Positions 1 to 64,000 of a stretch of DNA of 64,000 nucleotides are shown piece by piece. A program made the translations under genes and the position numbers. The DNA is taken from the NCBI GenBank assembly GCA_965655095.1, contig OZ296655.1, positions 27,404,001 to 27,468,000 on the forward strand, given 5' to 3'. The notes beneath the pieces were generated by a model. It did no database searches and was not told the origin of the DNA. It saw only the letters and a program-made list of their open reading frames with translations. Numbering within the stretch: position 1 is the first letter of the stretch; every line of letters begins with the position of its first letter. The DNA is from Haplodiscus bocki. Lineage: Eukaryota.

Positions 1-1029
1 TTGCGTCCATCCAACGCTGCGTCGCGTAACAATTAGAGGGTACTCTAATGTCCAGTTTCCTTCTCTTACCGAGAGATGTTTCGACTTCTAGTTTGAAGGA
101 GGTTTTTTGTTGTCTTGCTAAAGGTGTTTTTGGTGACCAAGAATTGATTTTCACGCAGTGCTTATTGCTTCTGGAACAAGGGTAAATGAGAATGCCTAGG
201 AACTGCTGCATTTGCATTTTGCTTGTATTTTAGTGAGATTTTTTTGGAAGCTTTGCTATGTAAAAAATTTTAGAAAGAGATGAACATATTTCGTCGGTGT
301 CCAATTTAGCCGACTCCAATCCTCGCCTTCGCTGAAGTGTTTACGGATCAGAGCCTCTTTTCTGTGTTACCCTTGTTTGTTTTATTAGTTGCCTTTGTTA
401 TCTTTGTAATGTCAAAAAGTCATCAAGCGAAAGAGTGAACAGTTGTCAGATTGTCACAATCAATCTCCTGTAAGTTTTAAAAGTACTTGACAACGCAGGT
501 TATGGCATTTCAGTCTAAATTGCAGATTGATCTATTCATCAAAACAAAACTCCCCGGCTGACAGAATGTTTTTCCGTTCCGCCTTACAAATTGCCGGCAA
601 AACGGTAAAATAACGTAAATGGAACTTGAAATGCTTAAAACGGTTCAAAGTTGCATCAAAGATGTTTGTTTTTAATTATCCAATTGTTTTTGCCGAAATT
701 TTAAATTTCGCCAACAATAGGTTTTTTTTGAAAAAACTACTAGGCTTGGCGGATTGTACAAAAACTTTGAAAAAAGGGGGAACAAAAGTTTTTTCGCGTG
801 CACTTTTGCTTCTGTTGACAAAATTGATATAAAAGAAAACTGAATGTTTGGCGAATGGTTTTCCTTCCAAATATGACACACTGGGCGAAAGTTATTATGC
901 AAAAAATTGAATTTATTCCTCGAAACCTGTCAACTTGGTCCAAATCAATCGCAACTGTTTTTTCAAAATTGAGAAAGAAAGCTAAAACTGATGAAATTAG
1001 CAAAATTTTTGAATAGTACTTTCTTGTCT

Positions 1030-3600
1030 TGCAGTATTGGCTGCGATGACCTCACGGTGTCCCATTTTTCCAGAACTGGTAATTGGAACGAAATTTTGCG
1101 CAAAATTTACTGAAAATGGGCAAAACTGCCAGCAACATTATGGCCACCTCGAAAACATCTCATCAAATGAAGCATATCAAAAGACCCAAAAACGGCATCC
1201 AGTTGTTTATTTCAAAGCAACATACTCTATCCCAGACGAATATGGATTTCTATTTGGAGAAAAAAAAGTAGTGTAAAGAAGCACATGATTTTTGACTATT
1301 TCCAAGGAAGTTAGCCGTGGGCTGTTTTTTTTCATGTTTGGTCTAACGAACTAGGAGAATCAATTCACAGCATATGATCTCAAGCTTCACAGTTTTGAAC
1401 CAACTAGAGTAACTGTTATCTCCTAAAGCTGATCCATCATTTATCATCAAGTATTCAATTACAAACCCATACCAACCGCGATTAGGGATCACTACACAAT
1501 ATTTAGTCGGTTTCCCGTGATAGTCTCCAGAGGCCAAAAATAACCGGAAGCAGTCCTTCGTCCATGAAAAAAAATTTAAAACTTATTTGAAAAAAGCTCC
1601 GATTTTCTTTTTTCTACTAAACACACGACCAATGCATTGAGAAAAAACCTCTTGGCAAACAAAATGCTTCATAACGTCACAAGAAATATCGGTGAAACGG
1701 TTGACTACTTTGCACCAAAAAAATCATATACAGAAAAAAAACACAACTTCCATGGATAACGAAAAAAAATGAAAAACTCCCAAAAAAAGAGACAATTTGT
1801 TCTAAAATTGGAGAGCTAATCTCTCTCTAGGCAATCATAATCGATACAAACAGGTTCCCAATAAAGCAACAAAGTGGAGTAGAGAAAGCAAAAAGGAAGA
1901 CAATTTTCGATTACGTAGAAAAAATCCCCAATGCTAAAACTAATAAGAAAATTGTTGAAAATTTAGGAAACAGCAACAGTTATTCACTAATTTACCCCAT
2001 TCGGAAACAGTCAATCAGTTTTTTGTATCCATGGTACCAACGCTATCTGCAAGGTTGAACGCAAATCATCAATCTTAAGAAATGAGCCGAATTGGAACAC
2101 ATTCATTTTTGCAACAAACTGATCCTCAAGAAGTAGAAAAAATACTGGAGGAAATGAAAAACAAGAAAAGCAGTGGTCCATATGCAAAAAAGTTTTAGGT
2201 AGCTGCTTTTCAGTAATCGAATCATTTATAGCATCTGCTTTCAGTCAGTGGATACTGGAACTAAACTTACCCAACAATTTTAACGACAGCCGATTTTTTT
2301 CGTTTGAACAAGAAAAGCGATAATTCAAATCTGGAACCTCCTAGACAAATATTTTTGTTGAACGCTAGGAGGAAAGTTTTCGAAAACTTTTTGCTAAAAG
2401 CAATGAAGAATTTTTGCTATAAAAACTAGATATTTTCTCATGCTCGGGATTGCTTCAGACCAAAAACGTTCCGGGTTGATGCTATCAGTCAGGTAACTGA
2501 GGATATGACAGCAAAGATTGATCCTAAAAATCTTGGGCAAGTTTGCTTCATGGATCTCAAAAAAAGTTTTCGAAACAAAAGATTTTGAACTTTTTTTACT
2601 AATTTGGTTTTTTATTGTTTTAGAGGACCAAAAAATGAAATGCTTGTAAGTTAACCAAACGATCTGAAGCAGTGCATTGGCTGGAAAGGAAGAAAATCCA
2701 TGTTACAAAAATTAAGGACAAGTGTACCTCAGGGATAGGTATTGGGACCACTCTTATTTCTGACAATTATGAATAACATAGACATTTGTATTGAAAACAG
2801 TAAAATAGCGATGTTTGCAGATGATGCTCCCATCATAAAGTGTAAGCAAATTAACAATCATTTAAGTGATAGTGATATACGCCCTTCGTCAAATTGGTTC
2901 GTTAATATTAAATTACCAAACAAAATAGAACACTGTGAAGCGGTGTTTTTGGATCAGAACAACTGCACGTTGTTCTTTTGATGGGCAAAATATTAATCTA
3001 TCAAAAATCATGCAAAAGTTTTTTTAATATGTTTAGATTGTGTCTCCAGACTCAGAGAACACATTGATTATTTTGTTAAAAGACAACAAGTTTTGTTGAC
3101 TCCTTATTAGGGTTTTGTTTTTGTACCCAGGGTAGTGTTTGAATATGGTGTACAATTCTTTTGCTTTATCTGTGATTTGTTATGGTCTGAGTGTGTATCA
3201 AACAGCTGCGAAACAAAGTTGAAAAAAAACGGAACTTCTCAGAGAAGATTTTTGAGGGCAAAATTTTTCCGGAAGAAAATGGATTCACTGGCCGACTTTT
3301 TGGTAGGGGATAAAATTTTCACAGTCTTTGAGCTACACTTAATGGAAATACCGAACTTTTCAAGCAGGTACGCTGCGAGGAACCAACACATTACATTGAT
3401 GTTTCAGAAAACAACCCTAGTCAGTATCCCACTCGATGAAATCTAAAACGTCTTCTCCCTTCTGAATAAAATCGAGCGGTTGTAAAACAAATGATTAGAA
3501 AATACTCTGCGGAAAAATTACATCCGACTGAAAATTATGGAATTTTTACCAAAAAAATGTTAGTCGATTGAGCCGAGCTCTAGTTGAAAAACCGGCCGCG
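1030..3600 (+). mobile_element. Decayed non-LTR retrotransposon ORF2 (APE endonuclease + reverse transcriptase; CR1/L2/Jockey-like)
   Basis: Frame-shifted motifs in canonical order: FEPTRVT...IRDHY (APE C-terminus, ~1395-1500), LPWIT (~1747), EVEKILEEMKNKKSSGP (~2130-2180), KKSDNSNLEPPRQIFLLNARRKVFE (NYRPISLL-like, ~2310-2385), CFMDLKK (~2545), VPQGIVLGPLLF (~2722-2760), MFADD (~2811). Confidence 0.9.
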
Positions 3601-3989
3601 AAAAAAAGACAATTTTAGGTTGTTGATGAGAGGGAACTCTTCTCAATTTTGTTCTGATTGCATAGATTAAAAAAAGAGCAGACTGAATTTTTTCTTCTCG
3701 AATTGTTTTTTTGTACCGGTTCTTGAGGTAAAAGTGATTCTCCAGAGCGGGGACTCGAAGAGCGATTATGCTCCTTCCTCTTTTTTATTGCATATGTCAT
3801 CAAATATGATCTTTAAAGTTTTTTTATTTAATCATTTTCAATGAAATTAACTCTTTCTGTTGGTGTTTCCGTTGGTTGAACTTGACAAAATTTGAAAATT
3901 ATTTAATGGACCTTTATGGTTAACCTAATATGCGATATCCATGGCCATCGATTTTTATCAATGGATGATCAACTCTGCAAGCTGTTAAA

Positions 3990-4985
3990 AGACTACCAAA
4001 TTGTTGAAAAAAGTGATTTTCGTTAATGCTTTTCAATGTTGATATTCTGTGGCACAACATTGCTTGTCGGTGCAGGTACACATTATGACATTTGAACACA
4101 TTTTTTTGCAAAAACTTTCAATTTTTTTGGAAATGACTCATTCTATAAAGAGCACCACGCCTGTCGTTAATACCGAATTTTTTCTCAATTTATTTATCTG
4201 AAAATGGCTGAATTTGATATGACGTCATTTTCTGTATTCCTCTAATACAATTCCATAATATGGCGAAAGAGTATTTGAGGAAAAATATAAAGCAATAATT
4301 TTGTTCGGTTTCATTGCTTTAAATTTTATTCCCTCATCGTCCCCTGAAAAGAAAATAGAAAGCGTCGTAACTGCAACTACTACCCCTGCTGAGAAATTCA
4401 CCCATTCTACCACTAGATATCAATGATAACTTAGAGGAAATTAGGAAAATTTGTTGGTTATGAGAAAGTTCAAAGTGTCACCTTGACACCAGTGACATTT
4501 TAACAAGGGGTTTTTCCGAGTACTAATGTTCAAATTAACATTTTGTTGTTCATACGGAGTTGTTATCGGTTGTTATCTATTTGACATTCAATTGGAATAC
4601 ACATTGGCAATGTGGGGAGGAAAAGGAAATAATTCCAAAATTTTTGAAAGATATTGAAAAGTTGGGTCCTGAGAGTTGAGTATTTGAGGAGTATTTTTTT
4701 AAAACGCCGATGATGATTTGAAATTTTCAAGTCCTTCATGCCATGCTTTAACACCTCATGCTACCAATACTACAAGGACTTTGAGTTGTCACGGATATCA
4801 ACAATACTACTACCACTATCACAACTACTACTGCAGTACCAGAAAAAGCTCCTTCAAAAAGGGGACATCCGGCAATGAGAAAGCCTACGCCTTCAAAAAA
4901 ACGCCTCCTAAGAAACCCAACAGCACTCCTCCTCCGAAATCACAAGCTACGCCGAAACCAAATCCTCCAAAACATTCAGGTTACC
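3990..4985 (+). pseudogene. Possible relic exons of a secreted Thr/Pro-rich (mucin-like) protein
   Basis: Hydrophobic MLIFCGTTLLVGA ends at G|GT (~4077, phase 1). A phase-compatible TAG|AA acceptor (~4358) gives ESVVTATTTPAEKFTHSTT. At 4788-4980 the sequence reads VTDINNTTTTITTTTAVPEKAPSK and KKTPPKKPNSTPPPKSQATPKPNPPK in shifted frames. Confidence 0.25.
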
Positions 4986-6479
4986 TTTTTGATTAAAAAC
5001 AATTGTTTTCCGGAAAAACCATTATGGTTAATCATACCACTCGTGACATTTTCAGGACAATGGTCTACAGTTTTAATTTACCCCAAAAAACAACTCAAAC
5101 GAATGTAGCTATAAAGCAGCCTAAAAAGATCGTGAAAACATGCCTGAATTAATCGATGCCTAAACTTTTCAATAATACGACGAAGCTCGCAAATTATTTA
5201 CAAACTTTTGTACTCAAGTATGGCAGCCCGCGTAGGTGGTCATTATATATCAAAACATGCAGTCAATTTGAACAAAACGCGCGATTTTGCAGAAAAATTA
5301 TCTGTCAACCCAAAGATAAGAAAGAAGATTGGAACATAAACATAGTTACAATGCCTCCTCGAAAGTGTCGTCAACGTGGACAAACTCATGAAATTGGGAT
5401 GTTTTTGGTTACCTCCTTCCCACTGTTTCAACTCCCCCACACCTTAATGGATATGCGAAATAATCAACGTCGTAATGGTTTAGCTCACGTTCGAGTGAAT
5501 TTGAGTCAATCAGAGAAGAGTTCGCTTCCACGTGGGGTGGACTTGAAATTCTCGTAACTGCAGTCTGGGGGGAGGCAGTTCACAGAAAAAATTTTGAAAG
5601 TGAAAAACAAAGATTTTTTCATTATATTTCCAATAAACAATGAAACTTTTTCAAACACAGCCATAGTTGACCATCAGAAGTTGGGATACGAAAGCAATGT
5701 TTGGAGAGAAAATTGAGTGTTTTGCAGATGTCGTGGATGGACATGATCGAAGTTTTAAAATTTGGAAAAATTGAAAAATTGTGCGAACCCCCTTTAGTAA
5801 TCTGCTACGTTTTTGAAAAGAAAGAAAGAAATCATTTCTCCCAATTTTACGCATAACAATTTATTGTAGATTTAAATTATCGTAACACAAAACAACATGA
5901 ATAATATTAAGAATGCAAAAATGATCGATGGAGAAAATAGACTAAGGGCTCACCAGGAGCCCACTTGAGAGTCTACCCTGGCTATGTCTATAATACTAAA
6001 CTGAACTACAATCAAATGACGAAAATCCATTTAGAATTGTTTTCGATTTTTTTATACTTCGATTTTTGATCTTTTTTTGGCTGCATGAAGTGTCTTTTGA
6101 GCCCATGCTACTGAAAACAAAATTGGACGGAGCAAGGCCATTAGCAATAACCCAGAAAGGCTATTTTCAAAATAGCATAGCACCCAACTACGATGATATT
6201 AACAAGCCGCCAACCACCACGTTGAACTGTGCCGGCAAGACTTCTATTACTTGCCTTTGGCCCCGGGCAGTCATCACTGAAGCATCAATCATCAAAAAAG
6301 TCACATTTTTACCTTTCAAAAACGAATTTTGCGAGATCTATGTTTGAAAGTATATAAAGATCACGGAACGTATGAACAAAATCCGTTACTTCACCGTCTT
6401 CCATTGAGCCAAAATATATTTGGAAGCCAAGCTTTTCGACTCAAAAAAATCAAAAATTTATTGCTTCTGCGTTGGATTG

Positions 6480-8000
6480 AAAAAAAATGAGACGTTGGTT
6501 GCTTCAATAAAATTGTAAAAGTGAGCAGTCGAGAACTTCTACTACATTTTTGACCGGAGTTGAGATCGTAAAAAATTTGAATTGAGCCGTGAGTAAAAGA
6601 TTATTGACCGACTAGCACACAATTTTTATGAGTCCACAGAAATACAACTCGTGCATCGTTTGAACTTTCTTGTCCTCAAAAACTTTGGATACACACTCAG
6701 TTTGCTTTCAAAATGAATTAACCGACGTATTTTTTTTGGATTTATAAAATTGGTTCAAGAACAGTGAAAGAAGTACATTCATACACTAGTATGCCAAATT
6801 GAACAAATGGTTTTATATTACAAAGGTAATATTTCAGCGAAACACTTTGCGAGACGTAATGTCTCATTTTAGAGATCACGGCCAAATGCCTGGCAAGTTT
6901 GAATCTTTTATATCTGACATGTTCACAAAACTTCAGATTTCCATAGACCAAAACTGCTAAATACCAACAAAATTCAATGGTATTTAATGAAGACTCATTC
7001 ATTTCAACCTGCGGAGCTGAAGTACTCAGCTTTCTGTGAAAATCAATTAAACTTGAGTTGCCAACATTTACAGATAGCTTATTGGAAAGGAACCAGTCTC
7101 AAATGATGGAGAGATCGTTTTGAAAACTTGCGGAAGACGAACAAACACTTGTAATGTTGGCATCGTCTGCAAACAGATACATTTGCCTAAACTGAACTGC
7201 TTCAGCAATGTCATCGATGTACACAAAGAATAAAACTGGTCCTAAAAAAGAAGACTTTGAAGCTCCTGTTGTTATATTTGCCCAATTGGATGCTTGACCA
7301 TTAACTTCTACAAACTGCTTTCTTTTTGCTAGATAATTTTCAAACAATTTGCTTGCGACTCCCCAACCCCTTGAGTTTCTAATTTATCTAGCAAAATGGA
7401 GTGATCTAAAGTGTTGAATACTTTTTTGAGATCGAGGAATACACTGATATTATAGGTCTCTTCAGATCCCATACGAAAAGCTTCCGTCAATTCAACCAGT
7501 GCATCTATGGTTCATTGTTTCTTACTGTTTCTTGCGGAAAACAAAACTTTTACCGTACAGCAGACTAAATTTTCTAAAAAGCTTTAAACACGTCTCTGCA
7601 TCACCCGCTCAATGTATCTCCTAAAATACACTACAAGAGAAATAGGTCTGTAGTTAGTCAAATCCTTGCAGCACTCGGACTTTTGAAAGGTATAACTTTA
7701 GCGTTCTCCAGCTTTTCAAGATACACTTCAGATTCAAAAGAAATGGTAATAGCTTCTGAAATGAAAAAAGTGATTGGCTTTGCACCAGTTTTGAGCACTA
7801 AATTACTAATATTGTCTGGACCAGATAAATGTTTGCTTTTGAGCTGTTTATTATCTTTAAGCAATCGTTTTCGTTTGTTCTGAATAAGTACTTTCATTGA
7901 TGCGCACGTTGGTCTGTTTTCGGTGGTGTCTTCGCAGGAAGAGACTGAGCTAATTTCGGTCCAACAGAAACAAAATGATGCTTTTAAGCATGGGCAATCT
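6480..8000 (-). mobile_element. Decayed non-LTR retrotransposon RT (5'-truncated LINE)
   Basis: ORF-track fragments LKSKHLSGPDNISNLVLK...AKVIPF (7658-7897), RKQFVEVNG...TGASKSSFLGPVLFFVYIDD...MYLFADD (7099-7347) and YLAVLVYGNLKFCEHV...KPFVQFGILVY (6742-7002). Confidence 0.9.
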
Positions 8001-8097
8001 CCGTGTAGTCAGATACTTGATACCCGTCTGCTTCTAAGCTACTAAATTGCGTTGACTGAACCCCGTTACCAGATACTTATTTGAGTGCTTGAAAAAT

Positions 8098-8375
8098 CAG
8101 CAAGACGGCCGTCTACCACCGGCATATTTTTTGCCTTCCCATTTTTGTAAGGACGGCTAAAATGATGAAAACTTTCTTTTCAAAATATACATCCTCATAA
8201 TTTTTAAATTTTTGATTTTTAAATTTTTTCTTATCTGTTGCTAAAAACCTCATAATTAAGGTGGAATGGGCTTTTTAGAGAAATCATTTCTTTTGATACG
8301 CATTTGACCGTAAATTTGACATTTTAAGCGATTTTAAAAGTAGTCTTTTTTTCGAAAAAGCCGATGTATTTTTTT
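8098..8375 (-). mobile_element. Partial copy of Helentron-associated (HINE-like) dispersed repeat
   Basis: cagcaagacggccgtctaccaccggcatattttttgcc is a near-exact reverse complement of 23528-23565, and similarity continues along the element core. Confidence 0.75.
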
Positions 8376-10256
8376 AATACACGGTGAAAAATTCTGGTTC
8401 TGCCGTAAAAGAGTTGAATACAAAATTGAAAACTTGAAAAGCATTTTGTGAGCCAAAATCAACTGTCAATCAACCAAACACATACACTGTTCTGAAACAA
8501 TGATGATAAACACAGAAGGAGCCAAAAAAAGTTGTTAATCGAACTTGTTGGGTTGTCTAAAAGATTGAGCACCTCATTAACTTTAATGAGTTCAAATATT
8601 TGAAGACTAAACTTTTGCAACCATGAAACAGTTTACAAATGAAAAGTTTCTGACCACAAAGCACATCACATGGCAGCTATACTGACTCTGCCAGTGCAGA
8701 CACAAAATTTTTTTGGAAGTTTTCACGAAGAAACAAAAAAATCCCACTAAATCTGGTCTACAGTGCAGGAAAGTCGCAACAACTGCAACAACATGCTCCT
8801 AAAATTTTGCTGGTTTAACCAAAGGCAGTTTTGGCACGAGCAAGCCTGGAAATTACTCTGGGATATCTTGTTATCAACTTCTGGCATCTTTCGGCGCAGC
8901 TCACGTGCCAATGTTTATCCGCAGCAAATCTAAGTTCTCGTTTTTTTCCATGTGAATCGCCCGAATCGAGTGCAATACTAGAATCATCTTTCATTAAAAA
9001 AGTATCACTCATCATAAAAACAACTATTCATTCTGAAGTAATGAATTAATTGAAAAACTCTGGGAGAAAATTTTTATGATGAAGAAGTTGCTCCATAGTT
9101 AGCTCTCGGTGTCGAATGATGTACCAACCGGGTCGATTTTTGATTTTTATTGAAAAATTTTTGTACGATATAGGCGTATCGGTGTGAAAACCCCAAAACC
9201 GCAGCTATTTTCTAGAAAAATAGCGGCGTGTATTACCATTTTCTGAGAAATAACCGGCCCAGACAGGACTTTCATATCAAAGCTTTGATGTAAATGTATT
9301 CAAAGAACACAGTCAACTTTGTACTAAACGTTGAAACCTTACCGGGACAAACACAGTGGCAAAACTTCTATCGAGAGGTTGAAAATTGGAAGCAAAGTTG
9401 AATCTAGGAAATCACTCCACTTCAATCTTCGATAAAAAAAATCTATTCAATACACAATGTGGTAACATGTATGCAAAATAAAAATCACAACTTGTAAACC
9501 AACCTTCACAATTTGCTTGTTTCTGGACAACGATTTAACGGCAAACTTGCAGATTTGTGGTACCAAATTCATGAAGCTGCATCGATTCAATTGACTTTCC
9601 AGTTTATAAGCCCGGTAATCACTGGTTGATTCCCAAGAAAAAGACTTCAAAGTTGACGTTCGGACTACATCATAATTTAGCAGCAATTTTTTCAAACATA
9701 CCGGCGTTTTCAGAAAAATACTGGCAATCAACTTTTTTGTCGGCAAAATTTCTACGATAATAGCGTATCAGCGGTACTTATCAGGATAGCAGCGATTTTG
9801 GCGGAATTACCGGCAATCTTAGAAAAAAACACGACGAATATTTAAAAAGTGCGACCGTGGTAGCGCATCTTAAATTGAAAGCTAGGAGTTTACCAAAGCA
9901 AGGGAAGTAGAACAACAGTAACACCCCAAAAACTATCCCTTCAAAATTGATAAATATGCCGAACAAGTTATCATCATCTACCAGAAGTCACTCATGTTTC
10001 CATTCCATGACCATACTATGTTCCAAATTAAGAATTGCATGATTTAAGTATCTAAGTGCATCGCCATATGCATTACATGATTTCCATGCTTTTCAAATAA
10101 TGGTCAAGCCAGGACCAGATGCGTTGCAACTATCAACGGGTTTGCAAAGGAAGGCGATCATTGTTTAAAAAAAAAACAGAACAAACTCCTTTGAAAGCCC
10201 TCTTGTTTTTCATGGATGATCCAAGAGTGTTTAACTGCTGTTTTACTAGAGAAAAC

Positions 10257-10792
10257 GGTCGACGATAAGACAAAATCGGAAAGAAAAATAAAGGAGTTTT
10301 CAAGAATTTTTCTACTGTGAACTTTGTTACCATCCAACTTTGCTTCGGAATGATTTATTTCAAAAAGTCATTTTTATGAGAAAATATAAACATACAAATG
10401 ATTGTGAACAACTGGAATTAGAAGGTTATCTACGGGACTGGGGAAAATTTCAAGAGCAGTTAGGGCTAAAATTTCATGTATACTAAACCCTATAGTTCCA
10501 ATATCAGTATTGCATCCTGACAGTAATTCAATTTGAGCTGTGACAATTCAGTTCATGATGGTTTCTTTGTTTTTGAGATAACATTCATTTCTTTGGTGCA
10601 TGTTGTCAGAGTTGAAGTTTAGAGTTGATGCCAGTTTTGATAGGCCGGGCAGGTAGTTGGTTTCAATTCAGTTCATCTTGGTTGCTTGAATTGAGAGGTT
10701 GCTTCGTTAGATGCTATTTTTGATTCTGTTGTTATCGAGTCCAATAAGCTTGCAAACATCTTGATAATGAACAGTTTCCTTGATCGATAACA
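10257..10792 (-). repeat. Copia 3' LTR
   Basis: Colinear with 13872-14415 (e.g. atttgagctgtgacaattcagttcatgatg in both). Starts TGTT on the minus strand, preceded by a degenerate purine tract (TGAAGGTGCT). Confidence 0.9.
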
Positions 10793-10839
10793 AGCACCTT
10801 CATTGATGCTGTACTGATTGACTAAAGAGGTCACATTTG

Positions 10840-12345
10840 AAATGATTAAACTTGGGGCTGCAAAAGGCTTTCGTCAAAATATCTGCAATGTTCAGATCCA
10901 TTGCTACCTATCGTAACTGAATGACCTCCCGCTCTACGAGGTCTCGTACAAAGTGATATATGATGCCGATGTGTTCGCTCAGGCTTTGTGGGATTGGATT
11001 TTGAGCCAGCTTGATTGCCCCCTATTTGTCACATTGGATGAGAACAAGGCCATCTAGATTTACACTCAAACTCTTAACAAAAGACAAAAATTAGATATTC
11101 TCTTGGGAAGCGAATGAAATACTGATAAAATGGGCCCCAGTTCAAGACAATGCTAATGATTGCTTCTCACGGGTAGACCAACAAAAAACACTACTATCAT
11201 CAAAAATTTCAAAAAAAACCCTTCGTGGGAGGCCTATCATTGGGATCCTCTCCCAAGTCGGGGTCACAAAAGCTAACTAACTTAGGGCACTTACTATGCT
11301 TAAAGACAAGTCTTAAGTCAAGGTAGCTTCTGGTAACAGAATGTTTTTAGCTAAAAGCCAATGATCATGGGAAGTATTTTCTAGTTCTTGATATAAATAC
11401 GAATCTACAAATCTAAAATTGAAACAAGATATATCTGAGAGGTAGTTCAACTTTCCAGCTTAGAACATGTGCAGGGAACGAACTTTAGACAAATCTTTGA
11501 AAACATCGGATTCTAAATCAACACACAAATTTTGTTGATTCTAGGATTAACTGTCATAAGAACATCACAAGGATTGCAATCAGACAGACATACCGACGAT
11601 AGACGTTCAGTCTAAATTGTGAAACTTTGTGTGGAAAAGTAATTTCACCAATTGATTGTTCAACTGAAACACCCTAAAACCACGTAATTGGACCTTTGTC
11701 GTCAATACTGAATTTTGCGGATATACATTTCTTGGAAAAATCTGATAAATCAGAAGACGCTGAAACGTATTTTATTCTACCAATCCAGACGCATACAAAT
11801 ATTTTTTTACCACAAAATTCGCTCTTGGAATAACAGCAACTATCAACAGTTGAACTTTTTACAACGAATTAAGTTAAAAATTTTGTCGGAGGTTATTTCT
11901 CAACAACCTCCGGCTTTCTCAAACCATAAAAACTTTCTAACAACATGCTCACTAATGTCAACCCTTTTCCGGGATTTTCAAAGCCTGGAGATTGTTTTAT
12001 AGAAACACTTTCCTCCAGGTCCCCATTTATATTGGCTGAACTAACATCAAATTGAAAAACCTGCTAACGAAAATGAGTAACAAGTTGTAAAAATTTACGA
12101 ATTGATGACAATTTAGCTGTGGGGGTAAAAGTCTCCAACCACTCACTGCTGAAAACTTGGTCAAAAACATTCGCATCATAGCGATATTTTTACTTGACTT
12201 TTTATTGATTACTTGATCTTCTTTCAATGAGAGGACCCAACGCCCACCTAGAGACTTCTTATGTGCTGGAAGCCTACAAAGTCTCCAGGTCATATTCCTT
12301 ACAAAAGCATTGAACTCTCTTGTTATCTTTGCTAGCAATTCGTCT
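10840..12345 (-). pseudogene. pol: Copia RT-RNase H relic
   Basis: REFNAFVRNMTWRLCRLPAHKKSLGGRWV (RT start), FQFDVSSA (QMDV motif), FCDPDLGEDPNDRPPT (RNase H DADW motif), AIKLAQNP...HIGIIYHFVRD...NIADILTK. Confidence 0.88.
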
Positions 12346-12729
12346 CTGGATTCAGACTTTTGACGTTCTTCAAAGGAGTTAGGGACTTATTAAAACAAGA
12401 AAGATTCAACAGAAGGACGAATCGTTGGTTTTCAATAGGACAACCATAACATTCAACACCTTTAACATGACAATCGCTACGTGGTGCGATTCCACAAAAA
12501 GGTTCTGTCTTTGACCAGGTCCTGGTTTAGACCAGGAATGCTAGAAAAATTTGGAGAACAAAATGAAAAGGTTTTAGTCACGTTCAAATCTTTCCTGTCG
12601 ACAAACCTCGCTTATCAAGCAAATTGATTTGGCAACACCTTTCTCTTTTACAGATGAAACACCAATCATTGCGTTCACACGAAATTGCCAAGAAATATCA
12701 TGAAAATTAACGAAAAAGTCTTTACCAAA

Positions 12730-13600
12730 AAACCTATGTGACGTTCAACTGGAATCCAAAATCAATTCATGAATTTTCGAGGCAAAAACACAACAGAAAA
12801 AAGCGCATAGTCTTATAAAAAAATCGTCCTGTTCTGATACATTTTTGTCCATTTTTGACTTGTGAAAACACTTAGGCTCATTTTCGCCAATTTTTTTACA
12901 AATAGAACACTGCTTAGATATACAAAAATTTTTCATATGTCCACTCTTGTTACAGCCGATGCATTTACCAGAAAAATTCTAGGCATTATCTCGCGAAACA
13001 AACAACGCTGGATCAAACTTAGTGTTACACGAGTTACCGCAATCTTTAGTTTTCGCGAGTACGCAGAATTTTTGAGCGCTTGAGTTCAAATCAGAAAACT
13101 GAGTGGGGTTTTTGTCAAAATCGTGCGTTGTCCTAAAAACCCATAGTTAACAGGCAAGCCCTTAAGAATAAAGGAAACCAACAAGTTTTCTCAAATCTTC
13201 TCCCTTGCTTTTTCTAATGAAGGTGAAAGAGTCTGGGCCCTGATCAGGTTGTCGGTTATCTTTTCACCCGGCTTCAGCGACACAGACGTTAGTTGCTACA
13301 GCAAGTTCATCACACGCGGCCTCTCTGAACTTGGGAAGTCTGCCATCATCCACTTGCATGCTCCTGGCTCATTTCCTTTGCATTTTGACTTCAACATCAT
13401 GATAGATCGTCTGTCCAAACACTGCCCAACTTCTGCCCACAAATTGTTTTTCTCCTCCTCAGATGTGTCAGTTCTCAACACTTGGCCTCGCAGGTGTTTG
13501 GTGTGCATATAGCTTTCATACCTCTCGCTCCAGTAGACCAAGTCATCTTTTTCCCCGGAGAAATGAAGACATAGTCGTTTCTCGGCCTCTGTTGCCAATT
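12730..13600 (-). pseudogene. gag: Copia Gag + protease relic
   Basis: FSGEKDDLVYWSERYESYM (Gag N-terminus), ILKGLP, decayed zinc knuckle CSICKKIGENEPKC, and LILDSS*TSH (the LDSGATxH protease motif). Confidence 0.85.
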
Positions 13601-13857
13601 CGGTGGCGAAGTTGAAACCAAAGTTTTGTTCAATAATTTTTTGGACTCGAAGATCTTTGCACAAGCAAGTGAAAAAATACGCTAGCCAGCTGGCCAATCT
13701 TTGCACCGCTTAAAACAAACTGCTTCAAAAGAGTTGGTTCCTTTAAATCGGCAAAGTCCAGAGTCCACTGTTGGGTAACTACCAAAGCTAATGAGTCAAA
13801 GTTCAGTCCAGAAGAGAAGAAAGATAGGCTTACTTTTCCAAACAAACGACAGGAGGA

Positions 13858-13871
13858 CTGGGCCCATAACC
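13858..13871 (-). promoter_or_regulatory. Copia primer-binding site GGTTATGGGCCCAG (internal tRNA-iMet half-primer type)
   Basis: Plus strand ctgggcccataacc directly abuts the LTR (tgtt at 13872). This is the PBS type of Drosophila copia-like elements. Confidence 0.9.
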
Positions 13872-14415
13872 TGTTCACGATAAAATGAAATCGGAAGTTT
13901 AAAAAAAGAAGTTTTCAGGAACCTCATACATTCAACTTTGTTTTTATCAAACCTCTTTTTGGGAAGCTTTATCTGAAAAAGTCATTTCTACAAGAAAAGA
14001 TATACCTGCAAATGATTGTAAACAGCTGGAATTAGAAGGTCATCTACGGGTCTGGGGACAGATTCAAGGGCGCAGAGGGTTAGTGTTTCAAATTTATCAA
14101 TTTTATAATTCTAAGTTCAGTATTTCATCGTGAAAGTAATTAAATTTGAGCTGTGACAATTCAGTTCATGATGGATTTTTAGTTACTGAGGAAACCTTTG
14201 TTTCTTTGGTGCATGTTGTCAAAATTGAAGGATTGAAGGTTAGAGTTGATGGTACTATCGGTTGACCGGGCAGGTACTTTGTTTCAGTTCGTTTCATCTT
14301 GGTTGCTTGAAGTAAGAAGTTGCGTTGTTGGCTGCTGTTAAGAATGCTGTTTCTTTAGAGGCCATCAGGTTTGCAAAACATCTTGGTAAATGAACAGCTT
14401 CATTGATCGTTAACA
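13872..14415 (-). repeat. Copia 5' LTR
   Basis: 544 bp with TGTT...AACA termini; homologous to 10257-10792. Confidence 0.92.
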
Positions 14416-17249
14416 AAGACCACAAAGAAGTAGTTTTTCACAAAAACTTCACTATATGGCAAACGGCCTATTTCAACATGTCAGAGTCTTTTGGAGTTGA
14501 TTTCATCCTGAGCGATGAGTCGAGATTGAAATATCACCTAGATTTTGTCTTTGTTGAGGTGCGGTTTGCCTTCTAGACGTTTTCAATGAAAAAAACTCAC
14601 AAAAAAATGTTTTGTTTTGGGAAAACTTTTGCTCTGCCTCAATTGTATTCTACCGCAGTACAGTTTCGGATACCTTATTTTTATTTTTTTTGAAAAAAAA
14701 AACAATTTGTTTCTGATTTCTGTGGGGTATCATTGATGATCGGAAAGTATTCAATAGCTTTTTTTTTAAAAAAAAAGTGAATTAAACTTGTATTTCGAAA
14801 AGAGTTTTCAAATTCAAAATAAATTATCTGAATTTCCGAGAGTCTCGTCGATAGAGTTTTTCTTGAAATACTAAATGAGAGTAAAATTGAGTCTATGTTG
14901 AGTTGCGGTATACGCTTCCCGGGGGCTCTTTAGAGAAAATTTTACTTTTCTTTCCAAAACTCGTTTCATTTTTGCTGTTTTGATAATCGTAGATTACCTT
15001 ACTTTTGTTTCTTACAAACTTGATTTCTGATTGAACGACATGAGGAGATTGTTGTTTTTTTAATGGTATACTTTTGCTGATCAGAGAGTTCACAGTTGAT
15101 TTTCTGCTTGGGAAAATTTAGAAAAAAGGTCTATCTTTCTCAAAGAGGAGCATTTCGACCTGTAACAGCGCGTTGGAGACCAATCTTTTCCGATTAACTC
15201 AAACAGAACGACTTCGTCCCCATTGAATATTTTTACAGAAGTCGTCGTTTTCACTGAATGTTTTCAAGAGAAAAATCTGAATACGACGCGGTTTCTCGAA
15301 CTTTACTTCGTTTTCGATGTCTTCAAGGCTGCATATTGTCCCACTTTGGTTGCTAAACCAGTCACTTTTTCAGTTTTTGTCAGTGTAATGGACAAGATAG
15401 ATTGCAATTTTTCTAAGCAGCCGTTCATGATTAGAGAACTCTTGATGTTTTTCTTCTTGGAACTAAAAACAAGAATAAAATCATACTTGACAAATATTTT
15501 ACTCTTTAGGCAACCATACATCGTATCATCTCAGCTTCGATTTTACCTCGTTAGTACCTCAACATTGCAAGTGGTGCAAGTCTAGCCATTTTTGAGGACT
15601 CTTTGCGGCAGCATTGGTTGTATTCGGAGGTTCTCAAGTGAAAAAATTCACAAAATATTGATTTTCCCGAGAAGTGTTTCAGTTTTCGTTTTTCACAAAC
15701 CGCAAATGATTCCTCCTTGGCTCACATAAAAGTTGAATTGTGTGTGAAGAGTATGGTTGACGTTTGAAGTATCAATGACGACGGAAACGTTTTGAAGCTT
15801 TTTTGGAGAAGTTTAAATTTATGGCAAATTTCAACATTGATGCGGGTTTTTTCAAACGGTGTAACTTTAGAAGAACATCCAGTCGACCTCTACTCTATGT
15901 GAGCATTGAAACTCAATTGGCCAACTACTGCGGGTATGTGAGTGGTGTTGGTAATTTTAAACCATCCATGACAAAAAAGCTTCAGCTAATGTTCCCTTGT
16001 GCACCATTTAGTTAAAATGTCTCAATACCGCAGCGCAAATCAAATGACAATGGGTCTGGTTTCACCCAAAACGTCCTTGCAACCTCAAATTTTCAATTTT
16101 AAAATTTGAACCAAGTGCAACGTGCATCAACACACTGAAAGTTGAAGCAGTTGTTCACAAATTCCGCCGCGGTTTCCAGTTTCCCATTTCAAAAATGTGT
16201 CTAAGCTGAAATTTCCGAGCTAAAAATTTGGCTGATTGTATAAAGGAAGCCCATTACGTAATGTGTTCAGTCAGCCGAAACCTATTTTGCCGGCCCGGAC
16301 GGCTCAAGATTTTTCCCCGTTGTCAACTGCTCCAAATATTCCAAACCAGGTGTATTTTCTGATAGTTTTTTTCGTGTTTAACAGCTTCAGAAACTTACCA
16401 AAAATTACCCTTCATATTGATGTTCTGTTATATCGGGCCGCCGATGGTATGTTATCTAGCAGATGTTTCGTTATTCTTCAAGCCAGTTGGACATCTTAGC
16501 TACTAAGAAAGGAGTAAAAAATTTGTTAGTTTTAGCCCGTTCTATTTTTGTCTTTTTCGAAAATTTGGTTTGTTTTGCTTTCGCAATAATTTGAAGACCC
16601 ATTGAAATTGAAACTGATTCGAGCCTCATACTTTAATATTTCTCAATAATATTATTGGGAATAATAATAATCTCAATAATATTATTATCTATATAAGATG
16701 CGACTTTGTTTCGCTCCACATCTCTCTTTCAGAGTTTCGTTACTTCATAAAGACAGTTTGAGTTCATGTGAAATCAATCACAGTGAAGAATTTTTTGAAG
16801 TTTGTTTTTATTTTTTTTTCGCATTTGCTAAAGTTTTCCTTAATTTACAGTGTTTTTAATGCACATAAGGAAACAATCGTTGAAGTTAAATTGACTCTGG
16901 AAATTCCGCGTTATTTGGAATGATATTCGGCCCATCTGCAACAATTTTGCGTTAGTTTACTTGTAACTATCATCAATCTTACACACTCACTTCACGCAAT
17001 TTGCGAAGTTCTGTAGTGGTGAATTTATAAAGTATCGAAAAAACCCCAAAAAGAGTACTTTGAAAAGTATTAGATATTATGCTCAAATTTACTTGAATGC
17101 GTTTCTTTCTCAAAGATTTAAAGATTTTTTACTAGGTAACAGCAAATCAGAGTCCTATTTGCCAGATTCGGAGTACAGTGAAAGCAAAAGAGGGGATGCA
17201 GACATCGCCTCTCCGGGTAGTTTCAATGACTCTGCTTGTGATGGTCTCT

Positions 17250-20060
17250 TGGCGAATTTGGAACTTGACCCCTCAAAAAACAGAAAAATCGAAAACGGTG
17301 AACCGAATTGACTTTCAAGTACATCTTTTATGATATGTTTTCGTGTCTGGTCCTTTCGTGTTGAATCAGTAGAGATATAGTATTTTATAACCAATGTTCC
17401 ACTCCTGTGAACATGCTTCGATTTTCCATGTCAACTAGTAAACTACTAGCAGCTTTCAATCGAATTCTGTAAACTTGTCTGAGTATGCAGATACCTTTAC
17501 CTCCGAACCGCGTGTAAGAAGATGCCTCATTTAAGTTACCAGCGGCGGTTGCATTTTTCCTAAAATTTAGGCTATGACAACGATTTTTCCACGGATTCTT
17601 CTGACTCCTTTCAATTATGAGTCAGACCCCTCAAGTACCTCACATGAAAACTTTAGTTGTGTGAGAAGTATCAAATCATCATCATTTTCCGCCATATTTC
17701 AATATTAGTGGAATGCACTCAGCGCGAGTGATTCACAAATTTTTTTAACGTTTACTTGCATGAGATTCTGATTTGGAAAAGTTTGCATTTTTTTGGACCA
17801 GTTTCTTGCAAATTTGCCGTAGAATGCGAATGAAATAGTATAGTTCGTTAAAAACTGTTTCTCCTAAATTTCATATTTCTGATCCATATCATATACCGAT
17901 CACTCCAGTGAACTGATCCAGACTAACACGAAACCGTTACAGAAGAAACGGATATTCAGAGAGCTCTCCATTCTAATAGGTCCCATAATTGTAACATCTT
18001 ATTGATTTTATTTGATATATATCCACCTTTCAAGAGCGATTAGGCCCATCTACTGTGCTGAAGTGCTATCAAATTGACGCGGTCAAATAATTAGAATAAT
18101 GCAACTGCAGTAAAGCGGGAAAGACTCGAAGAGTGAATATTTGTTCCATACTCGTTCCGTCGCTACAAGTATGGTGACGTCATTTCCACTCTAATAACTA
18201 TGCCGTGCTGCAGTGCTGTGGTAAATACGGGGTGACTCCGTTTTCGCTCCTTATTTGAACACAGCCTGCCTGATTTGAGTGCTACAACTGGTGGCTACGG
18301 AATTATCCGGAAACCACTAGTCGCTACTCGTCTAAACGAGGAGTAAACTAGTATTGCTACTAGTTTCTCCTCATTTCTGAAGACAAACACTACAGAATGA
18401 ATGAAAAATGAAATGTGCATGAAATACCAAGAAATTATTATATTGACTATCATTTTTAATTTTCCATACTTGGTACCCTATTTCTATATATCTTTTTTCC
18501 CAATTACGGCATTAGTTAATTTTTCCAATTATGGAGTATACATTATTCTGATTATAAACAAAATGTCGGCGTGGGTATGAGCACTTTGATGTCCATCTCT
18601 AACAGATTAGGTCCGTCCACTTCCTGTTTAAACATGGAAATGATGCGACCTATGAGGGAAGAGATGGACAAAAAAGGTGTTTAATTCCCGCCAGAGTCGG
18701 CATGTCCGCTTTGACTCAATTAATTCAAGTACTTTTCCCCATTTGTATCTCAACTTGGCGTGTAAACACTTATCGTTCCCGCCCATGAAAAGGTATATAC
18801 AGGAGAAATGAAAGTACGAAGGGACAAAATAAAACTACTGCTGATAATAACCAGTAACCGTATTCCCGAAAAACTTGACTATCCGATTTTCCCAACTGTT
18901 TTTAAAAAGTAGTAACTATTTCAGTCTTAAAACACTTCTGATCACTTTTTCCCGGAGAAAATGGCAACTGAGAAAAATTAGCGAAAACTTGGAGCCCCCA
19001 GCAAAGAAAATTGTCAGGAGCGTCCTAGGGGTAACTCGGCACAAATCTCAAATGTACCCAGATCACAAGAGGACTACATTACTAAGATCTTTGAGGAAAT
19101 TGAGGGGACACTGACAAAGTAGTTGTCTCAGGAGTTCAGTTTGACAGAGAGTCGCATCTTAGGCGTTCTATCACGGCTCGATGAATTTCTTCTGAGCCCG
19201 CTGATACCGGGCCACCCCGGAACCACTCCGTAAACGTCAAGGAACGCGCTTGGCACATACCAGGGAACGATTGATGAGGACTCCCATAGTGATCCTCAAG
19301 TGACCTTTTCTCAGAGTCAGAACACACCACGAAGTTCTGGTCCATATGACGATTGCGACAGCGGCCGGGTTTTTTGTTAAGTCTGGACTAAAAAAAGTAT
19401 CAAAATATAAATATTTACTTTTTCGAAGTATTTTGCATGGCTTAATCAAATTCCCGCAAGAACATTGAACTTTAGGATTCCGTTTTTTCAGCAACGCTAA
19501 TTAGGCAGTTGAAGCGTTGGAAAAATTCAGAGAAGGTAAGACCTTAACTGCCCGTAATCGAAAATGCGTCAAATTGTAAAACAACTTCACCTTTCCGAAT
19601 TTTTTTTCGGAATACAATTGGGCTGGCGGCGTCAATTTTTGTGGGTATGTTTTGTGGCCTTTGTTTTTGAAAAGACACGCGATGAAATCTTCCAAACAGC
19701 TGAGCACCACTTCCATACATGGAACCTGCCACGAAAATATTTCCAGGCTTCAGTAGTTCCTGTGCCAAATTCCCATGTTTTGTTTTTCACGAATGTTTTT
19801 TGGCATCCTGCATCCTATCATCTTCGTCATGAAAAAATGTGGAAGCTACCCTTTTGATCGGCGGAACTATAGTTACAATTAGTTTTAGTTTCGCTCCCGA
19901 AAACTGCTCAAATTTCATTATCCTTGTAGGTGTGTTTATGGTGTCGAAATAACTGGCTGACTTTTCCATTGTAATCTAAGAAAGCATAGAAAGAGGGACC
20001 ACTTACCGATATTTCTCAATAGTTGAATCTTCCGGGTTGTAACTATAGATCAGATGTTCT
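17250..20060 (-). pseudogene. Possible Mab21/cGAS-like nucleotidyltransferase pseudogene split by an LTR-like insertion
   Basis: ORFs 19787-19969 and 19544-19768 are in one frame and include IFVAGSMYGSGAQLFGRF...TKIDAASP...KGEVVLQF (hGS...xDx-like). Beyond the insertion lie DDDLILL...GKIVVIA and LRQVYRIRLKAA...HWL*NT. A GTAAGT...polyY-TAG intron-like segment sits at 19976-20006. Confidence 0.3.
18106..19360 (+). mobile_element. Solo-LTR-like unit A (probably Gypsy-type) containing an ORF N-terminus
   Basis: TG...CA ends and end-to-end homology to 26710-27996 (inverted). From 18961 it reads MATEKN*RKLG...QEDYITKIFEEIEGTLTK*LSQEFSLTESRILGVLSRLDEFLL. Flanks GCAAC/GCGGC match 3/5. Confidence 0.7.
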
Positions 20061-20523
20061 TATTGAGAAAACAAATCGCTCCTTGTCGAAAAATGTTGAA
20101 GAATCTGCAGAGTTGGTGCAATGTTTTGGTTATAAACATTTACTGACTTTCTACAACTGAAAAATTTGGGCGGAACTCAAAAGTACCAAATGAGAAATGT
20201 TGCAGTGGTTCGGTGGAAATACTAGGGGAAAGTTTGAAAAGGTACTCTTTCCCAAGTTAGGTTACCTACTTAAGTCCTAAGATAAGTCTAATTAAAAAAA
20301 TTTGCTGTTGTAGTCTTCCTACAGTGCAACAAAAGTCGCCTCAGGCATGAGTTCAAAAAAAGGTCTTTTAGTTTACTGCCTGGCAAATGGGGTGAAAAAA
20401 GTTGGAAATTGTAAAAAAACGAATTAGGAAATATAATGTTACCAACATTGAAGATGCGTTAAATAGTACAATCGCAAAGATAAATAAAAAAAGCGAAAGA
20501 GATGACAAATAATATTAAAACAG

Positions 20524-22467
20524 AAGCGTCATGATAAATGTTGTCACCGGGAATAATATACATAAGTTAACCTTCCAGGTTTTGTTGGTCCTAATCTCGT
20601 GTTCAGAATATGCTGTCAATTGAGGACAATTTTGGCCAAAGGCTCTTTTGGGTGAGCAAAATGCTACACTTGTTTATATCAGCAATCAAATAAAGCTGTC
20701 TGCTTTAATCTTGAACAACCAGCATGAAATCCGAGTTCCGCAACCGCTAAGACCAGTTCTATGCTTTTTTCATATTTGCACAAAACTGCTTGGACGGTGA
20801 TCACCCGCTTTTGGCTAAGGGATATCCCCAAAGAGAAAAGTCTCCATTCCATCCACGGAGAAGAACGGCAAGAGTGTCAAAACTTTAATCGGAGGAAAAG
20901 TAAAAGTTGAAGAAAAAAGTCTGAGTTAGGCTGAGTTAGGTTGCTAATTTTATGAAGAAAAATTTGACCTAATTGCTAAAATATTCAGTTTACATCAGAT
21001 CAAAAATTAAGGTTAAAGTTTAAAGAAAATATCACCGAGAGAAAAGTTTTATTCAAAAGAAAAAGTGCATACATTCTTAACTTACGGTTGCTACTCGATT
21101 ATACTTAACAGGGGTTCAATCAGTTTTTGTCGGAAAATTGCTGACGTGGAATTACGTGCCCCTTGATGTCTTTTGTGGGTTGATTTTGGACTCCGATATG
21201 TGAGCGAAAATCGCTCTGTCCATGCACTAAATTTCATCCATTCGTTAACCAGTCAAAATGGGAGTAGCACAGGATAGACCGCGAACATGGTTTCAGGTCA
21301 CGTGACGAGTCGCGTGACTTTGGAGTCGTCAGTATTCATAATGGTAATATACGGATGACGTCAGATGACGTTATTGACTCGTAAGGTAAAAATCACGCGA
21401 CCAGAAAATTGTTGCTAGAGTTGTCAAGTGGTTGTAAACAATGAACGTGTTCTAGCACGCGGAAATACAAGTGAAATGGCACAGCCAAATCTACAGAGAT
21501 AAAGCATTGTTATTTTGAGTTTACTAATTCTAGTTTTTTTTCTATTTTCTGCTGTATATCGAGCACGACACAAAAAATTGTAAGCAGTCTCTTTATTTTG
21601 TCAAGATCACCTCAGATTTATTTGATCCAAGTGTAAACAAGTTAGATTAGACGGTTGTGGCAAATTAAAAGCCTTACGATCGATGCTTCCAAGAAAATGC
21701 AAAAACTCTGAAGTAATATTATTGGAAGCAATGAAAGTGCAATGTATTTTATAAGTTTTTCGCCTAGCCTTAAAATTTATAAAATCAGCCGGAAAAACGT
21801 TTCAATTCACCAACCTCGACAATTGACGGACAAAGTCCCACGTGCCTATATGGCGTCCTGTCTGGTGTGTTGGTTGTTGAGGATTGAGCATATGACTTGT
21901 TTTGGAACGAGTTGACTAACACTTCGGTAACACGTTCAATAAGATTTTTACTATCTACATCAGTAGACTTGATCTGGAGAAACCGGATCGTCTTCAGATT
22001 TCGGCTCAAGACTTCAGACTTCGTGTTGTGATTCTTGGCAGAGGCCCTAGTTTTTTAGGCGAGTAATATTTTTTGAGCTATTTTAGATATGCATGAGCGT
22101 CCGCTTTTGAATACCTCAAAATCAGAGGAAGCGATTGAACAATTCTCAAAACCTGAATTGAGATGCTTTTATTTTTAAGGGATGTTTTTATTTGTAATGA
22201 GTTGAACAGAATAAAAAGGTTAGATTTTGACCGCACTATTCAAAGAAACATTCTTTGGTGTAAATATCATGCAGTATCTTGATAATGAAGGCGTACTGTT
22301 ATGTTGTGTAGCAAATCATCACGTGATAGCGATCGAAGTACGTGTCCCGTGACCCGCGGTCAAACACAATTCTTACAAACGCCCAGATCACATTGGGCCA
22401 CCCTGAGTTATATCAATTAGCAGGTGGTAGATCCAAAGCCCCTGTTCCCATAGTTGCGTTAGATTTG
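20524..22467 (+). repeat. ~1.95-kb direct duplication, copy 1
   Basis: Colinear with 24465-26415; roughly 96% identical by manual mismatch counting. Confidence 0.97.
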
Positions 22468-22468
22468 T

Positions 22469-22931
22469 CGGTGTCAGGACATTTCACCCCGGAGACATTT
22501 CACCCCATAGTTATTTCACCCCACGGATATATAACCCCATGGATATTTCACCCCGATTTGAAAATTAGCTTTAATTTTTGCTCATATTAATAAGCATGAT
22601 GAAAAATTCGGTAAGATCAATAGTGCCATAAATAAAAAGAGGTATAGATAGCAATAATTATGAGCCAAGGCCCTAAATTGAGGTGTTAATTGCAATATTC
22701 TCTTGCTAATTCAGTAAAACTAAGTGATAAATATAAGGTTCAGAACAAAGAATTAAAAACTGTTATTTAATTAGACATCCTTTTTAGCATTATCAGATGC
22801 TTTCAAAATGGATTGAAATGTCCTGGAAGTTAAATATCCTGGGTTAATGTATTGGGGTTAAATGTCCTGGGTGAATTGTATTGGGGTGAAATGTCCTGGG
22901 GGAAATGTAGGGGTAAAATGTCCTGAAACCG
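22469..22931. mobile_element. Foldback/MULE-like MITE with ~15-bp tandem subterminal repeats
   Basis: TIRs cggtgtcaggacatttcacccc and ggggtaaaatgtcctgaaaccg. Arrays of (gac)atttcacccc on the left are mirrored by ggggtgaaatgtcct on the right. Confidence 0.8.
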
Positions 22932-23051
22932 AAGTGTAGCAGGTTCAAACTGCAAACGGTTGAAATTACATCGGTGGAAATTGCATGATGTGAAATGGCA
23001 TAGACCGAGGCATGTTTGGCACTTAATATTTGGCAAGATTGTCAAAGATTA

Positions 23052-23565
23052 CTATTTTCCGCCCCTATGTAATATGGAAGGAAAATCCCCCTCTCAAAAC
23101 AGTGCGTTTTTTGAAGTTTACTTGCCAATTGAAAATGTCCGATGCTGAAAATATCCGATGTGCGACGGCTATGTCTATGAAAGTCTTTTTCATCACTAAA
23201 TTATACGAAATTTACCTGAGAATGCAACTGAAATAGTAAGATTTCTCAAAACGTACGAAATTTCGGACGTTTTTTCAAAAAAAGATGGGTTTTTTTTCGA
23301 AAAAATTTGAAGTTTTTCAAAATCGTTGAAAGTGGCAAATTTGCTGAAGGATGCGAATCAAATTGTATTATTTCCTTAAAAAAAGTCTTTTCCACTTTAT
23401 TTGTGAAGCTTTTTTCTGCAAAAAAATCAGAAAAGCTTTTTTTGGAAAAATTAGAAAATATATGAAGAAAATATTTTTGAAAAAAAAATGTTCATCTTTT
23501 TAAAGAGCATCTTTAACAGAACTGGAGGGCAGAAAAAATGCCGGTGGTAGCCGGCCGTCTTGCTG
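23052..23565 (+). mobile_element. Helentron-associated non-autonomous element (HINE-like)
   Basis: Subterminal inverted repeat ttttccgccc / gggcagaaaa. 3' hairpin GCCGG-tggtag-CCGGC followed by cgtcttgct. Further copies at 8098-8375 and ~17765-17880. Confidence 0.6.
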
Positions 23566-24219
23566 GTATTAACAAGGCATTCCACCTCATTGATAGCTTT
23601 CGCAAAGAATTATTGCTGCTAGCACCTGCTGCTATCTCTGCTCGTAGCAGTCGTATCTATCACACAGACTTAAAAAAACATTGATCAAATTGTTAGACAT
23701 AATTCGTCCAATTTCGAGGTGCCATTCCACGCCGAAACATTTCACCCCACGCCTTCTTTCTCCACCGACATTTCAGTAGAATTTGAAAACTAGAGTAAAG
23801 TGGCGCTTCTATCAGCATGCATGGTGAACACTTACAAAAGAACCATATTATAGCTGTCTGTTTAAAGCTAATTTTTTATTTTTTTTTGTTTTGGCTTCAG
23901 ATGTTCAAAAATGATGTGACTGCAGAAGCACAGCAGAGACAGAGGAACCGAAGGGAGGCGATTTTATGAAATGTTGTACTTCTTATTTCCACAAACAATC
24001 AAAGAGGAAATGCAACTTGGAAAAAAATTCCGACCAGTGCCCGACATGAAAAAGGGATGGAGTTTAAGGATGTAATGACACGTGGCTCCCACGATGACGT
24101 TACAGCCCTGCCAGTGCATTTAAAAACAATCCAAATATACTTGCTGATATTCACTCTTTGGCGTGTTCATTTTTCATGAATGGTGATGCGTCGCAAAAGT
24201 TTCGATGTCTTCCGCCGCT

Positions 24220-24400
24220 TCTACATGACAACATAGGTTGACAGCCATGGTCAAACATGACGATCATGCTATGTCATGGCAAGAACATGGTATTTGTTGC
24301 TCACCATGACATGATCAGATTTTTTTCATGACACGTTTGTCATGCTTCATAAGAAACATGAAAAAAATCATGGCATGTTGCTCATGTTTTCCAACCCGGG
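24220..24400. repeat. CATG-dense repeat ending CCCGGG (MITE-like end)
   Basis: More than ten CATG tetramers in ~180 bp; a similar CATG-rich patch lies at ~9990-10112. Confidence 0.45.
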
Positions 24401-24464
24401 AACTCTCTAGTTGAGTACTCAGCAACTGCATCGGTGACACATCAATATATCCGTTGTCAAACAA

Positions 24465-26415
24465 AAGCGTCATGATAAATATTGTCACCGGGAATAATAT
24501 ACATAAGTTAACCTTACAGGTTTTGTTGGTCCTAATCTCGTGTTCAGAATATGCTGTCAATTGAAGACAATTTTGGCCAAAGGCTCTTTTTGGTGAGCAA
24601 AATGCTAAATTTGTTTACATCTTCAATTAAAAGAAGCTGTCTGCTTTAATCTTGAACAACCACCATGAAATCCGAGTTCCGCAATCGCTAAGACCAGTTC
24701 TATCCTTTTTTCATATTTGCACAAAATTGCTAGGACGTTGATCACCCGCTCCTGGCTAAGGGATATCCCCGAAGAGAAAAGTCTCCATTCCATCCACGGA
24801 GAAGAACGGCAAGAGTGCCAAAATTTTAGTTGGAGGAAAAGTAAAATTTTGCAGAAAAAAGTCTGAGTTAGGCTGAGCTGAGTTAGGTTGCTAACTTTAT
24901 GAAGAAAAAGTTTAACCTAATTGCTAAAATATTCAGTTTACATCAGATCAAAATTTAAGGTTAAAGTTTAAAGAAAATATCACCGAGAGAAAAGTTTTAT
25001 TCAAAAGAAAAAGTGCATACATTCTTAACTTACGATTGCTACTCGATTATACTTAACAGGGGTTCAATCGGTTTTTGTCGGAAAATTGCTGACGTGGAAT
25101 TACGTGCTCCTTGATGTCTTTTGTGAGCTGCTTTTGGACTCCGATATATGAGCGAAAATCGATCTGTCCATGCACTAAATTTCATCCATTCGTTAACCAG
25201 TCAAAATGGGAGTAGCACAGGATAGACCGCGAACATGGTTTCAGGTCACGTGACGAATCGCGTGACTTTGAAGTCGTCATTATTCATAATGGTAATATAC
25301 GGATGACGTCAGATGACGTTATTGACTCGTGAGGTAAAAATCACGCCACCAGAAAATTGTTGCTAGAGTTGTCAAGTGGTTGTAAACAATGAACGTGTTC
25401 TAGCACGCGGAAATACAAGTGAAATGGCACAGCCAAATCTACAGAGATAAAGCATTGTTATTTTGAGTTTACTAATTCTAGTTTTTTTTCTATTTTCTGC
25501 TGTATATCGAGCACGACACAAAAAATTGTAAGGAGTCTCTTTTTTTTGTCAAGATCACCTCAGATTTATTTGATCCAAGTGTAAACAAGTTAGATTAGAC
25601 GGTTGTGGCAAATTAAAAGCCTTACGATCGATGCGTCCAAGAAAATGCAAAAACTCTGAAGTAATATTAATGGAAGCAATCAAGGTGCAACGTTTTTTAT
25701 AAATTTTTTGCGTAGCCTTAAAATTTAAAAAATCAGCCGGAAAAACGTTTCAATTCACCAACCTCGACAACTGACGGACAAAGTCCCACGTGCCTATATG
25801 GCGTCCTATCTGGTGTGTTGGTTGTTGCGGATTGAGAATATGACTAGTTTTGGAACGAGTTGACTAACATTTCGGTAACACGTTCAATAAGATTTTTACT
25901 ATCTACATTAGTAGACTTGATCTGGAGAAACCGGATCGTCTTCAGATTTCGGCTCAAGACTTCAGACTTCGTGTTGTGGTTCTTGGCAGAGGCCCTAGTT
26001 TTTTAGGTGAGTAATATTTTTTGAGCTATTTTAGATATGCATGAGCGTCCGCTTTTGAATACCTCAAAATCAGAGGAAGAGATTGAACAATTCTCAAAAC
26101 CTGAATTGAGATGCTTTTATTTTTAAGGGATGTTTTTATTTGTAATGAGTTGAACAGAATAAAAAGGTTAGATTTTGACCGCACTATTCAAAGAAACATT
26201 CTTTGGTGTAAATATCATGCAGTATCTTGATAATGAAGGCGTACTGTTATGTTGTGTAGCAAATCATCACGTGATAGCGATCGAAGTACGTGTCCCGTGA
26301 CCCGCGGTCAAACACAATTCGTACAAACGCCCAGATCACATTGGGCCACCCTGAGTTATATCAATTAGCAGGTGGTAGATCCAAAGCGCATGTTCCCATA
26401 GTTGCGCTAGATTTG
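24465..26415 (+). repeat. ~1.95-kb direct duplication, copy 2
   Basis: Colinear with 20524-22467; both copies end at ...tagatttg. Confidence 0.97.
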
Positions 26416-26709
26416 CTACCAAAAAATTTGCTACCAAAATGGTGAAGAGCTAAAAACGGAGTATCGATCCCTGCAGAACTCCTATCGAAATATTTCTTTT
26501 TCCCGACTTCAAATTATCGCACCTCGCAATTTGCTGTCTGTTTTTGGAATAGCCCCTTAGCAGCCCTGGCATGCAGTCATCAACACCAACTGCTGCTTAA
26601 ATTCTGAGAAGCTCAAAATGTGGGACCACATTGAACATTTTGAAAAAATTGTTGAACAGTTTGCTGAAATGTCCATGGAAGAGTCTAACTGGTGAGGAAC
26701 CACAGTTGG

Positions 26710-27996
26710 TGTGATGAGTCTCTTCCAGCTACGAACCATTTATATTACCAGAGTGATTGGAAGAGAACACCGCTTCGGGAAAGGGATCGCCTAGGGAACG
26801 ATCCCCAGTGGGTTCCCGGTTTTATGAGTCGTTGTTCCTAGATGTTCCCGGAACAGCTACGGAACAAGTCCGAACTTGTGGGTTCAGAAGAAGTTCATGA
26901 AGCTTAGACAAGGCACCCAAAATGCGGGACTCCGTCCGGCTGAATTCTTTTGAAAGTTTTTTAGTTACTCTCCCTTCGATCTCTTCGGAAACCTGCGAGA
27001 TGTATTCCTGAGCCATTTCTGGATCAAGTGTATTTTGTGACTGGCTGTTCCTTGTATTTTCAGTTGTTTCTCTCGAAGCTGCCGCTAATTTTCTCTGATT
27101 CATCAAAGTTGCCATATTACTGAGGGAAAAGTTCTGTCAGTTGTGAAGACTGAATTGATTTTTTAATTTTGTAACAAAAGCGTCGATCTCCTGTATTGTG
27201 AGAGAAAAGGGTTTCAACAAAGACAAACAGTTAATGATTTCAAACATTGAATACAATACTGAAAGGCTACAAAGTTAAATAAAAATCCCAATAGTGCTTT
27301 CGTTTCTTCTATTTATACCTTTTCCTTGGCGGGAAATATAAATGTTTACACGCCAAATCTAGGTAAAAATAGGGAAAAAGATTTTATTCATATTATCTAT
27401 AAAGGGAAAGTGCCGACTTTGGCGGGAAATAAACACCTCTCCGTCCATTTCTTTCTTCACGGACCGCGTCTTTTCCATCTTTCGACAGAGAAAGTACGGG
27501 TGTAATCCGTCAGAATTGCACATCAAAATGGTTATTCCCGCGCCGACCTCATAAATATTAACATAAACAAAAGGTTGAACAATTATCCATAAAAAGAAAT
27601 TAATAAAAAAATCGAAAACAAATGAAAAACATAAAATAAAGTACATATAAACGATGGTAAAAGTTCATGTTTACATGTGCTTACGTACTACATTGATTAA
27701 ATCCACTGCTGGGAACAAAACTAGGTTTTTTCCTAGTCCGTTCCATGTTTCTACCAGCTCACGCCTCACTTTGGCCGGAGCGTTCCGGAGCGACTACGTA
27801 GCTGCTTGTAGCACTGCTCTCCGCAGTGCTACTGAGGAGAATGAATCGGGTGGCTACGTAACCGTTCCGTGTCCGCTCAAAGTGACATAGCATAGTAGCA
27901 CAGCGGTTTGGTTTAAATTCTAGTGACGTCACCAGATTGGTTACGACAGAACACAAACGGAACAAATAATCACTTTTAAAGTCACGCTCTGTAACA
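26710..27996 (-). mobile_element. Solo-LTR-like unit B containing an ORF N-terminus
   Basis: Minus strand reads TGTTAC...CATCACA. ORF 26822-27115 (MATLMNQRKLAA...EYISQVSEEIEGRVTKKLSKEFSRTESRILGALSKL) is homologous to unit A. Both share ttggcgtgtaaaca and ttcccgccaragtcggca. Confidence 0.72.
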
Positions 27997-28068
27997 ATAG
28001 TTTTTCGTTATTGAAAATTTGTTCAAATTGTTAATCGATTTAAATTACTTACCGCACAAGTCAGTTCA

Positions 28069-29571
28069 AAGGTGGATTTTTATAATTTCTAGTTAAATTA
28101 GTTTCATAAAAACAGCACCTAATAATATTATGAACTACAGTAGGGAAGGTAATTGAACATCTGTTTTTTCCGTAGTTGATACGTCCCAAACTTGATTAGT
28201 TCACCAGAAATAAACGTATAGAATACGTGCTTTTTACATGAACTACATACCATGGAACGAAACGTAATTACTACGTATCGTTTACACAAATTACATATAT
28301 GTGCACAAGGTGGATACGTAACTACTACGTATCCTTAAAATACCATTGATGGAAAATAATGCGTTATATGTAAGTGAGTAAAATTAACATTTTATTGGCT
28401 TCCTTAAATATAATTTGAGTGTCTGTAGATTTTTTGGTCCCTAGTTGACGGTCCTGGAAGGTTCTTTGTTGGTGGAATCATCTGTCCGCAGGCTTCGCAG
28501 ACATGCTGCGACAGTTGGTTATAAAAAACCAATTTTCCTCAAACAAGTCCATGTCAACAATGTTTCAGGATACGGTAGGAATGGTGATACACGGACAGGT
28601 AAAGGAATCGCTCCAGTTTTTTAGAAAATATGTTTAGAAGTGTGACCGGCTGTTAACTTTCTATATTAATTTCATCCTATTTTCTCAAAGAATTGCGCAA
28701 GTGCTCTACCTTCCTCAGTACTATCGACTATCCGAAGTCTTTTGACACTTCCTATGTTTTTGTAAGAAGGGATCAGTTTTCTGCCTAACTCCTCAAGAAT
28801 ATTGACGTCTGGGTCTTTTGCCGTGCCGCGTTGAAGTTGAGAAAAATCTCTTCAGAAGTTCGTCTCGAATGTTCAAAACTGCTTGTTCGAATGTTCGCTG
28901 CCACGATATTATTTGGTTTCGATGGTAGATGAAGGTCGTTTAGACTCGGCGGGACAATTGGTTGTTGTGCCCCAAACACGTATGGGAATGTCGGGTCATT
29001 GGAATCATCATCAAAGGTGACGATATGTGGTTCAGGGGATGCAACCGAGGAAATTATTGGCATCTCTCTTGTGTGGGTTTCCGATAGCTCCGTCGAATTT
29101 AGAAAACTTGGCAAGTTGTTTCGTTGTGGGCTTGGCTCGTTCGAAAGTTCCTTTACGAAAAATACATCGGAGTCCATTGAATCCAATGAGATATTGGAGG
29201 CCACCTTGGAATTTTAAAATTAAAGAATGAATAAAACTTCTTTTATCGCAGTAACTGAATGAAAGAAATTGAACTCAGAAAGTGATCGGTATAGCGGGTA
29301 ATGGTAATTCACTTTTCATCAGGCCGGGTTTCCTTTGATGTTCCCGCGTTCCTGCTCAGCTTCGATGAAGTTCGGAAGTAAGGAGTGAAGCCGAAATTGA
29401 TGGGATGTAAACAAATCTCAAAAATGGAGACTTCAAATTTAAGGAACACTTGGGTGTCGTTCCTCAATGTGTCCTTGAAAATGCAGGCTGAGGTCATTGC
29501 TCGCAGACAAGTTAATCAAACTTAAAAATAAATATTTAGGAATTTTATGAATAAAAATGTAAATCCACCAT
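28069..29571. mobile_element. TIR element (GGTGGATTT ends, Kolobok-like) carrying a ~1.07-kb internal insertion
   Basis: aggtggattt at 28070 and aaatccacc at 29560. Segment 28069-28210 joined to 29282 onward matches the reverse complement of ~17890-18030. The insertion 28211-29275 is flanked by CAGAAA direct repeats. Confidence 0.4.
28785..29204 (-). CDS. Ser/Pro/Asp-rich ORF of unknown function, probably repeat-borne and truncated
   Basis: ATG-initiated 139-aa ORF with disordered-protein composition (MASNISLDSMDSDVFFVKELSNEPSP...), lying inside the 28211-29275 insertion. Confidence 0.3.
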   Translation of the reverse strand: MASNISLDSMDSDVFFVKELSNEPSPQRNNLPSFLNSTELSETHTREMPIISSVASPEPHIVTFDDDSNDPTFPYVFGAQQPIVPPSLNDLHLPSKPNNIVAANIRTSSFEHSRRTSEEIFLNFNAARQKTQTSIFLRS

Positions 29572-30200
29572 GTAGTAGCTCATTAGCCACGTCGTTCATT
29601 ATTTAAAATATTTGAGTACAACTGAAGAAGAGGTCGGGATTACATCCTTTTTTGGTGGGAGTGTAACCAGTGACGAGCGAGAACTGGCAATTGATGAGGG
29701 TGTTTCTGGAAGCAGTGCAGTCCACACTTTGCAATTTGTAATAATGCTTTCTCACTGAGAATTTCACATTCCAAAACGTTTTAACCGCCTTGTGAGAGGA
29801 CAATTTGTAGACACATTCAAAGACGGTTTCTATTTTTGTAGCAAACCCACAATTCGTGCAAAAAACATTTGCTTCGTACATGTAGGAAGATCTACAACTT
29901 CAGTTTAGACCAATTGCTCCAGGGTTCTCAACATTTCAACTCAAAAGGTGGCATTGCTTCGAAAAATACTCCAGATCTCCTTTCATTTACTCCACAGAAA
30001 ACGCATGTTTTACCCTTGTTTTTTTTACCGGAGAAGACCACGTGGCTTAAAAATCATAACGACAAAAACCTTTGAGAGCGAGATTATGAAATGTCATGCC
30101 CGTATGAGGGAAACACTGAGTTATCAACCTTTCCCTCAAGCTGCGTGCATGTTCTATATAAAGGAAGCTTTTATAGTAAAAAAACCTTGATTCAACTTCT

Positions 30201-31417
30201 GTAGCCGGAAAATGTATGAAGGTACGGCTCTGCCCCTGATATGAAAGCGATTATATATGATATAACACACTATTACTATGTAATATGTAAATCTAATAGT
30301 GCTGAGCATTTCATAAATTAGCAGTTTCATAAAAACTAAAACCAACAGTGCAGAAAAAACCGTCGACTGAGAGACACGACGGCGCTAGGTCCTCACTGAT
30401 GCTCAAAGGTGAAAATGTATATTAAGGCACAAACAGTCACCCAGAAGCATCGGCCAAAAACTCGTATCCTTACAGGCACACTCTGTAAAGCAAAAACTCT
30501 ACCAATCAGACTGTAAAAACTCAATTGAGCTGAATATGCGCTGTGTCGGAAAACATCTATGCTGACGTTTCCGCCCTCACAATCCATTCAGCAGTAAGAA
30601 GATACAAAAAACTTCAAAAAGAGAGAATAACCATCGAAAAGGAATAAATACAATACAATACAAGCAGAATGAATCGGGAGAATGTATAGAAATACATAAG
30701 TTTCCATTTGTCCGGGATAAAGAACGGTGGATGTTATACCAGTAACCCAGTCTGCAGAGAGAAACCGGTGGTCAAAACCCGCGCATGTGTAAACAGAATA
30801 TGACTAATGGGTTTCGGTCGGAGTACAAGATTTCTACGAAGTTCAGAAATTTTTTGATGTATGAGAACGAGGTTGGAATAATATTATCTTCTTCGATACT
30901 GCGTTCTTTTCATACATTTTCTTTTGCCTAATGACCCTTAACTTTATCACAACCAATGCACTATTCCATAAAACGTTTTGCGACGTTCCGGACGGACAGA
31001 GATAATAGAAGTTACAGACCGACCTCGAACAAATTGACACCTCGGAAATACAGACTTTTTCTGCTGACTCCTAAAGCAATCAATGTCAGGGACCTAGCAC
31101 GCGGACATTTTCCCATTGAATCAAAAAATGTGATGCTTCTTTGTTGACATACGAATGTAAAACATTAAACATAAAACATATATAGAACTTAAAATCAGTA
31201 CTTAAACGGATGTTTCAGCCATATTTGAATCATACATAAAATTGCGCAACATTCTACAAAGTTTTCACGCGTTTGATTTCCTAGCGGCAGATTTGCGTTT
31301 TGAACCCTATCTATTCAATTAACGCCAGGGGTCATGAGCCAACTGGAGCCCACCGATGGTAAGAATTTCGTCTTACGATCGGTCACGTGGCGACACGCCG
31401 CGAATCCGTCCGCGACA
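30201..31417 (+). mobile_element. Putative LTR-like unit C followed by a truncated ORF (31650-31797)
   Basis: 1217 bp with near-inverted termini TGTAGCCGGA...TCCGCGACA. The downstream ORF MRYSRISHPKMS...ELIEERIKS is cut by the 31799 MITE. No second copy or PBS seen. Confidence 0.4.
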
Positions 31418-31798
31418 AAAAAACCACAGCATTTCCAGAAACATACTGCAAAACAGAGAGAAGAAAGTTGCTTGGAGGGAATACAAACACTTGCTTACAG
31501 ACACATATCGCTTTGACGCCCATTTTACTTCGTATCTCGTCAAATTTCTTCCTAATGCCTCAATGGAACTACTGTAGCTACAACATAAATTCAATCCACT
31601 TAACAACCTTATAAGCTTTTCCCTTGACCCGGGAACACTGAGAAACGTAATGAGATACAGCAGAATCTCGCATCCTAAAATGTCCGTAAGCACCAATAGT
31701 ACCACCGATACCCCCTCTCCAAGCAACCCAGAACACATCAAAAAACCTGAGAACAGAATTTCGCACGAGTTGATCGAGGAAAGGATCAAGTCACACTT

Positions 31799-32147
31799 GG
31801 GAGTTGATTTTACATCACAACTCTCGATGTGTTAATTACCTTCTGCTCCGCTTTTCTTTACGTTTCTTATACTTTCAAGATGCCCCTCATCTACTGATTG
31901 CACTGAGAAGTTGGCAGCTCCCCAGTGTTTACACTATCAGAATACATAGACATTCTTTAAGAAATGACGCCCTTTACATCGTATTAACCTTTAAAATGAC
32001 TATTTTTCTCAAAGAATGTCACTGGGGAGCTGCCAACTTCTTAGTGTAATCAGTAGATGAGGGTCATCTTGACAGCATAAAAATGTAATCGAAAACGGAG
32101 TAGAAGGTGTTTAAAACATCGAAAGTTGTCATGCAAAATCATTCTCC
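31799..32147. mobile_element. MITE with ~128-bp terminal inverted repeats
   Basis: Arms at 31799-31927 and 32020-32147, e.g. ctcatctactgattgcactgagaagttggcagctccccagtg vs cactggggagctgccaacttcttagtgtaatcagtagatgag. Confidence 0.88.
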
Positions 32148-33469
32148 TATCTTAATACATAGAGATGAAAAATCTCCTAACTTCTATAAAAATGATTCTA
32201 GAAGTTTCAAACAAAGATAATTGTAAACTAGATAAAAATCTAAGAAACTTTTCTTTCGACCTTATATTGTGATTTTAAGTCATTTTTGAGTATTACGCAA
32301 GTATTTGTAGGGTTCCAGAATTAATTCACAAATAAAGGTTCCATTCTTTTCTGACACTACTGTATATCATTTTCTTGAATGATTCCCCCACCAAATGATA
32401 ACCCATGGTTGAATAACCAAGTCTGTTGGATTATTTTGTTAACTCCGCAGAAAAAAAATTTTATTGATTCAATCGACAAGTAATGATCAATCGTTGAGAT
32501 AATTAACCAATAACACCATGAACATTGAATTTTCGATCAAATCTCTCTCCTTTCGAAAGATAATTTGTTAAACTGTTGCAGCGCAGAGATAATTTGATCT
32601 AGCGTTAAAACTCAGCAGACTTGTTTCGATCTAAGGTAATTACTGAAACTGCTTCTTAAGTCAATCGACTTTATTTTGATTTCTCTCTACTGGATATTTG
32701 AGGTCAACAATTTTTGCCACCTTTTGTCTTTGAAATCTGGTCATAATACTTGTCTCGGGGGGTGAGTGGATAGTTATCTTGTCGCGCTGAAAGATTATTC
32801 GTCGTCCAATGAAAACTCGTTTCGGAGGAAACCGGGAGCGTGCGAGGTTTCAGAGCACTGTCACGAAACTATCTGAAAAAAAGACAAAATAAAATATCTC
32901 TTCTACAAAATCTCAGAAAAACTCGGTAGTTTTTTGAATAATATAGTTTGAGACCAGACTTACATGTCTTCAATTTAGACATTTGGCGTTGCTCCATCTA
33001 CGGCGTTCTCATTTTCAGTTCAGCGACACTCAGCGAGCGAAGGTTTATCCAAATCTCCAGAATCTTAAAAAAGTCAGTGTCCGATGAAAAAAAGCGAAAG
33101 AAATCTAAGATCAAAAATGAATTTTCCATTATGCCATTGTAGTTTGGATGACAGTCGTGTTAGGTTTGTGCAATATGCAGATCCGTACAAAACTCAATAT
33201 CCGTCGCCTGCCAAAGTTCAGAATTGTGAAGAAACCGAAAGAGAAGCAGTTCTTTTCAAAATTATACCAGTTCATCCTGAAACTTAACGACCCCTGGTAA
33301 TCAACGATATTGCTTTGAAGTAGATGTCGCTACTACGAAATTTCAAAAAAATGGTCTTGGAGTCATCAGAAACAAACTGGAGAAAACTGCTACCGCTTTG
33401 ACTAACACTGAAGCAAAGTCTGAGATGCTCGAAGTATCTCCTGGATGATTCTTTACGAAGACTTTAACG

Positions 33470-34705
33470 GCTTTTAACAATTTTTCTGGCGAACTTTTCG
33501 GACTGTATAAAGGCGTTGAATTTTTTCTCCTTTTGTCATTGAGGGAAAAGGAATCAAAGCATCTCCCGTACTGGAAAAAAACTTGAAGAATTTTGGAGGA
33601 AAGAACCGTATCACCCTTCCACACACTACTAAGACGTTACTATTGGGCATTAGTAGTTGAAAGAGAAATTTGACATTGCTCATTTGTATGATTTTTGATG
33701 CAACATTTTATGACAACTAAACTTAGCTTTAGCCGTTTTCAAAGCAATGGGAAAGTCTTTTCAGGACCATTGAAACGGTTAGTCAACCTTTAGGTTGCTT
33801 AAGATCATTGAACACCGTCATTGTAGCCGAGAGCAATCTATCACTGGGGTGTTTTTTGCAGTGCTCTCAACTTTTTAACAGTTTCGATTTCATAGTTTGC
33901 TCTTACCCCCTTGACCCCTCAGAAAAAAAAACAAAATATTGACGATTGATTGAATACACCCATTTCAGGCATACATGTTTGGACCCCCATATTGATTTGG
34001 CCTGCAGTAGGCATCTACATTATCACAGATTGATGGGATATAGCTGGTTTATGCATACAAGTGTGTACTCATAGATTGTTTGTGGCTTCGATTACGCATA
34101 TGCTTGTCAAAAAAATGATGTAATAAACCTGGTACAAGCTCACGTTTTTGGACATTCAGACTGTTTCGGCTTGTAGTGGCCATCGGAAGACTGATGGAAA
34201 ACACCTGAATGCATAAATATTCTGACCTTCAGAAGATTTTGACACACCGTAAGCGTACATAGAGTGAGAAATTGACCGAACATAACTAGTGTATGCATAC
34301 AAATTCCGACTATTACACTCTTTTTGCATTCATTAGGCATCTATATACTGTACGACTGAGTCGATAGTTTTAGCAAAAGGATTCGGACTCCAGCGTGGTT
34401 TTGGTTTGTGGTAAGATTCTATCTTATGAACAATTGATGATATAAACATAACACTGGCAAGCAATATTGGCTTTTGAAGTTTTTTCTGGCAAACTTTTCG
34501 GACTGTATAAAGGCGTTGACTTTTCTCTCGTTTTGTCATCGAGGGAAAAAGAATCGAAGCATCTCCCGTACTGGAAAAAAGTTTGAAGAATAATGGAGGA
34601 ACATCTATATATTGTACGACTGATTCAATAGTTGTAGCATAATTATTTGGACTCCAAGGTTGTTTTTGGTTCCCTGTAGGATTATTTTTTATGATGGATT
34701 GAAAA
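33470..34705 (+). repeat. Interleaved short duplications
   Basis: 33470-33600 is repeated at 34469-34600, and 34339-34440 is repeated at 34603-34705. Confidence 0.85.
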
Positions 34706-35849
34706 AAAAACAACATTGGCATGCAAACTGAGACCTTTAGACCAATTTCGCTTGTTTCACGCTCCTATATAGTGAGTGATTGATGCAAAATGTCAACTAC
34801 AGGCATACGTAAGCCAACTTTTAGATTGTTTTCGCATAATGTAGGCATCCATAAAGTGGAAAATTGATAAAGGGTACCTAGTATAGCCATAAATATTCCA
34901 TTTCGTAGACTATTTCGGCATATTAGAAGCATCTGTATACTCCCAGTTTGAGGATTAAATCTATTAGAGGCTTAAAAACCTGAACTCTTAGATGCGTTCG
35001 GCATGTCGTAGGCACCCCTATTGTGATTGAATCCCAGATTTCGATTTCTGATAGTCATATTGATTTTTTCCATATCCATGTGCTTTTCTCTGTTCTTGTT
35101 CATTAGCTCTTGCTTCGCTCATTCAGATTCCAATTCAAAAGTGTATGCAAAATTTTTCAAAACTCTCCAAACCGCCCTAAACGCTACCAAACATTCTCTA
35201 AAGAATACAACAAGACAAAATTGGAAAAAAGCACGGCAAACTTGATTCAGCAAAAATCATCTGCAAAATCTAAGTACGAAAATATCATGCCAACCTCTTA
35301 GCAAATCATATGTGAGAAAGTTGGAATAGTTTAATATCATTCACTCTCACCCTCCAGTTGAAGACGTCTCTTTTTTCGTTTTGATTTTGTTGACTGATTC
35401 ATCATCAATAATCCAATTGTCCATGTCAAAGAGATGTTCCATGTATTCGATGGTCTTTTTCCTCCTTCTCTGTAAATAATGTAACTACTGGAGAAACATC
35501 AAAAATCTGCACTTGATGAGGTCTAGTTCGGAAGCACTCCGTCTGGTGCTTTCATCGTTTTTGCAACGATGTTAATACAACAAACTTTTCGAGCCCACAG
35601 AATCTTCCTCTAGTTCAGAGTGTGAACCAGTTTTCTGATTCAAACCAAGATCGTTGGTCCAACAGTTTTTGTATCAGAGCACATGGATCGCTGACGCTTA
35701 GTGTCTCCTCACTGCTTTTTGAAGGAATGGGTGCTGGATTTTGTGTTTTTTGGTCGTCCATAATGATTTAATAGACAATAGGGTAGGTTTCGTTTCCAAC
35801 TAGTTAAATCACGCCAGGCTAGCAGGTTTGTCTTCGTTTCCCGATGCTT

Positions 35850-38800
35850 GGTCGTGTAGTATGTCCTGGGTAACTTGATTTTCGCCTATATTGAAGTAAC
35901 TTCAAAGCAAATTTGGGACTCTATCCTCTAGATTTAAAAAAATCAGCTTCCAAACTATTGAGTGATAGTTTTGTAGCGACAATTGTTGAATTTGATGTCG
36001 ATCTGATTCATTTTCCGATATTTATTGCTCTGCAGGGGTAACCATTTTCGAGTGCTTTGCTTTAGAATTTCCGTGTAAAATGTCATTCCGCCTGCTTGCC
36101 AATCCCCTTTATTGATTATTTCTGCTTATAATCGGTCACAGGTGAATACAATTCAAGTTTCGGTCCTATTACTTTTTTAAATGTTACGGCAGCAAGCTCA
36201 ACTTTGACCTTCGAACTTGAGCATTTGCAGTTTAATTTTTTTTGCGATATGTGGTTTATCATCCTCGGGTTTTTTGGGAGAATTGAACCGATAACAAAGC
36301 TCCGGAATATTGGCCAGTCCTCGTAGAAATCAGCTGGTTCGATCTCATAAAACAACCAATCTGTATCAGAATAAAGAATATGACAAAAGAATTGCTTTTC
36401 CACAACTTCGTTGTGGAACTGGAATATATGATAAATTGCAATTTCCAGGAAGCATGCTCCAGCAATTGAGGGTTTATTCCGCACAATGTTTCCTGGCCGA
36501 GATGAAAATGCTGCTAGGTTTTTGTCAAAAATGTTGAGGTTACAAAAACGTTCTATATTGGTCTTCTGAAGCTCCTGCTCTCTGTTGAACGCAAGTGAAC
36601 ATTTTCATGCGTATCTTTCGCTCTCCAGCGTTATACCGATGCTTTAATTTTTCTCAAGCCTAAAACAACTTTCATCATTTTTTTGCGACTCTTTGACTGC
36701 CTGGAGCTTATTACGCGACGAATTCTTTCGATTGGCTTTACAAAAAGGACATAAAGTTCCGACGAAATGCAGTAAACTGTATGTTTTTTGTCAAAAACTT
36801 GAGATATCAGATACCTAACCTCACTCAACTTGCGTTCTCGTCAATTTTTACCAAGACTTTTGAGTGTCGCCCGCGGACATTTTTGGTTTTAATTTTTCTT
36901 GAAACGCTGTCAAAGGGAAGTCTCGAAAACTTCCATATGGAATATCACGATATCGCAAGTTCACTTCTACAACCTATTTGACCTCTGACTCGTTTGATGT
37001 CTGTATTATGGATAAAACCTAAAATTTTCAACTGTCTGAAAGCTTTTCAATGGAAGAGGAAAATTTTCCGAGATCCTTCCGTATAGACTATTTTCGTCCA
37101 ATAAAACCCGCACTGTGTCATCATCGCCACAATCAAAAATGGAAACATATCTGTTGCTCGCCCGCAACATTCTTTTGTCAAAAGCAGATGACAAAACATC
37201 AGGACCAACTTTTTCCAGCCTTTTCAGGGGCAAACTTTCCGTTACCGGGTAAATCAAAGCCTGACAATTTTTGACGAAAGCCTCAACGGATAAATGCGAA
37301 CAAATAAAGTAATGAGCGTTGTGGAGGCCGTAAGTAGTGTGGCCAAACTTCATCAAATCCTCCAAATCTTATGCTAGAAGCAGATTGTCTGCTTTCAGAT
37401 ACAAGCTGTGACGAGGTCCCAAATTTCGACAATTGAATAGCTCAATCATTTACTTATCATGCTCCCATTGTGTTTCCGTCACCGTGCTCTGACCACTGCA
37501 CAAAAAATTTATCCTTTCTCTCGTGTTTGCTGCTCCTATTTCTCATTTCTTTTCCAGAAACATCAAGAAAAAAACATTAATTTTGTATTTGGCGCAATTT
37601 TTCTTTGCTTTTTGTGTTGTAACTGTAAATACGAGACCAAACTGTCGAACTAATTTCTCGGCAAGTTCTGTTCCTGTTGATCATGTAAATAGGCTTCAAA
37701 GCAGTAGGGGTCGATGACGTGCAAGTAATCGGAAACTGCCTTTGTGATACCTTTTTACCGTGTTTTTTCATGGGCGCACCAAAGGATAGACTGATGTATT
37801 TTCCCCATGTTGATGAAATTTTTTCAACTTTGAAGTCTAGTTTAAACTAGTGGAAATAGGGCCTCCCGTGTTGCGTGTCATTGTTGGATATATTGTGGGC
37901 GATGACTGGACTGACAATTGCTGTTTCCTGCTTAAGCCAAACTCAGTAAGTGCACATCCTGGAAAAAAATCCAAGTAATAACAGTTACTAATTACCTCGT
38001 CTTCATTTGAGCCCGGTAGGAATCGCTGCTCACGAATCCTACATTTTTGAGTCGATTCCAGTTTTTCTGACCAGCCATTTCTGCTGTTATAACAACACGA
38101 TAGTTCTCTTTCGTTTCGTCTACTTCAGAAGCAATGGTTGGTTTTGCCTGTACAAATTTTACCCTACAATCTTGCGACCATTCCTCTTGCAGAAAAAACT
38201 AACTGTTCATTACCGTGCACACCTGCCGCGTTGCGAAACCACTAGGGCAGTGTATTTTTTTGAAAGTTAATTGTCCGTGTGCGTTAGCACAACCAGCCAT
38301 TGGCTGAAAGAGAGACTCACAGTCACGGTTATTATTTATGGGACCAATCCAAAGTGTTGCCAGACTTTTGAGTACGAGTTGAATTTTTTGAGGTTTTTAC
38401 CGTTTGAATAGAGCAGTTCTAAGGTCCAAACAAATCTCTCGATGACTATGTTTTGTGTTTTTAAGCAAACCTGAGAACAAATGACACACAACACTCCACT
38501 GGAAAATTTTGCTAAACTTTACTAACGCCCCAAGTCTATGGAGGTCAGTGATTAGAATAAAACAATACTGCTAGTCAAAGTCTACTAGCACTAAATACAC
38601 TCCGAGATCGTAGAATTCTCTACATTTACCAATTCCCCATCCACAAAAAATGCACAACTTTCCATTTCTGTTTCGTGCTTTCCGATTAAGTGCTAAATTA
38701 TCAGTTTCACCTAAAATGTTAATTCGTCGCAAGTTGCGCGTTCCATTAGTATACAGACTGGAGAAACTTTGTGGACATGTAATTGTTTGTTATGCAAAAT

Positions 38801-39100
38801 TAATAATGAGCAATATTCTTTGTCACAAAAATCCCAAGTTGTCTTTTTGATTGACTGTAGATTTAGTTTGGACTGATTGGAATTACAAAATCCGTTTTCC
38901 AAGGGATAGAAAGTCCCTAATGCTCAAAGTATATCAGTTTTGCAGTTTTCTGCATTAAATTTTTTTGACTTGACTGTAGCAGTTCGCCTGAACCTTTTGT
39001 TTGTTGAGCGTAAGTTTTTGAATTTCATGAGAAGTCAGTTAAAACAGGTTGCTGTTTGCACGAATTTTTTCAGCTTTTGGAGACAGCATTAGAGTGAGAC
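35850..39100 (-). pseudogene. polB: Protein-primed family B DNA polymerase (Maverick 1)
   Basis: PVIAHNISNND (exo II), LYLKADNLLLA (exo III), YGLHNAHY...LLDENSLYG...PLP (motif A), DFPLTA, NKPSIAGACFLEIA...FH...LYSDTDWLFYEI (motif C). Confidence 0.92.
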
Positions 39101-39669
39101 AAAAGAAAACCTCTGTTTCACTGAACGCGCAATCTCTCGCCAGATTTGTTCATGTTGTAAAACCTTGAGGTGTTATGTCATTAAACGGTATTACCTGTCT
39201 CAGTCATCCCAAGTATCACTTTCTTTCAATCCTAACTATCAAACGTCTAAAGTCTTCTTACTCGTAAAAGTATTGTCAACTGAAGCCTTCAAAAAAGTCA
39301 AATTGTACCTTCTTGATTTGTTCGCTTGCACTGCACTTCCACTGAAGCCCGCTCTAAGACCATAATTGTTCGTAACACCTTCTGCTTTATCAAAATCAAA
39401 CATCCAAGAACAGTGCTCTGGCCTTAAGAAGCTGCACCAGAAGCATGAAAAGAAATGAAGACGGATCGAAGATTGAACGCTTTTACGTTGACCACAGTCC
39501 AATTTTGTTTGGACTCTGAAAAGACTGTTTTGATTTTCCGTTTTTCCTTTTGTATACTTCATACTACACTCTCGTTTTCTGTTCCTGAAATAAAGTCCAC
39601 AGGCGGCTCTTTGATATTTTTGAAATGTTGATGATCAGATAGAAAAACAGCGAAAACTTTTAGCGATGT

Positions 39670-40100
39670 AAAATGGGACAAAAAGTGGCAATTTTTTTCC
39701 CACTGGTGTATGGTGAAGAAGGATAGTATGCTGTGAATAGAAAAAAAGCAATCAAAATACAATAGAACCCGTTTAAATGCGATGAAGACTTTTGCAAAAT
39801 TCTTTCATCATTTGAGTTATTCTAAAACTAGCAAATGCAAAACGTTCGCAACCGCAGTTGTTTAACTTCACTGGTAACCCAAGTACGCCAACGAACACTT
39901 TTTTTGCTTTGGCTGGACCGAAGTAACCAATGGATTCTTTGTTGGTCTGTTTTGTCTGATATGGTAGTATCAAAAGTGGTAGGACCAAAAGCTAAGTGAA
40001 AATTGCTCGCTGTTTACACTACAAGAAACTTGTACAACAAGAAAAAATACCGTTTGCATTTTTCAGTCCTCTCTATCAAATCCAATACGTCAATCGTTTC
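39670..40100 (-). pseudogene. Adenovirus-type cysteine protease (Maverick 1)
   Basis: LQKSSSHLNGFYCILIA corresponds to the Q...CGxYC motif (~39745-39795); upstream is GYFGP (YFDS-like). Confidence 0.6.
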
Positions 40101-40119
40101 CGCGGAAAAAAAATCTGCT

Positions 40120-41520
40120 TTGGAAAAAAGTTTTTTTGAACCTACTTGAGTGGAAGGATCAAAAACAAATCAGGTGTTTTCCTCGGGAACAACAGTTCTG
40201 TTTTGATGGTCAGAGCGTTCCAGATACAAAAATTGAAAAAAAACTGGAGCAATTGCAACCAAAGGAAGTACGTAATCGTGTGATGTCTGCTGAGTACTGT
40301 TTTTGCTAAATACCCTGAAAAAGTGTTTGGAATTGTCGAGACGAGGAACGCCACGACCACGATGTCCATATGCGAGAGCTTCCAAGAAAATCAATCAGTT
40401 TTGTTTTAATGTATCAGTTGTCAACGTTTTAGCATCAAAATATTTATCCGTTACGGTAGACAGTTGTACTGTTTAAGTCACGCTTTTGGTAATGAAATGG
40501 AGTTGGCTCGATTAACAGAAAAGAATCTAGCGAGAAATGTTAGTCCTTCAGCAAATTTTCTTGTAGGATTTCTACTGAAAACATCTTTTTGATCTCAGCT
40601 CTGTATGTTTGTAGAAACTAGGAATGAAATTGGCATAGTTTCGTCGTAACGGTGCAAAGATGGCATCTTGGTTAGTGTAATTTGAAAAGCAGGATAAATT
40701 TTGTGTAGAACAGTCACTTGACAAACCCTACCTTTTTCTTTAGGTATATCTTAGTCAATTTCCTTTTGTTGCACCGTCATGAACAAAGGAAAACGATCCG
40801 CAAAGTAAGTCAGCTCAATTATGTTTTTTTGCAACAGAAAAAAACTGCTGTAACATTTCCAATGAAAGAAAGCACCGATGANNNNNNNNNNNNNNNNNNN
40901 NNNNNNNNNNNNNNNNNNNNNNNNNNNNNNNNNNNNNNNNNNNNNNNNNNNNNNNNNNNNNNNNNNNNNNNNNNNNNNNNNNNNNNNNNNNNNNNNNNNN
41001 NNNNNNNNNNNNNNNNNNNNNNNNNNNNNNNNNNNNNNNNNNTTTCGGTTCAGTTTGTAGCTGTTTTTCTAATCAAATGTCCTTTGTCTCCAATTTGTGG
41101 GAAACATTTGTTCCAAAAAAAGCGTTTTGTGCTCAGATTTTGTTAACAGCTGAAACTTTTATCACATTTGCTGCATTGCTGAATTTACAAAAACCAAAGA
41201 ATGGGCAGTGTTCTTCAGAAATTGTTGCAAAGCGCTAATTGCAACAATTGTAGAGTGGTAAACCAAATATGTTGCATCTGGTTTGTTAAAATCACAATTG
41301 ATTTCCAGATGATTATTTTGTTGATTGATAAAGTTGTACGATCACCTGGAGCTTTAAAATTCACCGATGATCCATTTGGAGCCCAAACTGGGCCATGTTG
41401 TTGTTCAAATGATGTATCAATTGTGATGGGTTTATGTAGCTGTTCGAAGTTGTTGAGTGAACTGCGAGATGTTTCAACATGTAAAACGTTAAGCAACAGT
41501 TTCAGCTCTTGAAACAAAAT
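40120..41520 (-). pseudogene. Major capsid protein (double jelly-roll), spans the assembly gap
   Basis: N-terminal DTSFEQQHGPVWAPNGSSVNFKAPGDR; DAIFAP; C-terminal LEALAYGHRGRGVP...KHFFRVFSKNSTQQTSHDYVLP (decayed VFDLT-type motif). The ~1.4-kb span fits an MCP. Confidence 0.7.
40882..41042. other. Assembly gap (161 N)
   Basis: Run of N bases. Confidence 1.
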
Positions 41521-41559
41521 CTGAACGACCTCTAATCAACAAGTTTTTGCGTTTTAAGA

Positions 41560-41850
41560 CTTTGCATTTCCCTTCTCCTGATCCAACCAGCGGTTCCTTC
41601 ACTGTTTTTATTTTGATGATTTAGCAGTGTCTTTGGTGGACGTTTTTTGGAACGATTTCAATTAAACCTGGTACTCTCTTGGCAAACAAATCTCTCACAA
41701 TGTTTTGACTGCGCGTAGATGTTTTTCAAGCTAATGTTATAGCTAGCGCACCAACACTTGCTGCTTGTGATCCCAGGACCTTTACCTCTTTGTGTCCAGT
41801 GACCTATGAATTGATGCATATTGGCTTGTTTTGGACAGTACTGCTCCAAC
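41560..41850 (-). pseudogene. Small basic Gly-motif (QRGxG) core-like Polinton protein
   Basis: QANMHQFIGHWTQRGKGPG; homologous in position and sequence to 58380-58715. Confidence 0.55.
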
Positions 41851-41864
41851 TTTTGATTTCTTGG

Positions 41865-42680
41865 AAAATCATTGTCACTGCGACTCTTTCGGTACCAACA
41901 AAAGGTACTTCGCGACTAATAAAAATAAAAATTCCGTTTCGAGTGTCTTTATTGGAGTTACTGTTGAGTTTTTAAAATGATTTTTGGAAACATTTTGATG
42001 ACTTTTAATGGAGTATTTTTTGAGCTGCCATTCGACAGTCTACTTTGACTATCAATGATTGCCATCAGCTGTGATTGGACATCTACGACATATTGTTGCT
42101 GAATGACATTTGTGGTTGCAAAGAAAAAGTTTGTCACAGGAGAAAAATTTGGAGGAGAATCTTTAAAGTTCAGTTGTTTCTCCTTGCCATATTTTCTGAG
42201 CTCACCTAAAAAGACCTCTTTTTGTCTTTGTCTGGCTCACGCTCAACAATCATGACATTTAGAAAACAGCGGTTATAATTTATAACATCAGAAATTTTTT
42301 TGATTACAAGAGATACTTGACATTTGTAACTGATTTGACACAAATCGAAGGGCTTGTTGAAACACTTCACCTCCCTAATCCTTTCAAGATAATTTTTTTC
42401 AATTGTTTGTGGTCAGCAGATGGGAGTTCCCAGTTTCCGCACGGGACTTGAATTCCACCGGTTTTTGGTTACGAAAACGCGTTCATTGGTACATTTTGAA
42501 TGTAGATGAAAATGCCGTTTGTTGTGAAGTTTTTGAAGGCTGATAGGAAACACAATTTCAACCAAAGCTACACGCCTTTCACTTTTTAGTTGAACTAAAA
42601 AAGCAAACAGACTGAGATAGACACGCATTGCGTTTTCGGGTTCACACTTTTGAACTCGTATGCTCGAGGTAAATGACGAA
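41865..42680 (-). pseudogene. Minor capsid (penton) protein (Maverick 1)
   Basis: N-terminal PENAM...RVALVEIVFP (WxVALxEI motif), QQYVVDVQSQL (QxVGD motif), and C-terminal VPFVGTERVAVTMIF. Confidence 0.8.
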
Positions 42681-42684
42681 TTAG

Positions 42685-43585
42685 TTCTTTTACTCTGGTT
42701 AAATCCCGCCGCAAAAAATTTTCAATGTTTCTCGCTGCTTTTTCGTCTTTCGAAAGTGACCTTGGTTGACTGATTGTGGCAACTTTGGTTACCGCAAATA
42801 AATAGTCTTTGAAACTTTGTCTCTAGCCTTTTTTGAATTTCAAATATTCTTTGGCTGATTGATATCTCTTACCAATTGGGGATCTTGGTTTGCAAAGAAA
42901 CATAGTAGACAGTTCTGCGGCTAAAGAAACAATTTGTTGCACTTCTCAGTTTGTATTTTTTTCCAACCATATATGAATAATACGGTTAGCTCAAGAATTG
43001 ACTGTTCTGACACTTTATTGCAGTTTGTTAATGAAATGGTAGGTCTTTTTGTTTTGCCATTGTTTTTGTTTAGTGGTTTTCGGTGAGTAGATCGATCATT
43101 CGACAACTGCAGAGGTTGTTGCACTTGCAGTCGCGTAAGTGTTTTTTGTTTTCGTGTCACACATAGTTTTGAAAGCTCCTTTGAAATATGTTACCTTTTT
43201 GGGATCAAAACTTTCGCACCTGAAATTGTTCAGTTTTCCCTTCAAATGCACTTGCTGGGCCATGGCCACGTTTTGTTCCCATTGGTACTAATTGCAGACA
43301 AACCGACAGCACGGCGGCTGCATCAAGTGATTTTTTTGTCCCCGTAAAAAGACTTCGCGAATTTGTCAGTTTAGGCCATGTCTTTTGAGCAAGTCTTGTT
43401 TTTGTCGTAGGCAATAACATTTAATAGCTGAAACTTTGGTATAAACTGTCTGTAGTCTGGGTGTTCAATTGTTGCGAGGGGAAAGGTATCAACGTTTCAA
43501 CTTGAAGCTTTGCTAGCGGTTTGCAGTTTCCGCAAACTGCCATATGTCCTGGGACCGCGTAAGTAAATGTTTTCATTCCTTCAGG
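42685..43585 (-). pseudogene. Retroviral-type (c-integrase) DDE integrase (Maverick 1)
   Basis: YLRGPRTYGS, FQLLNVIAYDKNKTCSKDMA, FKGAFKTMC...SAVVE, KPRSPIG...FKKG*RQSF. Confidence 0.85.
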
Positions 43586-44730
43586 TTTCGAGGGCCTCCC
43601 ACATATCCGAAGCTCCTTCTTTGTTTCAAGAAGTCAGGCGAAGCTGCTGCTCATCATCTGTACAATTCATGGGTACAGGTTTCACTGTTTGTGTTTTGGT
43701 AGAAACAAAACTAATAACTGGGCACATTTTCTTTGCACAATCTGCTTGGCCTACCTAATTGGACTAGTTATCTTAGAAACATCGAGTTTCTCCAAAAGTT
43801 GATTTTGGTTGCGTTCGTTCAACTGTTTCCTGTTTTCGTTCCAGTTGGAAAAAAGTGTTGCTATTTCATTTGACGTGGCACAGTCACCAATTGTCAGTAC
43901 ATTTTCTTTCTGACTTCAACTTCTTGCCTTTTGCTGATGCTTTTTCAGTATCGGTTTCACTTCTCGAGTTGATGTGGTTGAAGCCATGACAGTTGACGCA
44001 AAGCCCTTGACTGCACTCTTCTTGGAACCGTTGCTGTTTTATTTTTGCCTGTTTCTGTTTTCGCATTTTTTTTCACAATGTTCTTCATATGCAAGTTGTC
44101 ATCGTTCGAAAAGGGTTAGATAAAGCGATTTTTGCGTTAACATGCGATTGACTACCAATTCTGATGTTTTTGGTTGTTCTTCAGCAAAACTGTATTGGGT
44201 ACCGAATCAAAGTCTTTTGCACTCACTGTGATAAAAAGCAAATTCAGAGACGACTGAAACCCTGGAGTAATTTAATGCCTTTACTGACAAAAAACAAGCT
44301 TTCTTTGCTTAACTGATGTCGTAGTTGACCCTGAGATGCCGAATTTCTACTCGCAAGGTGTCAATGCGTCTGTTCTGAATAGCATAAAACCACTGTTTGT
44401 TTCGAGTGTACATCCATATTGGAAGCTAATGTCATTGTTGCTACAATTCTTTACACTCCGTTGATACTTGTTTCTTTTCTCGTGGTCTTGCCATCACTTG
44501 AGTATATGCCGTTCCCTTCTGATCCTTCTCATAAAAGTTTTTTTTTGCTAGCAAAGATGGAAATTGAACAAGACGTCCGACTAGCACTAATATTATTTTG
44601 CCCAACTACAAAAACTTGGATCAGTTCTTGCAACTTGTTAGAAACGAGACTTCTGTTTTTAATCTAGTTGCCAAAGGTTTTATAGAAACCTCTTTTCCAA
44701 CACTGATCCCTTTTTTCAAATCCAAATTTA

Positions 44731-45416
44731 TCACGATTTCCCGTTGCAAACTTTTCGTCTCACAGTGCCGAAGACATCGCAGGGGAACACTTCTGTTTTT
44801 CCGCAAAAATCTGACAACGAAATCTTTTTGCATGAAACGGAATATCACGAACTTTCCCCGAAATTTTTTTCTCTCACACTGCTGATAGTTTTCGTAGAGG
44901 TACCTTTCTGTTTTCCAAGGAAATTGTGGTATCGGAAATTTTGATGCATAGGAGATTATGACTCTTTTCTGTCAATTTTTACTGAAGTACGGAAAAAGTT
45001 CGTAGGAGAACCCGTGTGTGATCCGGAAAAATTCTGCTTTCGGAACCCTTCATGCGTAGAAAAGGGTGGGGAATCTCAGTTTTCTGTCGACATTTTTTTG
45101 ACTCAGAGTACGGGAAACTTTTTGGAGGAAGCCATCTGTTTTTCAGAAAACATCAAATGTTGATGTTTTTAATAGGAGACCACAGATTTTTGTCGACATT
45201 TTTTGTCTCATAGTGCCAACACACTTCTTATGGAAATCTTTATGTGTGTCACAAAGTTCTCATTTGCGAAAACTTCACTGGATAAGGGTGGGAGTTATCA
45301 CCTTCTTCCTTCAAACGTTTTTCGTTTCGCGGTACGGAAACATTTCTTTTAGGAACCCTTCTGAAGAAAACGTCTTTTATCTAAATATTTGATGGAGAGA
45401 AAGGAGTTTATCACAA
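44731..45416 (+). repeat. Degenerate tandem array, ~6 units of ~105-120 bp
   Basis: Recurring tcacg...tttt(g)tctcacagtgcc...gtagg(a/g)gaaccc..tg; units start near 44731, 44845, 44956, 45074, 45180 and 45298. Confidence 0.8.
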
Positions 45417-46562
45417 ATTTAGAGCTTAGAGCGTAATATTGAAGACAAAAATGTTGGTAATGCCTGGAAGTCGAACCCTGCTTAGCGCCTCAGAACCCTT
45501 TTGTGCGACCCGATGATTCATAAGAACAGTTGGAAACTTTTGCAGAAGTCGAAGTAATCAAAGGATTTACGGACAGAGGTTGGAACCCGGACCTATTTCT
45601 TGAGAAATTTCTCCACTCAAATCGCTGCTGTTAATTCGTTTGAAGAAACATTTAGCGAAAAAATTATGATATAGAAGAAACAGGACTCTATTATAGTAAA
45701 AGAACAATTTTTCTCGCTGACTTACGAAGACAGAGAAAAGAAATTAATTAGATGTGGTCTCTTTTTCTGAACGCTAACTAGAAGAGTAGTCTTTTTCCGG
45801 ATCGAAGTCTATGGCAAAAAGACGAAAAGTTGTGACTTTTTGTAACAATTTCCAATAAACTCTGTTTTGATTAGGTGGCGTCCAAAGTGATAAATCTTTT
45901 GGACATCGCGTGCTAATTCCAACCACATTAGTTGAGCTGCCTTTAGCTTAATGATTCGCGACCATTTGATTCGGTGGAACAATTTTTTTTCGACAAAAAC
46001 GAAGTGAATTTTCTGTGAGGACCGGCAACTGCATTTCTGACAAAATATTTCACTCTACAATTTTCTTCGCAAGGATTATCAAAAATAAAACAGACGGTTG
46101 ATATTTTTCCATTTTTTTCTGAAAATCTCAGCAGCGGAAGTTTTTGAGGTGCGGCTTTTTGTCATTTCTGTGAAGAAGCGTCATCGATACTTGTTGTTAT
46201 AGTAATAGGTTTTGAATTTCGGTGCCTGTAAAGTTGAAGGGAAGGCAAGCATTGCATAAATGAGACGCCTCGTCCAAACCCAATCGAACCTGCCAAAGAT
46301 ATAAGTAGCTTGTCTCTTGTGAGATTTTTTTGATAATATTGGCTCTAGATATATGCGTTCAACTTTGATATTCAAAAACCAAAACAATGCAGTTTGCTCG
46401 CCATATGGCAATGGATCTAAAGTGATTTTCATTTAAAAAGCAACCAAATATACTGAAACGAATGCGGTTCGCGTGGAAAACAACGCTAATGATCGTGGCA
46501 CTGTGTCTAGACTGCAGAACTACACGAAAATTTCTCGCTCACGTTGTTGTCAAGAACTACTT

Positions 46563-46640
46563 CTATAGCTTGAACAACGTCTATAACTTGAATAACGTCT
46601 ATAGCTTGAACAACATCTACAACTTGATCGAGGTCTACAA
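46563..46640 (+). repeat. 18-bp minisatellite x4.3 (CTATAGCTTGAACAACGT)
   Basis: Units at 46563, 46581, 46599 and 46617. Confidence 0.9.
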
Positions 46641-48919
46641 AGTCAATTATGTCTTTCGCCGGCGCTTTCAAAAATGAATGCAATTGAAAAAGTTGCCAAA
46701 ACCTCTTTCAAAACACAGCTTGAATATGATTCTGTTACTGGAGTAAAACACAAGTATACAATTAATGCAGCAACTGATTTTAGTTTTTCTGTACGCTTAA
46801 ACCGTTTTATTTGACTTTTCTGGGGTATAATACCTAATTTCTTGAAATTGTTGTCTGTGAACCAACTGAAACAAGACCCCTGCAACTCGTTCTGTCCTCA
46901 ATCACGTCAAGATGTACCGGAGAAAATTGTTTCTGGTGTGGTCTCCAGAAGTGCTGCTTTCGGTCATTATGTCCTGGAGGCGCTTGTTTAACTTTTTTGC
47001 TGTATACAAAATGAACGATATCATCTTTTGAATTGAAGCTGGCTTCCAAAAACGAACGTTCATGTAAGATCGACTGATTTACGGTTCATTTTAAAAACTT
47101 TTGAGATCCCACGAATAGACATGTTTAACGAGTCTGACCAGAAACTCGTTGCTCAATGGTTGTACCAGTAGTGTCAAAATAAAGAGTTTTAAGCTCGCGA
47201 ATAGCGTTACTCCGGAAAGGCCTCTGTTGTTTGTTTCTTTAGCATTTGAATCTTTATAAGGATTTTGATAAAAACTGAACATCGAGTCGTAGGAAGAGTT
47301 AAAGTTTCAACGAATACAGTTATCACACCTGTGACACGAGTGATGATTGACTGAACTTTTCGTGGCTCATAGTTTGATATGTGACGTTTTGATACACCCA
47401 TGACTGGCCGAATCTATAACAAAGGGAAAACGTTTGGGTTACAAGCTCACTTGTCTTTGCTTATAGCGTATTCTGGAGTAGTGAAGAAATGAACTATGAG
47501 GAAGATGGAGGAACTTACCAAGTAACCATAGTGGTATGTGCCAGCTTTCCGCGAGATGCCGCCTGGACTTCCGCCAAACAATAGTAGTTTTTTTTCATCA
47601 GCAAATTAACTAAATTTTTTGGTAGTCGGAACAAAATATTGACCTTGTGGTGGTGTCAGCAGACACAAATATCTTCGACAGTGACAGATTGTTTCTCGCC
47701 GAAAACCCTACAAATTGAGAATTAGGAGGTCAGATACGACGGAAACAATTTTAGTTTAAGGTTTTTTTTTCTTTTCTGCTGAGTGAGTGTTTTTCCTCTG
47801 AGAGTTTTTAATCAAAATAACTTGATGCATTTGAGAAAACTTCGATCTGCGAATAGGTCCATTCAGTTTTAGTAAGTTATTTGTTTGAAGAACTGTAAAT
47901 GGCCCTAACTCAAGGAATGCATCTTTAAGTTCGAAGTTGAATGAATGTGAAATCAGATATCTAGGTACAATTAAGAGGACAATCTTTTGTGGTGGATTGT
48001 TTTTATCAAAGTAAAGGCAGTGAGCAATCTTTTTCTGTTCCAGGTTACCCTTTGACACAGCTGAAATGAATTCAATTCTAGTTTCCTTGTATTCCAGGGT
48101 CGGTCCCGAACAGGCACGGACATTCCAACTGGTTCTGAAATGAGGATGATGAACGGATTCAGCAACCAAGTGCATCTGAATTCTCCGGAAAGCGTGCTTG
48201 ATTTGCCATGCAAGTTGAAAACCGCAACGAATTAGCGGATGTCAGTATTCAGTATTTCCTAAAGCTCTTTCTTTTACAAATTCGTTGTGCCGAGCAACTT
48301 TTCGAGTAGACTCGTCAACAAGTGTAGCTTTTTAACTAAGAAGTACACGTTGGATTTTCGTAAGCAGGCATTTTATATTGAATTTTTTCCCCTTATATTG
48401 AAGCAATCAAGTTCTCTCAAATTGGTAATTTGAGATAAAGCTGTATCATTGCCTCAGACGTTTTTCTAAGGTCTTCGCTGTAATTTTGCCAAATAGGTGG
48501 TTAATTTTTTCCAATTTTCGCAAATGTTTCTCGTAACTTTCGATATAGAAATGGAAAGCTATCTCAATGGTACCACATGTACTTATAGTATCTTTTTCTT
48601 TCGTATACTCTTCCGAAAATACTTCCTTCGGCGTCTGAGGAACAGAAGCCGATTCCTGTGTTCAAACAACAAATTTTGAATTTTTCTGAACAACTAACGC
48701 CCCTAAATTTCGAGTATGCACTGGAATAACCGTTGGAAGATGTTTGGAGAAGATGTAATAACTATGGTCAGGAGGCATGAACAGAAAAAGCCACGGTGAA
48801 AATCAAACTACTTACCAAGAAGCTGCGAACTTTTACAAATTGTTATTTTGTCCTGGTAGCTCAAAAATTGACTTGGTATAAATGAAAAAACACCAATACC
48901 TTCAACGGCTAACTGTGAT

Positions 48920-49009
48920 GGTGCGGTGGCCTAGTGCATAGGACCTTCGCCCAATGGATTCGAACCCTCCGTCTATGCAGGTTCGATTCCTGGCTGGGCG
49001 AGTTTTTTG
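48920..49009 (+). ncRNA. tRNA-derived Pol III unit (SINE head or tRNA pseudogene)
   Basis: A box TGGCCTAGTG (48927), B box GGTTCGATTCC (48980) in a T-arm (CAGG-ttcgatt-CCTG), and a T7 terminator. No convincing acceptor stem or anticodon arm. Confidence 0.6.
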
Positions 49010-49449
49010 GTGTTAGAATTGATTTTTCAACTCCTTCCCCCCGTCAGTTCAGTGACGTCATTTTCATCCATACTACCAGATTTTGTGAAATAATTTAAAA
49101 TTTTGTCGATCAAATTTCAGTGATGAAAATAAACGGGTAGCCTCGAAAAAGATGTCTTTTTGAGTTTTTGCTCTTCGAATTTTATCCATAAGGTTTCTTG
49201 CTCTGCCTAGGAGACCGTGTACTGTCGATAGTCAATATTCTTGCACGTCATCAAGAGGAACGTGTTTGTCTTTGAACGTTTCGAAATTCCCAATATTTAA
49301 ATGCTCGTGACACTCCGGGATCCAATCGTTTCCACTTTTTTTTCAAACAAAGATTTTCTTTGATAGATTTATCTATGCTTGTATTTTGTAATTTTTTGTG
49401 GCGAACTTTCCATTTCGCTCTGCTTTTTGCTAATACTCTTCTCAAATCC

Positions 49450-51920
49450 TTATCCATATTGACACTCATTAAAGTTGTCGACTTTTTTTTTCAATTGTGA
49501 TTGATTTCACGCAGCGTGTATAGGCCTTCTTTTGGGACCTTCATTTCAACAACATCCAGATTTTCAATTTTTTATTGGTTTCAAGCAATGTCCCAGATCT
49601 TGTCTACGACAACATTGTGGTTAGCCTGAACTCGGATAGAAGGTTTTACTCTGTGTGAAACTTCCGTTTGAAGTGTTTGATTTCCAATGTTTTTCAAATA
49701 AAGGTGTTAACCTCGAATCAATAATCATATTGGCACTGTCTCCAACTCCAGACAACGTAAGCTCTCATTTCTTTGAATTGAGCATCCATTTTGATGATAT
49801 ATTTTTCTTTCACATCAAAGTCCAATGATTGCTTCAACCAATCTTGAGGAGAAAGAAATCCCGTCTCTTGTTCGACACACAATCATTTCATTCAGTTATC
49901 AAGTTAGGGATTAAATTTGACGAACGCTCATGCACTTACTATCCAGCACAATCTGCATGGAGATGCATCATCGCACGACATGCCACACCGTAAAACGGTT
50001 AACATTTCGTCGGAGCTTGGATTAGTCTGGAAAATTTGGCGTTTGTGGGAATCGTTCACACTGAAATAAACGAAACAAAAAATTTAATCAAAAAATGCTA
50101 ACCGAAGTCACTGCTGACTTGAATATTTTGCGCAAAACTGGAACTGACATTTCTTTTATAATTTAACTTTTGCAACTTCATTCAACGATGGAAGGTTCAC
50201 AGTGGTTGTGAGAAATGAAACTATCGAACCTCTCCGTTTTGTAGCTCCGAAAAATTAAATTTAAGACATTCTTCAGGGTGTCTTTTGCGCAAATTGCTGC
50301 AATTTCTTGACAACTTTTAATGATCAGAACCAACTTAACGAGCTTACGGTATAATGCTCGGATTTCGCAAAACAATTCGACACTGTGCTGCACGCGAAAC
50401 TAATTGAGAAACTGAAATCGTACGATATCGGTGGTCACCTACTTCATTTCATCGCTTCTTACCAGAGTGAAAAAAAAATCACTTTGTCAGAATTGGGAAG
50501 TCAAAATCACGCGGAGGAAAACCACAGTAACAATGATGATTAATAAGTCCCTGAGTTCAAGTCTTTGTTTTTCAAAATTTCCGACAGTTTTAATGCGTAC
50601 AATTTTTTCGTTTGCTTCACATTTTCACATGCTGATGATCTCGGCCATAATTTTTTCTTTTTAGCTGCTGTTTTTGGATAAATTTTGGAACAGGAGGTCA
50701 ATGGTTCAAAGATCATTGAAGAAACATCGATGTTTTGAATTATTGTGTTTTGTAATCATTGATGTTCTTCAATGTTTCCATCGAAATCATCAACGTTTCA
50801 GAGATAAGCACATCAAAAACAACAACGATCATTAAGGTTTCCATCAAAATCATTATTTTTTCATCTGCGTTGCATCAACGTCGCATCGTTTTTCCTTTAA
50901 CCATCGGATCTGTTTTGTTTTATGACAACAATCATGAATCAACAATATTACCAATGTGTTCTCGACTGGGGTAGTGGATAACGAAGTCTCGCAAAGTTCA
51001 GTACTTGGAAGCCTCCTGCTTTTTTTAATGAACAACCTACGCGAATGAATTGCTAGTGACGATTGCTTTAAATTTCCGGATGACTTCAAATATATAGCTT
51101 CTGGAAAGACTTGCCTGCAACACAGTGTCTCTAATCGACAAAGGTGATGGGATGAGAACGGCATAACACTAGAAAGAGAAATGAAAACTTGTCAATATTG
51201 AAAAAAGAATTGACTGCACAGCTAACCGGCAAAAATCTCAATCCACAATGAGCCACAAAGGCCTTGGCTGGATTGTCTGTGGAAAATTTAGTTGGAAGAA
51301 AAACTATCGTCACACAACAAAGAATGCACTAAAGCCACTGTTCACAATTAACCGAAACAAATCTTATCTAACTTCAAAGGAGACCAACTTAAACGCCTGC
51401 AAATGTATGTTGTGCCCATCTTGGCGTACACAAGTGCAGTATAGGCCCCCATTAAGACCAGTTTGAAGATGTACAGCGTATAGCAAATAAGTGGATCCTG
51501 AAGTCCAACGTAGACCGCAAATCCCGACCAGTTGCCAGCAGATAATTGGCTGTCTCCCTGTACTACGAACATAATGGTGCTTCAGTACCAGTTACTTCTA
51601 AAGAAAGATAACAGGGGACTAGAGGATTATGGTACAATCCAAATGGAACGAGGCAGTCGAGAAACCAAACAAGCAGTTAGGAGGAAACTGAAGATAACCA
51701 AAATCAGGTTAAAAACGAGCAACTAAGTTTTTGTGTCAAGAGGAGGACCACTGGGCAACACTAATCTGAAAAACTGTCTAATTGGGATATAAAAGGAATC
51801 AAAAGAGCTTAACAGGAACCTACTGGAAGTATTTTAAAAATTTCTGGAGAGAAGATCACGCATACAAATGGCAAATCTGGTTTGCATTTGGAAATTGCAT
51901 CAGCAACAAACCTTGGCAGC
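49450..51920 (+). mobile_element. Decayed CR1-like LINE RT, split by a MITE
   Basis: DFAKQFDTVLHAKLIEKLKSYDIGG (~50370-50435); after the insertion EVSQSSVLGSLLL...NNL...FPDDFK (~50983-51090), KGLG...FSW, and VQRIANKWIL. Confidence 0.85.
50522..50971. mobile_element. ~450-bp MITE (CCACAGT...ACTGGGG-TA; CMC/EnSpm-like ends) inserted in the LINE RT
   Basis: Removing it rejoins adjacent RT subdomains. It has short imperfect TIRs and internal atcattgatg/catcgatg repeats. Confidence 0.65.
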
Positions 51921-53059
51921 ACCATATCAAGAAGAGTAGAAACCAGCGGGGTTACACCCAAAATCCCAAATATTTACTACTGCACTAGTGTATTACCTTG
52001 CCGTAACTGCATACAAGTGATACTTCAACGGTATAATACTTGCAACCAATTTTGTCCGTACCTGTAATCGAACCCACAATCTGTCGCACCCGAACACGAG
52101 ACTCTAGCCTTTTGAATTCCATGACAAAGCTTGTGAACTGCTGAGGGTGATCAACGCTTCACCTGTAGCATGTTAATTGTAAAAAGAGAGTCAATTTGAT
52201 GATCACCGGAAAGAGCTGATATCAGTTGCAAATATTACAAATACTTTAGCCGACAATGACACTGAAATTACCTCGGAAGATTAAACTTGCTAATATAGTT
52301 ACATAGAATGTCACACCTGGGATCTCAGTAAAGAAAAAAGGAGGAAATGATGACATCACCATGACCAAAAAAATTGAAAGGAGCTGATAATTCCGAGTTG
52401 CAATCGGAAATTTCTCGAAAAAGGGCCCCTTGGAAAAAAGATCCTCCAACAACGACTCTGGCTTGAGCTTTAGCTGTGAATGGTATTCGAAAATTTGGTT
52501 CTGCTGAAAAAACCGCCAACACTCAGAAGCTTGCTGAGCATCAAGCAAAAATATCGGCCTTGAAAAAAACCTTTTCACCGTGGAAGCAGACAATACAAAA
52601 ACAGTGGAAGAAAAGTGTGGGCAAGTGAATGTTTATTATACCGTCAGAAAAAAGAAAGTCTAACAAAACTTCTCTTTGTCTTTTACAAGTTCAGCTGATT
52701 GTCCTAATAAACGTTTTTGAAAGTGGATCTACTAATACCCTCAGTTTTGTCGGTTGCTAAAGCTTTTAAACAATGAAGAGTTGGAAAACCCGTTTTATCC
52801 TGTTAATTGAAACCTAGTTGAGTCACCTGTATTGGTGTATAGTCAGAATAAAAGTTAGCTTTTGGTGTCTCGTTAATATTCGATTTGTCGCGCTGCAGGA
52901 AGAGCAAAGACAAATTTAGTGTATTGAGATTCCTTCTTCTTGTTGAGTTGTGAGATTTAAAAGAAGTTTGCGTTGGATGTCTCGTTAAATTTCAAATTGA
53001 TTACGCTGCAAGATGGCCGAAGGCAACTTTGATGAGTTGTCGCGTTATGTCGTCGAGCC

Positions 53060-53700
53060 ATCGGGTTGTTTTAAATTGTTTTGAGTCACCACATATCTGT
53101 ATTAAAAGAAGGTTAGGTGAAATATACCAACACAGATGGAATATACCTAGCATAAGCTCACATATTATAACTGTCAGGTTGTATTGACAACCCATAGCTA
53201 GGTATAAATTGAAGATGGGAATTATCTAAAGTGAACTCATGGACTATGCATCTGGGTTGTTTCGACCGAACATATGTATGTATGAGTCGCAAAATAGATG
53301 CAAAAATTTTAATGAACGCTTATGTGATAAAACATTTAGGTTGATTCGACCGACTGACCAACTCCATGTAGTTGTGTGCAAATAGATTGCACAAACCTAG
53401 AATAGGCTCAAATATCAGGAATTTTTGGTTGTTTTGACCGACTTTAGTCAACTATACCTTGAACGATCAGTGGAATATACCTAAAATAAGCTCACGTATT
53501 ATGAATTATATTTGGTCGTTCTGATCGACCATACACAACCATATTGTGGAAGATTGATGGAAAATGCTTAGCAGAGGCTAAAGTCTATCTAGTTTTGGGT
53601 TGCTTTGGTTATCCATAAGCCTTCATATAGTAAAAGGTTGATTCTAATTAGTTCGTAAAAACTCAAATTTGTTGATTCTTAGGACGTTTTGTTTCAGTTT
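53060..53700 (+). repeat. Degenerate ~80-bp tandem array
   Basis: Recurring gatggaatatacctarnataagctca...ggttgtttygaccga near 53135, 53214, 53297, 53384, 53470 and 53556. Confidence 0.65.
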
Positions 53701-54479
53701 AGGCGTTCCTATCCCATAAGACTGACAGAAATTGTTTCGGATGTGTTCGTGCTTATACGATTTTACGTTGCTTGAACGTCATAGGTAGTCTTCTAGCCAA
53801 GGGCTAAGATCGATTCTTACACAAAACTGTTTTGAGCACGCACAGCAAATCAATACAAATTACAACATGCACTTGAGAACTTTTGAATTCCAGAAGCAAA
53901 TAGAGACTTGGCTGGAAAAAGAAAGATTTTTTCGCTGTCAGAGCTGATCAATCTCTCTCCTTTCTTTGATCTTTTTGTTTTGTTGTCACTGTTCAACGCA
54001 TCGATTCCGATGTAATTTCCATGTCGGGTGAAAGGTTTCGCTCATCTTCTGTATACACGGCAAACAATGGGATGCTTTTGACGCTTTGCTTTCTCAATCC
54101 GATCTTCAGCATGACTTCCATTGACTTCATTTGCAAGAACAGGATCTCCGACTGTTGTTTTGAAAGCAAAATTTTCTGTCAAGGTTCAGGATCATTCGAT
54201 GAGTTTCGCTTTTGAGTCCTTCGTTTTAGACTATGAAGGACACCGGAGAGGTTCCTTTCCGTCACTGATTCCACTGACTTATCAGTCTTATCCACTGTCA
54301 AGGGTGTCCTTGTTGGCGACGTTGGATCATCCTTGCCATCAAAATTCAGAAAATCTTCCATCAGTCCATCTTCAGAAATCTTAGTGCATACCAGAACCAG
54401 GCGGAGAACAAATCAAAGGTGCATCGAGTGTTGAATGTAGCTCTGGTGGCAGAAACTTTCTCCCGAGAGAATTAGATGG

Positions 54480-57400
54480 GGAGCGGGGGCGAAATCGGGT
54501 AATCAGTTTTGATTCATATACTCAGAAAATGTAGGACTAGGTTTCTGCAAATCTCCATCCTTTCCCCAATACTCGTTTTCCAAAATCTTTCAACAAACGC
54601 AAAGGTTCCTGATGGAATACGGCCCAAATGGATGGGTTTTAGTTCATCATCTTCCTTGTACCTCTTGTCATTGAAACAACTCAATGATCCATTGCTTGTT
54701 GTGATTGTCTGCAGATGGTGAGAGTTCGAGCCAATGCTAGTTTTAAAAGTTTTGAATTACTCACGCGTGCGCGGGACATCCCTGTACAACTCACGCTTTA
54801 ACTGTTATTATGCGATCTGTGTGACGCCTTTTGCCGATAGTTTTTGTTTGCAACCGCATTAAATTGAATGTTTTCTTAGCATCAGACCATTGAACTTCTC
54901 TCTTGGAAGCCCTGCAAATTCGTTTTCGCACTTTAATGTGACAAACTTTTGTTCGTTTTTGAGAAATTGATGACTTCGTGGATCGTTTCACAAATTAAAA
55001 TTTTGTCTCAGCTCAACATTTCTTTTAATTTAGCGTAGAAAGTCTCTTTGAACCCATACAAGAAAAAATGAGTGTCTGAGTAAAACGTTGCGCAGTCCGC
55101 TATTGATGTGTATTTTTATCACGTTGTAATGCAAGTCATGCATGTAAAGGTCGGCCAAAACAGGTATCGTAGCACCCACTATTGTAGGTTTGTTCCACAA
55201 AAGTTTCCTTTCTTTGTTGTTAAAGCCGCCAAGTGCTCGCTGGAAACTTTGAAACCGGTTAACTGCCTCGATTGTATCAATCGTTCACCTTGGTCTTCCT
55301 GTTTGACCAGACGCACTTTTTGCGGCTAATTTTGTGCTCCAACGTCTTTCCATAACAGCTAATTTTCTTGAGTGGTTCCTGGTAGGCATTTGAGTCATGG
55401 CGCGTTCGTTCTTAGAGTAAGTTAGCCTTTCCCGGTACAAAATTTGTTGAGATGAACCAATGCAAAGAGTAATGCGGCAAAAGACATCTCTGCGTCTGTA
55501 ATATCCGCCGGCAACTTCGTTGATCACTACTGTTAATTTGGTTTCGAGAACATAATGATAATTTGAATGTTCCTCCAAAAAAGACAAATCTATTTACAAA
55601 TCGCTTTCTCGGTTCTTAAAATTTCGAATTGGGACAAATGTCTTGTCGCCAAATTTGGAAACAAAATCTCATTAGCACTTGAATTTCAAATAACTGAAAC
55701 GTTAGAAGATTTCAGTTGTCCTGTTGTCTTTTCATAAACAACATAAGGTTAAAGGTATAACTTGTTGGAAGACGTTAATTTTGCAGTTGTTCAGATATTT
55801 AAAATTGGACTTTTGTCCAACACCCTTTGGCATTTCAACTTTTCCAAATATCTGATGTACCTGGAGATTAGAGGTGGAGTAGGTGGATGGATATTTTTTT
55901 CGCCAACATGGACCTCCCCTATGTCTGAACAGCCAGCGGGTGCCAATGCTTTATGTGCTATGCCGCGATGTAGCAATACAGGAAATAGTTGAAATCCTTC
56001 TGATTCCGGATGTTTAGTGGCGACGGAGAGCTCGACTTTAGCTCCAATGGAAGAGCAAATCAAGGAGAACGTCGAAAACTGTTAAACGTTTGATGTCAAG
56101 CTGAGATATCTGATTTAGCAACCAGCCAGTCCTCGAAGCTATGGATGTGTGAAAAGTTTCGTCTGCCTTGTGTCAATGTTGAGATACTGTTCACAAGACA
56201 AACCGGTTTTGAAGACTGATTGCATTGGTGACCCAACGAATAGCATCATCCTGTCGTTGGTTTGAACCGGCGGCTCATCCAACTTCATGGCAGTGCCAAA
56301 TCAAAACTTTCGTGTTTTTTGCTGACAATGTCTTTTTTAGATGGTTTATGCCTCGTTCCTTTTCCAGCACATAATCGAGTAGATTAACCTCAACAAACCG
56401 CTGGATTGAATAAAAAAACATTCAGTGGTTTGCTGGATGCTGACGCCATTGGTGACTTTTTATGCTTCTTAATGCTTGAAGGAGCTGAAAGTTCATGAAG
56501 TTGTTATAGATGTTCTTGAAAACGCGCTGTATCATTGCACACGGTTCTACAGTGAGGACAAAATTTGCGAACAAAGTTGTCATGGGCAATATGGAAATGA
56601 ATTGCCAATGCGGCCTTGAAATTTGATTTGAAAGGGCATAAACTGTTTTTCTTGTCTATCTTAATTTGGTAATTTTCGCCAATGAATGGTATGGACGGAC
56701 AGTAGGAATTCTTCTTGTATTCAGCAGAACAATAACAATGGGGTCCACAGTGCTACGAGGAGAGTGCCTCCGGCGGGTTCTCAGCCATTTGTTTGACATT
56801 AAAATCGGGAACAAAAAGTCGCTTTTAAAGGTGATTATTTTGATGGACTGGGAGTCCTGAAGGGTTTGCGAAAAGACATTCTCCACGTTTGTGGCAAAAC
56901 AGAAACTATAGGGTTCCCACGTGACTTGTGTTGCCGGAAGCCGCAATGAGAAATGTGTTCTCATCCAAGATGAGGGGAAAGTTGCCAGCAACATAAAAAA
57001 CGACAAAAACTTGAGTTGAGTTGTTTACATTTGAGAACTAGGTGTGACAACGTACGCTCAGTCAATTCACAGCATTAGTTTTTGTTTTCAGGAAAGTAAT
57101 TATTGATACTGGTCAATCAGAGTCAATCTTAAATGTTGACGACTTTTTACACGGAAAAGTGTGGGCCGTCAACTCTTTTGGGAAACCTAGTTCTACCAAA
57201 CTTCATGGCTGATTCAGCTCTGGGTACAAATCATGTGGTGTGTGCTGTGTGCTGGCTGGTCAAAAACCATAAAGTATTGAATACTTAAATCTCAGAACAA
57301 TTTAACATGATCAAGATGACTGAATGCTAACGCTTCTAAACTTTCATATTCGATTTTCAATCGTTATCAGTTACCAGAGAGGTTACTGCAATCTGGTAGC

Positions 57401-58370
57401 CCCTGAAATTAACTGTGATGGAGCCCAACTTGAACTTGTCAAAATGGAGGGGTTTCATTGTTGGCTTCCCAAAAAGCCTGATTGGTTTTCACTGCAATGA
57501 CAAATGGGTCACGAATAAAAAAATCCTCATGACTCCAGCTGCAAGTTGTTACGAGAAAAAATTTAGTTGATTCTAGTGTAGCGGTAGATGGCAAGCATCT
57601 TTCTCCAGGTTGTTTCAACGGCCATGTATACAAATTGGTTCACTGTCGCTTTACGAACTTGCGGTTTTTTTTACTTATCTTCACTTTTTAGTCCTTTGTG
57701 TCAGCATCATAACTCAAACAGAACTTTGATTTTGTTGTCAAGAATGAAAAATTGAGGGCTAACCGGCTGACAGGATGTTTGTCGTAAGTAAATGTAGCCA
57801 CTGCATTTTTACCAATCAGCGACAAATTGTTTGATTATCTACTTTTTATTCATCTGTCTGTGAAATCTTGGGTTATGAAATCATCAAGACTTACCTCATG
57901 TTTCTATCCCTGGCATTTCAACCACGTGTCCTTGGCTTCTGTGTTCGTTGATAACTCCGTCTCCAGAAGTGCTTTTAGAAATTAGTTCCCATTGGCAGGA
58001 GAATTTGTGATACCATTTAGAGTGACAGTACAGTGCGAAAACTAGCAGTGCAATGCATTGTTTTTAAAACCTTTTCAAGTCTCTCTGTGTGGGATCTGTT
58101 GCATGACAGCCCAAATTTGTTCCAATTGATTTGATTTTTGGCCAATATGCCTCTAACTAAACGTGTGATACGTCTACAAAAATGATTTGGTCCCCCGTTC
58201 TTTCAACTTTCAGCAGAAGACAATTGGGAGCAGAAAAAAATGCCAATCGTTTCTCTAAAGTTTTAACGAAAGCAATCAAAAGAGGCTGTCTAACTAAAAT
58301 TTGTACAGAGTCATGTGATGCCCCAATTATCTACTGGTATTATATTAAATAACAAAGTTCATTTCTGAAA
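54480..58370 (-). pseudogene. polB: Protein-primed family B DNA polymerase (Maverick 2)
   Basis: SCYGKTLE (motif B, ~55345), WNKPTIVGATI...MHDLHYNV, YSDTHFFLY (motif C, ~55075), and SLSCFNDKRY (~54665, conserved C-terminal motif). Confidence 0.88.
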
Positions 58371-58379
58371 AAAAATGGA

Positions 58380-58715
58380 CGGAGTTTTTACTGGCTTCAT
58401 TTTGCGTCTTTTGGTACTTTTTCTCAACCACCCTCCAACTTTCTTCTCGGCTGTTTTTTGGATTATTGATTGTGCCGTTTGTTTTGGTGTTTTACGTTTA
58501 GCTGCAGCTTGCACAGACTCTGGTGAGCTTTGGTTGAACATATCTCACCCAATTGATTTGCACGCAGTGAGCAGAAAGTTTTTGGCTAAAAGGAGTGCAA
58601 CTCTACCAACACCAGTTTCCTTTTATTGAAGTACGCTCAAAAGTTGATGTGTGTGGCCAGAAAAACGAAGTGGAATGGCTTGCCGTGACTAATACGATTC
58701 CTTTAGCAAAACGTT
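58380..58715 (-). pseudogene. Small basic core-like Polinton protein (Maverick 2)
   Basis: RQAIPLRFSGHTHQ...GVGRVALLLAK...KTAEKKVGG...KRRK. Confidence 0.55.
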
Positions 58716-59553
58716 ATGAGTTTCAATGCCAGTGCGTTTGATTCCGTCCCACAAATTGTACGTTCTGTCCGGTTCCGGATAACAATTCAAGTTAATTCCA
58801 CTAACAAGCTTGTAATCAACTTTTTCAATTGGGGCTTCTTAAAACTTTTTGAGCTCTAGTTGAGACAATTTGAAGTTTGCTTGCCGATGATTGTTTCTCA
58901 TTGTCAATGTTGGGTAAAAAGGCCGACTTTACTCCAGCAATGTGTTGTTGTTCAGTGATGTTCGTTTCTCCAAAAAACATGTTTGTTCCTCCATTAGTTT
59001 TTGGTGGACTACCCACTGTGATTGATTGTACTGTTTTCGCCACTTTTTTTATGATTGTTGACCAAGTAAGCAGCAGATGTGTTCTTGTCCAAAAATTTTT
59101 GAAATCTGAAACCTAGTTTATCTACCGTGGAAACTTACCGTGTCAATTTTTCTGCAATTAGGTTCCACAACTTTTTGCTCTCTTTAAAAGCAAGAGTCCA
59201 ATGGCTCAAGAAACCTGGTACTTAATTCTTGTTTTTCCAAAGAGGGCTCTGTCGTTGTGTGTTCAATCTGTGGAAAACTTGAATTTCTTAACCAATCCTC
59301 TCGAGATAGTTGATCTCCACCGTGACTTCCTTTGAAATGTTTACTAATTGTGAGTGAGTGTAGATGAAGTAATCTTTTGTGATATTTTTTGGCTGGTGGG
59401 AAAAAATGTTTCAGGTGAAGCAACTTGCTCGTCACCTTTCAGTTGAATGCAGTGAGCTAAAAACATACTGAAAACCGTCACTGGTTTGTGTGGATGAATA
59501 TCCATCGAATTTGCGGATTCAAGGAGGATATCAATTTGGTCCTTCTGCTTCAA
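58716..59553 (-). pseudogene. Minor capsid (penton) protein (Maverick 2)
   Basis: ILLESANSMDIHP...LKGDEQVASPETFFPTS; GTNMFFGETNITEQQHIAGVKSAFL. Confidence 0.8.
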
Positions 59554-59554
59554 C

Positions 59555-60440
59555 CAATTCGCGTTCGTAAGGCTTTCGTTTTATGATTTCTACGGTATTG
59601 GGTGTCATATTGTATTTAACGGTTGAGAGTTGAAACCATCTTGAATGTGAAAATTTCGTTTGTCTAGTTTTGCTTGCAACCTTTGTTGAGCAGTGAGTCC
59701 TCTCTTGAAGTTCGCACTTTGTTTGTGACTGGATAACCATGTTTTCTGAAATCACTTTTTTTCCAGTCTGCAAGTACCGCAATTGAGGCATATTTTTGTT
59801 CTTCATCTTATTGGGAGCTAGTTTAGTTATTCTATTGACAATTGAACTGGTTATGTTGACAGCTGATTGCGGCTTGTTTACAAAAGATTTAGTCGACTTG
59901 TGTTCGGAATAGATTTACGGATGTTTTCGACGGAACGAATAACTCCTTCTGCAAAAACTAATTCGATTTCACTTTCTGATTTGTTCTCAGCTGTTCCTTC
60001 TTCTTCGCAGGAATTTTGAAACGAACATTTAAACTGCAATCCTTTGTCGGACCAATTTTATTCAGTGTTTTCATTTCCAATCCTTTGCAGCATTGTTTTG
60101 GCTTTTCGAGAAAACATTTCATTCGCAATAGTGGAAATGTTAGGTATAGTGAGAAAACGTCTTTTGCAACGAGTAAAAAGCTGATGACCTTGTTGTATCT
60201 TGCAAGTTTGTCATCATAGATCATATCGATTGACCAGTTTTTTTTGACATTATTAGCAAGATTTTTAAAAGAAGAAACGTTTCGTCTGCCCTCTTGGCGT
60301 TTGCTTTCAGTTTTTCCGATCAAAAGAAAGTCCCCGTTTTCTTGCGTCATATTTTTGATGCTTTTTTCAAGTTCGAAACACAAGCAGAGGCTGCTGCTCC
60401 AACACTGTAAAGATGGTCCAGTTTTTTGGTTCACCTGTTG
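59555..60440 (-). pseudogene. Retroviral-type integrase (Maverick 2)
   Basis: ORF 59958-60434 contains NWSIDMIYDDKLARYNKVISFLLVAKDVFSLYL (WxxD...LxxxDVFS). Confidence 0.88.
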
Positions 60441-61349
60441 AGTAAATCACAACTTAACTGACCTTCCTATCCTGCATCAGAATCTTCGCCAGGTTGCTAG
60501 TTGATTTTTTTTGTCTTTCTTAGCCAACTCTTTTCGGAGTTTTCGGTTAACTTGATACTACTCTTCCTTCTTTTGTCGGATTCATAATCCCTTTCAGTGA
60601 ACATTTTGCTTCCAACTGCGGCGTGAGATTTAATTTCTTCAAAATTTACTTATAGTTTGGAGCTGGTGTCTGTTTCTTGCTTTGTTGCTTGTTGTAAAGG
60701 AAAAATGTTGCATCGATTGAAGTACTATCATCCCCAACTCTAATCATACCATCTTCAAAGATGCAAACGTCTTCAGCTTCTTCATTTTTGCGGAAACATG
60801 GTTTCATTTTTTGGGCTGGATTGAGCATGAACAGTGATTTTAGAAACCGCTTTTGCGCCTCCCACGTGATTTCTGTTCTCCCAGTTGCTGTTCCTTGGTT
60901 TCTTTCGATGAATCATTTTTCAGTGTTTGACGTCGCAAAATTGTTAAAGAAACAACTTTCTCAGGCGCAGTTGAATCATCCCGTCATCTTAAAGCCCTTT
61001 GTCACTTCTTCACATCTTTTTCTGTTGAAATAGGCTCAAAAATTTGCGTTCTCACTCAGTCCAATGACATGAACACCTGCAACTGATTAGTTTCATCTTT
61101 TTTGTTTTTTTGACCAATGATAGACTTTATTCTATTTTTTTTTTAATTTCAAGGGTTACACAGCTTTCTCAGTTCGTCTGCGAAAGGCAGTAAAGTACTT
61201 ACAGCAAAACGATAGCTTCCATCTAATATTTTCCATGCGGTCTTTTATAAAAACTTCAGTTTTTCGTTGTCGTAACGGTCCAGCAAAAAATGTTGATATG
61301 TTGCTGCTTCTTGCTTTTTTGCCAGCGTTTGTGAAAGTGCAACTTTTTC

Positions 61350-61990
61350 GCTTTTATTTGTCAAAAAATTCGTTTCGATTAATGATGGGGGTTTTTGAAA
61401 TGTTGTAAGCGGAGGAACAAAGTTGATTGATCAAAATCGCATGAATCAATTGTTCTTGGATCAAAATCATGTGAAAAGTGGCCGATTGGTTCAGATGTTG
61501 CCTTATTGTAACAATGTGTGAGGAATTCGTTCCGTTCAAGTGCCTCCCAAACATACCAACTTGTTGAAAGCCTCTAAGTGATCTGAATAAAACAACGTCG
61601 AGTTTGTGCGACCACTTACTGTGGTCGAAAAAATTTTATTTGACTCAGATGCTATGAATTCTTATATGTCCCCCTGTTGTTGCAATTCTCAGAAAGAAAA
61701 AATTCCTGATAAAGTTCTTGTCACGACTCATCAAATATGAGTGCACAGTTTTGTATTTTCTTAATCACTTTGAAGACTAGATGGAGTACGAATTCAATAT
61801 CGACTTTTCCGGACAGTTGCTTAAAAACAGGTTGTTAATCCTTCTAAAAGTTGGACAATTTTTCAACGGGATAGTGAACAGTTGGTGAACAAACAATAGA
61901 GAAAAATAATTGAGTTTTCCAGACCTGATCGGTCTAACCATGAACATGAAAAGACGATAATATGAAAGGACGATCCTTTGTGAAACTTAT
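61350..61990 (-). pseudogene. A32-like packaging ATPase (Maverick 2)
   Basis: Decayed Walker A LFMFMVRPIRSGKL (~61910-61955), Walker B LIFDES, IATTGGH (GRH motif), and VLFRSLRGFQQVGMFGRH (LFKxPRDxxQ motif). Confidence 0.8.
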
Positions 61991-62350
61991 TTTGTTAAAA
62001 AGGTCCAGATTTGTACAACATAAGCAACTGCTCCTAGCGAAAGGGCCAATCAAACTCTTTGTTCTTCGCTTATAAGTAGGTCAAACGCCACTTTGTTGAA
62101 AGTTGTAGTATTTATATTGAAATAAATATTGGTTCAGCGAAAAAAAAGATCAGACTGTTTTAATGTGATGGAGTAGCACTATTTCCTTTGAGATCCTTCG
62201 CTTTTGCTATTGTCAAACACAATGTCGTCAACCTGTATGCCGTCCGTTGATTCAACTGTATGTTCTTCCGTCTCAAATATTTGATTTCCTCAGATGAATT
62301 TTTAATGCAAAAAGTGTCATACAAAAGGTACAAACAATTCGTATCAGTGA
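61991..62350 (-). pseudogene. Possible cysteine protease relic (Maverick 2)
   Basis: Weak: G*RHCV (GxHW-like), FFAEP (FADP-like), suitable size. Confidence 0.3.
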
Positions 62351-62949
62351 TAAGGAGTTTTTCCCAGAAATTTCAAAGTTAGCTTAACTTATAAAATTTC
62401 TAAGAGGCAGAGTCATTACTAAGTTTGGGTTTTATCCGATTTCCTTAGTTTTTCCTCCTGGAGAATGAGGCTGGGAAAAATGTATATTCCTAAACATCTT
62501 TTACACCAGCTGTTTCTCCCACTAACTATTTCGGTGGCCTTGGACCATTTTTCCATCAATTTCTATGTGATTGCCGTTTTGTGTTGGTAGCCTAGGGGAT
62601 AGATTGTTGAGCTTCTTGATCAATTCCTAGTGTTATCTGTTGGACATTGTTTCTGATTTAAGGAGAAATGTAGTCTACTAAAACGGTGATTGAGTTGATA
62701 CCTTTTTTGACACAAGTGATTTCTTCAGGGGCTAACTGGATGATGGTTTTCTTAAGAAAGTTATGACTTGCAAAACGACTTCCTCCTTCTTGACTAGGTA
62801 TATACTTGTCTCCGTATCAATTGTTAGTCCCACTGCAATTAGTTGAACTGCTGTTGATAGATGCCGAAGCAGACTGAAGGACATTGGTAGCTTAAGAGTT
62901 TGCAGCTTTGGTTTGCTTGTATACAATTACTGTATTTATTTGATGAACC

Positions 62950-63380
62950 GATTAAAGTAAAACGAAATTTTATTTCTCGAACAATGGTCAAAGTAGCGCT
63001 CAGAATGATTTAGGTTGAAGCAACAACTGTTCATAGAACAAATTAATTCTGTTACTATAGGACGCCCGACACTCAATAAGTCGACTACATGGAACAAAAA
63101 ATAAATTTAAGCCTTTAATCAGAAATTTACCCCTATCACGTAGAAATTTGCGTTTGGAAACTGTTCTTTTGAACCTGTAAAAAACGTAAACGAAACTGAG
63201 CATTCATGATTTCAAGCATTCCAGTCAAGCCACGAATACGTTTTAAACTACAGGGAGAAGCTTTCTCTGCGTCTTGAAGGCTAAAGTGCCTATCAAAACG
63301 GAGACGAAATAGAAAAAATTTTTCAAAACTTTGAACCCTATACAGATAATTTTTTTTGTATAGAAGAGATGGATTCTATG
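62950..63380 (-). pseudogene. Possible DEDD-type exonuclease-like accessory ORF
   Basis: Weak: RGLDWNA* (HGLxWxxG-like, reconstructed across a frameshift) and FYVIG (VKG-like). Confidence 0.3.
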
Positions 63381-64000
63381 TCTGACCTCCTCAAAATAAA
63401 GAATGACATTCTCTGGACTCAGCATTTTTTAAAAAAATGGGTTTTTTGCGGTTTGGAAATCTCAAAAAAACATGTTCTGTAGTTTGTCCGACTTACAGTT
63501 GAGGGATTGCGCGCCTTTTTTGTGGATATTTCCAGACATTCTTCAAGCAGTGAACTGCGCCGCTCTTGAACAAGCAAGCGTTTAACAAAACAAACTCGGG
63601 GCTTGTTTTGGCGGAGCAACTTCCCCGAAAAATTGGTGATTTTCTTGACGTGGACCAGTCATAGCGCGGAAGTATTATAAAAACTCGTTCGTATTTTTTC
63701 TGCAGCCAAATGATTAAGAATATATATGCAATATATGTAAGTTGCGAATCAGGTCCAAAAAATCGTCGCGAAGGAAAACGATACCTTCGTTGAAAAACAT
63801 GGCTTTTACGAGGTGGATCATGATTTCTTGTAAAGATCTTTTGTTAGAAGTGAAGGGGACTGATTAAAGCTTTCGTTCAAGTTGCGAGAGTCTGTTCAAC
63901 GGTAGAGTTGTTTTTTTTTGAGTTGCATAGACCCTCGACAAGGAGTGGGGGTCTCATTTTCAGTTGCTATCAGAGAAAGGTTTTGTCAGCATTGCAGCAA

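What the first reader, a model, noticed from the sequence alone, without database searches (positions are those of the whole stretch)
33930..64000. Two co-oriented fossil Polinton/Maverick viruses within 30 kb
Seen: two separate minus-strand gene arrays, each with pPolB, integrase, minor capsid and a basic core-like ORF. Element 1 adds a major capsid and protease; element 2 adds a packaging ATPase. They are not alignable by eye at DNA level. Known: this gene set defines Polintons/polintoviruses. Inference: independent insertions of two lineages that together cover the full virion module; the all-one-strand organisation may mark a little-described clade.
Basis: partly seen in the sequence, partly recalled or inferred. 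Interest (0 to 1): 0.7.

Follow-up and report, generated by a model that had tools for sequence, protein, structure and literature searches.

The report
Two decayed, colinear Maverick insertions
These are two long-dead copies of Maverick (Polinton) virus-like transposons, each with the whole core gene set in the same order and likely inserted separately by two sister lineages common in this animal's genome; they are ordinary fossils, apart from a tRNA-like motif set in one terminal repeat that could be an RNA polymerase III gene.

Summary
Both relics are real, and their breaks are genomic. They are not complementary. Each carries ATPase, PM-, PZ-, integrase, minor capsid, PW-, major capsid, protease and pPolB relics in the same order on the minus strand. 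Element 2 has the major capsid and protease; element 1 has the ATPase. E1 spans 33,934-49,077; E2 runs from 53,120 past the window end. They belong to two old subfamilies: disjoint sibling sets, tree support 100/100, 24% amino-acid identity, third-codon excess. These are sister branches of one abundant family whose younger copies have AGTAGT termini and 6-bp target duplications. Same-strand layout holds across this family but is already published for Xenopus tropicalis Mavericks, so it marks no new clade by itself. The capsid clade's only named members are from Convolutriloba macropyga. The scan noted other Polintons in this genome before. Verdict: new members of a known kind, low interest.

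The parts
33934..49077 (-). Element 1 (E1): decayed Maverick of subfamily S1; left terminus kept, right terminal repeat not found
   Evidence: 61-64% nt to S1 siblings over kb-long blocks; left terminus GGTAGT at 49,077 matches sibling termini; homology stops at about 33,934
48860..49077 (-). E1 left terminal-repeat remnant
   Evidence: 70-76% to right and left ends of sibling copies
48918..49008 (+). tRNA-like unit in the terminal repeat, facing outward: A-box 48,927, inverted B-box copy 48,956, B-box 48,980, T-run; possible Pol III gene (inferred)
   Evidence: not called by ARAGORN at default or by Rfam
47238..47435 (-). E1 left accessory ORF relic (homologue of the 236-aa ORF)
   Evidence: HMM E 2e-4
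45830..46323 (-).
   Evidence: HMM E 8e-22; reference ORF hits Pox_A32 at E 2.6e-4, below the curated cut-off
44570..45730 (.). Secondary insertion of a dispersed repeat between ATPase and the next gene
   Evidence: siblings skip it; it matches flanking DNA of unrelated loci L032, L057, L065
43715..44517 (-). E1 two small conserved genes (PM- and PZ-like by position)
   Evidence: HMM E 2e-10 and 1e-13; names by synteny with PMC8097293
42691..43580 (-). E1 integrase relic
   Evidence: HMM E 1.5e-34; reference ORF hits rve above cut-off
41861..42640 (-). E1 minor capsid relic
   Evidence: HMM E 4e-8; reference ORF's ESM Atlas neighbours are mostly viral clusters, one named Sputnik minor capsid (lead only)
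41495..41849 (-). E1 small basic ORF relic (PW position)
   Evidence: HMM E 1e-7
40233..41493 (-). E1 major capsid relic (contains the N stretch 40,882-41,042)
   Evidence: HMM E 2e-13; reference folds as a double jelly roll
39681..40100 (-). E1 protease relic
   Evidence: HMM E 3.5e-14
35948..38603 (-). E1 pPolB relic (N-terminal part too decayed to place)
   Evidence: HMM E 4e-40; 103 own-genome matches to one open frame
33934..35060 (.). E1 subterminal array of about 84-bp repeats
   Evidence: period 84 also in siblings L058 and L064
53120..64000 (-). Element 2 (E2): decayed Maverick of subfamily S2; continues about 740 bp past the window; no terminus found at either end
   Evidence: 61-65% nt to S2 siblings; homology ends at L025:2736 and at about 53,120
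62598..63367 (-). E2 two left accessory ORF relics
   Evidence: HMM E 3e-12 and 5.5e-4
61290..61999 (-). E2 packaging ATPase relic
   Evidence: HMM E 1e-26
60499..61319 (-). E2 PM- and PZ-like relics
   Evidence: HMM E 1e-7 and 4e-28
59555..60448 (-). E2 integrase relic
   Evidence: HMM E 2e-17
58741..59547 (-). E2 minor capsid relic
   Evidence: HMM E 2e-14
58362..58715 (-). E2 small basic ORF relic (PW position); 23 K+R against 5 D+E in 118 codons
57089..58324 (-).
   Evidence: HMM E 5e-48; 39% to the reference over 289 aa
56657..57010 (-).
   Evidence: HMM E 3e-20
54512..56650 (-). E2 pPolB relic, with the protease-pPolB spacer and start lost and about 530 profile positions deleted near 55,350
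   Evidence: profile positions 97-481 then 1014-1279; siblings keep a 0.5-1.2 kb spacer
53120..53815 (.). E2 subterminal array of about 84-bp repeats

Best explanation
Two dead Maverick/Polinton elements, each with the full core gene set in one order on one strand, likely inserted separately about 4 kb apart by two sister subfamilies and then left to decay neutrally. Shown: the gene relics and their order, the subfamily membership, dense stops and frameshifts, a secondary insertion in E1 and deletions in E2, and AGTAGT termini with 6-bp target duplications in younger relatives. Inferred from family knowledge: the ancestors replicated with a protein-primed polymerase, integrated with the rve integrase, and could build double-jelly-roll capsids filled by the ATPase and matured by the protease. 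Each subfamily appears to have spread in a burst (star-like clades with long tips). The adjacency is likely chance in a genome holding many such copies.
For: All 9 core genes in both, colinear; reversed control empty. Own-genome DNA searches give non-overlapping sibling lists, 32 and 20 non-self matches at 63-77%. A 7-gene tree of 22 elements puts E1 with 8 S1 copies and E2 with 6 S2 copies, support 1.000 (FastTree) and 100 (SH-aLRT); the MCP tree agrees, 0.995 and 0.987. E1 against E2 is 24% aa over 1,216 columns. Codon-position mismatch is 0.50/0.48/0.62 for E1-E2, against 0.40/0.37/0.41 for E1-S1 and 0.37/0.35/0.45 for E2-S2: selection acted on the path between them, near-neutral change within S1. 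Stops: 27 in 1,323 codons (E1) and 35 in 1,492 (E2). TIRs and 6-bp TSDs in 3 of 3 younger copies examined. MCP model pLDDT 85; best fold match Sputnik capsid, E 2e-17.
Against: Neither relic keeps both termini, so no TSD could be read. E1 and E2 have the longest tips in their clades (1.06 and 0.76 substitutions per site), so their exact places inside S1 and S2 are unstable. At protein level E1 is about as close to the younger families (33-36%) as to its siblings (33-38%); the assignment rests on the tree and on DNA identity. Siblings were chosen by DNA similarity to each element, which favours two groups. S2 shows some third-position excess of its own (ratio 1.85), so it is not one instantaneous burst. 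PM, PZ and PW names rest on position only. The protease reference had no Pfam or PDB hit.
Confidence: 0.92

Rival explanations
1. One insertion was duplicated locally and the two copies decayed apart.
For: Same strand, same gene order, 4 kb apart, and homology of both stops just after the 84-bp array.
Against: Each is closer in DNA to distant siblings (61-65%) than to the other's subfamily (55-58%); only 3 short HSPs join them; they fall in separate clades with third-position excess between them.
Confidence: 0.02
2. Two complementary defective elements that together supplied a full virion module.
For: The major capsid and protease of E2 and the ATPase of E1 are hard to see by eye.
Against: Both elements hold all the core genes, and every gene is broken.
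Confidence: 0.01
3. The one-strand layout marks a formally distinct, undescribed clade of animal polintoviruses, possibly specific to acoels.
For: Order and strand are kept in 14 of 14 old siblings for the genes each still has and in 9 of 9 metagenome contigs over 2-5 genes. The MCP profile separates a top set from a large pool near 200 bits; MCP stem 0.57, support 0.90; the only named members are Convolutriloba macropyga. Another family in the same genome has capsid and pPolB convergent.
Against: The two gene blocks are the canonical vertebrate ones, and the same-strand form exists in X. tropicalis (PMC8097293). Accessory ORFs lie on the other strand in the younger subfamilies. 3 of 14 siblings have stray opposite-strand hits. 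No named reference Mavericks were in the tree.
Confidence: 0.3

Closest known systems
Vertebrate Mavericks (Barreat and Katzourakis 2021, PMC8097293; section 7 and passages read)
   Same: Blocks atp-pm-pz and int-mcp-pw-MCP-pro; (AGT)2 termini; 6-bp TSDs; 16.5-19.4 kb in younger relatives (published range 12.7-24.6 kb); most copies are degraded fossils (96% in that paper).
   Different: Both blocks and pPolB run one way, with pPolB last (vertebrate norm convergent; X. tropicalis same strand). TIRs of younger relatives are short, 72-93 bp. There is a subterminal tandem array and, in S1, a tRNA-like unit in the TIR.
Adintoviruses, Alpha/Beta (Starrett et al. 2021, PMC8502044; passages read)
   Same: pPolB, rve integrase, packaging ATPase, hexon- and penton-like capsids, protease.
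   Different: Alpha or Beta not established here. The reference pPolB hits PF03175 at 57.9 bits with weak Endonuclease VII and C2H2 hits; no OTU domain was reported by Pfam.
Convolutriloba macropyga 'F54H12.2-like' proteins
   Same: Nearest named major-capsid relatives, 57-58% to the reference, in the same MCP clade.
   Different: Annotated as uncharacterized host proteins; their gene order could not be checked.
Helenus/TRIMp3 (Kojima 2024, PMC10886601; passages read) and adenovirus VA RNA genes (recalled)
   Same: A tRNA-type A/B-box unit carried inside a mobile element or its terminal repeat.
   Different: Helenus is an LTR retroelement; here the unit is in a DNA element's TIR and faces outward. 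VA RNA resemblance is recalled and untested; Rfam gave no match.

Membership tests
Maverick/Polinton | Protein-primed family B polymerase | tested here: met
   Relics in both; reference hits PF03175, E 1e-15, above cut-off
Maverick/Polinton | rve integrase | tested here: met
   Relics in both; reference rve E 3e-9, above cut-off
Maverick/Polinton | Double jelly-roll major capsid | tested here: met
   Relics in both; reference model matches Sputnik, iridovirus and PBCV-1 capsids
Maverick/Polinton | A32-like packaging ATPase | tested here: met
   Relics in both; reference Pox_A32 E 2.6e-4, 21 bits against cut-off 22.8, with a Walker A motif
Maverick/Polinton | Minor capsid between integrase and PW | tested here: inconclusive
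   Position fits; ESM Atlas neighbours mostly viral, one named Sputnik minor capsid (PF21507 on 26% of members; recognition 2202, under the 2300 mark); not folded
Maverick/Polinton | Adenain-like cysteine protease after the major capsid | tested here: inconclusive
   Position fits and the reference shows His-Trp, Gln and Cys motifs (motif knowledge recalled); no Pfam or PDB hit
Maverick/Polinton | TIRs ending in (AGT)2 or (AG)3 and a 6-bp TSD | tested here: inconclusive
   Met in 3 of 3 younger relatives. E1 keeps only its left end, with 1 mismatch; E2 keeps neither
Beta adintovirus / Polinton group 1 | pPolB falls in the Beta (group 1) clade | not tested
   No named reference pPolB was available; the gene blocks resemble vertebrate Mavericks
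   0 of 33 ORFs from 3 younger copies have it at the first or second ATG
tRNA gene | Cloverleaf recognised by ARAGORN or Rfam | tested here: not met
   0 calls at default; at relaxed score 1 of the TIR-unit loci (L078) was called; no Rfam tRNA match
Type-2 Pol III transcription unit | A box, B box and T-run terminator | tested here: met
   Both boxes within 2 mismatches in 13 of 13 aligned ends, spacing 53 nt in 7 of 13, T4 in 11 of 13; box consensus recalled
Type-2 Pol III transcription unit | Transcription or TFIIIC binding | not testable with these tools
   Needs small-RNA or binding data

The most novel reading that the evidence does not exclude
This Maverick lineage carries its own RNA polymerase III small-RNA gene at its termini, a polinton counterpart of adenovirus VA RNA or a TFIIIC boundary element. 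In S1 it is an outward-facing unit of about 90 nt, found at left and right ends, with a B-box paired to an inverted B-box copy. Different A/B-box-like units lie near the ends of two S2 copies and inside the right end of the younger B subfamily, which would mean the feature was kept across lineages.
Probability: 0.2. Interest if true: 0.65.

Novelty: new member of a known kind. Interest (0 to 1): 0.3.

Why it matters
As fossils they matter little: degraded Mavericks are the rule in animal genomes, and this genome holds at least 98 pPolB matches (a lower bound). They do record successive waves of one polintovirus-like lineage, with two extinct subfamilies beside two recent ones. If the terminal unit is a real Pol III gene, it would be a trait shared with adenoviruses or an insulator carried by the element. 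Three full-text searches on it listed no paper on this.

Tried and rejected
Pfam on X-read-through frames of E1: 0 families. ARAGORN at -ps75: noise, 104 calls in the window. Rfam over 47,500-54,500 and over 11 terminal loci: nothing at gathering score. IMG/VR scan with the MCP alignment: 0 of 30 candidates confirmed. Right terminus of E1 and both termini of E2: not found. Poxvirus-type promoters: not found. A first IQ-TREE run timed out and was replaced by FastTree and a fast IQ-TREE run. One search used a misregistered structure string and is discarded; the corrected count gives 88.6% paired but no covariation beyond shuffles (123 of 500 reach it). Folding z-scores of six units run from -2.2 to +0.2, so no structure is established. 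Free-SINE reading of the unit: not supported, since 9 of 10 loci continue into Maverick subterminal DNA and 5 of 5 further hits match Maverick ends; the search skips very common words, so it is not excluded. No young S1 copy was seen in this genome (best 68-69% to P0019). No RNA holder listed. Paper searches with 0 hits. No supplements were read; genome maps in the supplements of PMC8502044 and PMC8097293 may show more one-strand elements.

Full report
Setting. The window is G000:C8:27,404,001-27,468,000 of a 1.5-Gb genome. No open frame over 162 aa lies in 30,000-64,000, and Pfam sees nothing in E1's three minus frames. The relics were therefore read through relatives. Searching the genome with one pPolB frame of each element gave overlapping top hits. 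Stretches around seven of these loci supplied reference ORFs.

The references are Mavericks. Three younger copies examined for ends all have AGTAGT...ACTACT termini, short TIRs and exact 6-bp target duplications, at 16.5, 18.5 and 19.4 kb. Their ORFs hit rve (E 3e-9), Pox_A32 (E 2.6e-4, just under cut-off) and PF03175 (E 1e-15). The 439-aa ORF folds as a double jelly roll: pLDDT 85, best match Sputnik capsid at E 2e-17. The minor capsid and protease rest on position, a language-model lead and recalled motifs. PM, PZ and PW are named by position after PMC8097293 (section 7 read).

Map of the window. Profiles of these ORFs place the same series on the minus strand twice: left accessory ORF(s), ATPase, PM, PZ, integrase, minor capsid, PW, major capsid, protease, pPolB, then an array of about 84-bp repeats. 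The reversed window gives no hit at E<0.05. So E2 has the major capsid (57,089-58,324) and protease (56,657-57,010), and E1 has the ATPase (45,830-46,323); the complementarity is an artefact of reading by eye. E1 runs from a recognisable left terminus at 49,077 to about 33,934 and carries a 1.2-kb secondary insertion. E2 runs from about 740 bp beyond the window to about 53,120, with deletions at the start and in the middle of pPolB. They are adjacent, not nested. Over seven genes E1 has 27 in-frame stops in 1,323 aligned codons and E2 35 in 1,492, with roughly 25 and 27 frame switches. Short-read contigs of two samples from one study reproduce E2 almost letter for letter; one may be the assembly's own source.

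Independent insertions. DNA searches with each element returned non-overlapping lists (32 and 20 non-self matches). I fetched 6 loci for E2 and 8 for E1, mostly the longest matches. In a seven-gene tree of these, the two window elements and 6 younger copies, E1 groups with its 8 and E2 with its 6 at full support; both clades are star-like with long tips. The capsid tree with public proteins agrees. Third codon positions are in excess between E1 and E2 (0.62 against 0.48 at second positions) but hardly between E1 and its siblings (0.41 against 0.37). This fits descent through functional lineages, then neutral decay. Caveats: siblings were picked by similarity, E1's protein identity alone does not separate its siblings from younger families, and no rate is available for dating.

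One strand. All 14 old siblings keep the order and strand of the genes they still have; 11 show pPolB on the same strand, and 3 have stray opposite-strand hits. Nine metagenome contigs keep parts of the order. Younger subfamilies have opposite-strand accessory ORFs between protease and pPolB. Another family in this genome has capsid and pPolB convergent, for example on C11 near 24.69 Mb. In vertebrates the same two blocks are usually convergent but share one strand in X. tropicalis (PMC8097293). The layout is a family trait, not a new design. The capsid does form a separate clade whose only named members are from Convolutriloba macropyga, which I recall as an acoel; the host's identity was not determined, and no named Maverick references were in the tree.

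An extra feature. E1's terminal repeat holds an A box (48,927), a B box 53 nt on (48,980) and a T-run, facing the terminus, with an inverted B-box copy between them. It is the only such unit in the window; 30 shuffled windows gave 1 in all. Among 13 aligned S1 ends, left and right, both boxes lie within 2 mismatches in 13, the spacing is 53 nt in 7 and a T4 follows in 11. These ends were chosen by likeness to E1, so they share the motifs by descent. Hits elsewhere in the genome lie at Maverick ends. Different A/B-like units lie near the ends of two S2 copies and inside the right end of subfamily B; none was found at the ends of subfamily A. ARAGORN at default and Rfam do not call it, and covariation is not above shuffles. 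The plainest reading is a captured tRNA or SINE head copied to both ends with the TIR, as proposed for Helenus LTRs (PMC10886601, passages read). A second is a terminal binding motif that merely resembles a B box. The boldest is a functional Pol III gene. Searches listed no paper on it; one search returned 8 general TE papers, seen as listings only.

Earlier notes. The scan has two notes on other Polintons in this genome. The poxvirus-promoter claim does not extend to this family: 0 of 33 ORFs have TAAATG at the start. The HUH-like claim was not tested.

Verdict. Real, independent, ordinary fossil Mavericks of a known kind; interest 0.3, with the terminal unit as the one lead worth following.

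Noticed in passing
window 48,918-49,008 (+); L064:9200-9297, L068:9686-9781, L074:1511-1602: Outward-facing tRNA-like A-box/B-box/T-run unit in the terminal repeats of the S1 subfamily, with an inverted B-box copy that could pair with the B box.
   Followed up: partly
L027:3936-4132 and L032:6116-6312: The left end of the younger subfamily A carries a near-perfect 197-bp hairpin (96-nt arms) starting 10 bp inside the terminus; the right end lacks it.
   Followed up: no
L028:4068-4739 (-): Opposite-strand accessory ORF of subfamily A with an H-Y-H stretch, perhaps HUH-like (by eye; no Pfam hit); a weak homologue sits after the protease in metagenome contig L121.
   Followed up: no
L028:4848-5246 (-), L027:5717-6079 (+): Two small accessory ORFs that look PC4-like by eye (recalled resemblance; Pfam gave no PC4 hit).
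   Followed up: partly
G000:C2:101,098,700-101,110,900 (L074-L079): Six near-identical tandem copies, about 2.4 kb apart, of an S1 left end: a recent tandem amplification of fossil DNA.
   Followed up: no
window 33,934-35,060 and 53,120-53,815; L029:3600-4750; L038:570-1160: All four subfamilies have a tandem array after pPolB, with period 84 bp in S1 and S2, 175 bp in B, and a short-unit array in A.
   Followed up: partly
window 1,045-1,233 (+) and 1,268-1,642 (-): Weak ATPase-like and pPolB-like matches (E 1e-3 and 3e-4), possibly a scrap of a third Maverick.
   Followed up: no
window 20,518-22,467 and 24,459-26,415: A 1.96-kb direct duplication at 96% identity; also 10,262-10,793 and 13,877-14,416 at 75%.
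   Followed up: no
window 31,864-31,927 / 32,020-32,083 and 33,469-33,601 / 34,469-34,601: A 64-nt inverted repeat (91%) and a 133-nt direct repeat (89%) near E1's right edge; origin unexplained.
   Followed up: no
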